From assembly GCA_043778225.1 (NCBI GenBank), contig JAYWGM010000086.1, positions 10,956-74,955 of the forward strand: 64,000 bases of DNA, read 5' to 3'. This document shows positions 1 through 64,000 of the stretch, piece after piece. The notes under the pieces are model-generated. The model was given only the letters and a program-made list of their open reading frames with translations. It did no database searches and was not told where the DNA came from. Positions within the stretch are counted from its first letter, which is position 1. Every line of letters begins with the position of its first letter. Origin of the DNA: Deinococcales bacterium. GTDB lineage: Bacteria > Deinococcota > Deinococci > Deinococcales > JAAFIG01. The position numbers and the translations under genes are program-made.

Positions 1-642
1 AATTCAAATGAATCATCTCAATGGGTCATTATGGAATACCGCAGACGTCTTTCTGCTAATCTTTACTATGACTTAGCTCCCTTCACGACCAGCTTTGACA
101 TTCCGGGAGTCGGTACAATGACATCAGGTGCTTTGGTTTCTGGTTTGATTCTTGGACCAGTTGTTCCCACTCGCTGGAGAGATGCAGGCTGTGACCTAAA
201 CGCTGCTGGTGTGTTTGATCCTGTTATGACCAATTGGATTTGCGAAAAGATTAATCGTGCAGATACATCGCCAACCGCTCCAAAATACCCTAGCCCAGAC
301 CCAGACCCAAGACCAACAAACCAAGAATCACCAACATCTTTACCCGCCATTGCCAAAGGTTCGGATGGCTCATTTGATTTGGTACGTTTCAGCGCTCGTA
401 TGGCAGCTACAGTTCGTTGGATCAACGATAGCACGCCGCGTGGCACTTCAAGAATCTTGGTTGAAAATATCAGACCGACAGATGGCTTTTCAGTCGAATT
501 TACCACTGCTGGAATGGATGAACGCGGCGCAACTGAGGTACGTTTGCGTTTGCAGGGTGAACTGAATCGAGGTGGTCAGCCAGTCCGATTCCCAGCCCAG
601 CCACTCGAGTTTTTTTCTACACCTCGCAATATCGCACCATAG
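1..642 (+). CDS. Hypothetical protein, 5'-truncated by the window edge
   Basis: Frame of the 31..642 ORF is open back to base 1; Pro-rich linker; followed by a terminator. Confidence 0.6.
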   Translation, partial: NSNESSQWVIMEYRRRLSANLYYDLAPFTTSFDIPGVGTMTSGALVSGLILGPVVPTRWRDAGCDLNAAGVFDPVMTNWICEKINRADTSPTAPKYPSPDPDPRPTNQESPTSLPAIAKGSDGSFDLVRFSARMAATVRWINDSTPRGTSRILVENIRPTDGFSVEFTTAGMDERGATEVRLRLQGELNRGGQPVRFPAQPLEFFSTPRNIAP

Positions 643-654
643 GATAGAGCTAGT

Positions 655-683
655 AAAAAAGGCAGCCATATGGCTGCCTTTTT
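655..683. terminator. Bidirectional intrinsic terminator
   Basis: AAAAAA-GGCAGCC-ATAT-GGCTGCC-TTTTT between convergent genes. Confidence 0.85.
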
Positions 684-693
684 CATTACCTAC

Positions 694-2214
694 TCAGCGT
701 GGCATCGCCGTAAACCCAGCCAAACACATCTCGTCTCGAGTCCCTTCACCCCAAACGGTGTAGCGTGGCTCGAGTTGCTTTCCATCCAAATACGGTTGGT
801 TTTCTGGGCTGTTATCCCAAGTGCAAGTCAGCCGCACCACATCGCCCTTAGAAACTTCGATGGGAGTCTGCAAAGCATAGCCGCTCTGCCAGTGGAAATC
901 CCAGCGTGGAATATCAAGCAACACTTGGCGGTTTTTGTTAGGGTTTAACTCGAGCTTAATCGATTTACCAAGTAAGTGCATATGCCCTTGAACCCGCAAA
1001 ATACTGCGGTCGGCAGTCACAGGAAATTCGCATTGGGTGGTGGTGATACCATTTTCGTGCTTGGGCTGTTTTTGGCAGTAAGTCAGCAACAAGCCGCTTT
1101 TGAGAGCATTGGTCAGTTCGGGTTCTTGGTAATTTTCAACACTTTTGTAAGCCGCATCTCGAGAACAGGGGTTTTTTGGGTCGCTCGAGATTCCACTTGG
1201 GCAAGCCACCTCGACTGGTGATAAAAATAAACTCCCGCGCAAGCCCGTCATTTTTGCGCCTTTTGGTGCAAGGTTGAGTTTAGCCACAGTTCGGTCTGTG
1301 CCTTTTCCAGCCAATAAATTGTAATGCACTTGAAGCACCAGCACTGTGCCGGGTTTCATCGAAATTCCTGTGCCGCTTGGGTACTGTACGCCGCCAGCTG
1401 TGCCGGGAACCCAGTTACCCATGATGCTAAAGCCCATGCCGCTTGTGCCGCCACCAATCCGAATCGGCACACCGGGTCCGCCAAAGCACTCGTAGCCACC
1501 ACGACCATCGGCAGCGTTTTCGAGTTTACGCAATTCAGGAACCATCTGTGGTTCGACCGTAAAAATAATCACATGATGCACCATTTTTTTGTTTTCTGGC
1601 ACGATGTCGTAGCCCGTGATAAAGCGCTCGCCATCCAGTTTAGGGTCAACCACAAAGCAACGGTACTCGTCGGAATAATCAGATTTAGGCGTAAAATCCT
1701 TGCCAATGTCCATGGTCAAATCGGCATTTTGAATACGGCTGGTTGGCAGGACTCGAGGTTTGGCATCGGTGGTTTTACCCAAGGGTGCGCCAGCCCATGC
1801 CCAATTTGCCAAAATCGCAATTTCGTTGTCGCTTAGTTTGGTTTCGTCTTTAAATTTCGGGCTTTCGCCGCCGGGCATCCATGGTGGCATCTTTTTATTT
1901 TGCACCGCAAATTGCGAAGCTCGAGCATACTTGACTGCATCTTGGGGATTCTCGAGGCTAAATGGCGCAATACTGCCTTGACTATGGCAACCGAGGCAGT
2001 TCTTATCTAAAATTGGCTGGACATCGCGGTAATAGGTTGGCACATAGCTCAGGAGCGGCGGTTGGGTTTGCTGCATCCGCACAGGTTCAAAAACATTGTG
2101 GTGTCCTCGAGTGCGGGTTTCGCTGACCAAACTGTTTTGGACACTGAGGGTTCGAGCGGCAAAAGCGCCTCCCAAGAGGACGGCTACAGCAATCAACCAT
2201 TTTGGCTTTATCAT
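694..2214 (-). CDS. Secreted copper type II ascorbate-dependent monooxygenase-like protein with N-terminal CxxCH heme motif
   Basis: Signal peptide, CLGCH, MPPW, copper-ligand motifs VHH, VHY, HMH, EMC; start taken at MIKPKW. Confidence 0.75.
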   Translation of the reverse strand: MIKPKWLIAVAVLLGGAFAARTLSVQNSLVSETRTRGHHNVFEPVRMQQTQPPLLSYVPTYYRDVQPILDKNCLGCHSQGSIAPFSLENPQDAVKYARASQFAVQNKKMPPWMPGGESPKFKDETKLSDNEIAILANWAWAGAPLGKTTDAKPRVLPTSRIQNADLTMDIGKDFTPKSDYSDEYRCFVVDPKLDGERFITGYDIVPENKKMVHHVIIFTVEPQMVPELRKLENAADGRGGYECFGGPGVPIRIGGGTSGMGFSIMGNWVPGTAGGVQYPSGTGISMKPGTVLVLQVHYNLLAGKGTDRTVAKLNLAPKGAKMTGLRGSLFLSPVEVACPSGISSDPKNPCSRDAAYKSVENYQEPELTNALKSGLLLTYCQKQPKHENGITTTQCEFPVTADRSILRVQGHMHLLGKSIKLELNPNKNRQVLLDIPRWDFHWQSGYALQTPIEVSKGDVVRLTCTWDNSPENQPYLDGKQLEPRYTVWGEGTRDEMCLAGFTAMPR

Positions 2215-2278
2215 TTTGTTAGCGTACAACCAATTTGTCAGATTTGAATGTGAGCAGTAGATGATTTAAGCCCAAACA

Positions 2279-2986
2279 TTAACTTAGGGCGGCAATCAGC
2301 ACCGCCACCTCGGCAATTTCGACAATCGCCCCGTAGACATCGCCGCTAATGCCACCATTTAAGCGGCTTGCGGCAAACCACGCCACGCCAAGGGCTGCCA
2401 GCACCGCTACGACTGCCAGCTTGGGCGCAAGCAGCACCGCCGGCAGAGCAATCAAAAAGCCAACCCGCCAATTGCCTTCTCTCGAGCGTGCGCCAAGGCT
2501 TTCGGCTCGAGCGGCTGGAAAGAGGTTCATCGGGATTAACAAAGCGGCTCGAGCCAAAACGGGCGCAAGTAAAAGCGGCAGCCAAGCCTCGAGACTGCTC
2601 AGAGCGCTCCATTTGAGTAAAATATGCACTGCCCCAACGCCCAAGCCAAACGCGCCCATGTGGACATCCGATAAAATCTCGAGCCGTTGGGCTGGGGGCT
2701 TTGCCGCCAGAAGCGCATCGCCGCAATCCACCAAGCCATCAAAGTGCAGCATTCCGGTCAAGGCAAACCAGACCGCCAGCACCAAGGCGGCTGATACCGC
2801 ACTGGGTAAGCTCGAGACCAACAACCAAGTCAGGCAGAGCAACCCACCCAACGTCCAGCCAACGGCTGGATAATAGCCACTGGCATTTTGAAATTCGCCA
2901 GCTTTGACTTCACCCACGTGCGGCAGGGGCAAGGTGCTTAAAAAAGTATGGGCGAGGTGCAAGCCACGGATGATGCTCGAGTTCAC
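2279..2986 (-). CDS. cobS: Adenosylcobinamide-GDP ribazoletransferase (cobalamin synthase)
   Basis: TGMLHFDGLVDCGD, DVHMGAFG, GGISGDVYGA motifs; multi-TM. Confidence 0.9.
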   Translation of the reverse strand: MNSSIIRGLHLAHTFLSTLPLPHVGEVKAGEFQNASGYYPAVGWTLGGLLCLTWLLVSSLPSAVSAALVLAVWFALTGMLHFDGLVDCGDALLAAKPPAQRLEILSDVHMGAFGLGVGAVHILLKWSALSSLEAWLPLLLAPVLARAALLIPMNLFPAARAESLGARSREGNWRVGFLIALPAVLLAPKLAVVAVLAALGVAWFAASRLNGGISGDVYGAIVEIAEVAVLIAALS

Positions 2987-3097
2987 GGTTTATTCTAGCT
3001 GGATTTGTCGCAGCCCGTCTTTTATGGGTAGAATCTTGCTGTTCATTAAAGTAGGGGACTTAGGGGTTTTCGCCATTCTTTCTTTTGGAGGTCGTTT

Positions 3098-4255
3098 GTG
3101 AATGTGATTTTCTTATCCCCGCATTTTCCACCCAACTTTAGGCATTTTGTGCGTGGTCTACGTGAGGCGGGCGCAACCGTGCTGGGCTTGGGCGATGAGC
3201 CTTTTGATAACCTTCATTCGGATTTACGCGGCAAATTTCATGAGTATTACCGTGTGTCCGACATGGATAATTACGATGCCTTGGTGCGCGGCATGGGGCA
3301 TCTGACTTTCAAGTGGGGCAAAATAGACCACCTCGACAGCCTCAACGAACACTGGCTCGAGACCGAAGCAGCTATTCGCACCGATTTTAATATTGCTGGC
3401 ATTCAACTCGATTGGATTGGCAACATCAAACGCAAATCACAAATGAAACAGCGTTTCAGAGAAGCGGGCGTAGCCGTGGCTCGAGGCGAAGTTTGCACCA
3501 CTCCCGAAGCCGCCAAAGCCTTTATCCAAACCGTGGGCTATCCGATTGTTGCTAAGCCAGATATTGGAGTTGGCGCAGCCAAAACCTATAAAATTAACGA
3601 TGACTTTGAACTTGAGTTTTATCTGCGCGATAAACTGCCCGTAGATTATATTCTCGAGGAATTTATCAAAGGCGATATTGTCACCTTTGATGGTCTGACC
3701 GACAAAAACGGCGAGGTCTTATTTCTTGCCAGCCATCGTTACTCGAGGGGCGTGATGGAAACCGTCAACGAAGATGGCGATATTTATTATCATTCCGAGC
3801 GAATCATCCCGCCAAGTTTAATGCAAGCCGGTATGGCATCCCTAAAAGCCTTTGATGTCCGCGCACGATTTTTTCACCTCGAGTTTTTTGAGATAGACGG
3901 CGCAATCACTGCCCTCGAAGCCAATATCCGCCCGCCGGGTGGTTTGACTGTCGATATGTTTAATTATGCCAACGACATGGATGTCTACCAAGAATGGGCA
4001 AACTTGATTGTTAAAGGCGAATTTAAGGCAAAAGCTGACCGCCCATATCACACCGTTTATGTGGGGCGCAAAGACCACTTGCACTATCAACTCGAGCATG
4101 GCGCAGTTCTCGAGCAGTACAAACATCTGGTCTGTCATCACGAACGAATCATGAGCATTTTTAGCCGAGCGATTGGCAATTATGGTTATATTTTGCGCTG
4201 CCCAGACCTCGAGCCACTTTTGGCGGCGGCTGAAGCGATGATTGCCAAGCGGTAA
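3098..4255 (+). CDS. ATP-grasp domain protein
   Basis: FLSPHFP, VAKPDIGVGAAKT, EEFI, FFHLEFF, EANIRPPGG. Confidence 0.85.
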   Translation: MNVIFLSPHFPPNFRHFVRGLREAGATVLGLGDEPFDNLHSDLRGKFHEYYRVSDMDNYDALVRGMGHLTFKWGKIDHLDSLNEHWLETEAAIRTDFNIAGIQLDWIGNIKRKSQMKQRFREAGVAVARGEVCTTPEAAKAFIQTVGYPIVAKPDIGVGAAKTYKINDDFELEFYLRDKLPVDYILEEFIKGDIVTFDGLTDKNGEVLFLASHRYSRGVMETVNEDGDIYYHSERIIPPSLMQAGMASLKAFDVRARFFHLEFFEIDGAITALEANIRPPGGLTVDMFNYANDMDVYQEWANLIVKGEFKAKADRPYHTVYVGRKDHLHYQLEHGAVLEQYKHLVCHHERIMSIFSRAIGNYGYILRCPDLEPLLAAAEAMIAKR

Positions 4256-4333
4256 AAGCAGCCATGAGAAAACCTAAGGCTTGAGACTCAAAGCTCAAAA
4301 GCCCAAATCCCATCACCACTTACGAGGTTTTTT

Positions 4334-5065
4334 ATGAAAATTGAACATCACCAATGGTTTTCAAACCACCTTGGACACGATATGCACTTTAAGGTTTATG
4401 GGCATTTCGGGCAACCCATTTTGGTTTTTCCGGCTCAAGAAGGGCGTTATCACGATTATGAAGCCTTTAAGATGATTGAAGCCTGTTCAGCCTTGATTAA
4501 GGCTGGGCGAGTCAAATTTATCTGTATTGACAGCGTGGATTGGCAAACATGGACCAATAAAGGGGTTCATCCTGCCGAGCGGGCGCGGCGGCATGGCGAT
4601 TACGAAAAATATGTGATTAACGAAGTCGTGCCATGGATACAAAACAACACCGGTTTAGCCACCACTTGGGCGACTGGTTGCAGCATGGGGGCATTGCACG
4701 CCACTAATTTTTTCCTCAAACGCCCCGATGTTTTTGATGGTTTGATAGCCTTGTCTGGTTTGTACAGTATGCAGAGTTTTATTGGTGATTACGGCGATGA
4801 CAACACCTTTTATAACAGCCCATTGCAGTATTTACCAAATTTATCTGACCCGTGGCATCTCGAGCATTATCGCCGTGCCAAAATTGTTTTTGCAGTCGGG
4901 CAGGGCAACTGGGAAGTCGAAGCGATTGCCGATACCCAAGGAATGCAGCAACTACTGGCTTCCAAGGGTGTACCCGCATGGTTTGATTATTGGGGCTATG
5001 ATGTGCCGCACGACTGGACTTCGTGGCGCAAAATGATGCCGTATTTTCTCGAGAAAATTTTATAA
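4334..5065 (+). CDS. Putative esterase (alpha/beta hydrolase fold)
   Basis: YGHFG, GCSMG nucleophile elbow, HDW. Confidence 0.85.
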   Translation: MKIEHHQWFSNHLGHDMHFKVYGHFGQPILVFPAQEGRYHDYEAFKMIEACSALIKAGRVKFICIDSVDWQTWTNKGVHPAERARRHGDYEKYVINEVVPWIQNNTGLATTWATGCSMGALHATNFFLKRPDVFDGLIALSGLYSMQSFIGDYGDDNTFYNSPLQYLPNLSDPWHLEHYRRAKIVFAVGQGNWEVEAIADTQGMQQLLASKGVPAWFDYWGYDVPHDWTSWRKMMPYFLEKIL

Positions 5066-5091
5066 AGGGCGAGGCAATCTGCCCTAGGAGA

Positions 5092-5472
5092 TTACTCGGC
5101 AATCACTTCAATTTCGACCAAACAAGACTTGGGTAATTCACGCACTGCAACTGTGGTGCGGGCTGGATATGGCGCAGCAAATTTTGTGGCATAGACGGCA
5201 TTCATGGCAGCAAAATTTGCCATGTCCGACAAGTAGACATTGCACTTAAAAACATCATCTAGGGTCTTGCCAGTTGCCTCAAGAACAGCTTTGATGTTCT
5301 TAAAAACTTGCTCGGCTTGTTCGGTCACACCACCAGCCACCAGTTCGCCCGTGGCTGGGTCTATTGGGGTCTGACCTGAGCAGTAAATCAAACCGCTTTT
5401 GGTGCGAACACCTTGAGAATAAGGTCCAATGGCGGCGGGTGCGTTGGCAGAAGCAAAAGTATCTCTGGGCAT
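5092..5472 (-). CDS. RidA family (YjgF/YER057c/UK114) reactive intermediate deaminase
   Basis: APAAIGPYSQ, SGQTPID, PARTTV, VEIE; GGAGGA RBS before MPRDTF. Confidence 0.9.
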   Translation of the reverse strand: MPRDTFASANAPAAIGPYSQGVRTKSGLIYCSGQTPIDPATGELVAGGVTEQAEQVFKNIKAVLEATGKTLDDVFKCNVYLSDMANFAAMNAVYATKFAAPYPARTTVAVRELPKSCLVEIEVIAE

Positions 5473-5498
5473 GGGTAAATCCTCCAATAGAGAGTCTA

Positions 5499-6893
5499 TC
5501 AGTTTAAGGTTCTCGATTGACCGGGGGTCAGCAGTTGTCTGGCACGTTCGATATAGCCTTCTAAGGTGATTGCCCATTCATCGGCTGGCTCGAGGTGCGG
5601 CAGGGCTAAACTGGCATGGTGCAGAATTCTTTCGGGGCTGCGCCAACCGAGTTGCACCAGTGTATCGGCGGTCATTTGGTTGGCAATCACCCAATCGCGG
5701 CTGGCTTCTGGGGCGTTCTCGAGGGCGCGGGCATAGTGGTCTAAGGCTTCGTCGAGGCGATAATACTCGTAAGCAAGGTTTGCCAACAATAAACTGGCTG
5801 GAATAACTGCGCCCATCTCGAGCGCGATTTTGGCGGCGCTTTCGGCTTGGTCAAAATTGCCAAGGCGGTACTCGAGTTCAGCAAGGTCGGCATGGATTTC
5901 GGCTTTGTGCGGGTAACTGACCTCGCTTAAAGCCCGTTGTAAACTCTGGCGTGAATCCTCGGACAAATTAGCATCCATTTGGGCTAAACCCAGTTCGTGT
6001 AGCGCAAAACCTCGGTCTGGCTCTTGGGCAAGTATCACGGCTCGTTCAAAGGCTGGAATGGCTTGTGTCCAATCCTCGAGTGCGGCAAGACTTTGGGCTA
6101 AAACCAAGGTGACTGGAAAACTGGCTTCGCCGATACTGGTTTCAAGCGCCACTGCCAACTCGGAGCGCTGTTTTGCCAGCCGTGGATTCTCGAGCATCAG
6201 GTGCGCTCGGGCTTCGAGGTGCAATCGGGCGGCGGCATCCAAAGGAAATTCCATACCAAACAGCGCTGCTTGGCTTTCCTCGAGTGCCAAAAGGGCTTCG
6301 TGCGGTTCTTCGAGGTCTAAAAGCATGGCGGCTTTGTCTTGCAATAAACTGGCTTTGTCTGCCCCAGTTGCCCCCAACGAGGCTTGCTGATACGCCAAGC
6401 TGGCATCGCGCCACCGCCCCAATTCCTCGAGCGCCCCACCGCGCCACGACCACGCCCGCCACTGCAAATAGCTGGGTAAATCGTTCAGTGCTTCCAGAAC
6501 CGCCAAACCAAGTTCGGCTTCGCCAAGCGAGACCAAGGCACTGCCAGCATAAAACCGCGCCGTCTGGCTACCATTCGAGCCAAGCCGTGCCAATTCGATG
6601 GCTTTAAGTCGCGCTGGTTCGTCGGGCTGGATAAAATCTTCTAAACCAAACGCTAAGCTGTTGGCTTTCAGTGCCAAGTACAGTGCATCCGACTGTAATT
6701 CTGGTTCTATTTGCTCGAGACAACGGCTTAATCCTTCTGCGCCACCAACCCCAAAGAGCGTATAAACTGCCGCCAACTCGAGCGCCAATACTGACTCCTC
6801 GCGTCGGTCACGCGAACGCTGCAAGGCACGTTCCAAGACCGAAAAAGCCAATTCAAAATCGTTGTTTTCTAAAGCGCTTTGGACTTGGGTCAT
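5499..6893 (-). CDS. Tetratricopeptide repeat protein
   Basis: Ala/Leu-rich helical repeats with TPR spacing. Confidence 0.7.
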   Translation of the reverse strand: MTQVQSALENNDFELAFSVLERALQRSRDRREESVLALELAAVYTLFGVGGAEGLSRCLEQIEPELQSDALYLALKANSLAFGLEDFIQPDEPARLKAIELARLGSNGSQTARFYAGSALVSLGEAELGLAVLEALNDLPSYLQWRAWSWRGGALEELGRWRDASLAYQQASLGATGADKASLLQDKAAMLLDLEEPHEALLALEESQAALFGMEFPLDAAARLHLEARAHLMLENPRLAKQRSELAVALETSIGEASFPVTLVLAQSLAALEDWTQAIPAFERAVILAQEPDRGFALHELGLAQMDANLSEDSRQSLQRALSEVSYPHKAEIHADLAELEYRLGNFDQAESAAKIALEMGAVIPASLLLANLAYEYYRLDEALDHYARALENAPEASRDWVIANQMTADTLVQLGWRSPERILHHASLALPHLEPADEWAITLEGYIERARQLLTPGQSRTLN

Positions 6894-6920
6894 GCGAGCC
6901 AGAGAATACCAAAAAGCAGG

Positions 6921-7022
6921 GGTTAAAAGGGAAAAAGGTTAAAAGTAAAATTCTGTCTTCACCTTTTACCCTTTTTACCCTTTCACCTTTTTACCCTTTC
7001 TACCCTTTCACCTTTTTACCCT
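6921..7022. repeat. Short tandem purine/pyrimidine repeats (about 8-nt period) in two inverted blocks
   Basis: GGTTAAAAGGGAAAAAGGTTAAAAG followed by repeated (T/C)TTTACCC(T) units. Confidence 0.75.
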
Positions 7023-8287
7023 CAATACTTATACGTGATGGTGTACGAACCTTCAAATTTTTGATTTGGCACAAGGGTGGTGCTGGCATTTAAGCCTTCG
7101 CTTTCGCGGCGCAGGTTGGGTAGGCTAACCGCATCAAGGTTGTAATTGCCGCTTGTGCCTAGATTCTCGCGTAAGCGAATCATGACTGGGCGGTTTTTGG
7201 TGTTGGTCAGGCTAAAAACGACCTTGAATTTAGCAAAAGTATTGGTACGGCTAATCACTTCGGTGGTGCGTAAAAGCCGCAAATCGAAATCTGAGCCGAG
7301 GTATAAATTGGCGCGTTCGGCTTTTGGGGTGTCCGAAACTCGAGCCTGACCAACCACGCGGTTGTCCTCGCGCACCGTCACCACACCGGCGGGTAAATCG
7401 GTTTCGCTCTGGACTCGATACAAGCGCTGCATGGCTAAAACTTGGCGCGGCGCATCGGTAAAAGAACCCGTGTAATCTAAAATTCGCTCGAGCTTGGTGG
7501 ATTTATTCAAGAAAGGCACACTGGTGGTTGTGCCACTGCCCAAAGTGAGGGCTTTGGGATACTTGAAAATTTGCAAACCAGCACTTTCGCCAATTGCCTC
7601 GACACTATTGACCGAATCGGCTCGAGCCACATTGAGGTTTTGGGCTTGATTCGATTGAAAATTCTGGTTTTGTTGCCCAGACTCGAGGTTAATCTGTCCA
7701 GCCACCAAGGTGATTTCTGGCACGTTATAAGGTGTTGCGCCAGCATTTCGTAAGTCTGCCCAAGCAGTTAAACGCCCAGTATCGCCCACAACATTGAGGG
7801 TGTAACGTGGCGACCAAGTAAGCGCTCTGGTGAGGTAGCTTAGGTTTGATTTGCCACCCGCCCCAGCAAATTGCCACTGGTAGGTCGGTTCAAAACGCAC
7901 CCCCTCGAGACTTGGGAAAATCACTTGACTGGCATCCAATTGGCGGTACTGCCCAGCAATTTCAAACAAACCAAGGTCAGCCCGAATCACAATGGCTTTA
8001 ACAATGCGGTTGTCCTCGATTCTGACCATCACTTCTTTGCCCTCAAAAAATTTAAGGAGATTGCTGATGCCCGGCAGTAAAGTCAAAGACTGCACTTCGG
8101 AATACTCGAGTTCAAGGCTACCGGGAATCAAAAACTGCGCGAGGTCGGGGGTCGGAGTCCACTCGAATTTGTTGCCAGTTAAGGTAACAGGACTGCGAAC
8201 CTCGGCAAAGTTATAAGAAACCGTTAATTCTTGGGCGGCGGCACTCGAGAGTCCAAAAGCAAGCAAGGTCGCAAAAGTCTTTTTCAT
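7022..8287 (-). CDS. Secreted DUF4139-like protein
   Basis: Signal peptide MKKTFATLL; LSYLTRALTWSPRY and LPAGVVTV motifs. Confidence 0.7.
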   Translation of the reverse strand: MKKTFATLLAFGLSSAAAQELTVSYNFAEVRSPVTLTGNKFEWTPTPDLAQFLIPGSLELEYSEVQSLTLLPGISNLLKFFEGKEVMVRIEDNRIVKAIVIRADLGLFEIAGQYRQLDASQVIFPSLEGVRFEPTYQWQFAGAGGKSNLSYLTRALTWSPRYTLNVVGDTGRLTAWADLRNAGATPYNVPEITLVAGQINLESGQQNQNFQSNQAQNLNVARADSVNSVEAIGESAGLQIFKYPKALTLGSGTTTSVPFLNKSTKLERILDYTGSFTDAPRQVLAMQRLYRVQSETDLPAGVVTVREDNRVVGQARVSDTPKAERANLYLGSDFDLRLLRTTEVISRTNTFAKFKVVFSLTNTKNRPVMIRLRENLGTSGNYNLDAVSLPNLRRESEGLNASTTLVPNQKFEGSYTITYKY

Positions 8288-8352
8288 GGTGTAAAGCCTA
8301 AAACGCGGCTTGATGAGGAGCAAGCCAAATGTTTAAGCCAAACTTAACCTAT

Positions 8353-8453
8353 CCGCGCATAGTACGAACTTGCTTAAACCCGTGCATAGTACGAACTTGC
8401 TTAAACCCGCGCATAGTACGAACTTGCTTAAACCCGTGCATAGTACGAACTTG
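8353..8453. repeat. Four tandem 27-bp copies of the 3' end of the PrsW gene
   Basis: GCATAGTACGAACTTG at 8357, 8384, 8411, 8438. Confidence 0.95.
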
Positions 8454-9057
8454 TCAAACGCCACATCACAATCATTAAGCCAGCAAATGGCAAGAGCAGC
8501 CACTCGAGTCCAGTGCTGCTGCCAGCCCCGAGCAACAAAAAATTGAAAACCGTGTGCAACAAAGCAGCCAACAACCAACCACGGCGCAGCAAAAAACGCC
8601 CTGTGCTAAAACGTCGTAAGCTCATGGCATAGCCCCAAGCCCCAGCAAATAAAATATGCCCAAGGGTCGAAATCGGACCACGAATCAGAATCAGGCTTGC
8701 GCCATGCTCGAGTAAATAAAAAGCATTCTCGAGGGTCGCAAAACCCAGTGCGGCAGCCGTGGCATAAATTAAGCCATCTATGGGTTCGTCGAATTCGCGG
8801 CGTTTGGCAACCGACAACGCCGCCAGCAATTTACAACCTTCTTCGATGATGCCGACACAAAAAAACATTGCGGTGCTGCCCAAGGTACTCGAGATACCCA
8901 ATTCTAAAAGCGCCGCCGGAATGACCATCGCCATACCCCAAGCAAAGGTTCGTAAGACCAGCCAAGTTGGTTCGGGATTGCGGTCGCGGCGGGCAAAAAA
9001 CCAAAACCAGAACAGCGCAGGAGCAAGTGCCAAGGCAAAAAGGGCTGCAAAATTCAT
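8428..9057 (-). CDS. PrsW family intramembrane metalloprotease
   Basis: DRNPEP, IEEGCK, GFATLEN, GH, LH-x2-FN motifs. Confidence 0.9.
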   Translation of the reverse strand: MNFAALFALALAPALFWFWFFARRDRNPEPTWLVLRTFAWGMAMVIPAALLELGISSTLGSTAMFFCVGIIEEGCKLLAALSVAKRREFDEPIDGLIYATAAALGFATLENAFYLLEHGASLILIRGPISTLGHILFAGAWGYAMSLRRFSTGRFLLRRGWLLAALLHTVFNFLLLGAGSSTGLEWLLLPFAGLMIVMWRLTSSYYARV

Positions 9058-9086
9058 TGGCTCGCCTCGGGTCTCACGGCTTGAGT

Positions 9087-10067
9087 CTATAATAACTCGA
9101 GGTCAAAAGCGGCTTCTATTGTGCCAACTTCAAAACCAGCATGATTTTTGAGGATTGGACTCCGTAGAGACTCGAGTGCATCTGGGTCGGACAACAGCTT
9201 TAACTGCTCGAGAATTGAAATGATGGCGATGTCTCGAGCGCGTTCTGAGCCATCCTCGATTTTCAGGGCAATTCCAAGATGACCGTGACTCGAGTTGCGA
9301 ACCGCTACCCCAACATATGCCTCTGCGCCAATTTTTGAAATTAAGTTGGCTTGGGTCTGCATCAAAACTGTGTCTGAGCGGTTTGTACCCGCAATTAAAT
9401 GCGGCTGGTTTCGCATCGTGCTAAATGCCAATTCGAGACCATCAGCGTACTCGGTGTTTGGCGCAGCCAGTTTGGACATCGCCAGCGCCGCCTGTTCGAG
9501 CGGCACACGAAAGCACGGCACACTGCATCCATCTGTACCAAGCCCGATGTCGGGGGTCTCAAAGCAAGTTCTAATGACGCTAAGAATTTCTTGTTGCAAT
9601 GGATGTTCGGGCAAATAATAGCCTTCTATCGGTAAGCCTTTGACCAAGCACGCCGCCAGCATGGCAGCGTGCTTACCACTGCAATTATTTTGCAGCACAC
9701 TTGGTTTTAAGCCAATCACCCGCATTTCTTTACGGGCTTCGGGGTCAAATGGCGCGTGAATCCCACATTTGAGCCAAGCCGAATCCACGCCACCTCGAGC
9801 CAGCAATTCCAGCACTGTTTCAACATGAATCGAGTCGCCAGCGTGAGAAGCCATGGCGATGGCTAAATGCCGCTCCTCGAGACCGAGTTGTTGCAAATAT
9901 GGAATGAGTGGCTGAACCTGAAATGCCTTGGCGCTCGAACGCAAAAAACTCGAGAAACGCGGATTACCAACTTGGGCAAGTAAACGCCCTTGGGAAGAAA
10001 CCACCGCCGCATGAACTTTGTGCCGAGACTCGAGCAAACCACCGCGCAAAACATGAACATAAGACAT
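9087..10067 (-). CDS. L-asparaginase II family (Rhizobium AnsA-type)
   Basis: ESRH, RSSAK, ASHAG, NNCSGKH, DGCSVP, SKIGAEA. Confidence 0.9.
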   Translation of the reverse strand: MSYVHVLRGGLLESRHKVHAAVVSSQGRLLAQVGNPRFSSFLRSSAKAFQVQPLIPYLQQLGLEERHLAIAMASHAGDSIHVETVLELLARGGVDSAWLKCGIHAPFDPEARKEMRVIGLKPSVLQNNCSGKHAAMLAACLVKGLPIEGYYLPEHPLQQEILSVIRTCFETPDIGLGTDGCSVPCFRVPLEQAALAMSKLAAPNTEYADGLELAFSTMRNQPHLIAGTNRSDTVLMQTQANLISKIGAEAYVGVAVRNSSHGHLGIALKIEDGSERARDIAIISILEQLKLLSDPDALESLRSPILKNHAGFEVGTIEAAFDLELL

Positions 10068-10099
10068 AAAGCCAGTTTACGTGATATGGGTCAGGACTT

Positions 10100-10130
10100 G
10101 ATTGACATAAATATGTCAATCTGCTAAACT
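10100..10130 (+). promoter_or_regulatory. vapBC promoter with overlapping operator palindrome
   Basis: TTGACA(10102)-17 bp-TAAACT(10125); perfect IR GATTGACATA-AA-TATGTCAATC at 10100-10121. Confidence 0.75.
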
Positions 10131-10136
10131 TTTTAC

Positions 10137-10385
10137 ATGAGAACAACCGTCCGCCTCAACGATCAACTATTGCGCGACGCGAAACAATTTGCCTTGCAGC
10201 ACAATCAGACACTGACAGATTTAATTGAAAAATCCTTGCGCCAAATGATTCAAGCCAAGCCGATTAAACCCATAGAACTACCAACATGGGATTTAGGTCA
10301 ACCACTTGTCAATCTTGATTTTTCCGATACCTCGGCAATCTTGGATTTTCTTGACGAAGGCATAGATGTTCATTCTCGACGTTAA
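10137..10385 (+). CDS. VapB-like RHH antitoxin
   Basis: MRTTVRLNDQLL N-terminus; overlaps PIN gene. Confidence 0.8.
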   Translation: MRTTVRLNDQLLRDAKQFALQHNQTLTDLIEKSLRQMIQAKPIKPIELPTWDLGQPLVNLDFSDTSAILDFLDEGIDVHSRR

Positions 10386-10788
10386 TATCCTGATTTATGC
10401 GTTTGCAAGCTCGAGTCCAAACCATCTGATGTACCGAAATTGGTTACAATCAGCTTTGGTCAATTCTGAAGTTCGAGCGCCAAGTGTGGTCATAAGCGGC
10501 TTTTTACGAATTGTTAGCAATAAAAAACTTTATCCAAAAGCAGATTTTGCTATGGCTTTGGCATTTTTGGATGGACTTGAATCTCAAACAAATTTTGCTG
10601 TTCTACATAGCTCAGAGCAACAATGGCGGATTTTTAAGAATCTGTGTCAAACGATGCAACCCACAGGTAATGATGTCTCAGATATTTTTATCGCCGCTTT
10701 TGCTTTTGAGTACAATGCAACACTGGTCAGTGCCGATAAAGGATTTGCACGATTTGCTCACCTAAAATGGTTAGAGCCAACTTTATAG
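10366..10788 (+). CDS. VapC PIN-domain toxin
   Basis: ILDVNILIYA, D-x2-IAA, LVSADKGF. Confidence 0.9.
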   Translation: MFILDVNILIYAFASSSPNHLMYRNWLQSALVNSEVRAPSVVISGFLRIVSNKKLYPKADFAMALAFLDGLESQTNFAVLHSSEQQWRIFKNLCQTMQPTGNDVSDIFIAAFAFEYNATLVSADKGFARFAHLKWLEPTL

Positions 10789-11367
10789 ACTCCCTTTGGT
10801 GCTTGGCATATCGTTGTGGGTGACTCGAGTGGCGGCGTAGACAGCTTTTGCCAAGGCTTTGACAATCGCCTCAATCACATGATGGGCTTCGCGCCCAGCC
10901 AAAACCCGCACGTGCAAGGTGACAGCTGCATGATTACAAAAACCACGTAAAAATTCGCGCAGATGGAAAATGTTAAAACCGTTGGCATCGCCAATCACGT
11001 TTAATTCCTCGGGGCGAAACTCGAGGTGCGCCCGACCAGAAAAATCTAGCACCACCTGAGCCAGTGTTTCGTCCATTGGCACAAAAGCACTGCCGTAGCG
11101 CTCGAGACCCGTTTTATCGCTCAGGGCTTGGGCTAATGCCATACCCAGCACAATGCCGCAGTCTTCGATTAAATGGTGCGAGTCCACGGCTAAATCGCCA
11201 GTCGCTGCCACGATCAAACCGACTCGAGCATGGCGCTTAAAAGCATCGAGCATATGGTCTAAAAAACCATGCCCAGTGCTGATGTTGCCCTCGAGTGGCG
11301 CATCGAGGTCTAAGCCGATACTAATTTGGGTCTCGAGCGTGTTGCGGCTGACTTGGGCTTGTCTCAT
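10783..11367 (-). CDS. hisB: Imidazoleglycerol-phosphate dehydratase
   Basis: RNTLETQI, GFLDHML, DSHHLIED, PMDETL, HHVIEA, PSTKGSL. Confidence 0.95.
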   Translation of the reverse strand: MRQAQVSRNTLETQISIGLDLDAPLEGNISTGHGFLDHMLDAFKRHARVGLIVAATGDLAVDSHHLIEDCGIVLGMALAQALSDKTGLERYGSAFVPMDETLAQVVLDFSGRAHLEFRPEELNVIGDANGFNIFHLREFLRGFCNHAAVTLHVRVLAGREAHHVIEAIVKALAKAVYAATRVTHNDMPSTKGSL

Positions 11368-11564
11368 GGGTTTATTGTAACTCGAGATTTGACTGGTTTG
11401 GCGTATTTGATAAGCGTCTTTTGTAGCGATGAACGTATGGCAGGCACGGAACTCAAGCAGCTTAAAAAAGAGAACGCAAAGGGCAACAGAAAACGTGCAG
11501 CAACTTGCTGACTCGACTAGGCAGACAAGCGGACAACAAATAACAAGCAGTGCTAAAATACAGC

Positions 11565-12155
11565 ATGACATTGGCTTTGGAACAAGAAAAGTTAATAATT
11601 TCACCGCTCGAGCTTGCCCCTCGGCGGTTTTCTTTTGCCGAATTTGAACAGATGAGCGAATCAGGATTATTTGCTGATGAACACGTTGAATTATTAAATG
11701 GGGAGATTTTTGTGAAAGGAATGCAAAGACCAAAACACGCTCGAGCCATTCGTCATTTGAACAAGGTCTTTGCTGAGTTATTTACAGGTAAAGCAGTTAT
11801 TTCACCGCAACTGTCCCTGATTCTGCTCTCGCCACCACCCGATTTTGTCGAACCAGACATGGCACTTTTGCAACTTCCAGAAACACTTTATGACGACCGT
11901 AATCCTACCTCAACAGATGCCCTGCTGGTCATTGAAGTTTCAGACACCACTTTAGAGCGAGACCAAAATGCCAAGCTAAGGGCATATGCCCGAAATAACA
12001 TTCCTGAATACTGGATTCTGAATTTGCACAACAATCAACTCGAGGTTAATCGTAACCCAGACGGCGAAGACTACCTCAAGACGCATAAGTATAAAGCTGG
12101 ACAGGTTATTACACCGCTCGAGTTTACAGACTTCCTGCTCGAATGGTGGGTGTAA
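11565..12155 (+). CDS. Uma2 family (DUF820) endonuclease
   Basis: VELLNGEI, EPD, IEVSDTTL, YARNNIPEYWILNL. Confidence 0.9.
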   Translation: MTLALEQEKLIISPLELAPRRFSFAEFEQMSESGLFADEHVELLNGEIFVKGMQRPKHARAIRHLNKVFAELFTGKAVISPQLSLILLSPPPDFVEPDMALLQLPETLYDDRNPTSTDALLVIEVSDTTLERDQNAKLRAYARNNIPEYWILNLHNNQLEVNRNPDGEDYLKTHKYKAGQVITPLEFTDFLLEWWV

Positions 12156-12158
12156 AGC

Positions 12159-13178
12159 ATGATGACTAACACCTACCAAGCGTTACTCGAGGACTTAAAA
12201 ACGCGAGTACAACAAGCCAGAACAAAGGCAGCCCTTGCCGTCAATAAAGAACTAATTGTGTTGTACTGGGAAATCGGTGGGCGCATTCTCGAGGCACAAA
12301 AAGCCAAAGGCTGGGGCGCAAAAGTCGTGCAACAATTAGCACAGGATTTGAAAGCAGCCTTTCCAGAGATGAAAGGTTTCTCGAGAACCAATTTGTTGTA
12401 CATGAGGGCATTTGCATCGGCTTACCCGAATTTTGAATTTGTCCAGCAACTTGCTGGACAATTACCGTGGTTTCATAATTGCGTGATTTTAGACAAATGC
12501 AAAACCCTTGAATTACGACAAACATACATTGCAGCCGCTTTTGAAAACGGATGGAGCAGACCTATTCTCGAGCATCAAATAGAAACAGCTTGGCATAACC
12601 GCACAGGACAAGCCATTACAAATTTTTCAAAAACACTACCAGAACCACTTTCTGACCTTGCCCAGAATTTACTGAAAGACCCATACAATTTTGATTTTCT
12701 GGGATTGCACGACCAAGCCTTAGAGCGCGACATTGAACATGGTTTACTCGAGCATCTTAAAAAATTCTTACTCGAATTGGGCGCAGGATTTGCCTTTGTC
12801 GGCAATCAATACCATCTTGAAGTTGGTGGACAAGATTTTTACATAGACCTGCTTTTTTATCACATCAAACTGCATTGTTATGTGGTGATTGAACTCAAAG
12901 CTCGAGAATTCACCCCCGAAGATGCGGGCAAACTTGGATTTTACCTATCGGCAGTGGATGGCGAATTACGAACCGAAGGCGACAATCCAAGCATTGGCTT
13001 ATTGCTCTGCAAAACCAAAAATAAACTGGTGGCAGAATACGCCCTGAAAAACATGAACTTGCCACTTGGCGTGTCCGAATACCAACTGATTGAAAATCTA
13101 CCTAAAGAATTAAAGACATCTTTACCCAGCATAGAAGAACTTGAAGCTCGACTAGGCAGACAAGAGGACATGGCATAA
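12159..13178 (+). CDS. YhcG/DUF1016 PDDEXK nuclease
   Basis: LYWEIG, KGFSRTNL, KDPYNFDFL, LELGAGFAFVG, YIDLLFYH, VIELK. Confidence 0.92.
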   Translation: MMTNTYQALLEDLKTRVQQARTKAALAVNKELIVLYWEIGGRILEAQKAKGWGAKVVQQLAQDLKAAFPEMKGFSRTNLLYMRAFASAYPNFEFVQQLAGQLPWFHNCVILDKCKTLELRQTYIAAAFENGWSRPILEHQIETAWHNRTGQAITNFSKTLPEPLSDLAQNLLKDPYNFDFLGLHDQALERDIEHGLLEHLKKFLLELGAGFAFVGNQYHLEVGGQDFYIDLLFYHIKLHCYVVIELKAREFTPEDAGKLGFYLSAVDGELRTEGDNPSIGLLLCKTKNKLVAEYALKNMNLPLGVSEYQLIENLPKELKTSLPSIEELEARLGRQEDMA

Positions 13179-13317
13179 TAAGCGGTGTTACACTAACCAA
13201 ATGACGGTTTTTCTCGAATAGAGATTTTGTACCAGCGATTTTGGATTAGCCGAAGCGCTTGGGCTACAAGCTGAAACTCGAGACAAAGTTAAATTCGCAT
13301 TGATATAATAAGGATAT

Positions 13318-14418
13318 ATGAGCTTACAAGCAGAAATTGAAATAGTCAGAGCTACTATCCGAACAGACAGCTATCCAATGTCTATTGGTGAATGGATGAA
13401 TCTTTATGAAAGTGACGAAATAGACATTCATCCCGAATTCCAACGGTTTTTTAGATGGGATGAAAATCAGAAGTCGAGATTTATTGAGTCTTTACTACTT
13501 GGTATACCTATTCCACCGATTTTTGTCTCACAGAGAAAAGACGGGGTTTGGGATGTTGTAGACGGCTTACAGAGGCTATCAACTTTGTTTGAATTCTTTG
13601 GAATACTGAAAGATGAAAAAAAGGAAAACCTTCCTGCTTTATCTTTAGAAAAAACTGATTATTTGCCTTCATTACAAGGTAAGTATTGGCAACACGAAGA
13701 TGAAGCGCAATCTTTTTCCAACACACAACGACTTATTATCAAACGTTCAAAAATAGACGCTAGTATTATCCTATATGAAAGCGACGAAAAAGCTAAATTT
13801 GAACTTTTCCAACGTTTGAACACAGGTGGCTCGAAACTCTCTGATCAAGAAATTAGAAATAGTATTCTAGTGATGCTTAATCCTGATATTTACAAATGGA
13901 TAAAAGATCTCTCTAATAATGAAAATTTTCAGCAGTGTATTGCGATCACCGAAAAATCAGAGATAGAGTCCTATGATTTAGATTTAATTACTCGCTTTAT
14001 TCTACTCAGGAATATTGATATTGAAAAACTAAGAGGTCTTGGCGATGTTAATTATTTTCTGAATAAAGAGATGATTGAAGTTGTGAAAAGTAGCTCTATT
14101 GACATTGCGAAGGAATTTGTGATTTTTCAGGAGGTCTTTAGAACGCTAAATGAGGTTTTAGCTGATAATTCATTCCGCAAATTCAATGTTGCAAAAAGTA
14201 AATTTGGAGGTGGGTTTTTAATTTCCGCATTTGAAGTTATTGCTCTTGGGCTTGGGTTTAATTCTGAAAATATATCAACTAAAAAACCAAATATAGAATC
14301 CATAGTAAAAGAATTATGGTCGAATGAAGACTTTCTAAGATACTCGGGTTCTGGAATCAGGGCTTCATCACGGCTACCGAACAATATTCCGCTCGGAAGA
14401 AGAATTTTCTCGTCATGA
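13318..14418 (+). CDS. DUF262 (ParB-like/GmrS) domain protein
   Basis: PEFQRFFRW, FIESLLLGIPIP, VVDGLQRL, LFQRLNTGG; AT-rich. Confidence 0.9.
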   Translation: MSLQAEIEIVRATIRTDSYPMSIGEWMNLYESDEIDIHPEFQRFFRWDENQKSRFIESLLLGIPIPPIFVSQRKDGVWDVVDGLQRLSTLFEFFGILKDEKKENLPALSLEKTDYLPSLQGKYWQHEDEAQSFSNTQRLIIKRSKIDASIILYESDEKAKFELFQRLNTGGSKLSDQEIRNSILVMLNPDIYKWIKDLSNNENFQQCIAITEKSEIESYDLDLITRFILLRNIDIEKLRGLGDVNYFLNKEMIEVVKSSSIDIAKEFVIFQEVFRTLNEVLADNSFRKFNVAKSKFGGGFLISAFEVIALGLGFNSENISTKKPNIESIVKELWSNEDFLRYSGSGIRASSRLPNNIPLGRRIFSS

Positions 14419-15071
14419 AAATAAGAACACTTGAGCAATTAACACTGACTTTAGATGAAGATTTGGTGTGGCGTAAAAAAGAAATCTCTCTTCTCAAATC
14501 TTTTGTTACTAAGAAGTTCAATAATTCTCAAGAAGATGCACACACTAGGAGTTTAGTGGTTATTACCTACGCGCATTGGGAAGGTTTTATCAAAAATTCT
14601 TCTCAAGCATATCTAAATTACGTTTCAATGCGAAAGTTGCCTTACGCACACTTATCAATAAATATGTTGTCGATAGCGATCAGGAAAATTCTTGGGCGTG
14701 CATTTCAAAGTAAAAAACTGGAAGACCACATAGAATTAGTTGATTTTTTTGATTCTAAAATGCAAGAGAAGTTTTCAGATAACGTTGAAAACTCTATAAA
14801 TACCAAATCAAATTTATCTTCAGACGTTTTTTTTGAAATTCTTTTGTCGGTAGGTATTGACAAAAGTAAATTTGAAGGAAAAAAAAATTTAATTGATGAA
14901 AAACTACTAAAAAGTCGGAATAGCATCGCACATGGTAGTGAATTATTAATATCGCAAGAAGATGCCATTTCTACCAGTGAGACGATAATCCAAATGCTGG
15001 ATTTATTTAAAACTGAAATTCTAGATGCTGCTCAATTCAAGTTATATATGAATTCTAAGGCTAGAGAATGA
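14415..15071 (+). CDS. HEPN nuclease (MAE_28990/MAE_18760-like)
   Basis: [25 protein letters not shown] (R-x4-H). Confidence 0.85.
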
Positions 15072-18000
15072 ATAACATTTCTTCCCTTCTAGAGTCGCGC
15101 ATTTTGGTTTTAGATGGCGCAATGGGAACAATGATTCAGCAGCATAATCTGCATGAAAAAGATTTTCGTCACTCGAGTTTTACGTCGGTGCAAAGTTTAT
15201 TTGGCGATAATGACCTTCTGTCCATTTCGCGCCCTGATATTATTCAGGGTATTCACGAAGCGTATCTCGAGGCTGGTGCGGATATTATCAGCACCAATAC
15301 CTTTAACGCCACGGCTATTAGCCAACTCGATTATGAAATGCAAAGCCATGTGCGAGAAATCAATCTTGCGGCAGCACAGGTAGCTCGAGCAGCAGTAGAC
15401 AAATTCCAGAGTCTCGAGAAACCGCGTTTTGTGGCTGGGGCGCTTGGTCCAACGTCTCGCACCGCAAGTATTAGTCCTAAAGTTGAAGATGCAGCTTTTC
15501 GCAATGTCACCTTTGATGAACTGGTCGAGACCTACACCGAACAAGCCACAGCACTCTTGGATGGTGGTGTGGATTTACTGCTGCTCGAGACGATTTTTGA
15601 TACCTTAAACGCCAAAGCTGCCCTGTTTGCCCTCGAGAATCTGTTTGAGGCAAGGGGGCAACGAACCCCGTTAATCATTTCTGGCACGATTACTGACCAG
15701 TCCGGACGAACCCTTTCTGGGCAAACCGCCGAGGCATTCTATATTTCGGTCAAACACGCCAAACCGCTTGCTGTGGGCTTAAATTGTGCTTTGGGCGCAG
15801 AAATGTTCCGCCCACACCTTCGCGCCCTCTCGAGCATCGCTGGCGAGTTTATCAGTTGCTACCCAAATGCTGGTCTGCCCAATGCCTTTGGCGAGTACGA
15901 CGACACCCCCGAGTACATGGCGCAAGTGCTGGGTAACTTTGCCAAGGAAGGGCTGCTGAACCTTGTTGGAGGCTGCTGCGGCAGTACGCCGGCGCACATC
16001 AGGGCAATCGCTGATGCGGTGCGTGGAGTCGAGCCGAGAAGGGCGCAAGGGGCTTTGGTAGGTCAGCGACCCAGCCTGTTAGGTGCATCTTTAGGGTCAA
16101 GACAGGACAGACATAGGGGTCTGTCCCTACGGGATAATGGCGTTGTTGTAGGGGCGAACCCCCATATTCGCCCTGTAACAGAAAATGATTCACCAATTAC
16201 TAACCCGATGTTCTCTGGTCTCGAGCCATTGGTTATTACGGCTGACACGAATTTTGTGAACGTTGGTGAACGGAGCAACATCACAGGAAGTCCGAAGTTT
16301 TCCAAGGCGATTCTCGAGGGGGATTTTGAGGCGGGTCTGGTGATTGCACGGCAGCAAGTGGCGGCTGGGGCGCAAATTGTTGACATCAACATGGATGAGG
16401 GCTTGCTCGATTCCCAAGCCGCGATGGTTAAATTCCTCAGTCTGGTGGCGGGTGAACCAGAAATTGCTCGAGTGCCTTTGATGATTGACTCGAGCAAGTG
16501 GGATGTTCTCGAGGCTGGCTTAAAGTGCGTGCAGGGCAAAGCCATTGTCAATTCGCTGAGCCTCAAAGATGGTGAAACCGAGTTCAAGCGCAGAGCCGAG
16601 TTGGTGCGGCGGTATGGTGCGGCGGCGGTGGTTATGGCGTTTGATGAGGCTGGTCAAGCTGATGATTTAGAGCGCCGTAAAGAAATTTGCTCGAGGGCGT
16701 ATAACATTCTGGTCAGTAATGGCTGGGATGCGACCGATATTATTTTTGACCCGAATGTTCTGACGGTGGCTACAGGCATCGAAGCGCATAACGCTTATGC
16801 GCTGGATTTTATCCAAGCAACGCGCTGGATTAAAGAAAATCTGCCTGGAGCGCTGGTTTCGGGTGGTATCAGCAATGTTTCTTTTAGTTTTCGCGGCAAT
16901 AATACGGTGCGCGAAGCCATGCACAGTGTGTTTTTGTACCATGCGATTAAAGCTGGCTTAGACATGGGAATTGTCAATGCGGGAATGCTCGAGGTCTATG
17001 AAAATATCATTCCAGAACTGCGTGATTGTGTTGAAGATGTGATTCTCAACCGCCGCGAAGATGCCTCTGAACGGCTGCTCGAGATGGCAAATACGGTTAA
17101 AGGCGAGAAGAAATCTGAAACCAAAAAACTCGAGTGGCGTGGTTTTGATGTCGAGAAACGGCTCGAGTTTGCCTTGGTGCAGGGCATTAGCGACTTTATT
17201 GAAACCGATGTTGAAGAGGCACGGCACTTGTTTGCCCGTCCGCTCGAGGTCATCGAGCAACCCCTGATGCGCGGCATGAATGTTGTCGGGGATTTATTTG
17301 GGGCTGGTAAAATGTTCCTGCCGCAAGTGGTTAAGTCGGCTCGAGTGATGAAAAAAGCTGTGGCGTATTTAACTCCGTTTCTCGAGGCGGATAAACTGGG
17401 GAGTGGCTCGAGCAGCGCAGGTAAGGTGCTGATGGCAACCGTCAAAGGCGATGTGCATGACATTGGCAAGAACATTGTTGGTGTGGTGCTGGGTTGTAAC
17501 GGGTACGAAATTACGGACATGGGTGTGATGGTTTCGGCTGAACGGATTCTCGAGAAAGCCCAAGAAATCGGCGCGGACTTAATAGGTTTATCGGGTTTAA
17601 TCACGCCAAGTTTAGATGAAATGGTTCATGTGGCACGAGAAATGACGCGGCTTGGAATCACCACACCGCTTTTGATTGGTGGCGCAACCACTTCTAAAGC
17701 GCATACGGCTGTGAAAATCGAACCAGTTATACAAAGCCCAGTGGTTCATGTCTTGGATGCTTCTCGGGCTGTGACTGTGGCGCAAAAACTGTTATCCTCA
17801 GACCGCGATTCGTACCATGAAACCATCAAAGCTGAGTACGCTGCCCTGCGAATTGCTCGAGCCGAGCGCACGATTAAATTCTTGACGCTCGAGGAAGCCC
17901 AAAGCCGCAAACCAATGCTCGAGTTTGCGCCTGTCAAACCTGCGTGGCTTGGCACAAAAACCCTCGAGTACAGCATCTCGAGCCTGCGTGATTTGATTGA

Positions 18001-18904
18001 CTGGACACCATTTTTTATCGCTTGGGAATTAAAAGGGCGTTATCCATACATTTTTGACGATGCTGCCGTTGGCATAGAAGCCAAAAAACTATTTGCAGAT
18101 GCCCAGAAAATGCTGGATGTTCTCGAGACCAAACTCGAGGCAAAAGCGGTGATTGGTTTTTGGCAAGCCAATGCTGTCAACGACGACATTCATCTGACCA
18201 TTCCAACTGTAGGGGCGACCCTCGTGGTCGCCCAGCCAAAGCCCTATGCCTTTGCATCGGGCGAGTTCAGGGCGGGTATAAGACCCGCCCCTACGATTTT
18301 GCACACCATTCGTCAGCAGCGTGATCAGCGCGAGGCGAATACCGCCTTATCGGATTTTATCGCACCACTCGAGTCTGGACTAACAGATTATATCGGGGCG
18401 TTTGCTTGTACCATCCATGGTGCAGAGCAGATTGCTCGAGATTTTGAACTCGAGTTGGACGACTACAATTCAATTCTTTGTAAAGCCCTAGCAGACCGTC
18501 TTGCCGAAAGTTTAGCCGAGAAACTTCATGCCGATGTGCGCCGCGAGCATTGGGGTTACGCAAGGGACGAGAACTTGACAACTCAGGATTTAATCAAAGA
18601 GCGCTATGCGGGAATTCGTCCAGCACCGGGCTACCCAGCCCAGCCAGACCACACCGAAAAAGCCACGATTTTTGCACTTCTTGAAGCAGAGCGGATTGGT
18701 CTCGAGCTAACCGAAAGCTATGCCATGACTCCAGCCTCGAGTGTTTCGGGCTTGTACTTAGCACACCCAGACTCGAGGTACTTTGCGGTTGGGCGGGTGG
18801 CAAAAGACCAAGTGCAGGATTATGCGCTGCGTAAAGGCATCAGTCTCGAGGTGGCAGAGCGTTGGTTAGCCCCGATTTTAGGCTACGAGCCAATTTCATC
18901 TTAA
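15068..18904 (+). CDS. metH: Cobalamin-dependent methionine synthase, carrying two in-frame repeat insertions
   Basis: [33 protein letters not shown]. Confidence 0.97.
16064..16173. repeat. In-frame composite repeat in metH: 36-bp mini-element plus GTAG-type REP pair
   Basis: 16067-16102 matches nuoC/nuoI copies; REP hairpins at 16105-16130 (-) and 16148-16173 (+). Confidence 0.85.
18209..18294. repeat. In-frame GTAG REP doublet (REPIN-like) in metH
   Basis: GTAGGGGCGACCCTCGTGGTCGCCC ... GGGCGGGTATAAGACCCGCCCCTAC. Confidence 0.9.
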
Positions 18905-18943
18905 ATCGGGAACTCGAGACACAGGTTTGACGTACGATAGACC

Positions 18944-20293
18944 ATGCAAAGATTTTTTCTTGGATTTCTGGTCTTTGGGCTACTCGGTTTAGCCTTGGCG
19001 CAAAGCAACGAAGTGACTTGGTTAAACCAAAATGTTATTCCGATAAAAACCGTTCTGGCACAAAGTGGTTTGACCGACCTCGAGCCAGTTTCGGCTTTGT
19101 TGGGCGAGGCTCGGATGGTTGGGCTGGGCGAAGCGACCCACGGCACAAAAGAATTTTTCCAAGCCAAGCACCGCTTACTCGAGTTTCTGGTCACAAAACA
19201 CGATTTTCAAGTTTTTGCAATCGAAGCCAATTGGGCAAGCAGTTTTGCCTTAAACCAATATGTGCTTGGTGGGGCTGGCAATGGCAAGGCACTTTTGCAG
19301 CAGTATGCCAAAATCATGTGGGCTTGGCGTACCCAAGAAGTGCTGGATTTAATCGAATGGATGCGACTTTATAACCAAACTGCAACTCACAAAATTACTT
19401 TTACGGGTTTTGATATGCAAGAACCAGTGCCAGCCGTAGATTGGTTGGTGGCTTGGCTCGAGCAAAACGCCCCAGACCAAGCCACTCGAAGCGACGATTT
19501 ATTAGCTTGTATTCGCTTTTCTTTAGGCAATATTTTAAGTGTGGCTCGTTATACCGCCAATGGCGAAAATGGGGTGCAGCGTTGTGCGGCACAAATAGAC
19601 ACGGTGCGGCGAATTATTCAAAATCGGCGCACTACTTTTGAGGGCGGCGAGTACCAAACCGCTTTACAGATGGTGCGGGTTCTCGAGCAAGCCAATAGCT
19701 ATTACAAAGCCCGTTTTGTCAGTCAGGATTTACTGACCGCCGTCACCATCCGCGATACTTTTATGGCAGAAAATGCAGCTTGGCTCGAGAAAACCAGTGG
19801 GCAAAAAATCGTGCTTTGGGCGCACAATGGTCATGTCACTTTTAACCCCAAGATGCACTTTGGCTGGAAACCAATGGGGGCGCATTTGCGCGAAAAATAC
19901 AAAGATGCTTATCGTGTTTGGGGCTTTGCTTTTTTTGAAGGAAGTTTTTATGCCCAGTTGCTTGACTCGAGCGACCCAGCCCGCACGATCGTTGCCGCGA
20001 TGCTTGGTTTAGCTGCTAACCCAAGTGTGCAACGTGTACCAAATCCGGGGGTCGGCAGTTTTGAGGTTTTGTTTCGCGCCACAGGGCAGCCAATTTTTAT
20101 GCTCGATTTGCGTCGCTCGAGCCAAACCGAGGCTGCTTGGTTACGCCAGCCACGGCGCTTACAGATTATCGGGCAGAATTTGCCACCGTTTCGTGAACCT
20201 GAACCCGATTGGTACAGTTACGAGGCTGTGCTGCCCAACGACTTTGACGCAATTATTTATATTGATAAAACATCGCCAAGTACACCGATATAA
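18944..20293 (+). CDS. Secreted erythromycin esterase family protein
   Basis: VGLGEATHGTKEF, GFDMQ, RD-x2-MAEN, LWAHNGH. Confidence 0.88.
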   Translation: MQRFFLGFLVFGLLGLALAQSNEVTWLNQNVIPIKTVLAQSGLTDLEPVSALLGEARMVGLGEATHGTKEFFQAKHRLLEFLVTKHDFQVFAIEANWASSFALNQYVLGGAGNGKALLQQYAKIMWAWRTQEVLDLIEWMRLYNQTATHKITFTGFDMQEPVPAVDWLVAWLEQNAPDQATRSDDLLACIRFSLGNILSVARYTANGENGVQRCAAQIDTVRRIIQNRRTTFEGGEYQTALQMVRVLEQANSYYKARFVSQDLLTAVTIRDTFMAENAAWLEKTSGQKIVLWAHNGHVTFNPKMHFGWKPMGAHLREKYKDAYRVWGFAFFEGSFYAQLLDSSDPARTIVAAMLGLAANPSVQRVPNPGVGSFEVLFRATGQPIFMLDLRRSSQTEAAWLRQPRRLQIIGQNLPPFREPEPDWYSYEAVLPNDFDAIIYIDKTSPSTPI

Positions 20294-20320
20294 AAAAGTC
20301 CCCGCCACTTTTGGCGGGGA
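20292..20320 (-). terminator. Intrinsic terminator
   Basis: TCCCCGCCA/TGGCGGGGA stem next to an A-run (U-run on the minus strand). Confidence 0.7.
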
Positions 20321-20334
20321 GGCTCGAGTCTGTT

Positions 20335-22449
20335 TTAGCGCTTAAAGAGGAAATCAAGCGGCGAGAGGCTTGGAGTTGTTAAAGCCACCGAGTTCAGGGT
20401 GACACTGCAAGATTTATTCAGTGGGGTCAGGTTGGCATCTGGGTTTGGGGCTGTTCCGGCTGCGCCACCGTTGATGGTCGCACCATTGGTGGCTGGGTTT
20501 CTGGGGAAATCGCAGACATACACTGCATTGCGGGCATCAAAGACTTGAAAGCGAAACGAGCCACTTTGTAGGGCATAAGCAAAGACGGGTTTTGAAGTGC
20601 CGTTTTGGACTCCTGTACCCGTTGGGTCGCCATCGGAGTCGAGCTTGGTAAAGTTGAGCGCCCATGGTGCGAGTCCATCAATCAGTAAAGTCCATGCCTG
20701 ATTTGGTTTGGGTGGCAAACTGGCACTAATTTGTGGCACAGGCAAGGCTGGCGGTTGGACAATCGCAGGCGAACTGGGTAAGGCGGGTGGTGCATTCAAA
20801 GCTGGAACGGGCGCACCACCTGTTTGGATATTGCTATCAGCAGTAATCGTGGCGCTACAGGATTTATTCAAGTTTTGTCTTGGCTGGTTATTGCCACGCA
20901 AGGAAAATTGGGCTTGACCACCACTTAGAACCGCGCCATTACCAACCACGTTGGCAGGGAAAACACAAAAGTATATACCATCGTTGTTGGCAATCTGAAA
21001 ATTGGGTCGTCCGCCATCGCTATAAGCAAAAGTCGTGAAGGTCACGCCGTTCTGGACACTCGAGCCAGTTGGGTCGCCATCGGAGTCGAGCTTGGTAAAG
21101 CTGACCACCCACGGTGCAAGCCCATCAATATTGACCGACCATGTTTGCCCTGGTTTGGGCGGAAAACGGGCAATCAGGCTGCTCGGAATGGCTGGTGGCT
21201 GGACAGGTTGGGTTATACCAGCCAATTGGACACTCGAGCCAAAAGCTGCCACGCACGAGGTTTTTAAGTCAGTAAAATCATTGCCATTGCCACTTGCGTT
21301 GCGAACCGAACGCCCCGAACGCCCACCAATAAAAGCGTTTCCACTGACTTGCAGACGGTCAAAATCGCAAAAGTACGAACCCGAACGGTCGGCTGCGACC
21401 ATCTGAAAACGAAACTTTTTATCAGGGGTCTGAAATGCCCATGTTTCGGTGCGGTTGCCGCTTTGGGTAGCAAAACCAGTTGGGTCGCCGTCTTGGTCTA
21501 CTGTGGTAAAATTAAGCATCCATGGCGCGAGTCCATCCAAAGCCACCGTCCAAGTTTCGTTGGGCTTGGGTGGAAAATTTGGTGCGCCAACGGGGTTGTT
21601 AGTGACTGGCTGAACTGGTTGCGGGTTGACGGGCAGGGGTGGCGGTTGAACCACACTGGTTGGGTTGGGATTGACAGGAGCCACGATTGGTGCAGTAAAA
21701 CCTGTACCAAGTTGGGTTGTCCAAGGTTCGCCAAAACCACGAACATTTTGTTGAATCATCGGTATACCAAGCACCAAGGGTCTGCCCAAGGGCTGGCGGG
21801 TGTTGTTGTTGCCAGACACACCTGCACTGTGAACCGCCACCAATTCGCCGCGCAAGTTGTAAATCCCACCGCCAGAGCCACCCGGTCCAGACAAGGCATC
21901 GTGTTTCATCAGGTTGCGGTTCTCGAGAAAACCATTGACGCTGCCACTCGAGACCGTGATGGTTTCAGAAGTGCCATTGATGTCTGGGAAACCAAAGTTA
22001 AAAATCCGCTCGCCAATTCGTACCGCATTGGAATCGCCCAGTGGTACAGCTGGAAAACGTGTGCCACTTGGCACTGGATTACCGCGCAAATCGGTTGAGA
22101 CCTGAACAATCGCCAAATCCACATTAGGTAAACGAGCAATCACCCGCCCGATGTAACGTGGCTCTGGTGCTTGGTCTTCATTTTTCATCATCGAGATTCG
22201 CAGCACTGGACAAAGCTGATTGTTGTCTTCGTTGATGACGACATGATTGTTGGTCAGGATAATCCCTTCGCGCCCAATAAAACTGCCCGAGCCTTGCCAC
22301 AAACCTTTGCCAGCCGCATCAAAACAAACAAATTGGACCGAGGCTTTAATGATCGCATCAAAATACTCCGGTGATAAATTCTGAGCCTGAGCGGTTGTCC
22401 CCAACACCGCAACTGCACCCAAGACGACTTTCGACAACCATCCCCTCAT
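20335..22449 (-). CDS. Secreted trypsin-like serine protease with three C-terminal repeat domains
   Basis: Signal peptide; TNNHV, DLA, GPGGSGG triad; three PPKP-x3-W...DGDPTG repeats. Confidence 0.8.
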   Translation of the reverse strand: MRGWLSKVVLGAVAVLGTTAQAQNLSPEYFDAIIKASVQFVCFDAAGKGLWQGSGSFIGREGIILTNNHVVINEDNNQLCPVLRISMMKNEDQAPEPRYIGRVIARLPNVDLAIVQVSTDLRGNPVPSGTRFPAVPLGDSNAVRIGERIFNFGFPDINGTSETITVSSGSVNGFLENRNLMKHDALSGPGGSGGGIYNLRGELVAVHSAGVSGNNNTRQPLGRPLVLGIPMIQQNVRGFGEPWTTQLGTGFTAPIVAPVNPNPTSVVQPPPLPVNPQPVQPVTNNPVGAPNFPPKPNETWTVALDGLAPWMLNFTTVDQDGDPTGFATQSGNRTETWAFQTPDKKFRFQMVAADRSGSYFCDFDRLQVSGNAFIGGRSGRSVRNASGNGNDFTDLKTSCVAAFGSSVQLAGITQPVQPPAIPSSLIARFPPKPGQTWSVNIDGLAPWVVSFTKLDSDGDPTGSSVQNGVTFTTFAYSDGGRPNFQIANNDGIYFCVFPANVVGNGAVLSGGQAQFSLRGNNQPRQNLNKSCSATITADSNIQTGGAPVPALNAPPALPSSPAIVQPPALPVPQISASLPPKPNQAWTLLIDGLAPWALNFTKLDSDGDPTGTGVQNGTSKPVFAYALQSGSFRFQVFDARNAVYVCDFPRNPATNGATINGGAAGTAPNPDANLTPLNKSCSVTLNSVALTTPSLSPLDFLFKR

Positions 22450-22572
22450 AGATAACCTCCGTTGTGAATCTTATTGTAAACCCAAAACCTGTTTTTGACC
22501 TTGAATAAACCTTCATACTCGAGGACAGTCTAAAAAACGGGTGTTACAGTTGGCGCAACAAAATTTTTAGAG

Positions 22573-22646
22573 GGCAGGACAGACATATTTTACAGGCAGG
22601 ACAGACATATTTTACAGGCAGGACAGACACGGGGGTCTGTCCCTAC
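22573..22646. repeat. GTAG-type REP with 22-bp tandem duplication of one arm
   Basis: GGCAGGACAGACA at 22573, 22595, 22617; 22621-22646 is 24/26 identical to metH 16105-16130. Confidence 0.85.
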
Positions 22647-22668
22647 AGGCGAATGACCTGGAAGCCAT

Positions 22669-23871
22669 TCACAGGCGAATGACCTCGAGCCAGTCGCCAA
22701 TGGCTCGAGCTTCATCAGGCGGGACAATTGCTAGGGCGTTGCTTTGTACCAAACTGCGTAGCACTTGCGAACTCTGGTTAGAGAAAGCCGAGACGCTGTA
22801 ATGCTCACCAGTCCAAGTCAGGTTGGCTCGCCACAAGCCTTGTTTTGCCCCCGCGCTCTTAAAGGCGCTGCTGGCTTTGGCACGAACCGTTTCGTAGGCT
22901 GGCTCGAGAATGCCTAGCTGGATAAAAAGTGCGGCTTTAACCACGACATCAAAAACTACCAGACTCGAGACTGGATTGCCTGGCAAACCAAAGACGGGAA
23001 TGCCCTGTAAATGCCCCAGAATCGGCGGTCCGCCGGGTTTAACCCGAATTCGCCAAAAGTCAATTGTGCCTTGGGTCTCGAGCAGTTTTCGCACAAAATC
23101 GCGTTCTCCCATCGAAACCCCGCCAATCGTTAAGACCAAATGGGCTGCACCAGCCGCCAGAATTGCACTTTTGGTGTTCTCGAGGTCGTCTGGGACTTTG
23201 GGCAATAAAATCGGCTCTGCCCCCATTTCGAGCAATTCGGCAGCTAAACCATAACTGTTGGCGTTGTACACTGCGCCTTCTGGTAAAGGCTGACCGGGTT
23301 CGATAATCTCGTCACCAGTGCTTAAAATAGCAATTTTTGGGCGCTCGAGAACGGGCAGGGTGGCATAACCCATGGCAGCTGCCAATGCCAGACTCGAGCC
23401 GTTGAGGCGTGTACCTTTGGGCAAGTATATTGTGCCAGTCTCGAGGTCTTGCCCCTTCAATCTAATTTCTGGTACGGCTGGTTGGTGCAGCAGCACAAAA
23501 TCACCGTCTCGGGTGGTGTGTTCGACCATCGCAATACCCGTCGCGCCCAATGGGACAGCCCCACCTGTAAAGACCTTGACGGCTTGCCCAGACTCGAGCG
23601 ACTGCCCAAAGGCTTTTGCCCCCGCCGCAACTTCGCCCACGAGCCGCAAACGCACAGGGGTTTTTGGGGTGGCGCTCAAGGTTTCCTCGAGTTGTACTGC
23701 ATAGCCATCCAAAGCACTGTCATTGGTGTTGGGATGGTCTACCAAGCTGCTTAAATCGGCTGCCAGCACCCGATTGCTTGCCTCGAGCAGAGGCACATTC
23801 TCGAGTTTAAGAGTTGGCAAGGCAGCCACAAGGGCAGCCACTGCTTCGGGGATCGTCAGGTCAGTTCGCAT
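22669..23871 (-). CDS. moeA: Molybdopterin molybdotransferase
   Basis: SALDGYA, STGDEI, GGVSMG, VKPG, GLPGNPVSS. Confidence 0.93.
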   Translation of the reverse strand: MRTDLTIPEAVAALVAALPTLKLENVPLLEASNRVLAADLSSLVDHPNTNDSALDGYAVQLEETLSATPKTPVRLRLVGEVAAGAKAFGQSLESGQAVKVFTGGAVPLGATGIAMVEHTTRDGDFVLLHQPAVPEIRLKGQDLETGTIYLPKGTRLNGSSLALAAAMGYATLPVLERPKIAILSTGDEIIEPGQPLPEGAVYNANSYGLAAELLEMGAEPILLPKVPDDLENTKSAILAAGAAHLVLTIGGVSMGERDFVRKLLETQGTIDFWRIRVKPGGPPILGHLQGIPVFGLPGNPVSSLVVFDVVVKAALFIQLGILEPAYETVRAKASSAFKSAGAKQGLWRANLTWTGEHYSVSAFSNQSSQVLRSLVQSNALAIVPPDEARAIGDWLEVIRL

Positions 23872-24007
23872 ATGGCACAGTCTACTGGGTTTCAGGTGTG
23901 CTTCAAGATTTGACCTAAGGCAGTAGCATAAAACTAAGTTGACTAGGGATATGCTTGTGTCTCAAGTTTGCATCCACTCAAGCAACAATTTAGAATGACA
24001 CTGGCTA

Positions 24008-24852
24008 TGAATCAACTTCTACCCCCAGAACTCGAGCCAAAACGCGCTGCCCGACTCGAATTCAATTTGCTGTTTGGTTTTGCCACCCTTGGGCTGTTGT
24101 TGTTTGCGGCGCTGCTGGGCTTAATCTGGACTCCACACAGCCCAACTTTTCAGAATTTTGCAGTCCAACTCCAAGCCCCTAGCTTAACTTATCCACTTGG
24201 CACAGATAACTTTGGGCGCGATACCTTATCCAGACTGCTGCGTGGCTCGAGTACCAGTGTGCTGGTTGGCTTAATCAGCGTTGGCATTGGCTCGAGCCTC
24301 GGCTTGTTGCTGGGTATGATTTCTGGTTGGCTTGGTGGGCTTGTGGACGACCTCATCATGCGGGTTTTGGATGCGCTCTCGGCATTCCCGACAATTTTAC
24401 TGGCGCTTTTAATTGCGGTTATTTTGCGCCCGAACATTTGGAGTGCAATGCTGGCGGTTGGCATCTCGAGCATTCCGACGTTTGCTCGTTTAACACGGGC
24501 TGGGGTCATCGCCACCAAAAACCTAGATTTTATTGATGGCGCAAGGGCATTGGGCGCTCGAGATATGCGGCTGATGTTTCGGCATATCCTGCCCAATATC
24601 GCTTCAGCTTTGATTGTGCAAGCCACTTTTGCTTTTGGGATTGCGATTTTGGCAGAGGCAGCACTGTCCTATTTGGGATTAGGCACACAACCACCCGCCC
24701 CAAGTTGGGGTGTGATGCTGCGCGATGCCCAAACTTTTATTTATCAAAGCGCTTGGGCAACAATTTTTCCGGGTGTAACGATTGCGATTACGGTACTGGG
24801 CTTAAATTTACTGGGCGATGGTCTGCGCGACCGCCTTGACCCACGGCGCTAA
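24008..24852 (+). CDS. Peptide/nickel ABC transporter permease (DppC/OppC-like); start uncertain
   Basis: PLGTDNFGRD, EAA-like loop GARALGA, LGDGLRDRLDPR. Confidence 0.88.
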
Positions 24853-26192
24853 AATGGTGGTTTGGCGGTGAGCAATGCCACCGCTAAAGTTGCCATTGCA
24901 CTCGTCAGCACAGCAATTGTTGCTTTTGGCAGCCAAGCCACCCGCATGACCTCGAGTTTTTCCATGGTTGCCACACTGCGACCAAATAAAGCTCCTGCAT
25001 AGGTAAAGCCCAACCATGCAACCATACCAAATAGCACGTGCCAGACAATTGTCTCGAGATTGATTCTGGGGTAGACAAAAAGTTGTGAAGTTCCAATCAA
25101 CACCACACCAATTGCCAGTGCGCCACTCGAGAATGCACTTTTTATTGTCCAAGTGCCACTTTTTTGCCAATATGCAATCAGGTCAAGCGCCAACAGGATA
25201 CCAATGGCTATGGTGTGGGCGCGTAGGGTCATGCCAAGGTCAGTACCACCAACCACCAACAAAGCAGCCGTGCGTTGCAGCAGCAAGAACCCACCAACCA
25301 GCATGGCTACACCAATCCGCTTGGTGGCATTTTGCACAAATGCACCAATAAAACCAGTCACAGACAAAATTGCAGCAATAAATAACGATTCTGGGCGTTG
25401 CCAAAAAAGTTTTTCGGGGTCGCGCATCGCATACTCTAGGGCAGTCACATTTTCCCATTCGGTTGTGCCAAATTGCAATAAAAACATCAGTGCCGAACCA
25501 CACAGCCAAAGGGTCAGCCATTCATTGAGTGACATATTTTGCAATCCACGCCAGACTCGAGAAACTTGACTCGAGAGTGCCAGGGTCGCGCCACATAAAA
25601 TCACACCAACAAAGCCCAGCATTAAGGTGATATGCGGTAAGCTCCAAGCGGTGATGTCCAAACCATAAATTTGATGCCAAAGTAAGTCTGAAGGAGCGCT
25701 AAACAGCAAAAATAGACTGACCGATGCCAGCAATGCCACCAGCGGTTCGCTTCTGGCTCGAGACCGAAAACCACCTTGTCCAGTCAGCACCAAATAGAGA
25801 ATGCCAGCACTGGCAAGCAGCGAACAGATTGCAAAGCTCGAGTACATCATGATGTGCGGCATCCACAAAAAATCATTGCCCGTGCCATAACGTCTGTGCC
25901 AGGCTTCATCCCAAGTGGTCGAAAAGGTCATCAGTGTACCAGAGGTGAGCACTGCCACAGCCCCAAGGTGACGCAGCAGTGCATTGGGTTTACTTGGTAC
26001 AGCATTTTTAATCGGTGTGACCAAAAGCCAGTATAAAAAACCAGTGAAGCCTAAAATTAAACCAATTAAAACCGCCACACCCAGCACAAAGGTGAGTCCT
26101 GGTGTGGCAGTCCCGCCCCAACGCACGATATTCACCAGAACCAGAAAAGCCCCAATTGAGACCCCGATTCGTTGCGATTTTGTCCAGGTCAT
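24849..26192 (-). CDS. Multi-pass membrane protein of unknown function
   Basis: Many TM segments; duplicated WDEAWH/DLLWH ... PH motifs. Confidence 0.7.
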   Translation of the reverse strand: MTWTKSQRIGVSIGAFLVLVNIVRWGGTATPGLTFVLGVAVLIGLILGFTGFLYWLLVTPIKNAVPSKPNALLRHLGAVAVLTSGTLMTFSTTWDEAWHRRYGTGNDFLWMPHIMMYSSFAICSLLASAGILYLVLTGQGGFRSRARSEPLVALLASVSLFLLFSAPSDLLWHQIYGLDITAWSLPHITLMLGFVGVILCGATLALSSQVSRVWRGLQNMSLNEWLTLWLCGSALMFLLQFGTTEWENVTALEYAMRDPEKLFWQRPESLFIAAILSVTGFIGAFVQNATKRIGVAMLVGGFLLLQRTAALLVVGGTDLGMTLRAHTIAIGILLALDLIAYWQKSGTWTIKSAFSSGALAIGVVLIGTSQLFVYPRINLETIVWHVLFGMVAWLGFTYAGALFGRSVATMEKLEVMRVAWLPKATIAVLTSAMATLAVALLTAKPPF

Positions 26193-26323
26193 GTGGTTTA
26201 GTGTACACAGTTTTGAATGGGCTTATACTGTCTTTGGAGTCTTCTGTGTCTTTTTGTACCCAATTAAATTACCAATTTGCTTGTGCTACCAGATAAAGTC
26301 TTTCCTTGTTAAACTCTATACTG

Positions 26324-26791
26324 ATGCTCGAGAAATTACGCTTACTGTTGGTCGAACAAAAAATCGTGCTGCGCCTCGAGAACCCAGAACGTGGCGCGAA
26401 AGTCACCATCGGTTTGCGGCAATTGCAAATAGCAATGTTTATTTCGCAATGGCTGATTTTTGGGCTGCTGATTTTAATTTTGGCTCGAGATACGCCGCGA
26501 GTTGTGGCTGTTTCGGGTTGGTTTTTTGCCATTGCCATACCTTTGCCTATTTTTGTAGCCGTTTTTTCAGAACTGGCTTTTCGAGAAGAACCGAGTTTTA
26601 CTGCCCTTTTGCGCCTTTGTATCCAGACGGCTGTCTCGAGTTCGATTCCCGCAATGTTAGCCGCGCTGGCTTGGCTCTTTGAAGGCTTGACGCTTGGTGT
26701 GGCTGGATTATTTGGCTCAAGCCTGATTGCCTTTGTGGTCTGTTGGGTGCGTCTTGAATTACTGGCTGGGCTTGTGCCACAAATTAAATAG
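26324..26791 (+). CDS. Hypothetical membrane protein; start uncertain
   Basis: Four hydrophobic segments; fills the gap co-oriented with comEA. Confidence 0.6.
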   Translation: MLEKLRLLLVEQKIVLRLENPERGAKVTIGLRQLQIAMFISQWLIFGLLILILARDTPRVVAVSGWFFAIAIPLPIFVAVFSELAFREEPSFTALLRLCIQTAVSSSIPAMLAALAWLFEGLTLGVAGLFGSSLIAFVVCWVRLELLAGLVPQIK

Positions 26792-26821
26792 AACCAAACA
26801 CTGTGCTACAATGAGCCTTCG

Positions 26822-27361
26822 ATGGCAGTCAAACGAGAAATCATCATCACCACAGGGCTTTTAGCGATACTTGGCGGGGCGAGCTTTCTGGGTTTGCGCC
26901 CCAACGAAATCCCAGCCGCCCAAAACGCGCTCGAGCGCTTACCAATTCGTGTCGCGGTGGCTGGCGAAATCAATAAGCCCGGTGTGTACCAGTTGCCATG
27001 GGGCGCTCGTACTGAGGCTGCGATTGCGGCGGCTGGGGGCATCAGCAAAAATGCCGAAATGAGTTTGGTTAATCCAGCCCAAATCCTGACCGATGGCGAC
27101 CAAGTGCGAATTCCAAGTAAAGAAGTTTCGAGCAGTCCAACCTCGAACAGCACAACCCCAAATCAAGCCAGCGCATCTGGTGAACGAATCAACCTCAACA
27201 GTGCTACGCCAGCCCAAATCGAGAGCTTACCGGGGGTTGGACCAAAAATGGCAGAACGGATTCTCAAAGCCCGTCCCTTCTCGAGTCTTAAAGATTTGGA
27301 TGCGGTCAAAGGCATTGGACCAAGTATGCTCAAAAAACTCGAGCCTCTGGTCAGATTTTAG
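26822..27361 (+). CDS. comEA: Competence DNA receptor ComEA
   Basis: TM anchor, SLBB (VAGEINKPGVYQL), HhH (INLNSAT, LPGVGPKMA, VKGIG). Confidence 0.9.
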   Translation: MAVKREIIITTGLLAILGGASFLGLRPNEIPAAQNALERLPIRVAVAGEINKPGVYQLPWGARTEAAIAAAGGISKNAEMSLVNPAQILTDGDQVRIPSKEVSSSPTSNSTTPNQASASGERINLNSATPAQIESLPGVGPKMAERILKARPFSSLKDLDAVKGIGPSMLKKLEPLVRF

Positions 27362-27417
27362 TTAAGAAAATTCATCTTGAGAATGTAAAGTGCTTACCGA
27401 TAGACCCTTGGAGACTT

Positions 27418-29352
27418 ATGAGCGAACCAGCCACCAATCCAGAACAAGAAATTTCGTTGCGCGATGTGTATTTAATCCTGAAACGCAATACAGGCATTAT
27501 TTTGCTTATCCCTGTTGTTTTTGCCGTTTTGGCAGCCCTCTATGCTTTTTTTATTGCCGACCCAGTTTATAAATCCGAAGCTAACTTAACCATTCAAACC
27601 ACTGCAATTCAGTCCAGAATCGAAACCAGTATCGAGACCACTTCGGTTGCGGCGTTTACAAGCGATCAAATCGAAACGGTTGCAACCTCGAGACCAATTC
27701 TTGATAAGTTAATCGAACAAATTCGCACTTCGGACAATGCCCCAACCAGTTGGCGAGTTGAGCGCTTTGATGCAGGTTCGCTTGATAAAAACCTAAAAGT
27801 GAAATTTCCCAAACCAAACGCTCGAGGTACGACCGATGCCTCCTTAGTGACACTCGAAGTCAGTGCGCCAGATGCAAGATTGGCGGCTGAAGTTGCTAAT
27901 GCTTGGGCGCGGGAAACCAACACAGCCCTCAATTTACTGCCCCAAGAACGGGTCAAAGATTCAATCAATACCCTTCAAGGCGAGGTGACTCGAGCCAGCA
28001 CTGCCTTGAGTGAAGCCGAGAAAAATTATCAGACCTTTACTGAAGCCAGCAACTTGACCTTAAACCAAGCCGAAGTGGGCAGTGCTACCAATGAACGCGC
28101 CAGCTTAGACCCTCTTATTGCACAAGCCCAACAGTCTTTAATTCAAACTCGAGCCGAACTTACCCAACGCAATAAAGACTTAGCTGTGGCTGCCAGTACT
28201 GTTGGTGTAACCGCCGATAACACCCAAGCCTTAGGGGTGGTTGCTAATGGTCAAACTTTAGGTCAAGTCAAGCGCACCCTTAACCTCCAAGTTATAGCGG
28301 CTCAAAAGCGAATGCTGCTTGCAAACGAAGCCCTGCGCCAATTTAATGCAACCAACGACGCGACACTTTTACGTGGACGAATTGGTCAGAACGAGTCCCG
28401 TATGGTTGAAATCAATGCTAAAATACAGTCTTTTGAATCAAGTCTAAAAACCTTGAATGCCCGTTTGCAACAAGCCCGTACCGAAATTAAGCAACAGCCC
28501 GAACTGCTGACCCTCGAGCGAGAATTGCTCAGTGACCCCGTGATTGGGGCAGCAATACAGACTCGAGACCCACGCTTAAATGATTTGGTCGGCTTAAAGT
28601 TACAAAATCAAGAGGTTAATCCAATTTACCGAGAACTGCTGCAAAGTATTATTGCAGTGCAAGGCGACATTCGTACTTTAACGGCGGAACGCGAGGGGAT
28701 TCGTCAAGAACAAAAAACCCGCAATGTCCAACTCGAGATAGACCGTCGGCGCTTGGCTGCCTTAAATAAATTGGCTGAGCCAATTGCACTCGAGGCTCGT
28801 TCGGCACAGAGCGCTTTTGAAAATGCTCGGGCGCAAGCCAGCCGCCTTGATGGAATCGCGGATTCACAACTTAATGGAATTTCGGTGGAGAACACCAACC
28901 CTGAATATCAGCGCCTTCGTACCTTGGTCAATGACTTGAGTTCCAACGAAACACGAATCAATGTGACCCTACAAGGTTATCAAACTCGAGCCAAACAACT
29001 TGACGTGCGAATTAATGAATTAAAACGTAGGGTTGCCACTGATAGTGTGACTTCTGCCCGAATTGGACAACAACTCGAGTTAGCACGGGCGCAATTTAAG
29101 ACCTTGAGCCAAAAAGTGGTGGACTTAAAAATCGAACAAGCCTCGAGTAAATCCTTGGCTCAGGTACTCGTACCCGCTTTTGCCCCAACTCGTCCAGCTT
29201 CGGCTCGTTCCACGGTAATTTTACTGGCAATTGTGGCTGGTTTATTGATTGGTCTGATTATTCCGTTTATTCTTGAGGCACTGCGTGACCCAAATGCACC
29301 TTTGCGAATCTCGAGGCGTACTATAAGCCCAGCTTTAGCCGCCGAGGACTAA
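27418..29352 (+). CDS. Wzz/GumC-like polysaccharide chain-length regulator
   Basis: EISLRD N-terminus, two terminal TMs, long coiled coil, Pro-rich pre-TM motif. Confidence 0.8.
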   Translation: MSEPATNPEQEISLRDVYLILKRNTGIILLIPVVFAVLAALYAFFIADPVYKSEANLTIQTTAIQSRIETSIETTSVAAFTSDQIETVATSRPILDKLIEQIRTSDNAPTSWRVERFDAGSLDKNLKVKFPKPNARGTTDASLVTLEVSAPDARLAAEVANAWARETNTALNLLPQERVKDSINTLQGEVTRASTALSEAEKNYQTFTEASNLTLNQAEVGSATNERASLDPLIAQAQQSLIQTRAELTQRNKDLAVAASTVGVTADNTQALGVVANGQTLGQVKRTLNLQVIAAQKRMLLANEALRQFNATNDATLLRGRIGQNESRMVEINAKIQSFESSLKTLNARLQQARTEIKQQPELLTLERELLSDPVIGAAIQTRDPRLNDLVGLKLQNQEVNPIYRELLQSIIAVQGDIRTLTAEREGIRQEQKTRNVQLEIDRRRLAALNKLAEPIALEARSAQSAFENARAQASRLDGIADSQLNGISVENTNPEYQRLRTLVNDLSSNETRINVTLQGYQTRAKQLDVRINELKRRVATDSVTSARIGQQLELARAQFKTLSQKVVDLKIEQASSKSLAQVLVPAFAPTRPASARSTVILLAIVAGLLIGLIIPFILEALRDPNAPLRISRRTISPALAAED

Positions 29353-29355
29353 GCG

Positions 29356-30012
29356 GTGTTTAGCTGTCAAGACCTTGGGGTCATGCCTTACCGCGAGGCA
29401 TATGCTTTGCAACTCCGGACCCATGCACGGGTGGTGGCTGGCGGTACACCAGAACTCTTGCTGCTCGAGCATCCTCGAGTCATTACCCATGGTCGTAAAG
29501 ACTTGCAAAATACCAACCTTATTACCCCACTAGAGGTACTGGCGCAACTTGGCATCGAGGTCGTGGCAACCGAGCGCGGTGGAACTGCTACCTATCATGG
29601 ACTTGGGCAATTGGTGGCTTATCCGATTTTTCCAGTCGGGCGACGTGTCCGAGATTTTTTAAGCCGCCTCGAGCAAGTCCAAATTCGGGTTCTGGCGCAG
29701 TATGGGCTAGAAGCTCGTCCCAACCCCGGTTATGCTGGTGTGTATATCGGCAACGATAAAATCGGTAGCATTGGTGTGGCTATTCGCCAAAATGTAGCGA
29801 TTCATGGTCTGGCACTGAACATCAATACCCACCTAGCCGATTTTGATTTGATTGTACCGTGCGGGCTTACAGACACACGCATGACCAGTTTAGAAAAAAT
29901 CCTCGGGCACCCAGTGCCAATACTCGAGGTCAAAAAGTATCTACTCGAGGCTTTTATAGCAGAATTTGCGGGCTATAAATGGCTCGAGCAGTTGCGTGGT
30001 CTCGAGTTGTAA
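29356..30012 (+). CDS. lipB: Octanoyltransferase
   Basis: LLEHP, RGGTATYHGLGQLVAYPI, KIGSIG, HGLALN, VPCG. Confidence 0.93.
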   Translation: MFSCQDLGVMPYREAYALQLRTHARVVAGGTPELLLLEHPRVITHGRKDLQNTNLITPLEVLAQLGIEVVATERGGTATYHGLGQLVAYPIFPVGRRVRDFLSRLEQVQIRVLAQYGLEARPNPGYAGVYIGNDKIGSIGVAIRQNVAIHGLALNINTHLADFDLIVPCGLTDTRMTSLEKILGHPVPILEVKKYLLEAFIAEFAGYKWLEQLRGLEL

Positions 30013-30052
30013 GTCAGCCGAACTGTCTCGAGTTGTAAAGCAGCCGAACTGT
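29999..30052. repeat. 26-bp tandem duplication spanning the lipB stop codon
   Basis: CTCGAGTTGTAA..CAGCCGAACTGT at 30001 and 30027. Confidence 0.85.
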
Positions 30053-30101
30053 GGTCGTAAAGCAAACAGATTTTCCCGCATAAAATTTGTACAATAACCA
30101 T

Positions 30102-30500
30102 ATGAATACCCAAGTTCCAGCTTTTATTCTCGAGCTTGCCGAAAAAGCTGCCGTGGCTTCGGGTGCAAAAGCGGTCTATTTATTTGGCAGTTATGCAAGG
30201 GGACAAGCCAAGCCAGACAGCGATGTGGATTTGCTGTTGGTCATGGATGACAACGCTAATTTACGCGATTCGAGTATTGCTGCCTATCAAGCGAGTCGTC
30301 CTCGAATCATTGGTGTAGATTTTATTGCCATGCACCAAACAGCCTACCAATTGCGTCAGTCCATTATTGCTTTTGAGGTTGCTCGTGAAGGTATTTTATT
30401 GCTTCAAAATACTGATGCCATCTCCAAATTTCAAGACCAACAGTCTGTATTTATGACCACTTTTTCGCGGCGCTATCAAGCCGAGGTTGTCCATGGCTGA
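30102..30500 (+). CDS. Minimal nucleotidyltransferase (MNT) antitoxin
   Basis: LFGSYARG, DSDVDLL. Confidence 0.88.
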   Translation: MNTQVPAFILELAEKAAVASGAKAVYLFGSYARGQAKPDSDVDLLLVMDDNANLRDSSIAAYQASRPRIIGVDFIAMHQTAYQLRQSIIAFEVAREGILLLQNTDAISKFQDQQSVFMTTFSRRYQAEVVHG

Positions 30501-30882
30501 TTCCATCAGTTGGCAAGATTGGTACGAACGAGCAGAGCGTCATTTTCAACGAGCCATGGATGATGTGATTGAATATCCAACTCAAGCCAGTGGCGAATTA
30601 CATTTCGCCTCGGAATTATACTTAAAAGCAGTCATTTTGTTGACCCAACGTTTACCGGAACGGACTCATGTGCTTGAAAAGATTTTACAAAGTATCGATC
30701 CAAATTTGTCAATGACGGCTTTGGAGTTTGCAGCGGCTGATATGCTGACAAAAATTGGTTTTCAAGAACGTTATCCTGGGAGTTTTGACGAAATAAGTCC
30801 AGAAGAAGCTCAGATTATGCTCAATGCCGCCAAGGTACTTCGTGCTTATGCTCGAGAAAAACTTGGCTTGGAGAACTTATGA
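30493..30882 (+). CDS. HEPN domain protein, partner of MNT
   Basis: [16 protein letters not shown]; coupled to MNT. Confidence 0.8.
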
Positions 30883-31808
30883 TTAAACCTGCCCGTGAAT
30901 ACGATTTCCCTGTGGTCAAAGATGGTGTGCTGCACAAAAATGCTCCTGCTGTGCGTGAACCCAAACCAGACTGGCTAAAAGTCTCTTTACCAAGTGGCAT
31001 TGGTTACTCGAGCATCAAAGATATTGTTGGTCGGCATGGTCTAGCCACGGTTTGCCAAGAAGCGATGTGTCCCAATATCGCCGAATGCTGGAGTGCTGGC
31101 ACAGCCACTTTTATGCTGCTTGGCAGTGTTTGTACCCGTGCTTGTCAGTTTTGCGCGGTCAACACAGGCAATCCTCAAGGCAGGCTCGACCAGACCGAAC
31201 CAGAACACATTGCCGAATCGGTCGAGTTAATGGGCTTAAAGTATGTGGTCTTAACCAGCGTCAACCGCGATGACTTACCCGATGGCGGTGCAGCCCATTT
31301 TGCACGCACCATAGAAGCCATTAAAGCTCGAGTTCCCAATGCCAAAGTCGAAGCCCTGACTCCCGATTTTCAAGGTCGTCTCGAGTCGGTCTATACAGTC
31401 ATAGACAGTGGTATCGAAGTCTATGCTCAGAACCTCGAGACGGTGCGCCGTTTGACCCATCCAGTCCGAGACTCAAGAGCCAGTTACGAACAAACACTGC
31501 GAGTTCTCGAGTCGGCTAAAGTCTATAAGCCCAGCTTGTACACCAAAACCAGCTTGATGCTTGGGCTTGGCGAAACAAGGGATGAAATCCGTCAAGCGCT
31601 CTCGGACATTCGCAGCGCTAAAGTGGACATTGTGACTTTTGGGCAATATTTACGTCCGACCAAAAACCATTTGCCAGTCGTGCGCTACCTACCGCCAGCC
31701 GAATTTGACGAGATTCGGATTGAAGCCCTTGAGTATGGTTTTCTCGAGGTCGTGGCAGGTCCTTTGGTGCGCTCGAGTTATAAAGCCGAACAGGTTTTGC
31801 AGGGCTAG
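30879..31808 (+). CDS. lipA: Lipoyl synthase
   Basis: [28 protein letters not shown]. Confidence 0.96.
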
Positions 31809-31846
31809 AGGTCAAAAGGTCAGAAGGTTAAAAGGTTAAGCAAAGT

Positions 31847-32446
31847 TCATCTGAGGCTGACCGTGCTTGGCTCGAGTTGCACCCCGTCCACAAACTTGCC
31901 ATTGGCATCCACTGGGGTGAGGTTGGTCTCGGGGCTGCCCGCTACGCCAAGCGCTGAGGTCACTTGGGCAACTTGCTCGGTTGTACCGATTGCCAGCACT
32001 GTAAAACTCGAGGGAATTGGTGCGGTGTTATCCAGCGAGGCGATTCTCACCAGCACGCTTTGCTTGACCACACTTTTTAAGGTTGCTGAAACACGGCGCG
32101 GCTCATAGCCAAGGATTTTGACGTTGCTTGGCGCGTCCACCCGCACATCGCTCGAGAAAAAGCCATCGGGGCGATTATTGATGTTGATGCTGGCTTCGAG
32201 GTTATTGCCTTGGATTTGCTCGAGTTCGCCGCGAGCGCCTTGGATTTGTAACCGAATGGTTTTGGGTAAGTCACGAATAATGCGGTTGTTGTTTAAGCCA
32301 CGTACCTCGAGCGGGATTTCAAGTCCACGGGTCGCCGTGCTGCGACGTTCGGCGGTGGCTGCAAACCAAAGTGCCACCGCAATCAGCAGCGCTCCTAATT
32401 TAGCCAGCCAATTCTCGAGTAACTGCTCGAGTAACTTAGCTGGCAT
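31847..32446 (-). CDS. cdaR: CdaR/YbbR-like regulator
   Basis: NWLAKLGALLIAVALW TM plus YbbR-like domain; follows cdaA. Confidence 0.75.
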   Translation of the reverse strand: MPAKLLEQLLENWLAKLGALLIAVALWFAATAERRSTATRGLEIPLEVRGLNNNRIIRDLPKTIRLQIQGARGELEQIQGNNLEASININNRPDGFFSSDVRVDAPSNVKILGYEPRRVSATLKSVVKQSVLVRIASLDNTAPIPSSFTVLAIGTTEQVAQVTSALGVAGSPETNLTPVDANGKFVDGVQLEPSTVSLR

Positions 32447-33251
32447 TGCCAACCTCGGGGTTTTGGGCTTCTTTAAGTTTTTGTCTGGTAAGGCTAAAGC
32501 GACCAACTCGTGGGCGAATCGATTTTTGCGCTGTGCTGCTCCGCAAACGTTCGCGCAACTCGAGAACCGTTAGGTCTGGGCTGAGGACACCACCTTCGGC
32601 AAGCCGCACCGAGCCGCGTTCCTCGGAGACCACCACAATCAAAGCATCGGTTTGCTCGGATAAACCCAAAGCAGCGCGGTGGCGTGTCCCATAAAGGCGC
32701 TGTACCCCACTCGAGTCGCTCTGCAACGGAAACAAGCAACCAGCAGCCCGAATTCGTCCGTGCTGAACAATTACGCCACCATCATGTAAGGGTGTGTTGC
32801 GGGCAAAAATCGTCTCGAGTAAACCGCTTGAGACATCAGCGTCTATTTTGATGCCACTGCTGGCGTAGTCACCCAAAGGCGTTTGGCGCTCGAGTGCAAT
32901 CAGCGCTCCTGTTTTGCGCTCAGCCAACCATTCGACGGCTCGAGTGATTTCATTCAGCGCCAGCATTTGTGGCACATCTTCGGTTTGGCGTGGTCTACCA
33001 ACCCGCTCCAAAACCGCTCGAAGCTCGGGTTGAAAAATCACAATCAAGGCAAAGACCCCAATCGCCGCAATTCGCTCGAGAATCGCATAGAGCGTGGTCA
33101 AGCCCAGCCAACGAGCCGTATATAAGAGTAAGCCAAAAACCACCAAGCCGCGCACCAAATTGAGGGTGCGAGAATCTGCCATAAGACGGTATGCCTGATA
33201 CAAAAGTACCGTCACCAAGGCAATATCGAGAATGTCAAGTAAAGTAAACAT
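32436..33251 (-). CDS. cdaA: Diadenylate cyclase
   Basis: Three TMs, FQPELR, GALI, PLHDGG, GTRHRAA, VSEERG. Confidence 0.93.
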   Translation of the reverse strand: MFTLLDILDIALVTVLLYQAYRLMADSRTLNLVRGLVVFGLLLYTARWLGLTTLYAILERIAAIGVFALIVIFQPELRAVLERVGRPRQTEDVPQMLALNEITRAVEWLAERKTGALIALERQTPLGDYASSGIKIDADVSSGLLETIFARNTPLHDGGVIVQHGRIRAAGCLFPLQSDSSGVQRLYGTRHRAALGLSEQTDALIVVVSEERGSVRLAEGGVLSPDLTVLELRERLRSSTAQKSIRPRVGRFSLTRQKLKEAQNPEVGNAS

Positions 33252-33396
33252 GAAAAATAAAAGTAAAATGCCTCAAAAACTCAAGACTCCTTTTCTATAG
33301 CCTACTCGAGAAACCAAAATTCTGCCTCGGGCAATTGGCGTAGGGCTGTATTCTTGCAGATGCAATGTGCTATATTGATTTTGAAAGGTTGTGATT

Positions 33397-33825
33397 ATGC
33401 TTAGTTTTTTTGAAACCCGAAATCAAATTGCCTTAAAAATCTTCCATCTGCCCTTTAAGACAGTCGAGCAAGCTGTTTTGCAGAATAAACCTATTTCCAA
33501 TATAACCCTGCCTAAATTAACCGAAGAGCTTGCGGCTATTTTAGGTATTGGCAAAACAGCCACGATTGGTCTACTCGGTATTAGCGTCTCACGACAATCC
33601 CGTAATACGGTCTTGAACACCGATATTTTAGACCGAGCCTCGAGTTATATCAGTGTTTTTGCTCGAGTTTCGAGTGTGCTTGGTGAAACCACTGCCAGAG
33701 CGTGGTTACAAAAACCAAAACGTGGCTTGGGTGGCGCTCTTCCAATAGATTTATTACAAACTCGGCTTGGGTTAAGTCAACTCGAAGATATGCTTTCGGC
33801 ACTCGAGGATGGTGCGTATCTCTGA
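33397..33825 (+). CDS. Xre/MbcA/ParS-type antitoxin
   Basis: ARAWLQKPKRGLGGALPIDLL...LEDG C-terminal domain. Confidence 0.82.
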   Translation: MLSFFETRNQIALKIFHLPFKTVEQAVLQNKPISNITLPKLTEELAAILGIGKTATIGLLGISVSRQSRNTVLNTDILDRASSYISVFARVSSVLGETTARAWLQKPKRGLGGALPIDLLQTRLGLSQLEDMLSALEDGAYL

Positions 33826-34283
33826 TTGTCACGCATCGTTTAGCTTTTACTGACAGCCTGATGTCTGCTTTTAAGCCGCGTGGCGCTCCTGCCCGTTGGA
33901 ACTCGAAAGGTGTGATTATGGTCTACACTTCCGAACACCAGGCTTTGGCGGCGCTCGAGATTCTTAACTATTGGGAAGAATACGACCAATTAAATGGATA
34001 TTTTGCGTACACCAGCACTTTTGATGCCAATTTGGTAGAAGCAGCAAGCTGGCATCCGACTGATTTATTGGACAAAAATAAAACTCAAGCCATTGGTGAT
34101 GCTTGGATTGCGTCTCGATCCAGTGTGGTCTTAAAAGTCCCATCGGTGACTGTCCCTTTAGGAACAAACTATCTATTAAATCCAGAACATCCAGATTTTT
34201 ATCGGGCTGTAAAACTCGAGGCACACGGGTCTTTTGGATTTGATACACGAATTCAAAAACTGGTTTTGCAATCTAAACGTTAA
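33822..34283 (+). CDS. RES-domain toxin; start uncertain
   Basis: ARWNSKG, YTSE...[23 protein letters not shown]. Confidence 0.85.
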
Positions 34284-35686
34284 ACCGCTTGAGCGAGGAT
34301 GGCTCGAATCACTTCTGGATTGGCTTTGCCCCCCATTTCTTTCATCACTTTGCCAAATAAACTGTTGACCGCTTTGGCGTTGCCAGCTTTGATTTGTGCC
34401 ACAACGTCTGGGTTCTCGAGCAGGATTTTTTGCACTGCGTTCTCGATGGCACGGCTGTCCGAGACTTGGCGCAGTCCGCGTTCCTCAATCAAAACTTCTG
34501 GGTCTGCACCGTTCATGACCTCGGTCAAAATATCCTTAGCCATCCGCCCAGAGATTGTGCCAGTGTCTATCAGGCTTAAAAGCGCCGCCAAGTGAGCGGG
34601 AGTCAAAGCAGTTGTATCAAGCCCGAGGTCGTGTTCATTGAGGTAGCCAGCAATATCAGCATTGAGCCAATTGGCAATTTTTGCGGCTTCACCCGTATAG
34701 ATTTTTTTGGTGGCTTCAAAAAAGCTCGAGGTAACGGCGCTGTAGGCAATTTGCTCAGCATCGGCTTGGCGCAGCCCTAAGTTCAGATACTCGAGCATTT
34801 TTTGGTCTGGCAGTTTAGGCATCGTGGCTTTGATACGCGCAATCCAAGCCGCATCTATCTCGAGCGGTGGCAAATCTGGCTCGGGGAAATAGCGGTAATC
34901 GGCTTCACCTTCTTTGGTTCGCATTAAGAACGTTTTACCGCGCTCATCGTCCCAGCCCATCGTGTCTTGGGTAACGACACCGCCACCGCGCAGCACTTTG
35001 ATTTGCCGCTCGATTTCGTACTCGAGGCTACGCGCCACACTGCGAAAAGAATTGAGGTTTTTCACTTCGACTTTTGTGCCAAATTCGGTGTTCGGTAAAT
35101 GCACCGAAACATTGACATCACAGCGCATTTTGCCTTCTTCGGGTTTGGCATCACCAATCCCAAGGGTTTGCACAATCGCTTGGATTTTTTGTAAAAATGC
35201 TCGGGCTTGTTCGGCATCTTCTATATCGGGTTCGGTGACCATTTCAATCAGCCCACAACCCGCCCGATTTAAGTCAACTAAACTGTAAGGCTTATCGTTT
35301 GGGTGAATCAGCTTACCCGCGTCGTTCTCGAGGTGGGCGCGTTTAATTCGCACGGTTTGCCCCAAGACCTGTATTGTTCCGTCTCGAGCAATTGGGCGGT
35401 CGTACTGACTGATTTGAAAATTATGCGGGCTGTCGGGGTAAAAATAATTTTTGCGGTGAAATTGGGTAAACCCCGAGACATCGCAATTTAATGCCAAGCC
35501 AAACATAATCGCGCTGTCTACAGCTTTTTTGTTGATTGTCGGCAGAACCCCCGGTAAGCCCAAACTAAATGGGTCGGTAAAGGAATTGGGCGCACCACCA
35601 AAGTAATCGGCACTGACACTCGAGAACATTTTTGAGTGGGTCGAGAGTTGAATGTGGACTTCTAAACCTATCACGGCTTTGTACAT
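34280..35686 (-). CDS. gatB: Asp/Glu-tRNA amidotransferase subunit B
   Basis: [42 protein letters not shown]. Confidence 0.97.
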
Positions 35687-35734
35687 AGCCTAAGTTTACC
35701 GTGTCTCGAGCTTGGATTTGTGTTTGAATATCCT

Positions 35735-37243
35735 ATGCAAACCATTTTGTTGCTTCCTTGTGATACCCGCCCACCAACCCTCGAGTTGCCCTTGCAACTG
35801 GCAAAAGTGGTGGGGCTGGAAATGCGTGTTCCACCACTCGAAATGCTTAATGACCAGAATATCCCCGGAGACACCGCCGCTATTGCCGCTTGGCTGCTCG
35901 AGAATGCCGCCAGTGCCGATGCAGCAATTATCACGCTCGAGACCCTGTGCTTAGGTGGCATGATTCCAGCACGGCGGGTTTCAGATTCGCTTGAAGTTGC
36001 CTTAGCTCGGCTCGAGGTGCTGCGCCAAGTCAAGCGCATCAACCCCCAGATTAAACTCTATGCGTATGGCGTGATTGTCCGTGTGGCGCACGATAACGAC
36101 CCACTCGAGGAAAAATCGTACTACCAAGAATTTGGCACAGCCTTACGAAAAGTCTCTGAATGGATTGACCGAGTTGAACGCGGTGCAGATGACACCGAAC
36201 TCAAAGCCGCCAAAAAAGCCCTGCCTACCGAAATTCTTGAGGATTGGCTCGGGACTCGAGAGCGCAATCATGCACTGCACCAACGCGCCCTTGAAATGCT
36301 GTCCGAAGGGATTCTCGAGCATTTGTGTTTAACCCTCGATGACACCACGCCGTATGGCTTGGCAGCCCGTGACCGCCGCAGGCTCGAGGCGCGGATTGAT
36401 GCGCTTGGGGTCTGGGAACGTGCCAATGTCTATCCGGGCGCAGATGAGGTTGCGGCGGCACTCTTGGCAAAAGCCTTGGTGGACTCGAGTGGGTGCAAGC
36501 CCAAAATTTGGGTGCGTTACCCCAGCAGCCAAGCGCCCAACAGCATCATGTTGTACGAAGACCGTCTGCTTGGCGAATTGGTCAAAGCCCATATTCGGTC
36601 GGCGGGTGGTGTCCCAGCCTCGAGCGCCAGCACCGCCGATTTGATTTTGGCAGTCAACGCCCCAGCCATCAAACAAGCCCACCGCGCTTCGGATTTTGAG
36701 GTCGTGGACACCGCCAACCGCAACTTGGCTGCCTTTATAGATGAAATCTGCGATGACTTAGCCAATCATCGAGCCGTCACAATTGCCGATGTCGCCTATG
36801 CCAATGGGGCAGAGCCACGTTTTGTGCGCCAACTCTTGGCTCGAGCCGATGTTACCCAGTTATTTGGCTTTGCAGCTTGGAACACGGCTGGAAATACCCT
36901 TGGCAGTGCGATTGCGGCGGGTATTTGTGGTTTGTATTGCACCAACAAGACTGCACTTGCCGAAGCGACTTTCTCGAGACTGGTGGATGATTATTTGTAC
37001 CAAGCAAAAGTGCGTTCCGAAGTGCGCCAATGGCTCGAGAACCCAAGCCCATTTGACTTGGGCGAATTAAAACCGATTGCCGAAGCAGAAATCGAAAAAC
37101 GCATTCAGCCTTTGGCACTCGAGTTGTATACCCAGTATTTTGCCGAGCGACTCGAGAACACCAGCCTTGTTTGGCATGGCTCGAGTCTGGCTTGGAGTCG
37201 GTTGTTTACGGGCGTTTTTCGCTTGGAGTTTTTAGAGCAATAA
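35735..37243 (+). CDS. DUF4127 family protein
   Basis: PCDTRP, GGMIPAR, YPGADEV, DVAYANG, WNTAGNTLG. Confidence 0.8.
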   Translation: MQTILLLPCDTRPPTLELPLQLAKVVGLEMRVPPLEMLNDQNIPGDTAAIAAWLLENAASADAAIITLETLCLGGMIPARRVSDSLEVALARLEVLRQVKRINPQIKLYAYGVIVRVAHDNDPLEEKSYYQEFGTALRKVSEWIDRVERGADDTELKAAKKALPTEILEDWLGTRERNHALHQRALEMLSEGILEHLCLTLDDTTPYGLAARDRRRLEARIDALGVWERANVYPGADEVAAALLAKALVDSSGCKPKIWVRYPSSQAPNSIMLYEDRLLGELVKAHIRSAGGVPASSASTADLILAVNAPAIKQAHRASDFEVVDTANRNLAAFIDEICDDLANHRAVTIADVAYANGAEPRFVRQLLARADVTQLFGFAAWNTAGNTLGSAIAAGICGLYCTNKTALAEATFSRLVDDYLYQAKVRSEVRQWLENPSPFDLGELKPIAEAEIEKRIQPLALELYTQYFAERLENTSLVWHGSSLAWSRLFTGVFRLEFLEQ

Positions 37244-38248
37244 TTGGGCTTTGACTTGCGGCAAGATATGCCCAAGCGAGGCTTCTTCTACAGCTTTGAG
37301 TGCTACCTCGAGCCGTTCGATGTCGGCAGCAGCAAAACTGCGTAATTCGGCGGTGCTGTTGGGGTGCATGACCGCAATCCGTACCCATTGCCTTGCCAGC
37401 ACAACATTGCTTTCGGTGCGAGCCGCTGCCACCAGTAACTCGAGCAGCAAATTGGCAGACTGAATCTGGCTGGCAATCTCGAGGGCTTCGAGTAAATTAG
37501 TTTTTGCTTGCCCGATTTTGCCTTGGGCAATTTGGGCATGACTCAAGTTTAATAAGGTATTGGAAATTGCCCATTTCGAGCCTTCAAGGCGCAACAAAAT
37601 CAGGCTTTGCTGCGATAACTGCTCGGATTGGGCGTATTCCCCAACCAACAAGGTACTCCAACTTAAACCGGTTAAACACAGCGCAATACCTTTTTGATAA
37701 TCATATGCTTGATTGATTTTTAAGGCTTCTTGCAGCAGTTCGATACAGCGCTGTTGCCGTCCAGCTTGCCCCTCGAGCCGCCCGAGCAAGGTCATGGTGC
37801 TGGCAAGGCGCAAGGGGTCGGCAGTTGTTTGCACCACCGCCAGCGATTCCTCGAGTAAACCACGGGCTGTCGAATTATTGCCTAAGTAAAATTCGGTGTT
37901 TCCCAACCAATATAGGGCTTTAGCAAGGGTACTGGCGTGTTCTGAGCGCCGCGCCAAAACCAAGGCTTCTTGCGCCGTTTTCAGGACTTGGGCATAGCTC
38001 GACTTCCCGCCAGCCACCCGCACTGTGCCAACCATCGCTTCGGCTATCCAACGCGGTTGCCCTAAGAGTCGTGCCAAGGCAAGGGCTGCCAAAAAGGCTT
38101 CCTGGGCAGCATCGTACTGGGCAAGGTCGTGCAGCAAATCACCAATCGCTAAATAGATTTCTAAACGTTCAAAACTGTTTTGTGTGGCAATAAGTTGTGT
38201 CTGGGCTTGCGCCAAACGCCTCTGGAGTTGTTGGCTGGTCTGGTTCAA
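37232..38248 (-). CDS. Tetratricopeptide repeat protein
   Basis: Helical repeats; TTG start forming a TTGA overlap with the upstream stop, preceded by GGAAGG. Confidence 0.7.
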   Translation of the reverse strand: MNQTSQQLQRRLAQAQTQLIATQNSFERLEIYLAIGDLLHDLAQYDAAQEAFLAALALARLLGQPRWIAEAMVGTVRVAGGKSSYAQVLKTAQEALVLARRSEHASTLAKALYWLGNTEFYLGNNSTARGLLEESLAVVQTTADPLRLASTMTLLGRLEGQAGRQQRCIELLQEALKINQAYDYQKGIALCLTGLSWSTLLVGEYAQSEQLSQQSLILLRLEGSKWAISNTLLNLSHAQIAQGKIGQAKTNLLEALEIASQIQSANLLLELLVAAARTESNVVLARQWVRIAVMHPNSTAELRSFAAADIERLEVALKAVEEASLGHILPQVKAQLLL

Positions 38249-38619
38249 TTTAACGACCTTCCATAATAAGGGCAGTTTGCGCTGCGCTGAATCATGGCTG
38301 GACAACGCAATTGACTGGCTCGCATTGCCTCGAGTTGGGCTTCGGAAAGCATTTCTTGGCAGACTGGACAGCCAACTTTAATACTCATTTTTGGCATCAC
38401 ATCCACCGTCTTGGCTTGCTGCTGACTCGAGGACTGCCGATTTTGCTGACTCGAGAAATCTGCGCCGCGCACTGTGCCATCACGGACTTGACGCACAAAC
38501 TTAAAAGCGTTGCGGGCGGTTTGGTAGATCTTTTGCCAGCGTCGCCAATAAGGGCGCAACCACCAAGCAAAGGCGGCGGCAACCAGCAAAAATAAAATCA
38601 GATTGATCAAAAGTCGCAT
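38245..38619 (-). CDS. Hypothetical membrane-anchored protein with C-terminal Cys4 motif
   Basis: N-terminal TM; CPVC...CP...CPY. Confidence 0.65.
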   Translation of the reverse strand: MRLLINLILFLLVAAAFAWWLRPYWRRWQKIYQTARNAFKFVRQVRDGTVRGADFSSQQNRQSSSQQQAKTVDVMPKMSIKVGCPVCQEMLSEAQLEAMRASQLRCPAMIQRSANCPYYGRSLN

Positions 38620-38660
38620 ATTTTAATAGTCTAAAACACTTCTGGCTCTAAAATTTGTGA

Positions 38661-40046
38661 TTATGACTCTGGTTCTTGACCAAGTAGCGTCTTGGGGTCG
38701 AGTTTGCCACGCCGTTCAATTGGCATCTCGAGCGCTCGAGCCAAGGCTTCCGAGCGGCTTTGCGGCACTAGCACTTGGCTGTGGCTATGCACATTGTCCG
38801 AACCCGGAAAACGCCCACCAGCAAACAGCCACGCCGCCAGCAGGGTCGCCAGTGGCACAGCCAGAATTAAACCAATGCTGCCAATTAAAGCATGAATAAT
38901 TTCGGTAGCCACCAATTCTAAATTGATGGCTTGACTAAAATTCATTTGCCCAAGTGTAAAAACCACCCAAAGCGGTAAACTCGAGCCTAGGTTTGCCAGC
39001 ACCAAAGTGTTGATTAAACTGCCAATGTGGTCAAAACCAACACTCATACCGCTCGAGTACAGTTTTTTCCAACCCAGATTTGGATTGATGTTGCTCAGTT
39101 CTCGCACCACCGCTGCCTGTGCCACAGTGCTGTCCACCAAAGCGCCAAGTGCGCCAATCAGGATTCCCGCGATAATCAAACCACGCAGATTGACGGTCAC
39201 ACCAGCCGACTGACTCATTTGTAAAATTAAAGCCCCTTCTTCGCCGCCCAGACCCGTTAAATGTGCCAAACTGGCAAAAACATTGGCAAGCACCAAGGTC
39301 AGAATGGCTGCCAGCACGGTCGCCAATAAACTCGAGTGGGCTGTCCAATTGATACCATGGACAAAATAGACACTGGCAGCCAAAATCGCACTCGAGCCAA
39401 GAATCGCCACCAAGACTGGATTAAAGCCACTCGAGATACCCGGCACAATCAGCAATAAAATAATCGCCAAAGAAAACCCCATTGCCAGCACCGCTCGAAT
39501 CCCTTTGCTGCGCCCAACAATCGCGGCAATCAGCACAAAAAGAATCGCTAAACCCAAAAGTGGCAAACGGCGCACATGATCGTTGGCATAAAAAAGAAAT
39601 TCGTTTTCGGGTCCAAGGGTTGGAAAAACCTCGATTGTGTCACCTGGGTTAAAACGCCTCGAGTCATCCTGAACTTTGGCTAATTTACCGCTTGCCAGGC
39701 GGACTTCAAGCACCTGTGGCTCTCGAGTGTCGGACGGAATCTCGAGGATGCGCTTGACTGTTCCCTCGAGATAGGTGGCATTTTCGCCGGGCGAAAGCCG
39801 ATAAATAATCGCACCACTCGGCAGGGTTTGGGACACCACTTCGACAGTCTCGCCAAGTTTGGCTGTGCCAAGGTCGTCTATGGCATTGACCAATTTTTTA
39901 TTCTCGAGCCGCACTTCAAAATCTGCCCCACTGCCAACGGCGGCAGGACGCTCGACGATGCCTTTGACTCCAGCCGGTGGCTCGCCCGTGTCTTGGGCAA
40001 AACTGCTCGAGAACAAACACAAAACGAGCAATAAAATTTGAATCAT
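38661..40046 (-). CDS. YibE/F family membrane protein
   Basis: GALGALVD, G-x-DHIGSLINTLVLA, GSIGLILAVP. Confidence 0.88.
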   Translation of the reverse strand: MIQILLLVLCLFSSSFAQDTGEPPAGVKGIVERPAAVGSGADFEVRLENKKLVNAIDDLGTAKLGETVEVVSQTLPSGAIIYRLSPGENATYLEGTVKRILEIPSDTREPQVLEVRLASGKLAKVQDDSRRFNPGDTIEVFPTLGPENEFLFYANDHVRRLPLLGLAILFVLIAAIVGRSKGIRAVLAMGFSLAIILLLIVPGISSGFNPVLVAILGSSAILAASVYFVHGINWTAHSSLLATVLAAILTLVLANVFASLAHLTGLGGEEGALILQMSQSAGVTVNLRGLIIAGILIGALGALVDSTVAQAAVVRELSNINPNLGWKKLYSSGMSVGFDHIGSLINTLVLANLGSSLPLWVVFTLGQMNFSQAINLELVATEIIHALIGSIGLILAVPLATLLAAWLFAGGRFPGSDNVHSHSQVLVPQSRSEALARALEMPIERRGKLDPKTLLGQEPES

Positions 40047-40432
40047 GCTGCCCTCGAGTCACAGCTTTGGCAAAGCCCGTACAAGGTTAAATGATGCTCA
40101 AAAACACGGTAGCCATTGGGCAGCAGTGTGCCACTGGGCAAATGAACGGGGCAGAAATCGAGTTCAAAGACCTTTTGGCAATTCTGGCAGCGAAAATGAT
40201 GATGGTGATGCCCACGCCGCACTTCATAGCGAGCTTCCTCGCCGGGCAACTCGACCTCAAGAATTTCTTGGTCGTCGCGCATTCGTTTGACTGCACGATA
40301 AACGGTTGCCAACCCCAGCGATTCGAGGTTACTTTTAGCTCGAGTAAAAATATCTGGAATGCCAAGTGGTCCTTCGGCACTTTGAAGCACAGCTAAAATG
40401 GTTTGACTTTGGCGGGTGTTGCGGCGATTCAT
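40043..40432 (-). CDS. Fur family regulator (Zur-like)
   Basis: LATVYR, HHHHFRCQNC, YGLCQSC. Confidence 0.9.
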   Translation of the reverse strand: MNRRNTRQSQTILAVLQSAEGPLGIPDIFTRAKSNLESLGLATVYRAVKRMRDDQEILEVELPGEEARYEVRRGHHHHHFRCQNCQKVFELDFCPVHLPSGTLLPNGYRVFEHHLTLYGLCQSCDSRAA

Positions 40433-40516
40433 GTGCTTAGTTTAACGTTTTGCAATGAGCAACGACAGTCAATAGGCTATTTTTGGCTTGACTTTTGTTT
40501 GACTTTCCAGTAGCGT

Positions 40517-40538
40517 AAAAAAGACCGATTGGTTTTTT
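40517..40538. promoter_or_regulatory. Likely TetR operator
   Basis: Imperfect palindrome AAAAAAGACCGATTGGTTTTTT just upstream of tetR. Confidence 0.55.
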
Positions 40539-40549
40539 TAAGGATTTTT

Positions 40550-41164
40550 ATGCGTAAAGGTGAACGAACCAAAGAATTTATTCTCGAGCAAAGCGCTGCG
40601 CTTTTTAATAAGCAGGGCTATGCCAGCACCAGTTTATCCGACATTATGGCAGCCACCAAACTCGAGAAGGGCGGTATTTACAACCATTTTGCCAATAAAG
40701 AAGCCTTGATGCAGGAAGCCTTTTTGTTTGCGGTGCAAAAAGTTGAAGCTCGCTATAACAGCCTACTCGAGGAGCGTGCCGATTCACGGTCGCGGCTGTT
40801 GGCGGTTCTCGAGGTCTTCAAAAGTTTTTTGACCGACCCGCCTGTGCGTGGTGGTTGCCCGATGCTGAACGCGGCAATAGAAGCCGATGATGCCCTACCC
40901 GCCCTGCGCCCCAGTGTGCGGCGGGCGCTTGAAGGCTGGCGCACGGCGATTAAAGGTATTCTCGAGCGCGGCATTGCTCGTGGCGAACTGCGCCGCGACC
41001 TCGACCCAGAAGGTTTCTCGAGCGTGATGTTGGCATCCTTAGAAGGTGGCGTGATGCTTTCCAAAATGTACCGCGACCCTGTGCATATCGAACGGGTGCT
41101 GCGCTTTTTTGAGTTGCAAATTGATGGTTTAGAAGTTCGTCCGTATTTGTATGCTGGCGGGTGA
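40550..41164 (+). CDS. TetR/AcrR family regulator
   Basis: KGGIYNHFANKEAL HTH; GGCP motif. Confidence 0.92.
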   Translation: MRKGERTKEFILEQSAALFNKQGYASTSLSDIMAATKLEKGGIYNHFANKEALMQEAFLFAVQKVEARYNSLLEERADSRSRLLAVLEVFKSFLTDPPVRGGCPMLNAAIEADDALPALRPSVRRALEGWRTAIKGILERGIARGELRRDLDPEGFSSVMLASLEGGVMLSKMYRDPVHIERVLRFFELQIDGLEVRPYLYAGG

Positions 41165-41246
41165 GGGGCAGGGAGAAAAGGTAAAAAGGTAAAGATTACA
41201 AGCTCTTTACGCGCAATGGTGCTGTTTTTAAAATTGGAGGAAAATA

Positions 41247-41636
41247 ATGACCGAGTTAAGTATGTTGCAACAAACGCTGGTACAAACCCTAGAAATTGAA
41301 ATTCTCGAGGGTACAAAAGACCGAGTGGTCGCTAAAATGCCTGTCCAGCCTAAAGTCCATCAGCCTTTTGGTTTTCTGCATGGCGGCGCTTCGGTGGCAC
41401 TTGCCGAAACAGTTGCCAGTATTGGGGCGTACTTGAATGTGGCTGAAAACGGCGAGAATGCCTTTGGACTCGAGATTAACGCCAACCACATTCGCCCCAA
41501 GCGCGATGGTTTTGTGACCGCCACCGCCACCCCTTTGCACCGTGGCAAAAGTACCCACGTCTGGGATATTCAAATTACCGATGAAGCTGGCAAATTGGTC
41601 TGTGTCTCGAGATGCACCATGGCGATTACCAAGTGA
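41247..41636 (+). CDS. Hotdog-fold thioesterase (PaaI/MenI-like)
   Basis: QPFGFLHGGASVALAET, GLEINANH. Confidence 0.9.
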   Translation: MTELSMLQQTLVQTLEIEILEGTKDRVVAKMPVQPKVHQPFGFLHGGASVALAETVASIGAYLNVAENGENAFGLEINANHIRPKRDGFVTATATPLHRGKSTHVWDIQITDEAGKLVCVSRCTMAITK

Positions 41637-41674
41637 CGGTTAGAAGGGTTAAAAGGGCAAAAGGTTAAAAGTTC

Positions 41675-42358
41675 ATGTCAAATGCCAAAATGATTGTTGC
41701 CGAACCAAGGAGTAGGATTATTGCCTCTGACCTCGAGGGAACGCTGACAACTGGCGAAACATGGCGTGGACTTAGGGCGTACCTCGAGCAGCATGGGCGC
41801 AAAACCGATTTTCAGCTATTTTTTGCCAGCCAAATACTTGGGTTTACGGCTGCCAAGTTGGGTTTAATGCCAAAACGTGAATTTCAAAACCGTTGGACGG
41901 CCAACATCATGCGGCTTTTTGCTGGGCAGACGCTCGAGCAGTTTCAGGAGATTGCCACTTGGATTGCCGAACACGAACTGCTGCCCAAAGCTCGGCGCAG
42001 TGTGCTGTCCGAACTCGAGGCGGCTCGAGACCAAGGCACTCGGATTATTTTAGCCAGTGGCACGTATCAGCCAGTGCTTGAAGCCTTTGCCAAGCCTTTT
42101 GGTTTTGAAGCGATTGGCACGCCGCTTGAGTACAGCAACGGTCGGCTAATCGGCAAAGTGATTGGTCAAATCAATGTTGGACTCGAGAAGCGCCAGAAAC
42201 TCGAGCAACGACTGGCTGGACAAAAGCTGGACGTGGCGTATGGCGACACCCTGCCAGACATTCCAATGCTCGAGATGGCACAGACTGCTATTGTTGTCAG
42301 TGGCGACAGCGCCCTTGAACGAATTGCCAAAGCTCGGGGCTGGCGAATCGTGGCTTAA
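41675..42358 (+). CDS. HAD-IB family hydrolase
   Basis: SDLEGTL, ASG, AYGDTLPDIPMLE. Confidence 0.85.
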   Translation: MSNAKMIVAEPRSRIIASDLEGTLTTGETWRGLRAYLEQHGRKTDFQLFFASQILGFTAAKLGLMPKREFQNRWTANIMRLFAGQTLEQFQEIATWIAEHELLPKARRSVLSELEAARDQGTRIILASGTYQPVLEAFAKPFGFEAIGTPLEYSNGRLIGKVIGQINVGLEKRQKLEQRLAGQKLDVAYGDTLPDIPMLEMAQTAIVVSGDSALERIAKARGWRIVA

Positions 42359-43956
42359 AACCAGTTGCGGACAAGTGGAATAAAAGCAATACAGACCAAT
42401 AAACCAATTAAAAATACAGCCTGGGCAAGCATGGTCGGGATGGTGCTTTTGGCTCGAGCCGCCACAAAAACCAGCACACCGCCATGAAGCAGTAAAAGTG
42501 GCATTGGGGCAATCAAAAATAGTGCAAACATGGTTGTGGCAATACTCGAGCCAATCACGGTGCCATAGCGTTTCTCGAGCGGATAAAGCGCAAAAGCCCG
42601 AAAGAAAACCTCGCCCAATGGCAACACCAAAACCAATAAAATCAGTGAAACTCGCCAGTTGAGGACATCGGTGAAAAAGGTTGTTGCACCAATTTGACGG
42701 GTCAGATACTGGTATCCGATTGCCAGACCAATCAGTAGTAAACCCGCCGCAAAACCTTCGGCAAGGCTTTCTTGGCTTGGTTTACCGAAAAGCACTTGAC
42801 TGATTTTCCAGTCGTTGTTCTTGGCAGTTTGAAAACTCAGCACCAGCAAAGTCAGGGTGCTGACAATTAAAAAAGTGTCCAAGGCTGTGCCAGACTGATA
42901 CGGTGTAAGAATCGCAAAGAAATTCCCAAACAGCAAATTGCCAACAAAAAGGGCGGCAATGCCACCCGCCAAAACACTGATAATCAGCCAGCTGTAAGCT
43001 GTCCCAACCGACCACGGGCGCGGACCATCGAGGATTTCGATGGTCGAAAGCGGTTCGATACGGGCTTCGCCAATCAAGTGCAGCACCAACAGCAGCACAA
43101 TTCCCAAAAGCCACGGCAGGGTTCTTGAGATAAATAAACCAAACCAATTGCCACCAGAGTCCATTTGATTCATGACCCGTTGACCATCGGCAAAGCGCCC
43201 TTGCCCAAAATACGCATATGCCAGTGCGCCAAGGGCTTTTTGATAGGTCGAGCGCTCTTGAGCATTAAAGGCTTTGGGCTTAGAGACCACGCCCTCCAAG
43301 GTGCGAATTGCGTTTTGTAAGTCGCCCGTAATCCATTGGGTGCGCCCAAGGTCGGCAAGCAATGGCGTAGATTTATTGGGGGCTTCTTTTAGGACTGCCA
43401 AAGCCCGAAGCGGCTCATTTTTAAGGTATAAATCCGCCAGTTCACGGCGCGAAAGCACATCGCCAGAGACCAATTGTACGGCTCGCTTAAAGGTTTCTAA
43501 AGCCTCGTCAAAACGCGATAACCGCTTTTGCGACAACCCCAAGACCTTGTAGGCTCGCAGTTGGACATCGGCTGGTGCATTGGTCACTCGAGTCGCGGCT
43601 TGAATCGTGGCTTCCAGATTATTCTGGCGGTAAGCAATTTCGGCTTCGATCGTGTCGTCTTCGGCAATTGTGCCTTTGGCTCGAGCCAAGCCCAAGCTGG
43701 CGCTGGCTTCGCCAAATTTACCCAGTTCTAAAAGCACCCGAGCAAATAAACGATGATAGGCGGCGGTTTCTGGGTCGTATTGGACCGCACTGCGGCACTG
43801 GCTTTCGGCAGTAATCGGGTCGCTCAAGCGCAAAAAGAACTTTTGGCAGTCGGCAAAGTTGCGCTGCGCCACACGCTGGGTGTTAATCAGTTGTGCCGTG
43901 GCGATGTTGCCAAAAGCAAAAGTAAAAAAAACCAAAAAACCAGATAACCACTTCAT
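42355..43956 (-). CDS. TPR protein fused to a CPBP/Abi-like membrane domain
   Basis: Signal peptide, TPR repeats, C-terminal TMs with degenerate GEVFFR motif. Confidence 0.7.
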   Translation of the reverse strand: MKWLSGFLVFFTFAFGNIATAQLINTQRVAQRNFADCQKFFLRLSDPITAESQCRSAVQYDPETAAYHRLFARVLLELGKFGEASASLGLARAKGTIAEDDTIEAEIAYRQNNLEATIQAATRVTNAPADVQLRAYKVLGLSQKRLSRFDEALETFKRAVQLVSGDVLSRRELADLYLKNEPLRALAVLKEAPNKSTPLLADLGRTQWITGDLQNAIRTLEGVVSKPKAFNAQERSTYQKALGALAYAYFGQGRFADGQRVMNQMDSGGNWFGLFISRTLPWLLGIVLLLVLHLIGEARIEPLSTIEILDGPRPWSVGTAYSWLIISVLAGGIAALFVGNLLFGNFFAILTPYQSGTALDTFLIVSTLTLLVLSFQTAKNNDWKISQVLFGKPSQESLAEGFAAGLLLIGLAIGYQYLTRQIGATTFFTDVLNWRVSLILLVLVLPLGEVFFRAFALYPLEKRYGTVIGSSIATTMFALFLIAPMPLLLLHGGVLVFVAARAKSTIPTMLAQAVFLIGLLVCIAFIPLVRNWF

Positions 43957-44003
43957 TGTTAAGTATTCTACACATGAATTCAGCCAAGATGTTACCGTAA
44001 CTC

Positions 44004-44879
44004 ATGAAAACGCTGGCGCTGGCTTTGTCTGGTGGTGGAATTCGCGGTTGCGCCCATCTTGGTGTGCTGTTGGCATTTGAACAGGCGGGCATTCCGATTG
44101 CGGCAATCGCTGGGACATCGAGCGGCGCAATTGCAGCGATGATTTTTACCCGAGAAGCGCCCCAAACCCGAGGTCAAACCTATCAAAAACTCGAGCGAAT
44201 TGGGCGCTTAGGCTACGGCGAACTCGAGTACCTGTTTCATCCGCCCAAAAACCCCAATCCTCTGGATGCACTCAGTAAAACCGTGGCAAGTTGGGAAAAA
44301 GTGATTCGTGGTGGTGTTTTTGGGGCGGGTTTGGTCAGCCATGAACCGTTGCGCTCGAGCTTAATTGCTTTGGTTGGCGGCGCTCGGTTTGAGGATTCGC
44401 CGATTCCACTTGGATTCTTAGCGACCGACATCATGACTGGCGAACGGGTTGTGCTGCGCGAGGGTTCGATGCTCGAGGCAGCCTTGGCTTCGAGTGCGAT
44501 TCCAGGGGTTTTTGCCCCAGTCCAGATTGCGGGGCGGTTTTTGGTCGATGGTCATGTTCTCGAGAATGTGCCAGTCAGTGTGGCTCGAGAACTTGCCCCA
44601 GAGGCGCTGGTCTTGGCGGTGGATGTTGGCGACCAAAGCACCCCAGCCACGATTCCCAAAACCGCCCTTGATGTGATTTTACGCAGCGCCCATATCTCGA
44701 GGGACACGTTGCGTCGCCAGAGCATGGAACGTGCCGACTTGGTTTTGCGGCTTGGCGATTTACCCGGCGGCGCATTTGAATATGGGCAATCGCAAGCCCT
44801 GTTTGAAGCTGGCTTGGCTCGAGCCAGCGCCATGATGCCAGAGATAAAAGAGCGATTGGGCTTTTTGTTGCCCAAGTAG
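44004..44879 (+). CDS. Patatin-like phospholipase
   Basis: LSGGGIRG, GTSSGA, ASSAIPG, VDG. Confidence 0.9.
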   Translation: MKTLALALSGGGIRGCAHLGVLLAFEQAGIPIAAIAGTSSGAIAAMIFTREAPQTRGQTYQKLERIGRLGYGELEYLFHPPKNPNPLDALSKTVASWEKVIRGGVFGAGLVSHEPLRSSLIALVGGARFEDSPIPLGFLATDIMTGERVVLREGSMLEAALASSAIPGVFAPVQIAGRFLVDGHVLENVPVSVARELAPEALVLAVDVGDQSTPATIPKTALDVILRSAHISRDTLRRQSMERADLVLRLGDLPGGAFEYGQSQALFEAGLARASAMMPEIKERLGFLLPK

Positions 44880-44917
44880 CACAGTAAAAACCAGTCTCGA
44901 GGATACACTAAAAGCCT

Positions 44918-45859
44918 ATGGAATACAGACGACTTGGAAACAGTGGCTTAAAAATCTCGAGAATTGCCTTGGGTGGCTGGACAACCTTTGGCGGCAGTGT
45001 CACCGATGAAGCCTTGGCGCGGAGCATCATCGAACAAGCCATTGAAGGCGGAATTAACTTTTTTGACCAAGCCGATATTTATGCCAAAGGGCAATCCGAG
45101 CTTTTGATGGGCAAAATCCTCAAAGACCAAAACCGCAATAACTTGGTCATCTCGAGTAAGTGCTATTGGAATATGTCCGAAGACCCCAACGACCGTGGTC
45201 TGTCGCGCAAGCACATCATGCAGAGCGTAGATGGCAGCCTCAAGCGCCTTGGTACGGATTATTTGGATATGTACTTTTGTCATCGCTATGACCTCGAGAC
45301 CCCACTCGAGGAAACCGTTTCTGCCATGACCGATTTGGTACGCACGGGCAAAATTTTGTACTGGGGAACATCCGAATGGACTGGTCAGCAAATCGAAGAC
45401 GCGGTGACGCTGGCAAAAGCCAATGGCTTGGTTGCGCCTGTGGTCGAGCAGCCGCACTACAGCCTTGCCTTTCGTCAGCGCGTCGAGCAAGAAATCATGC
45501 CAACCACCACCAAGCACGGCATTGGGCTGGTGGTTTGGTCACCGTTGGGCATGGGTGTTTTAACTGGCAAATTCGACAACGGCGAAGTGCTTGGCTCGAG
45601 ACTGACCGACACCAAAATTGGGCGCGAGTTGTACACCCCAGAAATCATCGAAAAAGTGCGCCAATTAAAACCCATTGCCGATGAACTTGGGATAACCCGC
45701 ACGGCTTTGGCGCTTGGCTGGGTGCTGCGAAGCCAAGCTGTCTCGAGCGCGATTGTTGGCGCAACCAAACCCGAGCAACTTTCCGAAAGCCTCAAAGCCA
45801 AGGATTTGGTTTTAGAAGCCAGTGTTCTCGAGAAGCTAGACTCAATTTTTAGTTTATAA
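44918..45859 (+). CDS. Aldo/keto reductase (Kv-beta-like)
   Basis: YRRLGNSGL, FDQADIY, SK, HRYD, WGTSEW, WSPLG. Confidence 0.9.
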   Translation: MEYRRLGNSGLKISRIALGGWTTFGGSVTDEALARSIIEQAIEGGINFFDQADIYAKGQSELLMGKILKDQNRNNLVISSKCYWNMSEDPNDRGLSRKHIMQSVDGSLKRLGTDYLDMYFCHRYDLETPLEETVSAMTDLVRTGKILYWGTSEWTGQQIEDAVTLAKANGLVAPVVEQPHYSLAFRQRVEQEIMPTTTKHGIGLVVWSPLGMGVLTGKFDNGEVLGSRLTDTKIGRELYTPEIIEKVRQLKPIADELGITRTALALGWVLRSQAVSSAIVGATKPEQLSESLKAKDLVLEASVLEKLDSIFSL

Positions 45860-47218
45860 GCCCAGCACCAATCTGGCGATGTTAAAGTAAATCAATAAGC
45901 CTGTGGCATCCATAATCGTGGCTAAAAATGGACTCGAGGTTAAAGCCGGGTCTATTTTTAGTTTGTAAAAAGCAATCGGTAGCATTGCGCCGACCATGTT
46001 GGAGACCAGCACAATTGCAAAAACCGCCAAAGCAATCGTCAGGGCAATTGGTGTGCCGGCTTCGGATTTTAAGAGCAGCACCCGCACAAAAGCGAAAATT
46101 GCCAAGGTGATACCGAGCAGTAAGCCCGTGCTAAATTCTTTGCCCAGCACTTTTAAGGCATCGCGCCCACGAATTTGTCCTTGCGAAATGGCGCGGATAA
46201 TCAGCACCGCGCTCTGTGAACCAGTGTTGCCACCCGTGCCAATCAGGGCAGCAATATAACTTTGCAAAATAATTTGTTGTTTTAATAAATCCTCGTAGCT
46301 CGAGTTGACCGAGACGGTTAAAAGCTCCGAGACCGACAAAGCCGCCAACCACAACACCCGCTTACGCCACAAAGTAAACGGACTGGTGCGAAGGTAATCA
46401 ATCTCCGAGCCTTCCATGGCTGCACCTTTATAAATGTCTTCGGTGGCTTCTTCTTCGATGACATCAATCACGTCATCAATCGTGATGATGCCTTTAAGGA
46501 CTCCATTCACATCCACCACCGGCATGACATTGAGGTCGTAATCGCGCATTAAACGCGCCACTTCTTCTTGGTCGGTATCGGTGCGGGCAAAAATAATTTC
46601 GCGCCGTGCAATGTCCTCAATTTTGGCTCGAGGTGGAGCAGTCACCAGACTTTGCAAAGAAATCATGCCGGTCAGTTTTTCTTCGGCATTGACGACATAT
46701 AAATTACTGACTGTTTCGGCGTGGTCGGCGGCTTGGCGCAAAAATTGTAAGGTGTGCTGCACCGTCCAAGCCTCGAGAACCGCCACAAACTCCGAGGTCA
46801 TCATGCCGCCTGCGTCGTCGTCTTCGTATTGCAACAGCGTTAAAGCACTCGAAGAAAGGGTCGGTGGCAGGGCAGCCAACAAGTGGTCTCGAGCTTCGCC
46901 ACTGCCGAGTTCTTGGAGTAAATCGGCAATTTCGTCCGGTCCAATAAACGCACCCATAACCCGCAAACGGTTGGCGGTTAGGTCAGTTAGGTACTCGGCT
47001 TGCTCTGGCAGAGGTAAATCGGTAAAGGTGCTGGCAGCCCGTTCGACTGGCAGGAGGCGCAAAAACTCGAGTCGTTCGCTGCGTGTGGCATCTTGGAAAG
47101 CCGCGTCAAGGCTGGTTTCGGGCTGACTGCGGAGTAAGGCTTTGAACTCGAGGCGTTCGCCTTCGCGCAATACCGCCAGAAGTTGGCTCGGCTCGAGGAC
47201 AGTTTCAAAACTGGTCAT
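45854..47218 (-). CDS. mgtE: Magnesium transporter MgtE
   Basis: CBS pair (AGGMMT, GIITIDD), GGNTGSQ, DPALTSSP, ATIMD. Confidence 0.93.
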   Translation of the reverse strand: MTSFETVLEPSQLLAVLREGERLEFKALLRSQPETSLDAAFQDATRSERLEFLRLLPVERAASTFTDLPLPEQAEYLTDLTANRLRVMGAFIGPDEIADLLQELGSGEARDHLLAALPPTLSSSALTLLQYEDDDAGGMMTSEFVAVLEAWTVQHTLQFLRQAADHAETVSNLYVVNAEEKLTGMISLQSLVTAPPRAKIEDIARREIIFARTDTDQEEVARLMRDYDLNVMPVVDVNGVLKGIITIDDVIDVIEEEATEDIYKGAAMEGSEIDYLRTSPFTLWRKRVLWLAALSVSELLTVSVNSSYEDLLKQQIILQSYIAALIGTGGNTGSQSAVLIIRAISQGQIRGRDALKVLGKEFSTGLLLGITLAIFAFVRVLLLKSEAGTPIALTIALAVFAIVLVSNMVGAMLPIAFYKLKIDPALTSSPFLATIMDATGLLIYFNIARLVLGL

Positions 47219-47245
47219 GGTTCACCCCATTTTTTAGTGCATGAC

Positions 47246-47326
47246 TTATCTGGGGTTCAAGGCAACATGAACCCCGCGACGACTTAACGGCTCTGGGTCG
47301 GCTGTGTTACTTAGCTCGGTTTTCAT
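47246..47326 (-). CDS. Putative 26-aa leader peptide of mgtE (MKTELSNTADPEPLSRRGVHVALNPR)
   Basis: AAGGGGTG RBS; ORF lies between promoter and mgtE; hairpin at its 3' end. Confidence 0.55.
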   Translation of the reverse strand: MKTELSNTADPEPLSRRGVHVALNPR

Positions 47327-47363
47327 ATCACCCCTTTTTCGAGAAAATTATCTCGAGGCTTGC

Positions 47364-47393
47364 AGTCTAAGTCGGTGTTTGTGGCTGTGTCAA
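47364..47393 (-). promoter_or_regulatory. Sigma70-type promoter for mgtE
   Basis: TTGACA-18 bp-TAGACT on the minus strand. Confidence 0.6.
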
Positions 47394-47408
47394 TCGTAGA
47401 ATGACCAG

Positions 47409-48047
47409 ATGATAGAAGCGGTTTTTTTTGATGTTGGCGAAACTTTGGTTTCAGAAACCGAACAGTGGGGACACTGGGCAGACGTACTCGGTGTCTCGAG
47501 GCTGACTTTTTTTGCAGCACTCGGGATGGTGATTAGCAACAATTGGCATCACCGACTGGTCTTTGAATTGTTTGGTACAACCTACCAAGCAGCACGACTC
47601 GCGCAAGAAAAACGTGGCATTGTGGCTCAAGAAATACAAATTTCAGATTTTTACTCAGATGCGATTCCTTGCCTTTTGGCACTGCGCCAAGCGGGTATCA
47701 AGGTTGGCATTGCTGGCAACCAACCCGAACGCACCGAACAGATTTTAAGCCATCTCGAGTTACCGATTGATTATTTGGCTTCAAGTGCCAGTTGGGGCAT
47801 CGAAAAACCCGACCCCGCTTTTTTTAAGCGCATCATCGAAATCACCAAGCTCGAGCCAGCGCAGATTGCCTATGTTGGCGACCGCCTCGACAACGATATT
47901 TTGCCTGCCAAAGCCCTTGGGATAACGGCGGTGTTTCTCGAGCGTGGACCATGGGGAATCATTCATGCCCAACGCGAGGAAGTCAAAAAAGCCGACCTGC
48001 ATTTACGCAGCCTCAAGCCTTTGCTGGGTCATCTTTTAGGTGCCTAA
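47409..48047 (+). CDS. HAD family hydrolase
   Basis: FDVGETL, KPDP, YVGDRLDND. Confidence 0.88.
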   Translation: MIEAVFFDVGETLVSETEQWGHWADVLGVSRLTFFAALGMVISNNWHHRLVFELFGTTYQAARLAQEKRGIVAQEIQISDFYSDAIPCLLALRQAGIKVGIAGNQPERTEQILSHLELPIDYLASSASWGIEKPDPAFFKRIIEITKLEPAQIAYVGDRLDNDILPAKALGITAVFLERGPWGIIHAQREEVKKADLHLRSLKPLLGHLLGA

Positions 48048-49025
48048 AATTGTTTCAATTTGCTCGAGTTCTAAAGCCTCAAAGGCTAACTTATCCAATG
48101 CCCCAACCGCGTCTTCGATTTGGCTGACACTGCTTGCACCGATTAAAGCCGAATTGACTTGAGGTAAACGCAGCACCCAAGCCAATGCCATTTGGGCAAG
48201 CGTCTGCCCTCGAGCTTGGGCTAACATATTTAAGGCTTGGACTTTCTCGAGTTTATGGTCGGTGATTTGTTCTGGGCGCAAATACCCATGGGCTTTACTG
48301 GCGCGTGAACCATCGGGGATACCCGTTAAGTATTTACTCGAGAGTAAGCCCTGAGCCAACGGCGAAAAAACAATTGAACCGATGCCTTCTTGGTGCAACA
48401 CCTCGGTCAAACCATTTTCGATCCAACGGTCAAACATATTGTAGTTGGGTTGGTGAATCAGGCATGGCGTACCGAGTTGGCGCAGGATTTTAGCGGCTTC
48501 TAAAGTCTGTTCTGGGTTGTAACTCGAGATACCGGCGTACAATGCCCTGCCGCTTCGGACAATAAAATCAAGGGCTTGCATCGTTTCCTCAAGTGGCGTG
48601 TTGGGGTCAAAGCGGTGCGAATAAAAAATATCGACATAAGGCACGTTCATGCGTTTCAGGCTTTGGTCACAACTGGCAACCAAGTATTTGCGGCTGCCCC
48701 ACTCGCCATATGGACCCGCCCACATCAAGTAGCCAGCCTTGCTCGAGAGGATGAGTTCATCGCGGTACGGCATAAAATCTTGCTTAAAAATCGTGCCAAA
48801 GTTTTCTTCGGCGCTGCCGGGCGGTGGACCATAATTGTTAGCAAGGTCAAAGTGGTTAATCCCAAGGTCAAAGGCACGGCGCAGCATCGCACGGCTGTTC
48901 TCGAGGGTGTCTACGCCACCAAAGTTATGCCATAACCCCAGCGAAATCGCGGGCAGTTGCAGTCCGCTTTTGCCAACGCGGTTGTAAAGCATTTTGTCAT
49001 ACCGATTTTCGGAAGCTGAGTACAT
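48036..49025 (-). CDS. L-glyceraldehyde 3-phosphate reductase-like aldo/keto reductase (YghZ/AKR14)
   Basis: SLGLWHNFG, DLANNYGPPPGSAE, WGSRKYL. Confidence 0.92.
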   Translation of the reverse strand: MYSASENRYDKMLYNRVGKSGLQLPAISLGLWHNFGGVDTLENSRAMLRRAFDLGINHFDLANNYGPPPGSAEENFGTIFKQDFMPYRDELILSSKAGYLMWAGPYGEWGSRKYLVASCDQSLKRMNVPYVDIFYSHRFDPNTPLEETMQALDFIVRSGRALYAGISSYNPEQTLEAAKILRQLGTPCLIHQPNYNMFDRWIENGLTEVLHQEGIGSIVFSPLAQGLLSSKYLTGIPDGSRASKAHGYLRPEQITDHKLEKVQALNMLAQARGQTLAQMALAWVLRLPQVNSALIGASSVSQIEDAVGALDKLAFEALELEQIETILGT

Positions 49026-49152
49026 AACAGATTCTAACACGTTTACCGTAGTTCACCCTGTGAGACAATATAAATTGTAATGCACTTTGAAAAAAAGGTC
49101 TAAGCCGTTTACCCAATAGCAAATGAAAGCTCTGACCAACTAAAATTTAAGC

Positions 49153-49317
49153 ATGGCACGACAGCGCATTAAAAAAACCGACCTCGAGAAACTCAAAATG
49201 ACGTTAGAGAAACCCAAACCAATTCTGGGTCATGTGGTCTCGAGACCTGTGCAAACCCACGAAAACGAACGGCGCTATAACCGCAAGCGCGATAAAAAAG
49301 TGGATACAAACGAATGA
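49153..49317 (+). CDS. Small basic protein (54 aa), not in the ORF track
   Basis: TAAAAT 6 nt before the ATG; ATGA overlap with the MFS gene. Confidence 0.6.
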   Translation: MARQRIKKTDLEKLKMTLEKPKPILGHVVSRPVQTHENERRYNRKRDKKVDTNE

Positions 49318-50615
49318 AGGAACTCTGGGCTTCGGCGGGTGGTCGCACCTTTCTAACGATGTGGTTAGGACAAAGTATTTCTAGTTTTGGCTCGAGACTG
49401 ACCATTTTTGCCTTTGGAATTTGGTTGTACAAAGAAACTGGTTTGGCTACGCCGCTTTATTTAACGGCTTTGGCGGGTTTTCTGCCGGGTGTGTTGCTCG
49501 CTCCGATTGCTGGTGTACTGGTCGACCGTTACGACCGCCGTAGCGTGATGTTATTGGTCAATACCGTTCACACACTGGTGACGCTGGCGCAGTTTTTTGT
49601 TATTTCAAGCGGACAGACCAATATACCAATTATTCTGGGGCTGCTTGCTATTAGCAGTGCCGCCGAGACCTTCCAGTTTCCAGCCGAAGCCTCAAGCATG
49701 AGTGTGCTTGTACCCAAAGAACAACTGGGGCAAGCCAACGGCTTATACGCGATGATGAGTGGGGCTGGAGATTTAGTTGCACCGATTGCTGGAGCGCTTT
49801 TGGTCTCGAGCATCGGCATTGCTGGGATTTTACTGATTGACTTGGCGAGTTTTGCCTTTGAATTCTTAACGCTGTTTATCATTCGAATTCCCAGACCAGC
49901 ACAGTCGGATATTGGCTCGAGAATGCAGGGTGGGGTGCTGGCTCAGGCTCGAGATGGTTTTAGGTTCATTACCCAAAGACCGGGCTTGTTGAGTCTGCTG
50001 ATTACGTTTTCGGGAGTGAATTTTTTCTTGGGAATCGTGCAGAATTTGCAAGTCCCTTTAGTTCTCTCGAGAAGTACCGACCCGAGTGCGGTTGGTATTA
50101 TTGCCTCGAGTTTTGGTGTGGGTGTGTTGCTGGGGGGCTTGTATATGACCAGTACGGGTGGACTAAAACCTCGAGTGCATGGGGTTTTTGCGGGTATTGG
50201 TTTATCAGGGTTACTTGGCACAGCCCTGTTTGGTTTGGCGCAAAGTATTCCAATTTGGATGTTGGCTAATTTTTTTGCGGGTTTTTTGTTGCCAGTCCTC
50301 AACGGCGCAAGCCAAAGCATTTGGCAATCCAAAACCCCGCCCGACATTCAAGGCAGGGTTTTTGCAGCACGGCGGCAAATCGCTCAGATTACTACTCCGA
50401 TGGCGTTTATCATTGCGGGTCCAGTGGCAGATTTGGTCTTTAAGCCATATTTCTCGAGTAACGACTCTTGGGCGTGGCTCTTGGGTGGCTCGAGTGGTCG
50501 TGGGTACGCAGCCATGTTTGTCCTGTTTGGGATTCTGGTGTCCTTCTGGGGTTTTGCAGCGTATTTGCGTCCGGCGGCTCGAAATGTCGAGCGTGATATT
50601 CCAGATGCAACTTGA
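49314..50615 (+). CDS. MFS transporter (DHA3-like)
   Basis: GVLVDRYDRR motif A, QGRVFA, about 12 TMs. Confidence 0.9.
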   Translation: MKELWASAGGRTFLTMWLGQSISSFGSRLTIFAFGIWLYKETGLATPLYLTALAGFLPGVLLAPIAGVLVDRYDRRSVMLLVNTVHTLVTLAQFFVISSGQTNIPIILGLLAISSAAETFQFPAEASSMSVLVPKEQLGQANGLYAMMSGAGDLVAPIAGALLVSSIGIAGILLIDLASFAFEFLTLFIIRIPRPAQSDIGSRMQGGVLAQARDGFRFITQRPGLLSLLITFSGVNFFLGIVQNLQVPLVLSRSTDPSAVGIIASSFGVGVLLGGLYMTSTGGLKPRVHGVFAGIGLSGLLGTALFGLAQSIPIWMLANFFAGFLLPVLNGASQSIWQSKTPPDIQGRVFAARRQIAQITTPMAFIIAGPVADLVFKPYFSSNDSWAWLLGGSSGRGYAAMFVLFGILVSFWGFAAYLRPAARNVERDIPDAT

Positions 50616-50617
50616 TC

Positions 50618-51010
50618 TTAAATTTGTGCTTGTGGGAATACAGTACGAACTTCTGGCAGTTTCTTGTCTCTTGGTCGTAAAATGATTTCAACGTCGCAAT
50701 TAGCAGCTTGTGCATGATCCAAAAGTGTTGAAAGTGTCAAGTTACTGTGCTGCGATTCAATTTGTGTCACCCGAGGGGCGCTAAGATGCAATGCTTTTGC
50801 GATGTCCTTGCTGCGTAAACCTGCCTGACGACGAACTTGTTTTAAGGCTTGACTGATGGCATTGGTAAGAATGATTTCTCGAGTTTCCTCAAGCATTGCC
50901 GCAGGGCTTCGTGTTTTTTGAAGTGTATCTTTAGGAACATAAACCTCGAGTATCATGCCATTTTTTTCATCAGGCGTGAGTGCTGCCAATAAGTTTTCGA
51001 GTGTTTTCAT
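50618..51010 (-). CDS. XRE-family HTH antitoxin (HigA-like)
   Basis: LKQVRRQAGL...IAKAL...RVTQIE HTH; coupled to upstream gene. Confidence 0.8.
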   Translation of the reverse strand: MKTLENLLAALTPDEKNGMILEVYVPKDTLQKTRSPAAMLEETREIILTNAISQALKQVRRQAGLRSKDIAKALHLSAPRVTQIESQHSNLTLSTLLDHAQAANCDVEIILRPRDKKLPEVRTVFPQAQI

Positions 51011-51420
51011 GATGCCCTCCGTAACATGGTTATTGGGTCATGCTTAAAAGCAAGATAGATTTCTAGTGCTTCTTGCAGCTTATTTGGATTTACGTTTTTT
51101 TCAGGTTTAATTTCTGCATTGACCAGTACAGCAACAAGCACAGCCATATTTTCTTCAAAGATTTGCAATGGAAACCAGTAAACTCGTGCGCCACCTTTGA
51201 TACCGCCTCGAGAGCGGGTTTTAAGTTCCCATATTGGTGTTCCTTGAAGTGTTTTTGCATAACGACTTTCAAGTTCGTTCTGTACAAGGTCTTCAAGCAT
51301 TTGAATAATTGAATTGAGGGCTTCTTGATGGTTGGCTTGACTTATTTCGATTAAATTTTCGATAATCAAGGGGTGTTCTGCGGTTGGCTTATTAGGGTGT
51401 CGAGCTTCAATAAGACGCAC
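51007..51420 (-). CDS. RelE/HigB-like toxin
   Basis: KTLQGTPIWELK...ARVYWF; toxin-first arrangement. Confidence 0.7.
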   Translation of the reverse strand: MRLIEARHPNKPTAEHPLIIENLIEISQANHQEALNSIIQMLEDLVQNELESRYAKTLQGTPIWELKTRSRGGIKGGARVYWFPLQIFEENMAVLVAVLVNAEIKPEKNVNPNKLQEALEIYLAFKHDPITMLRRAS

Positions 51421-51455
51421 AATTAAGTTATATATTAATTTATTCTTTTCGTCAA
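51421..51455 (-). promoter_or_regulatory. Leaderless promoter and operator of the TA pair
   Basis: TTGACG-17 bp-TATAAC, 6 nt from the GTG; AATTAA-n8-TTAATT palindrome. Confidence 0.55.
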
Positions 51456-51573
51456 GAACTTTGGATCTTCAATCTTGAGAGTCTGTAGCGCGTGGGACAT
51501 TCTGGGTTTGACCTTCTCGAGCCACACCACTAAAATGAGACGCTTATCGTTCTATTTTAGAGGAGGCTGGAAA

Positions 51574-51966
51574 GTGGATTACACAACAGAGGTGACGGGT
51601 GCTTTGTACATTGGTCTCTTTGCATTGATTGGAGCGGGAATTGTTTACATCACGCTCGAGATTGCAAAGTTAGCGTTTTTTTATGCTGGTTCGCGGCGCT
51701 TTGGTGGCAATAAAGCCAAGGACTCGGTTTATGAATGCGGTATGGAAACCATTGGCGACACCAACGTTCAGATAAATTTGAACTATTACTTGTTTGCCAT
51801 GCTTTTTGTGCTGTTCGATGTTGAGGCGGCGCTGCTTTATCCGTGGGCAGTGGCGTTTGATACGCTCGGTGTGGCTGGTTTACTGGCGGTCATTTCGTTT
51901 TTAATTATTTTGTTCCTTGGCTTTATCTATGCACTGCGTAAAGGAGCCTTAAAATGGGTTTATTAG
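51574..51966 (+). CDS. nuoA: Complex I subunit A
   Basis: YECG, FVLFDVE, LYPWA, KGALKW; GTG start after GAGGAGG. Confidence 0.92.
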
Positions 51967-52505
51967 GCACACAATCTCGCCCCGACAACGTTATTCTTGG
52001 TTCGTTGGATGATTTAATCAACCTCTCGCGCTCCCGCAGTTTGTGGCCTCTTACCTTTGGCATTGCCTGCTGTGCGATCGAAATGATGAACTCCTCGGCT
52101 ACTCGTTACGATATGGATCGCTTTGGGGTTTTTTACCGCAACACGCCGCGCCAAGCCGATGTGATGATTGTCTCGGGGACAGTCAACAAAAAAATGGGTA
52201 AGGTCGTGCGCCAACTCTGGGAGCAAATGTCCGAACCCAAATGGGTCATCAGCATGGGCGCGTGCGCCAACCAAGGTGGACCGTTTCGTCAGGGCTACAG
52301 CGTGGTCGAGGGTGTGGATAAAATTATCCCAGTGGATATTTATGTTCCCGGTTGCCCACCACGCCCCGAAGCCCTGATGCAAGCGCTTTTGTTACTGCGT
52401 GACAAAATTGCTGACCCAGCCGCCCGTTATGTGCCGGGAATGCAAATGGATGCCGATTTTGACCCTCTGGCAGAACCCGGTCACGATGGTCGGGTGTTAC
52501 TGTGA
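51954..52505 (+). CDS. nuoB: Complex I subunit B
   Basis: [25 protein letters not shown]. Confidence 0.96.
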
Positions 52506-53536
52506 GCGAACCAAGCACACCACCTGTTGCTCTTGCGCCCGTCAAGGTCTGGCACATCCCCCTGCTCGAGTCCGACAAAGTAGAGACTTTAATAGCTGGC
52601 TTAAAAGCTCGAGCCGAAACAATTTTAGACACTATTCAAATCACAGTCGCGCTCGAGGATTACCGTGCCTTGTGCGAACGCCTTTTCAAAGCTGGTTTTG
52701 ATTTCCCCTCGAGCATGAGCGGCACAGATTTTGAATGGGGCTTGGGGGTTGCCTTGCAACTCCAGCAACTCGAGTCCAAACGCAAGGTCACGGTGCGGAC
52801 GTACTGCACTTACGCCCACGCCCATGTCCCAACCGTTTCTGACCTCTGGGGTGGTTTAGACTGGCACGAACGCGAAGCCTACGACCTTGTGGGGATTATT
52901 TTTGACGGTCACGAGGACAGTGTAAACGGACACCCGCGCCGAATCTTGCTCGAAGACCACTGGAGCATTCACCCGCTCCAAAAGCGCTACAACACCCGTG
53001 GCTATTTAATTCACGGCTGGACAGAAAAACCCTTCCCAACCCCAGCCCCGTGGGAAGAAGGTTTCCAGCCCTTTGCTGGCGCACCAGCCCCCGTCGCCCA
53101 CATCGCACCCCCAGCCCCCAAAGCTGTTGCTTCTGCCATTGCCCCTAACCCCATCAACGAGCGACCCAGCCCGTCAGGTGCATCTTTAGGGTCAAGAGAG
53201 GGGGTCGCCGTAGCATCCCAAGCCCGTCAGGTGCTGCTTTCAGGGCAAGAAGGCGGGGGGAGTTTGCCCGCCGAGGCTGTCGTTGCTAAAGTTGAAGCTG
53301 CTCTTGACCCTGCTCCCGTCTCGAGTTCCGAATCCGACCCACCCAAAAAAGTCGCCAAAAAATGGATTCCCAAAGGCGAATCCGCCCCTGTTATTGAAGC
53401 TGACTCGAGCCAACCCGAGCCAGTCGCCGTCTCGAGTCCCGAGCCAGTTATCGTCTCGAGTCCCGAACCGATTCTCGAGCCAGTCGCAGAAAAACCAGTC
53501 AATCCAAAAATTAAGCGTTGGGAACCAAAAAGCTAA
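52502..53536 (+). CDS. nuoC: Complex I subunit C with a long disordered C-terminal tail
   Basis: [27 protein letters not shown]. Confidence 0.9.
53146..53278. repeat. 133-bp in-frame repeat shared with nuoI; contains two 36-bp mini-elements
   Basis: 126/133 identical to 57077-57209 by hand alignment. Confidence 0.92.
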
Positions 53537-53548
53537 GGAGGGGACGAT

Positions 53549-54733
53549 ATGACCGCAGCAGTCGCAGAAAAACCAAATAACGCTCGCAATACGTCTGGTT
53601 CTGTCATGAACCCGACAACTGTCGAAAAGGTCGCGGGGCGCTCAGACGAGATGCTCCTGAACTTAGGTCCACAGCATCCAGCCACCCACGGTGTACTCAG
53701 GGTGCTGATGGGTGTGGATGGCGAGCGTGTGACTCGAGCCATTCCGCACATTGGATACTTGCATCGCAACCACGAAAAACTCGAGGAAGTTCGCACCTAC
53801 CCGATGTGCATTCCCTACACCGATCGCATGGATTATGTCTCGGGGATGCAGAACGAATTGCCTTTGTGCTTGGCAGTCGAAGAAATGCTCGGCATCGAAG
53901 TACCTGAACGCGCCAAGTACGTCCGCACAATTTTATTTGAACTGAGCCGTATCGCTTCGCACATGGTCTGGATTGGCACGTATATGCTCGATTTGGGGGC
54001 AATCACCCCGTTTTTATATGCTTTCCGTGACCGCGAAATGATTTTAGACATCATCGAAGAAACCGCAGGAGCGCGGCTTTTGCCAAATTACTTTACCTAT
54101 GGTGGTATCCGCCGCGATCATCACCCACGGATGATGCAGGATATTCTCGAGTTCCTAACCTGGTTCGAGAAAAAGCTGCCTGAGTACGAAGCCTTAACAA
54201 TAGATGCGCCAGTCTTCCAAGCCCGTACCGTTGGCGTGGGTGTCCTCGACCCACAAGTGGCATTAAACCATGGTGTAACCGGACCAAATTTGCGCGGTAG
54301 CGGTATCGGCTGGGATTTACGCAAAGACGACCCATACGATGCCTATCCGCAGATGGACTTCGAGGTCTGTGTTGAGTATGGCTGCGATGCCTACTCGAGA
54401 AGCCGCGCTCGTTACCGTGAGTTCCGCGAGAGCATTAAAATTATTCGCCAAGCCATTGCGATGTGTCCAAAAGGTGGCGCGTACTTGCCAAAACTGCCGC
54501 GCCTCAAACCTGTGGCGGGTATGGAACGTTACCGTGCGGTCGAAATCTCGAGAGGACACTTAGGGGTGCATATTGTGGCGGATGGTTCGGAAAAACCGTG
54601 GCGCTCCAAACACCGCAGCCCTAGTTTTTGCACCTTGCAAGCCTTGGCAGATATGGCTGTGGGTTCTAAATTCTCGGATGCGATTGCGATTCTGGGCAGC
54701 ATTGACATTGTACTAGGGGAGATTGACCGATGA
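53549..54733 (+). CDS. nuoD: Complex I subunit D
   Basis: NLGPQHPATHGVLR, GYLHR, DRMDY, GEIDR. Confidence 0.96.
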   Translation: MTAAVAEKPNNARNTSGSVMNPTTVEKVAGRSDEMLLNLGPQHPATHGVLRVLMGVDGERVTRAIPHIGYLHRNHEKLEEVRTYPMCIPYTDRMDYVSGMQNELPLCLAVEEMLGIEVPERAKYVRTILFELSRIASHMVWIGTYMLDLGAITPFLYAFRDREMILDIIEETAGARLLPNYFTYGGIRRDHHPRMMQDILEFLTWFEKKLPEYEALTIDAPVFQARTVGVGVLDPQVALNHGVTGPNLRGSGIGWDLRKDDPYDAYPQMDFEVCVEYGCDAYSRSRARYREFRESIKIIRQAIAMCPKGGAYLPKLPRLKPVAGMERYRAVEISRGHLGVHIVADGSEKPWRSKHRSPSFCTLQALADMAVGSKFSDAIAILGSIDIVLGEIDR

Positions 54734-56196
54734 GTTTTCTCGAGAATAAAGAAGCCCGTTTGCCGCTTGAGCGTATTTCTGCGCCGTCCGATAAGCATTA
54801 CCGAATGCGAATGAAGCATCACGGCTTGCTCAATGCCAATCCGCGTAAATCTGGTTTGTTGGCAGCCATTATTGGTTATGCGCTGCTTTTTGGGGCGGCG
54901 CATGGGGTTTTGATTCTGGCGTTTCAAGTTATTCCAGCGCTCCTAACCAGTGGCTTACCGTTTCCGTGGACTGGTTTTGGTTTAGCCAAGGATAGTTTTT
55001 GGTTTAACGTCATTTACGGCTTACTCGCGCCTGTGCTTGCCTTTTTGTTTGTGGCGGTGGTGGCGCTGATCAACATTCTGATGCTGCGTAAGTACCTCGC
55101 TAAAGTCCAGAACCGTTATGGACCGCTTCACAACGGACCTTCTGGCAGTTTACAAACAGTTTATGACGCACTCAAACTGGTCTCCAAAGAAGATTACACC
55201 CCAAAAATGGTCGAAGAAACCATCTTCACGCTTGCGCCAGTGCTGGTTTTTGTTTCTGCTTTCTTATTAATGGCGGTTATTCCATTTGCGCCTGGATGGG
55301 TTTTTGCCAATGTCGAAGCGGGCGCAATTTTTATTATTGCGGCTGGCACAATCGGCGGCTATGGTGTCTTGCTGGCGGGTTGGAGCATGAACAACAAGTA
55401 CGGCTTAATGGGTGGCTTACGTGCCGCCGCCCAACTTGTTTCTTACGAAGTGCCGCTTTCGATTAGCTTACTTTCGGTCTGTGTTTACGCTGGTAGCATG
55501 AACCTTTCTAAAATTGTTGAAGCACAACAAGCCCTGTGGTTTGCGATTCCGCTTTTTATTCCCTTCGTTATTTACTTAATTGCGGGTTTAGCCGAACTTA
55601 AAATGACTCCGTTTGACCTCCCAGAAGCCGAATCCGAACTGGTGGCTGGTTTTAACACCGAGTACGGCGGAATGCGTTTTGGATTTTTCTTTGTTGCCGA
55701 ATTTGCCGAGTTGTATTTACTTCCCGCACTTATGGCGGTTTTCTTTCTGGGTGGCTGGTTTCCACCAAGCATTCCAACCTTTAACATTCCGTTTCTATCC
55801 GAATGGTCGGGTGGCTCGAGTACCTTACAACTGATGCTCAAAGCCAACATCGCCGAGGGTGAAACCATGACTTGGTGGAATACCCTCTTTCAGCCGGGCG
55901 GCTTGCTGGTTGGCGCACAATACAGCTTTTGGTTTTTACTTAAAGGCGCGGCTGGTGTCTATTTCTATATGTGGATTCGGGCGACCCTGCCGCGCTTCCG
56001 CGATGACCAACTGATGGAACTGTGCTGGAAAGGCTTAATTCCACTGTCCTTAATCGGTTTGGTCTTGGCGGCGGTCTCGAGACTGCTGCCCGCTGTTGGC
56101 ATCACAATTTCGATTCTGGTCGGTGGCGCATTTATTATTTTGATTCTGCGCGGTGCGTTCTTTCCAGCTTCCTCGAGTAAACAGGTGAAAGCATGA
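54730..56196 (+). CDS. nuoH: Complex I subunit H, with extensions
   Basis: QNRYGP, NNKY, SYEVP, PFDLPEAESELVAG, RATLPRFR. Confidence 0.93.
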   Translation: MSFLENKEARLPLERISAPSDKHYRMRMKHHGLLNANPRKSGLLAAIIGYALLFGAAHGVLILAFQVIPALLTSGLPFPWTGFGLAKDSFWFNVIYGLLAPVLAFLFVAVVALINILMLRKYLAKVQNRYGPLHNGPSGSLQTVYDALKLVSKEDYTPKMVEETIFTLAPVLVFVSAFLLMAVIPFAPGWVFANVEAGAIFIIAAGTIGGYGVLLAGWSMNNKYGLMGGLRAAAQLVSYEVPLSISLLSVCVYAGSMNLSKIVEAQQALWFAIPLFIPFVIYLIAGLAELKMTPFDLPEAESELVAGFNTEYGGMRFGFFFVAEFAELYLLPALMAVFFLGGWFPPSIPTFNIPFLSEWSGGSSTLQLMLKANIAEGETMTWWNTLFQPGGLLVGAQYSFWFLLKGAAGVYFYMWIRATLPRFRDDQLMELCWKGLIPLSLIGLVLAAVSRLLPAVGITISILVGGAFIILILRGAFFPASSSKQVKA

Positions 56197-57332
56197 GCCT
56201 CTTAAAAGATATTTGGAGCGCTGTGTCCGGCATTGGCAAGGGCATGGAAAAAACCTACGAAGAACAATTCGATCCAATTTTTACCGAAATGTACCCGTTT
56301 GAAATGCCAAAACTGCCACCAACCAGTGTTCAGAGTTTGGCACTGATTAAAAACGAGGATGGCTCGGACAGGTGTGTTTCATGCCTCGCGTGCGAAAAAG
56401 TCTGCCCCAGCCAAGTGATTACCATCGAGCGCAAGAAAAACCCAGCCGGTAAAGGCTTTGTCCTCGAGCGCTTTGACATTGATTTGGTTAATTGTATGTA
56501 CTGCGCCGCCTGTGTTGAGTCCTGCCCAGCCAGTGCAATCGTCACGATTCAGGACTTTGAAATGAGTACCCCGAACCTACAAACCTTAAAAGCCGACAAA
56601 GACTTTTTAGATTTCCAAGGCATTCGCGCCCAACAGTGGTACAGCCCAAAAATTGGGGTTGAATACCGCGAGAACGTCAGCAACGACAATATCCACGGTG
56701 CAATTGTCAAAGCGCCTTTAATGGATCAACCCGGTGGTGCAGCCGAACTTGAGAAACTTCGTGCGGCTGGCACAGAAATTCCAGTCAACAATGCCCGTCG
56801 TCCAGCCAATGCGATGTCGGAATTATCGGCTTTGGTCTACAAAGAACTCAAGTCCGAACCCATCAGCGCCCCAGCCAAAAAACTCGAGAATACCGTACCT
56901 GTTGCGGTCAACATCCCTGTAACCATTCCCGCCCCTGTTGCTGTTGCCGTCGAAACTGTCTCGAGCGCCGTGCCATCTGCCCCAAAATCCAAGAAAATCA
57001 AACGCTGGGGAGAACCTGCTACCGACGACTCGAGCCAACCCGAAGCCGCTTCTGCTATTGCCGTCGCGCCCGTAATTAACCCCATCAACGAGCGACCCAG
57101 CCCGTCAGGTGCATCTTTAGGGTCAAGAGAGGGGGTCGGCGAAGCGCCCCAAGCCCATCAGGTGCTGCTTTCAGGGCAAGAAGCCGGGGGGAGTTCGCCC
57201 GCCGAGGCTACCCTCGAAAAAGCCCAAGCCGCTCCAGTCTCGAGCCTTGAGCCTGTTGCCCAAGTCATCTCGAGTCCAGAACCCGAAAAACCAGTCAATC
57301 CCAAAATCAAACGTTGGGAGCCAAAATCATGA
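56193..57332 (+). CDS. nuoI: Complex I subunit I with a long disordered C-terminal tail
   Basis: Two CxxCxxCxxxCP motifs. Confidence 0.92.
   Translation: MSLLKDIWSAVSGIGKGMEKTYEEQFDPIFTEMYPFEMPKLPPTSVQSLALIKNEDGSDRCVSCLACEKVCPSQVITIERKKNPAGKGFVLERFDIDLVNCMYCAACVESCPASAIVTIQDFEMSTPNLQTLKADKDFLDFQGIRAQQWYSPKIGVEYRENVSNDNIHGAIVKAPLMDQPGGAAELEKLRAAGTEIPVNNARRPANAMSELSALVYKELKSEPISAPAKKLENTVPVAVNIPVTIPAPVAVAVETVSSAVPSAPKSKKIKRWGEPATDDSSQPEAASAIAVAPVINPINERPSPSGASLGSREGVGEAPQAHQVLLSGQEAGGSSPAEATLEKAQAAPVSSLEPVAQVISSPEPEKPVNPKIKRWEPKS
57077..57209. repeat. 133-bp in-frame repeat shared with nuoC
   Basis: See 53146-53278. Confidence 0.92.
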
Positions 57333-57949
57333 CCGAAGTCAACACTGTTTTCTTCTATCTGGTAGCACTAGGCATTCTGTCTACTGCAATCTACGCCGTC
57401 GCTTCGCCTAAACTCTTAAACTCGGCGGTGTCGCTTGCCTTTTCATTTTTTGCGATTGGTGGGCTTTTTGCGATGTTGGGCAACACATATTTATTTATCT
57501 TACAATTCCTGATTAACGCTGGTGCAATTCCAATCGTGACCGTCTTTATCATCATGATGACCCAATCGCGGCGAATTCGCTTGCGGTCTAATCTCAATGC
57601 GGCGGCAGCACTTCTGGCAATTGTGGTGCTGGCGGGTAGTTTGTGGTCGTTTTGGAACAGATACCAAGGTTCGGCAGTGACACAAGGTAAACAAATTACA
57701 CCGACACCGACACCTGAGTTGGGCGTAAAGCTCCTGAGTGCCGATGGTACGCTGTTGGCGTTTGAACTTGCCAGTGTTTTGCTACTTCTTGCGATGATTG
57801 GTGCAATTGTCTTAACCAAACGCGACGGTGAAACCATCAAAGGCGATGTTGGTGTATTATCCGATGTTGGTTCGTCAGTTACGAGTGGCGAGTTGGCGCG
57901 TCCAGCCGCAACCATCGAAGCTGCCTCGAGACAAGAAGGGGTGGCTTAA
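57329..57949 (+). CDS. nuoJ: Complex I subunit J
   Basis: Q-x3-NAGAI, FIIMM, FELASVLLLLAMIGA; ATGA overlap with nuoI. Confidence 0.9.
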   Translation: MTEVNTVFFYLVALGILSTAIYAVASPKLLNSAVSLAFSFFAIGGLFAMLGNTYLFILQFLINAGAIPIVTVFIIMMTQSRRIRLRSNLNAAAALLAIVVLAGSLWSFWNRYQGSAVTQGKQITPTPTPELGVKLLSADGTLLAFELASVLLLLAMIGAIVLTKRDGETIKGDVGVLSDVGSSVTSGELARPAATIEAASRQEGVA

Positions 57950-58299
57950 TGGAGTCTATTCTTGCGCCAATTCGGGCGTTTGCCAATTCTGGGATTACGG
58001 TTAATCATTTTATTGCCCTAGCCATGTTGCTGTTTTTGGTTGGGCTGTACGGTGTTTTAACCCGCCGCAACATTCTGGCAATTTTAATGAGCGTCGAAAT
58101 CATGCTCAACGCCGCGATGCTGGTTTTTGTGAGTGTGGCTGCCTACAGTGGCGATGCCACCAAAACCGGACCGTTGTTTGCTTTGTTTATCGTTGCCATT
58201 GCCGCCGCCGAGGTGGCTGTGGGTCTCGCCATTTTTATCAATGTCTTTAGAAGTAAGGGTGGCGTAACCACCGAAGACTTGATGGAAATGAAGAACTAA
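57949..58299 (+). CDS. nuoK: Complex I subunit K
   Basis: RRN, MSVEIMLNA, AAAEVAVGLA. Confidence 0.93.
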   Translation: MESILAPIRAFANSGITVNHFIALAMLLFLVGLYGVLTRRNILAILMSVEIMLNAAMLVFVSVAAYSGDATKTGPLFALFIVAIAAAEVAVGLAIFINVFRSKGGVTTEDLMEMKN

Positions 58300-58311
58300 A
58301 GGAGGGGATAA

Positions 58312-60528
58312 ATGTTTATTGATTACGCTTTGTTAATTCCCCTGCTTCCCGCGTTCGGTTGGCTGATGATTTCGTTGTTCAGCAAATCGCTGGGCGGCAA
58401 GGGCAGCGCGTGGTTAGCAACCACGATGATTGGTCTGAGTGCCGTGATTGCGATTGGTTTATTTGCCGATACGTTCTCGAACGCACCGATTTGGAAAGCC
58501 GATGTGCTGGGTAAAATCTATAAACTCGAGAAGGAAATTAAGGTTCTCGAGAAAGCCGAGAAAGCCGAAAAGGCTGTAGGCGAAGCACCCAAAGTCGAAA
58601 CCCCAATGCTGGATGGCACAACCCCTAAAGCTGAGGGCGAACATAGTGCCAGTCCAGAACTCTTGGCACTCGAGGAAAAACTCGAGGAGTACAAGTCCGA
58701 AGCCCTCGAGTCTCGAGCGGCGGGTGGTTTTCCGTTTACTCGAGAATGGACGTGGTTAGCGATTAAGGGCGAAGCTGGCTTGCCGTTTGGTTTATTTGTA
58801 GACCAGTTGGCGGCAATCATGCTCTTGATGGTGACGATTGTTTGCTTTTTGATTCACTTATTTAGTATTGGTTATATGGCACACGAAGAACGTTATCCAA
58901 CGTTTTTTAGCTACATCAACCTGTTTGCGGCTGCCATGCTGGCGATGGTTTTGGCAAAAAACCTATTTCATGTATTGCTTTTTTGGGAAATCATGGGTCT
59001 GATGTCGTACTTGCTGATTGGCTTTTTTTATAAGAAAAAAAGCGCCCAGCAAGCTCAGAAAAAGGCTTTTTTAACGGTGCGGATTGGCGACCTTGCGTTT
59101 ATGGCTGGGTTGTTCTGGTTGTACAGTGCTTTTGGTACGCTCGATATTCCAACCCTTTTGGCGACACCACACAGCGAACTCGAGACTAAGTTGGGTGGGG
59201 CGGCGTTTGGCATTGGCTTACTGCTGTTTATTGCGGCTGTTGGTAAATCAGCCCAATTTCCGCTTCACGTCTGGTTGCCCGACGCGATGGAAGGACCAAC
59301 CCCTGTTTCTGCCATGATTCACGCTGCAACCATGGTTGCAGCAGGTGTTTACTTGGTGGCTCGAGTCTTCCCGATTATGGATGTTGGCGGTGTGCTGCCA
59401 ATTATTGCCTGGCTCGGTGGCTTTACAGCCCTTTTTGCTGCCAGTCTTGCTCCTGCCCAAGCCGATGCCAAAAAGATTATGGCGTTCAGTACCTTGTCGC
59501 AGTTGGGCTTAATGTTTATGGGCTTGGGGTTGTTTGGCTACGCGGCGGCGTTGTTCCATTTACTGACCCACGCATTCTTTAAGGCGCTCTTGTTTTTAGG
59601 TTCGGGCAGCATGATTCATGGGGCTGGGACACAGGATATTTTTGAAATGGATAATTTGTCTAAGTACCAAAAATGGACTTGGGCGACCGTAGCAATTGGT
59701 TCATTAAGCCTGATAGGTTTCCCGTTGACGGCTGGTTTTTGGTCAAAAGACGAAATTCTGCACGTTGCCCAGAGTGCCAATCCAGCCTTATTTATTGTTG
59801 GCTGTTTGGTTTCGGTGTTGACTGCCTTTTACACCACCCGAATGTTTATTATTGCTTTTCATAAGCCTAAGCAAATTTCGCCGTGGGGTCTGGTAGCTTG
59901 GAACAACGAGGGCGAGCCAAGCCTGAACATGACCCAAGCCGAAGTCGAAGAACAAAAGAAACACGACCACGCTCATGAAATTGGCGACCATCCGCACGAA
60001 TCGGGTCCTGAAATGATTATTCCGCTTGTGTCCTTAGCCACCCTAGCCACAATCATGGGTTTTGTTGGGTCTCCATTTGCTAATTTCTGGCTACAGCGTT
60101 TTGTCTATGTTGGCGCAGTACCAGAAGTCGCGCCGCTCGAGTCACTCTGGGTTGGCTTTGTCATCAGTGCGATTCTGGTAGTTGTGGGTGCTGGGGCTTC
60201 GATTGCTTTGTACTGGAATAGCGATGTCACCAAAGCTCGAGCGCCCGAATGGTTGACTCGAGTTTTACAGCGCCGTTACTACATCGATGATTATTTCTAC
60301 GCAGGTCCTGCTAAGGTTGGCAACGATATTCAATGGTTGTTTGCTTGGCTTGACAAGAACGTGGTGGACAGAATCGTTGACTTTATCGGTGGGCTGGTGG
60401 TCGTGATTGGCGATGCCACGCGCCGTATTCAAACAGGTGCATTGGGCTGGTACGCTGGTCTGACCGTGATTGGTGGTTTGGCATTGATTCTTGCCTTTGC
60501 TGTCGCCTTTGCTGGAGGTGGCAAATGA
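58312..60528 (+). CDS. nuoL: Complex I subunit L
   Basis: WEIMG, GKSAQFPLHVWLPDAMEGPTPVSA, THAFFKALLF. Confidence 0.95.
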   Translation: MFIDYALLIPLLPAFGWLMISLFSKSLGGKGSAWLATTMIGLSAVIAIGLFADTFSNAPIWKADVLGKIYKLEKEIKVLEKAEKAEKAVGEAPKVETPMLDGTTPKAEGEHSASPELLALEEKLEEYKSEALESRAAGGFPFTREWTWLAIKGEAGLPFGLFVDQLAAIMLLMVTIVCFLIHLFSIGYMAHEERYPTFFSYINLFAAAMLAMVLAKNLFHVLLFWEIMGLMSYLLIGFFYKKKSAQQAQKKAFLTVRIGDLAFMAGLFWLYSAFGTLDIPTLLATPHSELETKLGGAAFGIGLLLFIAAVGKSAQFPLHVWLPDAMEGPTPVSAMIHAATMVAAGVYLVARVFPIMDVGGVLPIIAWLGGFTALFAASLAPAQADAKKIMAFSTLSQLGLMFMGLGLFGYAAALFHLLTHAFFKALLFLGSGSMIHGAGTQDIFEMDNLSKYQKWTWATVAIGSLSLIGFPLTAGFWSKDEILHVAQSANPALFIVGCLVSVLTAFYTTRMFIIAFHKPKQISPWGLVAWNNEGEPSLNMTQAEVEEQKKHDHAHEIGDHPHESGPEMIIPLVSLATLATIMGFVGSPFANFWLQRFVYVGAVPEVAPLESLWVGFVISAILVVVGAGASIALYWNSDVTKARAPEWLTRVLQRRYYIDDYFYAGPAKVGNDIQWLFAWLDKNVVDRIVDFIGGLVVVIGDATRRIQTGALGWYAGLTVIGGLALILAFAVAFAGGGK

Positions 60529-62057
60529 TTACCGCGTTAATTCTGATTCCTATTTTGGCTGCGATTTTAGCGGCGGTCTCGAGTACCGAAGTTGCCAAGC
60601 GGGTGGCGGTGGCTGCCAGTTTAATCACCACGATCATGAGTGCAATCATGTACTTTTCGTACAACACAAGCAGTGGGCAATTGGCATTTGTTGAAAAAGT
60701 GCCGTGGATTCCTCAGGCGGGTATTGGCTATTTTGTTGGCTTGGATGGTTTATCGCTGCCGTTTGTGTTCCTGACTTCTCTTTTAACGCTGGTTTCGGTC
60801 TTGGCTTCATGGGATGAACCCAAAAAGAGCTTCTATGCGCTGTTTTTAGTGATGCAGGCTGGTGTGACGGGTGTTTTCGGGGCGCTGGATTTAATTCTTT
60901 ACTTTCTATTCTGGGAAGTTGTTTTAATCCCAATGTTCTTTATTATTCTGGTCTGGGGTTACGAAAACCGTCGCTACGCTGGTATGAAATTTGTGATTTA
61001 TTCCTTGACAGGCTCGGTTTTGATGCTGGTTTCAATGTTGGCGCTCGCCTTTGGGGTCGCAAGTGCCACAGGTAAGCCATTATCGTTTGATTACGAAGTT
61101 TTGCTGGCGAATCTCGAGACCATCAAAGCCCTGCCGGGGATTGCCTTGATTTTTTGGGGCTTTATGATTGCCTTCTTAATTAAGTTGCCAGCTTTTCCAG
61201 TCCATACATGGTTGCCTCATGCCCACACCGAAGCCCCGACTGGCGGTTCGATTATGTTGGCGGGTGTGCTGTTAAAAATGGGTGGTTATGGCATTCTGCG
61301 TTTTAATTTAGGCTTAATGCCCGAGCAAATGCAGCAATTCCAAACTGTTCTGGCAATCCTTGCCACCATTGGTGTAATTTACGGCGCGTACTGTGCCATG
61401 GCACAAAAAGACCTCAAGCGGATGGTGGCTTACTCGAGCGTCAATCACATGGGTTATGTGCTGCTCGGGATTGTTTCTATGACTGCCATGGGGATTCATG
61501 GCGCGGTCTATCAGATGGTGGCGCACGGTATTATTACGGGCTTAATGTTTATGATGGTCGGGTTTTTGAGCCACCGAACCCACACTCGAGAAATTGCCAA
61601 GATGACAGGTATTTACAACGCCATGCCAATCTTGGGCGCAATCATGTGGATGGCGTTTTTAGGTGGGCTTGGCTTACCGGGTATGGCTGGCTTTATTGGT
61701 GAATACACGGCATTGTCTGGCGCAATTCAAAATCCTGCTACGGCGATTTACGGTTATATTTCTTTGGTTGGCATTATTGTCACGGCTGGATTTATTTTGT
61801 ATGCGGTGCAGCGTGTCTTGCTTGGGCGTGACCCTGCGGCAGCCGACGACCACGGACACGACGACCACTCGAGCCATACCGCAAGCCATAAACACCATGA
61901 CCTTTCGCCGCTCGAGATTGCGGCGGCGGCACCTTTGGTGATTTTGAGTGTGGTGCTTGGGTTGTATCCTGCACTTTTAACACCGTGGATTGATGGCAGT
62001 ACACAACTCTTGCTCGAGACTGCCAAACGGGTCATGGCACTGGGAGGTGGACAATGA
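60525..62057 (+). CDS. nuoM: Complex I subunit M
   Basis: WEVVLIP, HTWLPHAHTEAP, LLKMGGYG, YSSVNHMG. Confidence 0.95.
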   Translation: MITALILIPILAAILAAVSSTEVAKRVAVAASLITTIMSAIMYFSYNTSSGQLAFVEKVPWIPQAGIGYFVGLDGLSLPFVFLTSLLTLVSVLASWDEPKKSFYALFLVMQAGVTGVFGALDLILYFLFWEVVLIPMFFIILVWGYENRRYAGMKFVIYSLTGSVLMLVSMLALAFGVASATGKPLSFDYEVLLANLETIKALPGIALIFWGFMIAFLIKLPAFPVHTWLPHAHTEAPTGGSIMLAGVLLKMGGYGILRFNLGLMPEQMQQFQTVLAILATIGVIYGAYCAMAQKDLKRMVAYSSVNHMGYVLLGIVSMTAMGIHGAVYQMVAHGIITGLMFMMVGFLSHRTHTREIAKMTGIYNAMPILGAIMWMAFLGGLGLPGMAGFIGEYTALSGAIQNPATAIYGYISLVGIIVTAGFILYAVQRVLLGRDPAAADDHGHDDHSSHTASHKHHDLSPLEIAAAAPLVILSVVLGLYPALLTPWIDGSTQLLLETAKRVMALGGGQ

Positions 62058-63520
62058 TTTTTGTGGCATTGGTTTTCTTGATGATTTCCTCGATGGCTTT
62101 GTTTATTGCCGCCACCTTTAAGGGCGCAGAGGACAAACACGCTGGTCAGATTTTTGGTGGCATTAGCCTTGCGGTTTACGGTATTACGGCATTGCTGGCA
62201 GCCACCGCTTGGAACGACACGACCATTCATTATGGCGTGATTAAATCTGGCGGACTTGCTACCCTCGGCACAATCATCATGTGCGGTATTGGTGCATTAA
62301 CCGTCGGTGGCGTGATGGCAAACCCCGAGAAGTACAAAGCGGGGGTTGGCGAATTCTTTGGCTTTATTGCTTTTGTGGTTTTTGGTGGCGCAATTATGGT
62401 CAGCACCAATCATTTGCTGGTGCTGCTGCTGGGTATTGAACTCTCGAGTTATGCGACTTACATTTTGGTTGGTTACTACCGTGACGACCGTTTTTCCAAC
62501 GAAGCCGCCAGCAAATACTTTCTGCTCGGTGCGGTCGCCAGTGGCTTTCTAATTTTTGGTATGAGCTTGGTTTATGCCAGTGTTGCTTTTACCAATGGCT
62601 CATTGACCTATTCAGATTTAGGCACAACCTTAGCGGGTCTGGTCGGACAAACCGTTGGGATTCCAGCACTGATTTACCCAGGACTGGCAATGTTGCTGGT
62701 TGGCTTTGGCTTTAAGATGGCACTTGCACCATTTCATTCTTGGACTCCAGATGCTTACCAAGGCGCTCCAACCATGGTTGCGGCAATCCTTAGCGTCGGA
62801 CCTAAAGCGGCGGTCGTGATTGCCCTCTCGAGCCTCCTGACCACGGCTTTTCCAGTACCAGAACTCTCGAGCGCTTGGAAAAATGCAATTGCGGTGCTGG
62901 CAATTTTATCGATGACGATTGGCAACTTGATGGCACTGCAACAAACCAACCTCAAACGTTTACTGGGTTTCTCGAGCATCGCTCAACTGGGCTACGTGGT
63001 AATTGGTGTGGCGGTCGGCAGTCTCGAGGGAACAAGTGCGGTCATTTTGTACATGGTTGGTTATTCCATTACCAACATCGGTGCATTTATGATTATTGCT
63101 GCCCTGCGCGATTCTGGGGTCGGCGAGAACATCGAAGACATTGCTGGACTGGTCAAACGCAACCCATTTGCTGCCGTGATGCTGGCAGGTTTCTTTATGG
63201 GCTTGGCTGGCGTACCTGTATTGGCAGGATTTTTAGGTAAGTTGCTGCTCTTTAAGAGTGCCGTGGACGCTGGCATGATTGCTCTAGCCGTGATTGCTGC
63301 TTTGAATGTCGTGCCGAGTTATTACTACTACTTTAGAATCATTATTTCTGCCATCTTTAGCGAACCAAAAGACGCGAGAACTTTCGAGTTAAATGCGACG
63401 GCTACCACCACGCTTGCCTTAGCGCTTGGCGGTGTGGTGCTGCTTGGAATTTACCCAACACCGCTCTTAAACATCATCAATGAAGCTGTCAAAGTCCTAC
63501 CACTTTTTGCGGGAAGATAA
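62054..63520 (+). CDS. nuoN: Complex I subunit N
   Basis: EAASKYFLLG, PFHSWTPDAYQGAP, KRLLGFSSI. Confidence 0.95.
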   Translation: MIFVALVFLMISSMALFIAATFKGAEDKHAGQIFGGISLAVYGITALLAATAWNDTTIHYGVIKSGGLATLGTIIMCGIGALTVGGVMANPEKYKAGVGEFFGFIAFVVFGGAIMVSTNHLLVLLLGIELSSYATYILVGYYRDDRFSNEAASKYFLLGAVASGFLIFGMSLVYASVAFTNGSLTYSDLGTTLAGLVGQTVGIPALIYPGLAMLLVGFGFKMALAPFHSWTPDAYQGAPTMVAAILSVGPKAAVVIALSSLLTTAFPVPELSSAWKNAIAVLAILSMTIGNLMALQQTNLKRLLGFSSIAQLGYVVIGVAVGSLEGTSAVILYMVGYSITNIGAFMIIAALRDSGVGENIEDIAGLVKRNPFAAVMLAGFFMGLAGVPVLAGFLGKLLLFKSAVDAGMIALAVIAALNVVPSYYYYFRIIISAIFSEPKDARTFELNATATTTLALALGGVVLLGIYPTPLLNIINEAVKVLPLFAGR

Positions 63521-63866
63521 GTTTCTCGAGTAAACAAAAAAGCCCCTTCTCGAGAAGGGGCTTTTGCTGTGATGGCATTAGTTTTGACCTCAACGCCCTG
63601 ACCAGCAAAGTCACCACGGCTAGCGGCTTAGGGCTAAATCGGGTCGAGGCTCGAGGCGGACAATTTGAATACTCGAGATTATCTGAACCAGTCCAAACAA
63701 ACACACCATCGTGTTCGACAATTTCGCCAACCAATTTCGGGCGAAGTAGAATTTCACCATCCACCAAACGCATCTCGAGGGTGCTGTTTGGTTTCAAGCT
63801 CAGTTCTTCGCAGATGGGTTTAGGAATCAGAACCCGACCAAAACGGTTAATTTGAATGGTTCCCAT
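63489..63866 (-). pseudogene. Orphan AbrB/MazE/SpoVT-type antitoxin with a run-on C-terminus
   Basis: INRFGRVLIPK...EILLRP domain; frame runs through the terminator into nuoN; no toxin follows. Confidence 0.55.
63538..63565. terminator. Bidirectional terminator of the nuo operon
   Basis: Perfect 28-bp palindrome AAAAGCCCCTTCTCGAGAAGGGGCTTTT. Confidence 0.85.
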
Positions 63867-64000
63867 ATTGGCAATGATACTATTTTTTGCCAAAAATACA
63901 ATCTGATACCGAATTAACTTAATCACTCTCGTTTGACCCAAAAACGGTCAAACTGTCGCTCAAGCGTTAATTCGGTCTTTTATCACTCCTTTTAGTCGGT

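Follow-up and report, generated by a model that had tools for sequence, protein, structure and literature searches.

HIP1, the highly iterated palindrome of the cyanobacteria, has for three decades lacked an explanation and has passed for a peculiarity of that phylum. DNA uptake sequences, which are asymmetric words of 9–12 bases occurring about once per kb and often paired in terminators, build up by a drive that results from biased uptake and recombination. In Escherichia coli the action of Dcm and Vsr on CCWGG produces a small rise of the methylated word, the T-containing precursor being depleted.

The palindrome CTCGAG resembles HIP1 in being short, GC-rich and tens-fold over-represented, in occurring both in and between genes, in having spread by substitution with conservation above the neutral level and in being scarce in imported DNA. 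It differs in belonging to another phylum, in its length of six bases as against the eight of HIP1 (GCGATCGC; Elhai, 2015, PMC4390886), in its density of 6.2/kb compared with the 0.3–2.7/kb quoted for HIP1 in the same paper, and in that DmtA and DmtC have their sites within HIP1 whereas no conserved cognate methyltransferase was found for CTCGAG. A quasi-periodic spacing has been described for HIP1 (Xu et al., 2018, PMC5861425; cited in PMC13756078), as has a methylation-dependent enhancement of transformation (PMC13756078). The alternate HIPs which replace HIP1 in single cyanobacteria, e.g., GGCGCC in Calothrix PCC 7103, are likewise over-represented words of six bases; as presented in PMC4390886 they belong to single strains and are accompanied by a matching methyltransferase, whereas CTCGAG is common to a whole family of five sampled genera.

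Like the USS of the Pasteurellaceae and the DUS of the Neisseriaceae (PMC1939737), CTCGAG is a family-wide word which lies in genes, alters proteins and is found together with competence genes. However, it is a six-base palindrome present at 6/kb, its flanks are uninformative and it is rarely located at terminators (17/2,074), so that neither an asymmetric word of 9–12 bases nor inverted pairs at terminators were seen. It also bears a likeness to the Dcm/Vsr case of E. coli, where the methylated word becomes more frequent through a repair enzyme linked to a methyltransferase, but CTCGAG is enriched 27-fold, its T-containing neighbours are not depleted and Vsr was not found. Restriction-modification systems of the XhoI/PaeR7I type recognise the same six bases with the same all-or-none specificity; restriction targets are, however, avoided by their hosts, whereas CTCGAG is enriched 27-fold and is the commonest hexamer, and the XhoI endonuclease family (PF04555) had no match in the host genome in a search whose control also matched no genome. 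CTCGAG has been reported as an m5C motif in Halorubrum (PMC8112702), and as a methylated motif in Armatimonadota and a host-virus ‘Group 2’ in a hot-spring epigenome preprint (10.64898/2026.06.24.734251), in passages of which the motif is not linked to Deinococcota. No published description of CTCGAG as an iterated palindrome was found in the literature, in keeping with an earlier note on this DNA, whose author knew of none.

Abundance and distribution of CTCGAG

The window, i.e., the whole 64-kb stretch of DNA that was analysed, holds 383 copies of CTCGAG (5.98/kb), scattered from 604 to 63779 through the coding DNA of both strands and the spacers, compared with 7.78 expected (sd 2.74, maximum 14) from 100 dinucleotide-preserving shuffles; the highly iterated behaviour which the earlier note had ascribed to the word is thus confirmed. 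By frame these sites divide into 193/64/100, with 26 intergenic. The ten copies previously counted over 5499-6893 were recovered in a TPR-repeat gene (5499..6893, minus strand), at 5589, 5718, 5817, 5871, 6075, 6189, 6279, 6426, 6714 and 6777, and metH, encoding the B12-dependent methionine synthase (15068..18904, plus strand), contains 36, of which 23 code for Leu-Glu. Both of the stretches said to lack the word do so. The first is an AT-rich island (13283..15171, plus strand; GC 0.337) with no site between 13277 and 15172, which is occupied by a GmrSD_N (DUF262) gene (13318-14418, plus strand) and a RiboL-PSP HEPN gene (14415-15071, plus strand). The second, 1..603, ends at the first site at 604 and lies within a 1,198-bp gap extending back to -594 on the contig; the GC content of this gap is normal (0.483) and it is therefore no compositional island, representing instead the tail of the spacing distribution.

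The host genome (G000; 4.03 Mb) contains 24,877 copies on 107 contigs (6.2/kb, or approximately one per 160 bases), making CTCGAG its commonest hexamer, with an observed/expected ratio (O/E) of 26.7 at zero order, 47.5 under a first-order and 15.1 under a second-order Markov model. A maximal-order correction gave an O/E of only 1.16 and was set aside as uninformative, because the pentamers already hold the CTCGAG signal. The bases flanking the word carry no information (at most 0.03 bit) and words one mismatch away occur near expectation (O/E 0.15–1.41), the commonest being the deamination-type TTCGAG (1.37) and CTTGAG (1.41), which are not depleted. As a short palindrome which far exceeds low-order Markov expectation and is the top hexamer, CTCGAG has the abundance of a HIP in the sense of Elhai (2015).

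All 19 of the searched genomes of the host family, which comprises uncultured Deinococcales of five sampled genera, carry CTCGAG at 4.3–6.8/kb, at a local GC of 0.45 to 0.61, including one genome which is a single contig (G033); in addition, metH from five other public Deinococcales MAG records has 22–39 sites compared with 0–3 in other phyla. Seven other genomes of the order show a milder excess with sites mainly in frame 0, and here codon usage predicts that 13–36% of Leu-Glu pairs would be written CTCGAG while 30–64% are seen to be. In the family f3 (36 genomes), taken to be Deinococcus itself, the word is depleted (37–1193 copies per genome). The nearest public records to the host are of Deinococcales and not of cyanobacteria, in line with the non-cyanobacterial lineage suspected earlier. 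CTCGAG is genuinely a highly iterated palindrome, and it belongs to an uncultured Deinococcales family.

The earlier note had stated that restriction-type palindromes are normally depleted, and for most other palindromes in the host genome this holds to an extreme degree: roughly half of the remaining 6-bp palindromes have all but vanished, with 1–80 copies per genome (GGCGCC has 3), a loss with a bearing of its own on the ways in which restriction systems act on genomes. CTCGAG itself is scarce in low-GC, imported genes and islands, and it flags imported DNA in genomes of the host family. On viral contigs a three-site pattern was found in at least 126 stretches, 80 of those listed having long flanks; the richest of these 80 (L175 and L214) are high in GC with GGCC not depleted, and six viral loci (L175, L186, L208, L214, L216 and L245) gave no tblastx match to the host genome.

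Frames, codons and maintenance of the site

The occurrence of CTCGAG in all frames, as noted earlier for the window, extends to the genome and to intergenic DNA. Based on our own ORF calls, 13,434 sites are in frame 0 (CTC-GAG), 4,604 in frame 1 and 4,750 in frame 2, with 2,074 intergenic and 15 at gene edges; sites off frame 0 amount to 46%, and the density is 6.4/kb in intergenic compared with 6.15/kb in coding DNA. The Markov-corrected excess is genome-wide and sites lie in every frame, and the two trivial origins against which the earlier note had warned do not apply: codon-pair usage in a single frame, since three frames and intergenic DNA are used, and an artefact limited to one contig, since sites occur on 107 contigs and in 19/19 family genomes.

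Leu-Glu pairs are written CTCGAG in 69% of cases in the host genome, although outside this context Leu is encoded by CTC only 9.2% of the time and Glu by GAG only 22.7%. In the other frames, CGA accounts for 88.9% of the Arg codons placed between NCT and GNN, and TCG for 82% of the Ser codons placed between NNC and AGN. In matched contexts CTCGAG is favoured 16–464-fold over its synonymous alternatives, all of which are disfavoured whether they differ by transition or transversion, transversion neighbours being disfavoured at least as much; the transition neighbours are about five-fold commoner than the other non-site alternatives, a surplus which is not predicted by a simple all-or-none advantage. 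Across gene GC bins from 0.38 to 0.57 the O/E remains steady at 24.5–27.8. The advantage belongs to the exact hexamer and operates at the level of DNA, about equally strongly in each reading frame, between genes and over this whole range of gene GC, and the bias is one at the level of alleles which is not specific to a type of mismatch.

The gain and loss of sites, a comparison proposed in the earlier note, was followed in orthologues of metH and, with ten family genomes, in the nuo operon of NADH dehydrogenase subunits (51475..63520, plus strand); these were chosen because alignment of the region surrounding metH yielded nothing beyond that gene and one short block. The sites held in common with same-genus relatives were 73/103, 41/53, 43/59, 60/83 and 60/85 (71–77%), compared with 28–38% for any hexamer and a four-fold-site identity of 0.46–0.56, and at frame-0 sites the third base of CTN was kept as C in 35/38 cases. 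CTCGAG sites are thus retained well past neutral expectation with synonymous positions near saturation, which is the conservation among relatives expected of a HIP. In codon alignments CTCGAG stands opposite non-site hexamers of the orthologues free of gaps; the word spreads by substitution and not by insertion, again as in a HIP in the sense of Elhai (2015).

Proteins are altered by this process. Leu-Glu is the most over-represented dipeptide in the host genome (O/E 2.33), and of the 1101 cells contributed by distant orthologues at the 23 sites where MetH has Leu-Glu, 172 (15.6%) hold this pair too, compared with a control-dipeptide identity of 38.3%; Ile-Glu, Val-Glu, Leu-Asp and similar pairs have been replaced by Leu-Glu.

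As a side observation, CTCGAG distorts the codon and dipeptide statistics which are used in gene finding and binning.

Candidate proteins and explanations

We lean, tentatively, towards a putative protein for which CTCGAG is a self mark and which would bias the outcome of recombination, transformation or repair. Such all-or-none recognition of six bases would be that of a dimeric protein of the restriction or modification type, and this protein would take CTCGAG, which may be modified, to be a mark of DNA from its own family. Alleles with CTCGAG would then be retained or copied in preference to others during DNA exchange or repair, be it by natural transformation, recombination or heteroduplex correction, and the word would spread through molecular drive and weak selection, a mode of spread already proposed for uptake sequences and, of late, for HIP1. 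Besides the abundance, exactness, maintenance and breadth of the word, the allele-level bias, the local saturation seen in Leu-Glu pairs (below), the competence genes and the enhanced transformation reported for HIP1 favour this reading. Against it stand the little information that a 6-bp word holds for telling self from foreign, the near-exponential spacing described below and the surplus of transition neighbours, as well as the lack of a match to any family-wide methyltransferase orthologue among the genomes searched. The comEA reported earlier is indeed present in the window as a ComEA-like competence gene with SLBB and HHH_3 (helix-hairpin-helix) domains (26822..27358, plus strand), and ComEA, ComEC and DprA are all encoded in the host genome, but the ComEC family occurs in 10/14 and the DprA family in 11/14 control genomes and competence genes therefore do not discriminate. 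A broader version of the self-mark reading, which we regard as rather doubtful, is a two-sided economy of palindromes: a very large and changing array of restriction-modification systems, combined with frequent DNA exchange, would have purged about half of the 6-bp palindromes, and CTCGAG would be the family-wide self mark, read by a protein other than a conserved methyltransferase and biasing which incoming or damaged DNA stays.

Of the interpretation offered in the earlier note, the HIP1-like behaviour stands, but methylation-directed repair appears unlikely. In such a scheme, whether after the HIP1 model set out in PMC4390886 or after Dcm/Vsr, a methyltransferase would mark the strand inherited from the parent, and near-sites would be repaired to CTCGAG, in a ratchet, by an enzyme that nicks DNA or acts on mismatches. 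In its favour are the presence of MutS1 and MutS2 and of more than 20 DNA methyltransferase genes in the host genome, of several types (at least 5 m5C, 5 N6_N4, 3 D12 and several Eco57I/TaqI_C-type). The proposed search for a CTCGAG or TCGA methyltransferase was nevertheless unsuccessful, as, among the family and order genomes searched, no methyltransferase orthologue common to all family genomes was found; PF00145 had no match in G010 (91% complete) and PF02086 none in G006, G008 and G010. A syntenic m5C methyltransferase (L104:3953-4948), which is 82–88% identical in 6/7 genus genomes and has no nuclease gene beside it at the loci examined in five relatives (G003-G007), argues for the scheme. 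As a family-wide enzyme it was rejected, being confined to one genus with other genera matching its catalytic half only, at 27–58%; so too was a TaqI_C-type adenine methyltransferase (L114:3185-5137, 650 aa), found in 3/61 order genomes at E<=1e-30, homologues of which at approximately 50% identity are widespread in Proteobacteria and whose nearest solved relatives, BsaXI and BseCI, are uninformative on CTCGAG. No specificity was obtained for 30 proteins of the restriction-modification regions from NCBIfam, nor from Pfam and PDB matches. Against the scheme, Vsr (PF03852; control matched 3 genomes) and MutH (control matched E. coli) were not found in the host genome, which is 89% complete, the deamination-type neighbours are the commonest one-off words rather than depleted ones, and transversion neighbours are disfavoured no less than transition ones.

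A Chi-like signal is improbable. Here the palindrome, acting in both directions, would halt resection at random double-strand breaks and bring about recombinase loading there; selection would have raised it to high density in a relative of the radiation- and desiccation-resistant Deinococcus. Short Chi words occur in other bacteria, but known Chi words are asymmetric, unlike CTCGAG. The dense, even coverage is consistent with such a signal, only 19 gaps exceeding 1.5 kb (45.5 kb in total), as are the scarcity of the word in low-GC imported genes and the more frequent use of CTCGAG in isolated than in crowded Leu-Glu pairs (0.755 for isolated pairs vs 0.68); the depletion in the presumed Deinococcus family speaks against it. 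Gap lengths follow a nearly exponential distribution (mean 160.6, CV 0.998), from which codon phase and short-range avoidance are the only visible departures, and therefore no periodic architecture is evident; the quasi-periodic spacing of HIP1 is absent for CTCGAG, judged from this gap distribution.

We give equally little credence to a structural or RNA-level role, in which CTCGAG would be the site of an abundant nucleoid protein, or an RNA mark or pairing element. The palindrome is present in the transcript of either strand, any transcript thus being guaranteed CUCGAG, and so it could act as such an element. Base-pairing between two copies is feasible (-6.4 to -8.2 kcal/mol), and copies lying close together are avoided: for an unchanged protein sequence, neighbouring Leu-Glu pairs are jointly written CTCGAG less often than expected, in 0/136 cases at 2 codons and at a ratio of 0.51–0.74 at 3–5 codons, an avoidance which could reflect hairpins between the copies in RNA or single-stranded DNA. 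A few terminators also centre on the word, among them the nuo terminator singled out earlier, a terminator-like hairpin after nuoN (about 63534..63565, plus strand; -21.2 kcal/mol) with CTCGAG at 63549-63554. A terminator role was rejected as rare, a palindromic extension of >=4 bp being found at 17 of the 2,074 intergenic sites genome-wide. Six exact bases are, however, rarely required by nucleoid or RNA-binding proteins, one-off words lack a comparable excess, the intergenic density equals the coding density and there is no periodicity past codon phase.

Lastly, a by-product of codon or dipeptide preference accounts for much of the milder excess outside the family (seven order genomes, mostly frame 0), but this, or an assembly artefact, is refuted for the host family, where both CTC and GAG are minority choices when not part of the word, nearly half of the sites lie off frame 0 and the excess recurs in 19 genomes, the single-contig one included, as well as at the five other MAG metH loci.

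Significance for the host family

As a second, independent and denser case, with another word in another phylum, CTCGAG shows highly iterated palindromes to be a general outcome of some DNA-level process. The 19 family genomes with the word, the sister families with a weak excess and the sister family in which it is depleted provide a comparison set suited to phylogenetic profiling for the genes responsible, and XhoI is predicted to cut host DNA to fragments of ~160 bp unless CTCGAG is modified. If other palindromes have indeed been purged around a word kept as the family's self mark, this would be a DNA self-recognition system of a kind not yet described, which would offer a further phylum for study and may work on the same principle as HIP1.

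Abundance and exactness of the word CTCGAG

The window holds 383 copies of CTCGAG against 7.78 expected from 100 dinucleotide-preserving shuffles (sd 2.74, largest 14). Throughout its genome, G000 (4.03 Mb in 107 contigs, GC 0.487; the window lies on contig C86), CTCGAG is the top hexamer by count, with 24,877 copies or one per 162 bases. The observed/expected ratio (O/E) is 26.7 from base composition, 47.5 under a first-order and 15.1 under a second-order Markov model; the maximal-order ratio of 1.16 was set aside as uninformative because the signal is already present in the pentamers. The signal is confined to exactly six bases. Flanking bases carry at most 0.03 bit of information, the other NTCGAN words of the set of sixteen have 34-1,454 copies each, and one-mismatch words have O/E of 0.15-1.41, the top three being transition neighbours. 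The ten copies counted by the earlier note in 5499-6893 and its first site at 604 were both reproduced, and the AT-rich island that it described is indeed free of sites (none between 13277 and 15172), with a GC of 0.337. Positions 1-603 are a portion of a 1,198-bp site-free gap of normal GC (0.483), whose length belongs to the tail of the observed spacings rather than marking a compositional island.

The occurrence of the word in all frames, first noticed in the window, holds across the genome. Among 3,770 ORFs from a crude greedy caller of our own (92% coding), CTCGAG falls 13,434 times in frame 0 (CTC GAG), 4,604 times in frame 1 and 4,750 times in frame 2, with a further 2,074 sites between ORFs and 15 at gene edges; densities are 6.15/kb within ORFs and 6.4/kb between them. 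Outside the word, CTC accounts for 9.2% of Leu codons and GAG for 22.7% of Glu codons; CTCGAG spells 69% of the 19,481 Leu-Glu pairs. Similarly, CGA encodes 88.9% of the Arg residues flanked by NCT and GNN, as against about 13% elsewhere, and TCG encodes 82% of the Ser residues flanked by NNC and AGN. Relative to matched contexts without the remainder of the word, the odds favouring CTCGAG are 16-464, typically 40-100, and are weakest against the transition neighbours CTT, GAA, CGG and TCA. O/E is steady at 24.5-27.8 among genes grouped by GC between 0.38 and 0.57, enrichment dropping solely in the 82 genes with GC below 0.38. The force therefore works at the DNA level rather than on codons, is exact for the word, and is of uniform strength over frames and gene classes. 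The tRNA genes, of which 68 were called, hold 6 sites in 5.3 kb, where the density of the genome would give 32.6; four that contain CTCGAG cluster on contig C19.

CTCGAG has also altered protein sequences. No dipeptide of the proteome is more over-represented than Leu-Glu (O/E 2.33), and MetH has 26 Leu-Glu pairs and 36 CTCGAG sites, the MetH proteins listed from other phyla having 4-10 and 0-3, respectively. When 49 distant orthologues were aligned at the 23 Leu-Glu CTCGAG sites of MetH, Leu-Glu filled 172 of 1,101 cells (15.6%), Ile-Glu, Val-Glu, Leu-Asp and Leu-Ala being usual there, as compared with 38.3% identity for control dipeptides.

In metH, a dispersed GC-rich repeat is also inserted twice in frame, at about 16062-16186 and 18203-18298; the two insertions have 44 and 8 matches within G000. 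Both are missing from metH of three other genomes (G006, G009 and G011), and short matches to them lie on dozens of contigs in G003, G007, G006 and G011, frequently at contig ends; the insertions resemble small mobile repeats that the protein tolerates.

Erasure of other palindromes and spacing of sites

Of the 64 six-base palindromes, 31 have an O/E below 0.1 in G000, many of them at 1-30 copies in 4 Mb: AGGCCT, GACGTC and GGGCCC occur once each, GGCGCC three times, CTTAAG eight times and GAGCTC, the word formed by two abutting CTCGAG, 24 times. Among four-base words, GGCC has 131 copies (O/E 0.01) and GATC an O/E of 0.13. Seven palindromes (AAATTT, AGCGCT, CAATTG, TTGCAA, GAATTC, TCATGA and CCATGG) are not depleted, and thus the erasure is word-specific, as would be expected if restriction systems had been at work over a long time. 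The same reading is fitted by a pooled O/E for the other 63 palindromes of 0.28-0.54 in DNA of the family versus 0.50-1.00 outside it, by a large set of methyltransferase genes (at least five m5C, five N6_N4 and three D12, together with three type I M subunits and several enzymes of Eco57I type or type ISP), and by the scarcity of GATATC (13 copies), which matches the presence of an EcoRV-family nuclease. This endonuclease lies with a D12 methyltransferase at 3845-5610 of locus L122 (G000:C66:62857-71597). For the erased palindrome TTCGAA, 13 of the 34 copies are inside tRNA genes, so survival is mainly where function fixes the sequence.

Gaps between CTCGAG sites are near-exponential (mean 160.6, CV 0.998), and just 19 exceed 1.5 kb, nearly all of low GC and totalling 45.5 kb. 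Spacings below about 20 bases are under-represented, and no abutting pairs exist in G000. With the protein held constant, so that only synonymous choice at neighbouring Leu-Glu pairs was compared, both pairs were CTCGAG in 0 of 136 cases at two codons apart and at 0.51-0.74 of expectation at three to five; from six codons upwards the choices were independent. Use of CTCGAG was 0.755 at isolated pairs versus 0.68 at 13-20 codons apart. This pattern points to local saturation or interference, for which either a protein footprint or the pairing of two copies into a hairpin (-6.4 to -8.2 kcal/mol) would account. At a distance of exactly 7 bases (CTCGAGNCTCGAG) there are 123 sites, a two- to four-fold excess over distances of 8-11 (30-53).

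Distribution and maintenance among the Deinococcales

All 19 genomes searched of this uncultured family (five genera, G000 included) contain 12,028-35,442 copies of CTCGAG, or 4.3-6.8/kb; where DNA was sampled, from seven of these genomes and from the window, the word is found in all frames and spacers with an O/E of 8.6-29 at local GC of 0.45-0.61. A codon or assembly artefact is ruled out for the family. The closest public metH loci, of 90, 88 and 87% protein identity, come from MAGs titled 'Deinococcales bacterium'. In contrast, a second family of the order (f3, 36 genomes), which is probably Deinococcus itself, is depleted in CTCGAG, with 37-1,193 copies per genome, and in GAGCTC too, so that one order holds opposite extremes for a single word. 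Seven sampled genomes of families f2, f4 and f5 have an O/E of 3.7-8.7, chiefly in frame 0, with 30-64% of Leu-Glu as CTCGAG versus 13-36% predicted from codon usage alone, and spacer densities of 0.3-2.5/kb. From this weak excess and the depletion in f3, it follows that the extreme state belongs to this family specifically, whilst a weak excess may predate the family. Two IMG/VR viral contigs (L175 and L214; GC 0.66-0.71) carry CTCGAG at 6.7-7.2/kb with GGCC not depleted; neither had a tblastx match to G000.

Comparison with orthologues, which the earlier note had proposed as a check, was carried out on codon alignments of metH, the nuo operon and two neighbours between G000 and ten family genomes (9-18 kb each). 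Within the genus, where identity at four-fold sites is merely 46-56%, 71-77% of G000 sites are kept (73/103, 41/53, 43/59, 60/83 and 60/85) against 28-38% for any hexamer, bearing out site conservation. At frame-0 sites compared with G003, the third base of CTN is still C in 35 of 38 and that of GAR still G in 37 of 41. Comparison with other genera gives 17-40% shared sites, versus 11-17% for any hexamer. Sites which differ align without gaps to ordinary hexamers of the relatives, and therefore CTCGAG spreads by substitution. Many differences span two to four bases (e.g., TATGAA or TTAGAA in relatives for CTCGAG in G000), for which stepwise and concerted change cannot be told apart because synonymous divergence is so high. 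The force is old and still active throughout the family.

Candidate genes and the nature of the force

The search for a CTCGAG or TCGA methyltransferase, also suggested by the earlier note, brought up many methyltransferase genes; no Pfam methyltransferase family had one orthologue in every family genome. PF00145 (m5C) had no match in G010 (91% complete) and PF02086 (D12) none in G006, G008 and G010, and PDB and NCBIfam matches of the candidates gave no readable specificity. A 650-aa N6_Mtase/Eco57I/TaqI_C protein was rejected as the family-wide enzyme, being present in merely 3 of 61 genomes of the order, as was a syntenic m5C enzyme restricted to one genus. The latter (locus L104 on contig C33, 3953-4948) is 82-88% identical in six of seven genomes of the genus; directly behind it in G000, within 3953-5582, is a low-GC HNH nuclease gene with 0 CTCGAG, for which no room was seen in the loci of relatives G003-G007. 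G010, in which no m5C gene was found, has the lowest CTCGAG density of the family (4.3/kb) and the most GAGCTC (568), a single case. An XhoI-family nuclease had no match in G000, in a search whose control likewise matched no genome.

Several local gene arrangements were observed. In locus L123 on contig C89 (about 1461-5071), a low-GC pair, made up of an uncharacterised 277-aa protein and a D12-class methyltransferase, has dprA some 0.5 kb upstream; this may be a chance insertion. Window positions 12159-15071 form a defence islet comprised of a YhcG/DUF1016 PDDEXK nuclease gene of normal CTCGAG density (12159-13175) and low-GC, CTCGAG-free genes for a GmrSD_N protein (13318-14418) and a RiboL-PSP HEPN protein (14415-15071); in G006 an N6_N4 methyltransferase pair occupies the equivalent place upstream of metH. 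Several genes of toxin-antitoxin type lie in the window at 10366-10785, 30087-30879, 33702-34280 and 63492-63941, among them a PIN protein gene, a nucleotidyltransferase/HEPN pair, a gene with a RES domain and a MazE-like ORF.

Proteins of restriction or modification type typically show such all-or-none specificity for six bases, unlike nucleoid proteins or uptake receptors that tolerate variants. Every alternative to CTCGAG is disfavoured, whether derived by transition or transversion, and C-to-T neighbours show no depletion. These observations speak against a Vsr-like correction of a single kind of mismatch, and in favour of either a bias between whole alleles, those that carry the word and those that lack it, or selection at each site. 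On these grounds we tentatively favour CTCGAG as a self-DNA mark that would tilt recombination, transformation or repair in favour of alleles containing it. That methyl-directed repair generates CTCGAG is unlikely: neither Vsr nor MutH was found in this 89%-complete genome, which does have MutS1 and MutS2. ComEC, DprA and a ComEA-like gene are also present. A structural or RNA role is improbable. The hairpin 3' of nuoN, described previously as the nuo terminator, does have CTCGAG at its centre (-21.2 kcal/mol); genome-wide the palindrome is extended by at least four pairs at only 17 of the 2,074 intergenic sites. A Chi-like repair signal is similarly improbable.

Full-text searching turned up no account of CTCGAG, nor of any iterated palindrome, from Deinococcota, though supplements or unindexed papers might hold one; Elhai 2015 (PMC4390886) covers cyanobacteria only. 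Results of the present analysis are the extreme depletion of most other palindromes, the finding that the boost is uniform, the test for interference in synonymous choice, the negative outcome for a family-wide methyltransferase and the contrast between families of the order. A self-DNA mark, through which alleles with CTCGAG would be favoured in this family when DNA is recombined, taken up by transformation or repaired, would agree with a recent view of the cyanobacterial palindrome HIP1, as set out in PMC13756078.

Follow-up and report, generated by a model that had tools for sequence, protein, structure and literature searches.

RESULTS

Short repeat units lie within metH, nuoC and nuoI

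The window, the whole stretch of 64,000 nt that was analysed, comes from an uncultured Deinococcales genome (4.03 Mb, 89% complete) and carries short repeats within three open reading frames. The features discussed below, in window coordinates, are:

15068..18904, + strand: metH, host gene, open frame of cobalamin-dependent methionine synthase
16066..16104, + strand: 39-nt unit (G + type A 36-mer + CA) in the MetH linker, with the homocysteine and pterin domains on either side
16103..16130, − strand: GTAG-type REP hairpin (GGACAGAC..GTCTGTCC CTAC on the + strand) that abuts the metH unit and is read as DRHRGLSL
16148..16176, + strand: second GTAG REP (GTAGGGGCGAAC..TTCGCCCTGT) inside metH, forming an inverted doublet with the REP at 16103..16130
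18209..18294, + strand: further REP doublet, in frame in the MetH activation domain, where congeners vary
52502..53536, + strand: nuoC, open frame with a long C-terminal tail
53147..53264, + strand: composite in the NuoC C-terminal tail, a double-hairpin repeat (AACCCC.TCAACGAG GGGGTCGCCG.AG GCGGGGGGAGTT) with one element nested per loop
53161..53199, + strand: type A 39-nt unit in nuoC
53213..53251, + strand: type B 39-nt unit in nuoC, a decayed member of the CCCAAGCCCG..GCTGCTTT subfamily
56193..57332, + strand: nuoI, open frame with a long C-terminal tail and the same end motif as nuoC
57078..57195, + strand: composite of the nuoC type in the NuoI C-terminal tail
57092..57130, + strand: type A 39-nt unit in nuoI
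57144..57182, + strand: type B 39-nt unit in nuoI

An earlier note on this DNA had described five 36-mers of two types, A and B, in frame in MetH, NuoC and NuoI, and all five were verified. Type A is found exactly at 16067-16102, 53162-53197 and 57093-57128 (0 in 100 shuffles), with 2 of the 36 positions distinguishing the copy in metH from those in nuoC and nuoI, as had been reported. Type B is exact at 57145-57180, but the copy at 53214-53249 carries 3 mismatches (0 in shuffles). The flanks also read as described: the 36-mer stands between two CAG triplets in metH, and type A between two GAG triplets in both nuo genes; type B has AAG..AAG flanks in nuoI and TAG..AAG flanks in nuoC. In its 39-nt form the repeat adds 13 codons in frame, as it does in metH, where the Pfam domains at amino acids 13-318 and 400-637 of MetH bracket the unit. 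The nuoC and nuoI copies are not independent, a caution already given in the note, because both lie within one shared composite of ~118 nt. The NuoC tail and its end motif are conserved across the genus, whereas the composite is not. Elsewhere in the genome, the double-hairpin repeat occurs with the first nested copy only (C48:83087-83167), and an A/B hybrid copy of the element is present at C36:5560.

The metH site is filled in the own genome and in genomes G001 and G003, and in congener G007 a single CAG stands exactly at the position of CAG-36mer-CAG. The GTAG REP at 16103..16130 is found in G007 without the 36-mer, and the 22-mer of this REP family occurs 10 times in uninterrupted form. 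The filled site is covered with 0 differences by contigs of two independently re-assembled public runs, one of which may be the source sample. Contigs from four runs on metH showed no junction skipping the 39 nt; such contigs lose rare variants and are uninformative on polymorphism.

The element is abundant, lineage-specific and variable among congeners

With more than 100 copies in the genome, the 36-mer is indeed the very small insertional repeat with many further copies that had been proposed. Near-full copies number 113 at E<=1e-4, with 132 matches at E<=1e-3, and at <=2 mismatches the pattern matches 66 times, against 0 for the reversed control. Among the other genomes of this family, 15 of 18 were found to carry the element, against 0 of 12 from sister families; the element family is lineage-specific. 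Copies differ between congeneric species, being gained and lost. Congener G003 holds 25 exact-pattern copies, 17 of them with a collinear counterpart in the own genome, and about 2 distinct loci are filled in both. For loci from other metagenome-assembled genomes, 7 of 97 had a collinear match in the own genome, too few for counts of gain and loss.

Copies occupy both orientations and four reading frames inside proteins, and some lie directly upstream of genes within a multi-copy leader. Their orientation relative to local GC skew was 37 vs 24 (p=0.12, not significant, with 24 weak-skew sites set aside). The viral contigs searched for the element pattern gave 0 matches. One CRISPR array was found (C80, 60-62-nt period); its repeat is unrelated to the element, and the element's own arrays have no spacers, which rules out a CRISPR repeat as its identity.

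Empty alleles were sought and found, both in metH (G007, above) and at C15:81342, a site in unique sequence away from other repeats, where G001 lacks exactly 39 nt. At C24:6960 three states occur: empty, REP only, and REP with a nested copy. PurL has in-frame copies at two sites; two nested 39-nt copies (78 nt in total) lie there in a REP that G007, G006 and G004 have in uninterrupted form. DnaX contains four tandem in-frame copies that are missing from 6 of 6 aligned congeners, and DnaE is a further protein with an in-frame copy. A tRNA anticodon loop is interrupted by one copy, and 4 of 4 congeners have it uninterrupted. Three further sites gave no empty-site comparison: at C94:5474 one flank only is conserved in congeners, C45:2319 had no match at E<=1e-25, and the flanks of C60:3137 fall on different contigs. 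Since related species keep uninterrupted sites, these genome comparisons identify the 36-mer repeat as a real, very small mobile element of this Deinococcales genome.

The inserted unit is 38 or 39 nt long

Flanks were grouped into 84 clusters, 44 of which had an identifiable empty counterpart, orthologous or paralogous. The insert measured 39 nt in 28 of these and 38 nt in 16. As read from filled and empty alleles, the inserted unit is thereby shown to be 38 or 39 nt, namely G + 36-mer + N or NA. The base preceding the 36-mer is G in all ungapped copies listed; thus, the G is part of the element. The earlier note had generalised from the window to a 3-bp duplication with a changing NAG triplet, and this rule does not hold in general. 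Besides the 38-nt inserts, only 11 of the 28 39-nt clusters have matching triplets on both sides and 17 have unequal ones, AAG..CAG is as frequent as CAG..CAG (6 each), and the junction overlap varies between 0 and 3 nt. Insertion falls at A|G in 25/44 clusters and at N|G in 36/44, and an A|G reading (C|T on the other strand) is possible at both boundaries in 22/44, at one in 14/44 and at neither in 8/44. The aligned junctions show that the element inserts precisely and without a consistent target duplication, mostly at an A|G step, so that AG or NAG appears duplicated. A precise unit of G + 36-mer + N/NA fits them better than a general 3-bp target duplication. The left and right N agree in ~10 cases vs 6.5 expected from the margins (hand count), and some real duplication, or the copying of composites, may lie behind this agreement.

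The element consensus, GCGACCC.GCCCGT.AGGTGC...TTT..GGTCAAGA.A, contains a 6-bp outer stem (GAYNNN/NNNRTC) in which compensatory changes keep the pairing. At stem pair 7-29, 38 sequences have CG and 26 have AU, and at pair 8-28, 31 have UA, 9 have CG and 6 have AU; the covariation score of the stem was reached by 0/500 shuffles, with slid controls near zero. The ends are asymmetric, with GC 5' of the stem and AAGA(N)(A) 3' of it, so that 2 nt precede the stem on one side and 4-6 nt trail it on the other. The loop is 19 nt long and partly structured, and several of its positions are conserved besides the stem. The element is thus a short imperfect palindrome with a conserved hairpin and tens to hundreds of copies, as REP/REPIN sequences are. 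A GTAG or CGTC tag at a hairpin foot is absent from the consensus, CGTC occurring inside the loop only; on the putative active strand, TCTT stands 5' of the hairpin foot. Four reading frames through the copies are open in nearly all of them, a fifth in ~70% and the sixth in about a quarter. Given these open frames and the 39-nt length, copies can persist as 13-residue inserts in the linkers and tails of essential proteins.

Element copies are nested inside one another's loops and inside the loops of GTAG-type REP hairpins. The junctions show a preference for the loops of hairpin repeats, both those of other repeats and, at the NAG|GTGC step, the element's own; insertion at this step leads to nested copies and to 38/39-nt tandem arrays.

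The genome encodes a single RAYT-like transposase

No mobilising enzyme is encoded in the window, in agreement with the note, and a RAYT-like Y1 transposase gene is present elsewhere in the genome as a single copy (C32:27219-27881). Its product matches Pfam Y1_Tnp with 36 bits (cut-off 23), and among NCBIfam models REP-associated tyrosine transposase scores best (E 5e-16), at 58.9 bits against a cut-off of 80. The REP 17 nt upstream of the gene holds a nested element copy, and G006 has a copy of a different subfamily there. Across the genus, the upstream neighbour is a GTAG REP, with a nested copy in 2 of the 5 loci with flanks inspected, and at 3/20 RAYT loci an element copy lies within ~60 nt upstream; what borders the gene is the GTAG REP rather than the 36-mer itself. 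Some genomes without a detected element have RAYT homologues as well (G010, G013 and 5/12 sister-family genomes), and none was found in G005, which has 29 element copies and is 84% complete.

The note had also suggested looking for a transposase flanked by the same ends as the element; none was found near multi-copy flanks or between paired copies. Among 11 open reading frames scanned between paired copies, 9 have ordinary housekeeping or regulatory domains, 1 has no Pfam match and 1 is RAYT-like. A larger insertion sequence bounded by copies with multi-copy flanks was rejected, as the adjoining genes are ordinary. An IS605 tnpA on C28, the sole PF01797 match of the whole-genome search, was likewise rejected as a source; its ends are unlike the 36-mer by eye and form unrelated hairpins.

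DISCUSSION

The best explanation of these sequence data, to which we give a probability of roughly 0.5, is that the repeats are ultra-short, single-hairpin, REP-like mobile repeats moved as single-stranded DNA by a RAYT-type Y1 enzyme. The element would fold and move in single-stranded form, being cut and rejoined in trans by a RAYT-type (TnpA-REP) enzyme, a Y1/HUH tyrosine transposase. The active strand would be the one on which TCTT lies 5' of the hairpin foot and each unit boundary reads C|T, and the candidate enzyme is the product of the single RAYT-like gene. E. coli TnpA-REP requires REP DNA in single-stranded form and cuts at C|T on the 5' or the 3' side of the hairpin, and tandem copies can arise through its strand transfer; it also requires a GTAG tag, which the element lacks (PMC3333891).

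Could the element be a MITE-like, 36-bp non-autonomous transposon, moved by a DDE transposase through a staggered cut with a 3-bp (NAG) target duplication? The one CAG of the empty metH allele is compatible with this, as are matching triplets that vary by site (CAG in metH, GAG in the nuo composite, AAG at C94:26920, AGG on C61 and C51), the 11/28 clusters with identical triplets, and G/G pairs that are commoner than the margins predict. Nevertheless, we regard such an origin as quite improbable. Inserts of two lengths with 0-3 nt of overlap do not amount to a fixed-length target duplication, and the unequal triplets in 17/28 39-nt clusters speak against it as well; at one orthologous pair AAG[36]CAG faces a single AAG (L149 vs C79:44296 of the own genome), and one unique-sequence site has the flanks CAG..GAA. 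Moreover, the ends are not terminal inverted repeats, insertion is oriented relative to an asymmetric target, and no parent insertion sequence with the same ends was found in the 89%-complete genome beside multi-copy flanks or between paired copies.

An account with no dedicated enzyme, in which host recombination, gene conversion or template switching among clustered hairpin repeats acts through 0-3 nt of microhomology, would explain the variable junction overlap, the strong tie of copies to other repeats, and the sites whose repeats differ between species (metH linker, PurL, DnaX). The A/B hybrid at C36:5560 is itself a recombinant between nested copies, and the entire nuo composite has indeed been copied between two genes. 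We think this account unlikely, because nothing in template switching would enforce the two lengths and identical ends seen in all 44 resolved clusters, and because insertions also occur in unique sequence away from repeats (C15:81342, the tRNA anticodon loop). The compensatory stem changes across subfamilies also argue against it, since they imply a structure that something recognises. That the repeat is retained for a function, for instance as a hairpin bound by protein or RNA, as a regulatory site or as a useful peptide module, with selection rather than mobility setting its distribution, would fit the conserved stem and loop positions and the copies just upstream of genes in the multi-copy leader. 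It is highly improbable in view of the ~2 distinct loci filled in both G003 and the own genome (despite 17/25 collinear copies), the use of both orientations and four reading frames inside proteins, the position of copies in linkers and tails, and the interrupted tRNA anticodon loop.

Transposition by a RAYT-type enzyme remains our preferred explanation, and a bolder version of it may be offered tentatively. The element may be the smallest bacterial transposable unit with base-defined ends: a 38-39-nt TCTT-tagged hairpin, excised and re-inserted at C|T in trans by a domesticated RAYT-type enzyme and aimed at single-stranded hairpin loops including its own, which would steadily supply 13-residue inserts to essential proteins and reach even a tRNA anticodon loop. 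If so, comparing its filled and empty sites would make REP-type mobility directly legible in a natural setting. To our knowledge, such mobility has never been shown in vivo. The spread of REP-like repeats is still unsettled, and most families are too old or too variable for clean insertion junctions; here, the exact limits of the moved unit follow from dozens of filled/empty pairs, from nested copies and from its two discrete lengths. With a candidate enzyme gene at hand, the cut-and-paste hypothesis is directly testable. In addition, a 39-nt repeat that repeatedly adds a peptide to DnaE, DnaX, PurL, MetH and two complex I subunits without destroying them bears on the evolution of protein linkers and tails and on the annotation of such genomes.

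Among known systems, REP/REPIN sequences are described as 20-40-nt imperfect palindromes of high copy number that vary among close relatives, cluster with other repeats, amplify in tandem, and have C|T-compatible boundaries and no clear target duplication, with a single, vertically inherited RAYT-like gene in the genome (PMC2817692, PMC3116915, PMC3333891, PMC3733652); the element resembles them in all these respects. REPs within coding regions, often of replication and repair genes, are already described (Di Nocera 2013, PMC3733652). Unlike REPs, the element has TCTT 5' of the hairpin foot in place of a GTAG/CGTC tag, a long loop that is its own preferred target, and unit ends and empty sites that are legible to the base. 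A REPtron-like arrangement of the element around the RAYT gene is not apparent, and GTAG REPs coexist with it in the host genome and serve as its targets.

The proposed chemistry would be like that of the IS200/IS605 family (IS608, ISDra2), with a single-stranded hairpin, a Y1 HUH enzyme, oriented insertion directed by a short motif, and no duplication. Those insertion sequences, unlike the element, are 1.3-2 kb long and have their own tnpA and two different ends. Closer in size are the small dispersed repeats of Nostocaceae, families SDR1-8, which Elhai and colleagues reportedly described in 2008 as 21-27 nt long. We know of no enzyme for these repeats, and likewise of none for the element. 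SDR4-6 are, like it, very small, nested and precisely inserted at a fixed position in another repeat, SDR5 being placed between the 3rd and 4th base of HIP1 (PMC4390886; SDR5 also in PMC5861425). The element differs from the SDRs, going by secondary descriptions of them, in phylum, sequence and length (38-39 vs 21-27 nt), in being often translated inside essential genes, and in its covarying stem. Finally, the comparison with Rickettsia palindromic elements made in the earlier note is apt at the level of outcome. Both are palindromic repeats inserted in frame in unrelated housekeeping genes, to which they add a peptide; Rickettsia elements are described as ~100-150 bp long and from obligate intracellular alpha-proteobacteria (PMC10969869), whereas the element belongs to another lineage, is about one quarter of that size and adds 13 residues.

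Element copies in the window

The earlier note had described a 36-bp mini-element of two types (A and B) that is flanked by 3-bp direct repeats, read as a duplication of NAG targets, and adds 13 codons per copy. The five 36-mers lie where it had placed them, between the triplets it had reported, and all sit in three long ORFs, which Pfam identified as cobalamin-dependent methionine synthase (metH), the 30-kDa complex I subunit NuoC, and the ferredoxin-type subunit NuoI. No match to either type is expected in shuffled sequence.

Element copies in the window (start of the 36-mer)
16067, type A, exact match to the pattern
53162, type A, exact match to the pattern
57093, type A, exact match to the pattern
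57145, type B, exact match
53214, type B, 3 mismatches

Type A is translated as a 12-residue peptide with two variants. The nuoC and nuoI copies are part of a single common composite of ~118 nt, a double-hairpin repeat whose two loops each hold one element; this repeat recurs with one nested copy at C48:83087-83167 (contig:position in the genome containing the window, hereafter the own genome).

NuoC (52502-53536) and NuoI (56193-57332) end in Pro/Ala/Ser-rich C-terminal tails of ~170-200 residues each, which across the genus share the end motif ..EEKP(R/K)NPKIKRWEP(K/R)S and also contain KKVAKKW.PKGE or KSKKIKRWGEP. The hexamer CTCGAG is very frequent in and around these genes and throughout the window (e.g., 16228-16233, 53323-53328, and 57030-57035).

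Family size and distribution

Further copies were present in the own genome (4.03 Mb, 107 contigs, 48.7% G+C, 89% complete). With up to 6 substitutions, the metH variant was found at 40 places and the nuo variant at 58; a profile search gave 132 hits at E<=1e-3 and 113 near-full hits at E<=1e-4. Several contigs start or end within a copy, so the real copy number is higher than counted; all genomes compared are MAGs, and copy counts are lower bounds because repeats break assemblies.

When one genome per prokaryotic species was searched, the exact degenerate pattern occurred at no fewer than 97 loci, and among the matches listed, all 80 record titles were Deinococcales or Deinococcota MAGs. Allowing up to 2 mismatches, we found 66 matches in the own genome. 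Of the 18 other genomes examined from its family, which are kin and so not independent, 15 carry the pattern and three (G002, G010, and G013) gave no match; none was found in the 12 genomes that represent four sister families of the order. The viral contigs scanned held no match. A reversed-pattern control gave 0 matches in every genome scanned.

Filled and empty sites

Empty-site alleles exist in related genomes (G-numbers). In the metH linker, G007 reads ..AGT CAG GACAGAC.. with a single CAG, and the own genome, G001, and G003 read ..GGT CAG [36] CAG GACAGAC.., where [36] is the 36-mer. The G006 linker has CAG [36] GAG and then another kind of hairpin repeat. That hairpin is also present in G005, where its loop is occupied by a type-B-like copy between AAG triplets (AAG..AAG); more distant relatives have short metH linkers and none of these repeats. 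At C15:81342, a unique sequence within an ORF, exactly 39 nt are missing in G001. At C24:6960, G003 and G005 have an empty site, G007 has only a GTAG-tagged hairpin repeat (REP, separate from the element), and the own genome has the REP plus a nested copy. The own-genome PurL contains a REP holding two copies, one within the other (78 nt, 26 codons), and this REP is uninterrupted in G007, G006, and G004. DnaX of the own genome has four tandem reverse copies (LLDPKDAPHGLGS and variants) that are absent in 6/6 aligned congeners, and DnaE has one copy nested in a REP. Reverse copies with a 13-residue reading are nested in REPs elsewhere along the tails of NuoC of G003 and NuoI of G004.

One copy interrupts a tRNA anticodon loop outside the window (C28:45855-45960). 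The interrupted tRNA is still recognised by Rfam (39.9 bits over 106 nt); in four congeners its place is taken by a 74-nt tRNA with no interruption. This tRNA belongs to a short run of tRNA-like genes that have odd lengths and abut one another (loci L236-L239 and L247). Congeners carry differing anticodons at its position (Arg-TCT, Thr-TGT, Ser-TGA), and the neighbours include an 85-nt tRNA whose 'anticodon' was called as 4 bases.

G003 has 25 copies that match the pattern exactly. For 17 of these, a collinear counterpart was found in the own genome; the two genomes share a filled site at only about two distinct loci, metH and C79:72419-72540, and two G003 rows match the second of these. Element turnover between congeners is high. 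We put at about nine in ten the probability that the element is a hairpin repeat that inserts precisely and has been mobile in recent times.

The inserted unit and its junctions

From the own genome and retrieved loci we took 151 copies that differ in their flanks, grouped them into 84 flank clusters, and resolved 44 of these by requiring that deletion of 36+x+y bases give a 22-mer that exists elsewhere, a requirement that favours copies in repeated hosts. The insert was 39 nt in 28 clusters (junction overlaps of 0, 1, 2, and 3 nt in 7 each) and 38 nt in 16 (2, 6, 8, and 0, respectively); no other length was selected in any of the 44. The base preceding the 36-mer is G in all ungapped copies listed. 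A unit G+36+N accounts for all 16 of the 38-nt clusters, and for 22 of the 28 39-nt clusters the possible solutions include G+36+NA; for the rest, exact 22-mer matching permitted only another register.

As a rule, the 3-bp NAG duplication did not hold: flanking triplets were identical in only 11 of the 28 39-nt clusters (19 shared the last two bases), and 16 of 44 clusters have 38-nt inserts. AAG..CAG is as frequent as CAG..CAG (6 clusters each), one orthologous pair shows AAG[36]CAG versus a single AAG, and the unique-sequence site is flanked by CAG..GAA. Of the 44 clusters, 25 have their insertion point at an A|G step and 36 at N|G. The tidy 3-bp duplication of the window is thus one outcome when a unit with G at its start and, usually, A at its end enters an A|G step, and does not reflect a general staggered cut. 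Since matches between the left and right N somewhat exceed the number predicted from the margins (hand count), genuine duplication in some cases, or the copying of entire composites, may also occur.

Hairpin structure and reading frames

In an alignment of 68 distinct sequences from other genomes and two from the window, gathered by a pattern that fixes most positions, both free stem pairs covary (0/500 shuffles attained the observed score; slid controls were near zero). Pair 7-29 is CG in 38 sequences and AU in 26; pair 8-28 is UA in 31, CG in 9, AU in 6, and unpaired in 24. Compensating changes are likewise present in own-genome variants that the pattern does not cover (GACTCA/TGAGTC, GATTCC/GGAATC, and GAACC/GGTTC). 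RNAalifold added a small inner stem, GCCC..GG.GC, and the element's own target, NAG|GTGC, is located in this region.

Across 56 ungapped own-genome copies of the 39-mer, forward frames 0, 1, and 2 are open in 54, 40, and 13, and reverse frames 0, 1, and 2 in 56, 54, and 0, respectively. Real proteins use at least four frames of the element, and the inserts are located between Pfam domains or in tails.

Other repeats in the same genomes

GTAG-tagged REP families (GTAGGGGCGAGGC.., GTAGGGACAGAC.., GTAGGGGCGAAC.., and GTAGGGGCGACC..) are translated inside proteins, with 16- and 10-residue readings; they occur at 16103-16176 and 18209-18294 of the window and at many other loci, and vary between congeners at the same protein sites. 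A multi-copy leader, ..TAACCGACTAAAAGGAGTGATA.., lies upstream of unrelated genes (e.g., C12:1-100, C71:1-100, and C98:44480-44560) and at times holds an element copy; its uninterrupted 22-mer was counted 10 times. Tandem heptamer-like arrays of AAAGGT[TCA], which we take to be reminiscent of cyanobacterial STRR repeats, are frequent element hosts (e.g., C48:78230-78330, C51:81920-82000, and C94:26860-26940). A CRISPR array runs from C80:16 onward with a 60-62-nt period, one repeat 20-mer recurring 44 times; its repeat is unrelated to the element, and a CRISPR link was rejected.

A candidate mobilising enzyme

The own genome has one RAYT-like gene, in single copy and outside the window (C32:27219-27881), whose protein has HVH and Y motifs, a Pfam Y1_Tnp match of 36 bits, and REP-associated tyrosine transposase as its best NCBIfam match. 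Its position after the same upstream gene, presumably trpE by its product as named from sequence, is conserved across the family. The gene itself contains an in-frame inverted REP doublet, with a 20-residue reading, between the HUH and tyrosine motifs.

The element resembles products of HUH/Y1 single-strand transposition in its precise unit without consistent duplication, oriented insertion beside a short motif, selected hairpin, preference for hairpin loops, and head-to-tail arrays with unit period (39 nt at C1, C15, and C51; 38 nt at C42). Read on the complementary strand, the unit is T(N)TCTT-hairpin-GC, and its boundaries fall at C|T. E. coli TnpA-REP is described as requiring a folded single-stranded REP, which it cleaves at C|T on either side, and as generating tandem copies through strand transfer (PMC3333891). 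Immediately upstream of the RAYT-like gene is a REP that has received the element independently in the own genome and in G006. Against this link, RAYT homologues occur in genomes where the element was not found, no homologue was found in G005, the 36-mer has no GTAG, and a skew test was not significant; because of this mismatch, the missing tag, and the skew result, we regard the RAYT-like protein as a possible but rather doubtful mobilising enzyme.

Comparison with known systems

A literature search not aimed specifically at these MAGs turned up no paper describing repeats of this kind in the lineage. The element differs from REPs, which are already described inside genes, often those of replication and repair (PMC3733652), in failing the GTAG/CGTC tag test, and from MITEs in failing both the terminal inverted repeat and the duplication tests. 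In-frame palindromic inserts are given as the hallmark of Rickettsia RPEs (PMC10969869), and Nostoc SDR5 is described as a very small repeat that enters a fixed position of another repeat, HIP1 (PMC4390886). We file the family with REP-like, very small mobile repeats.
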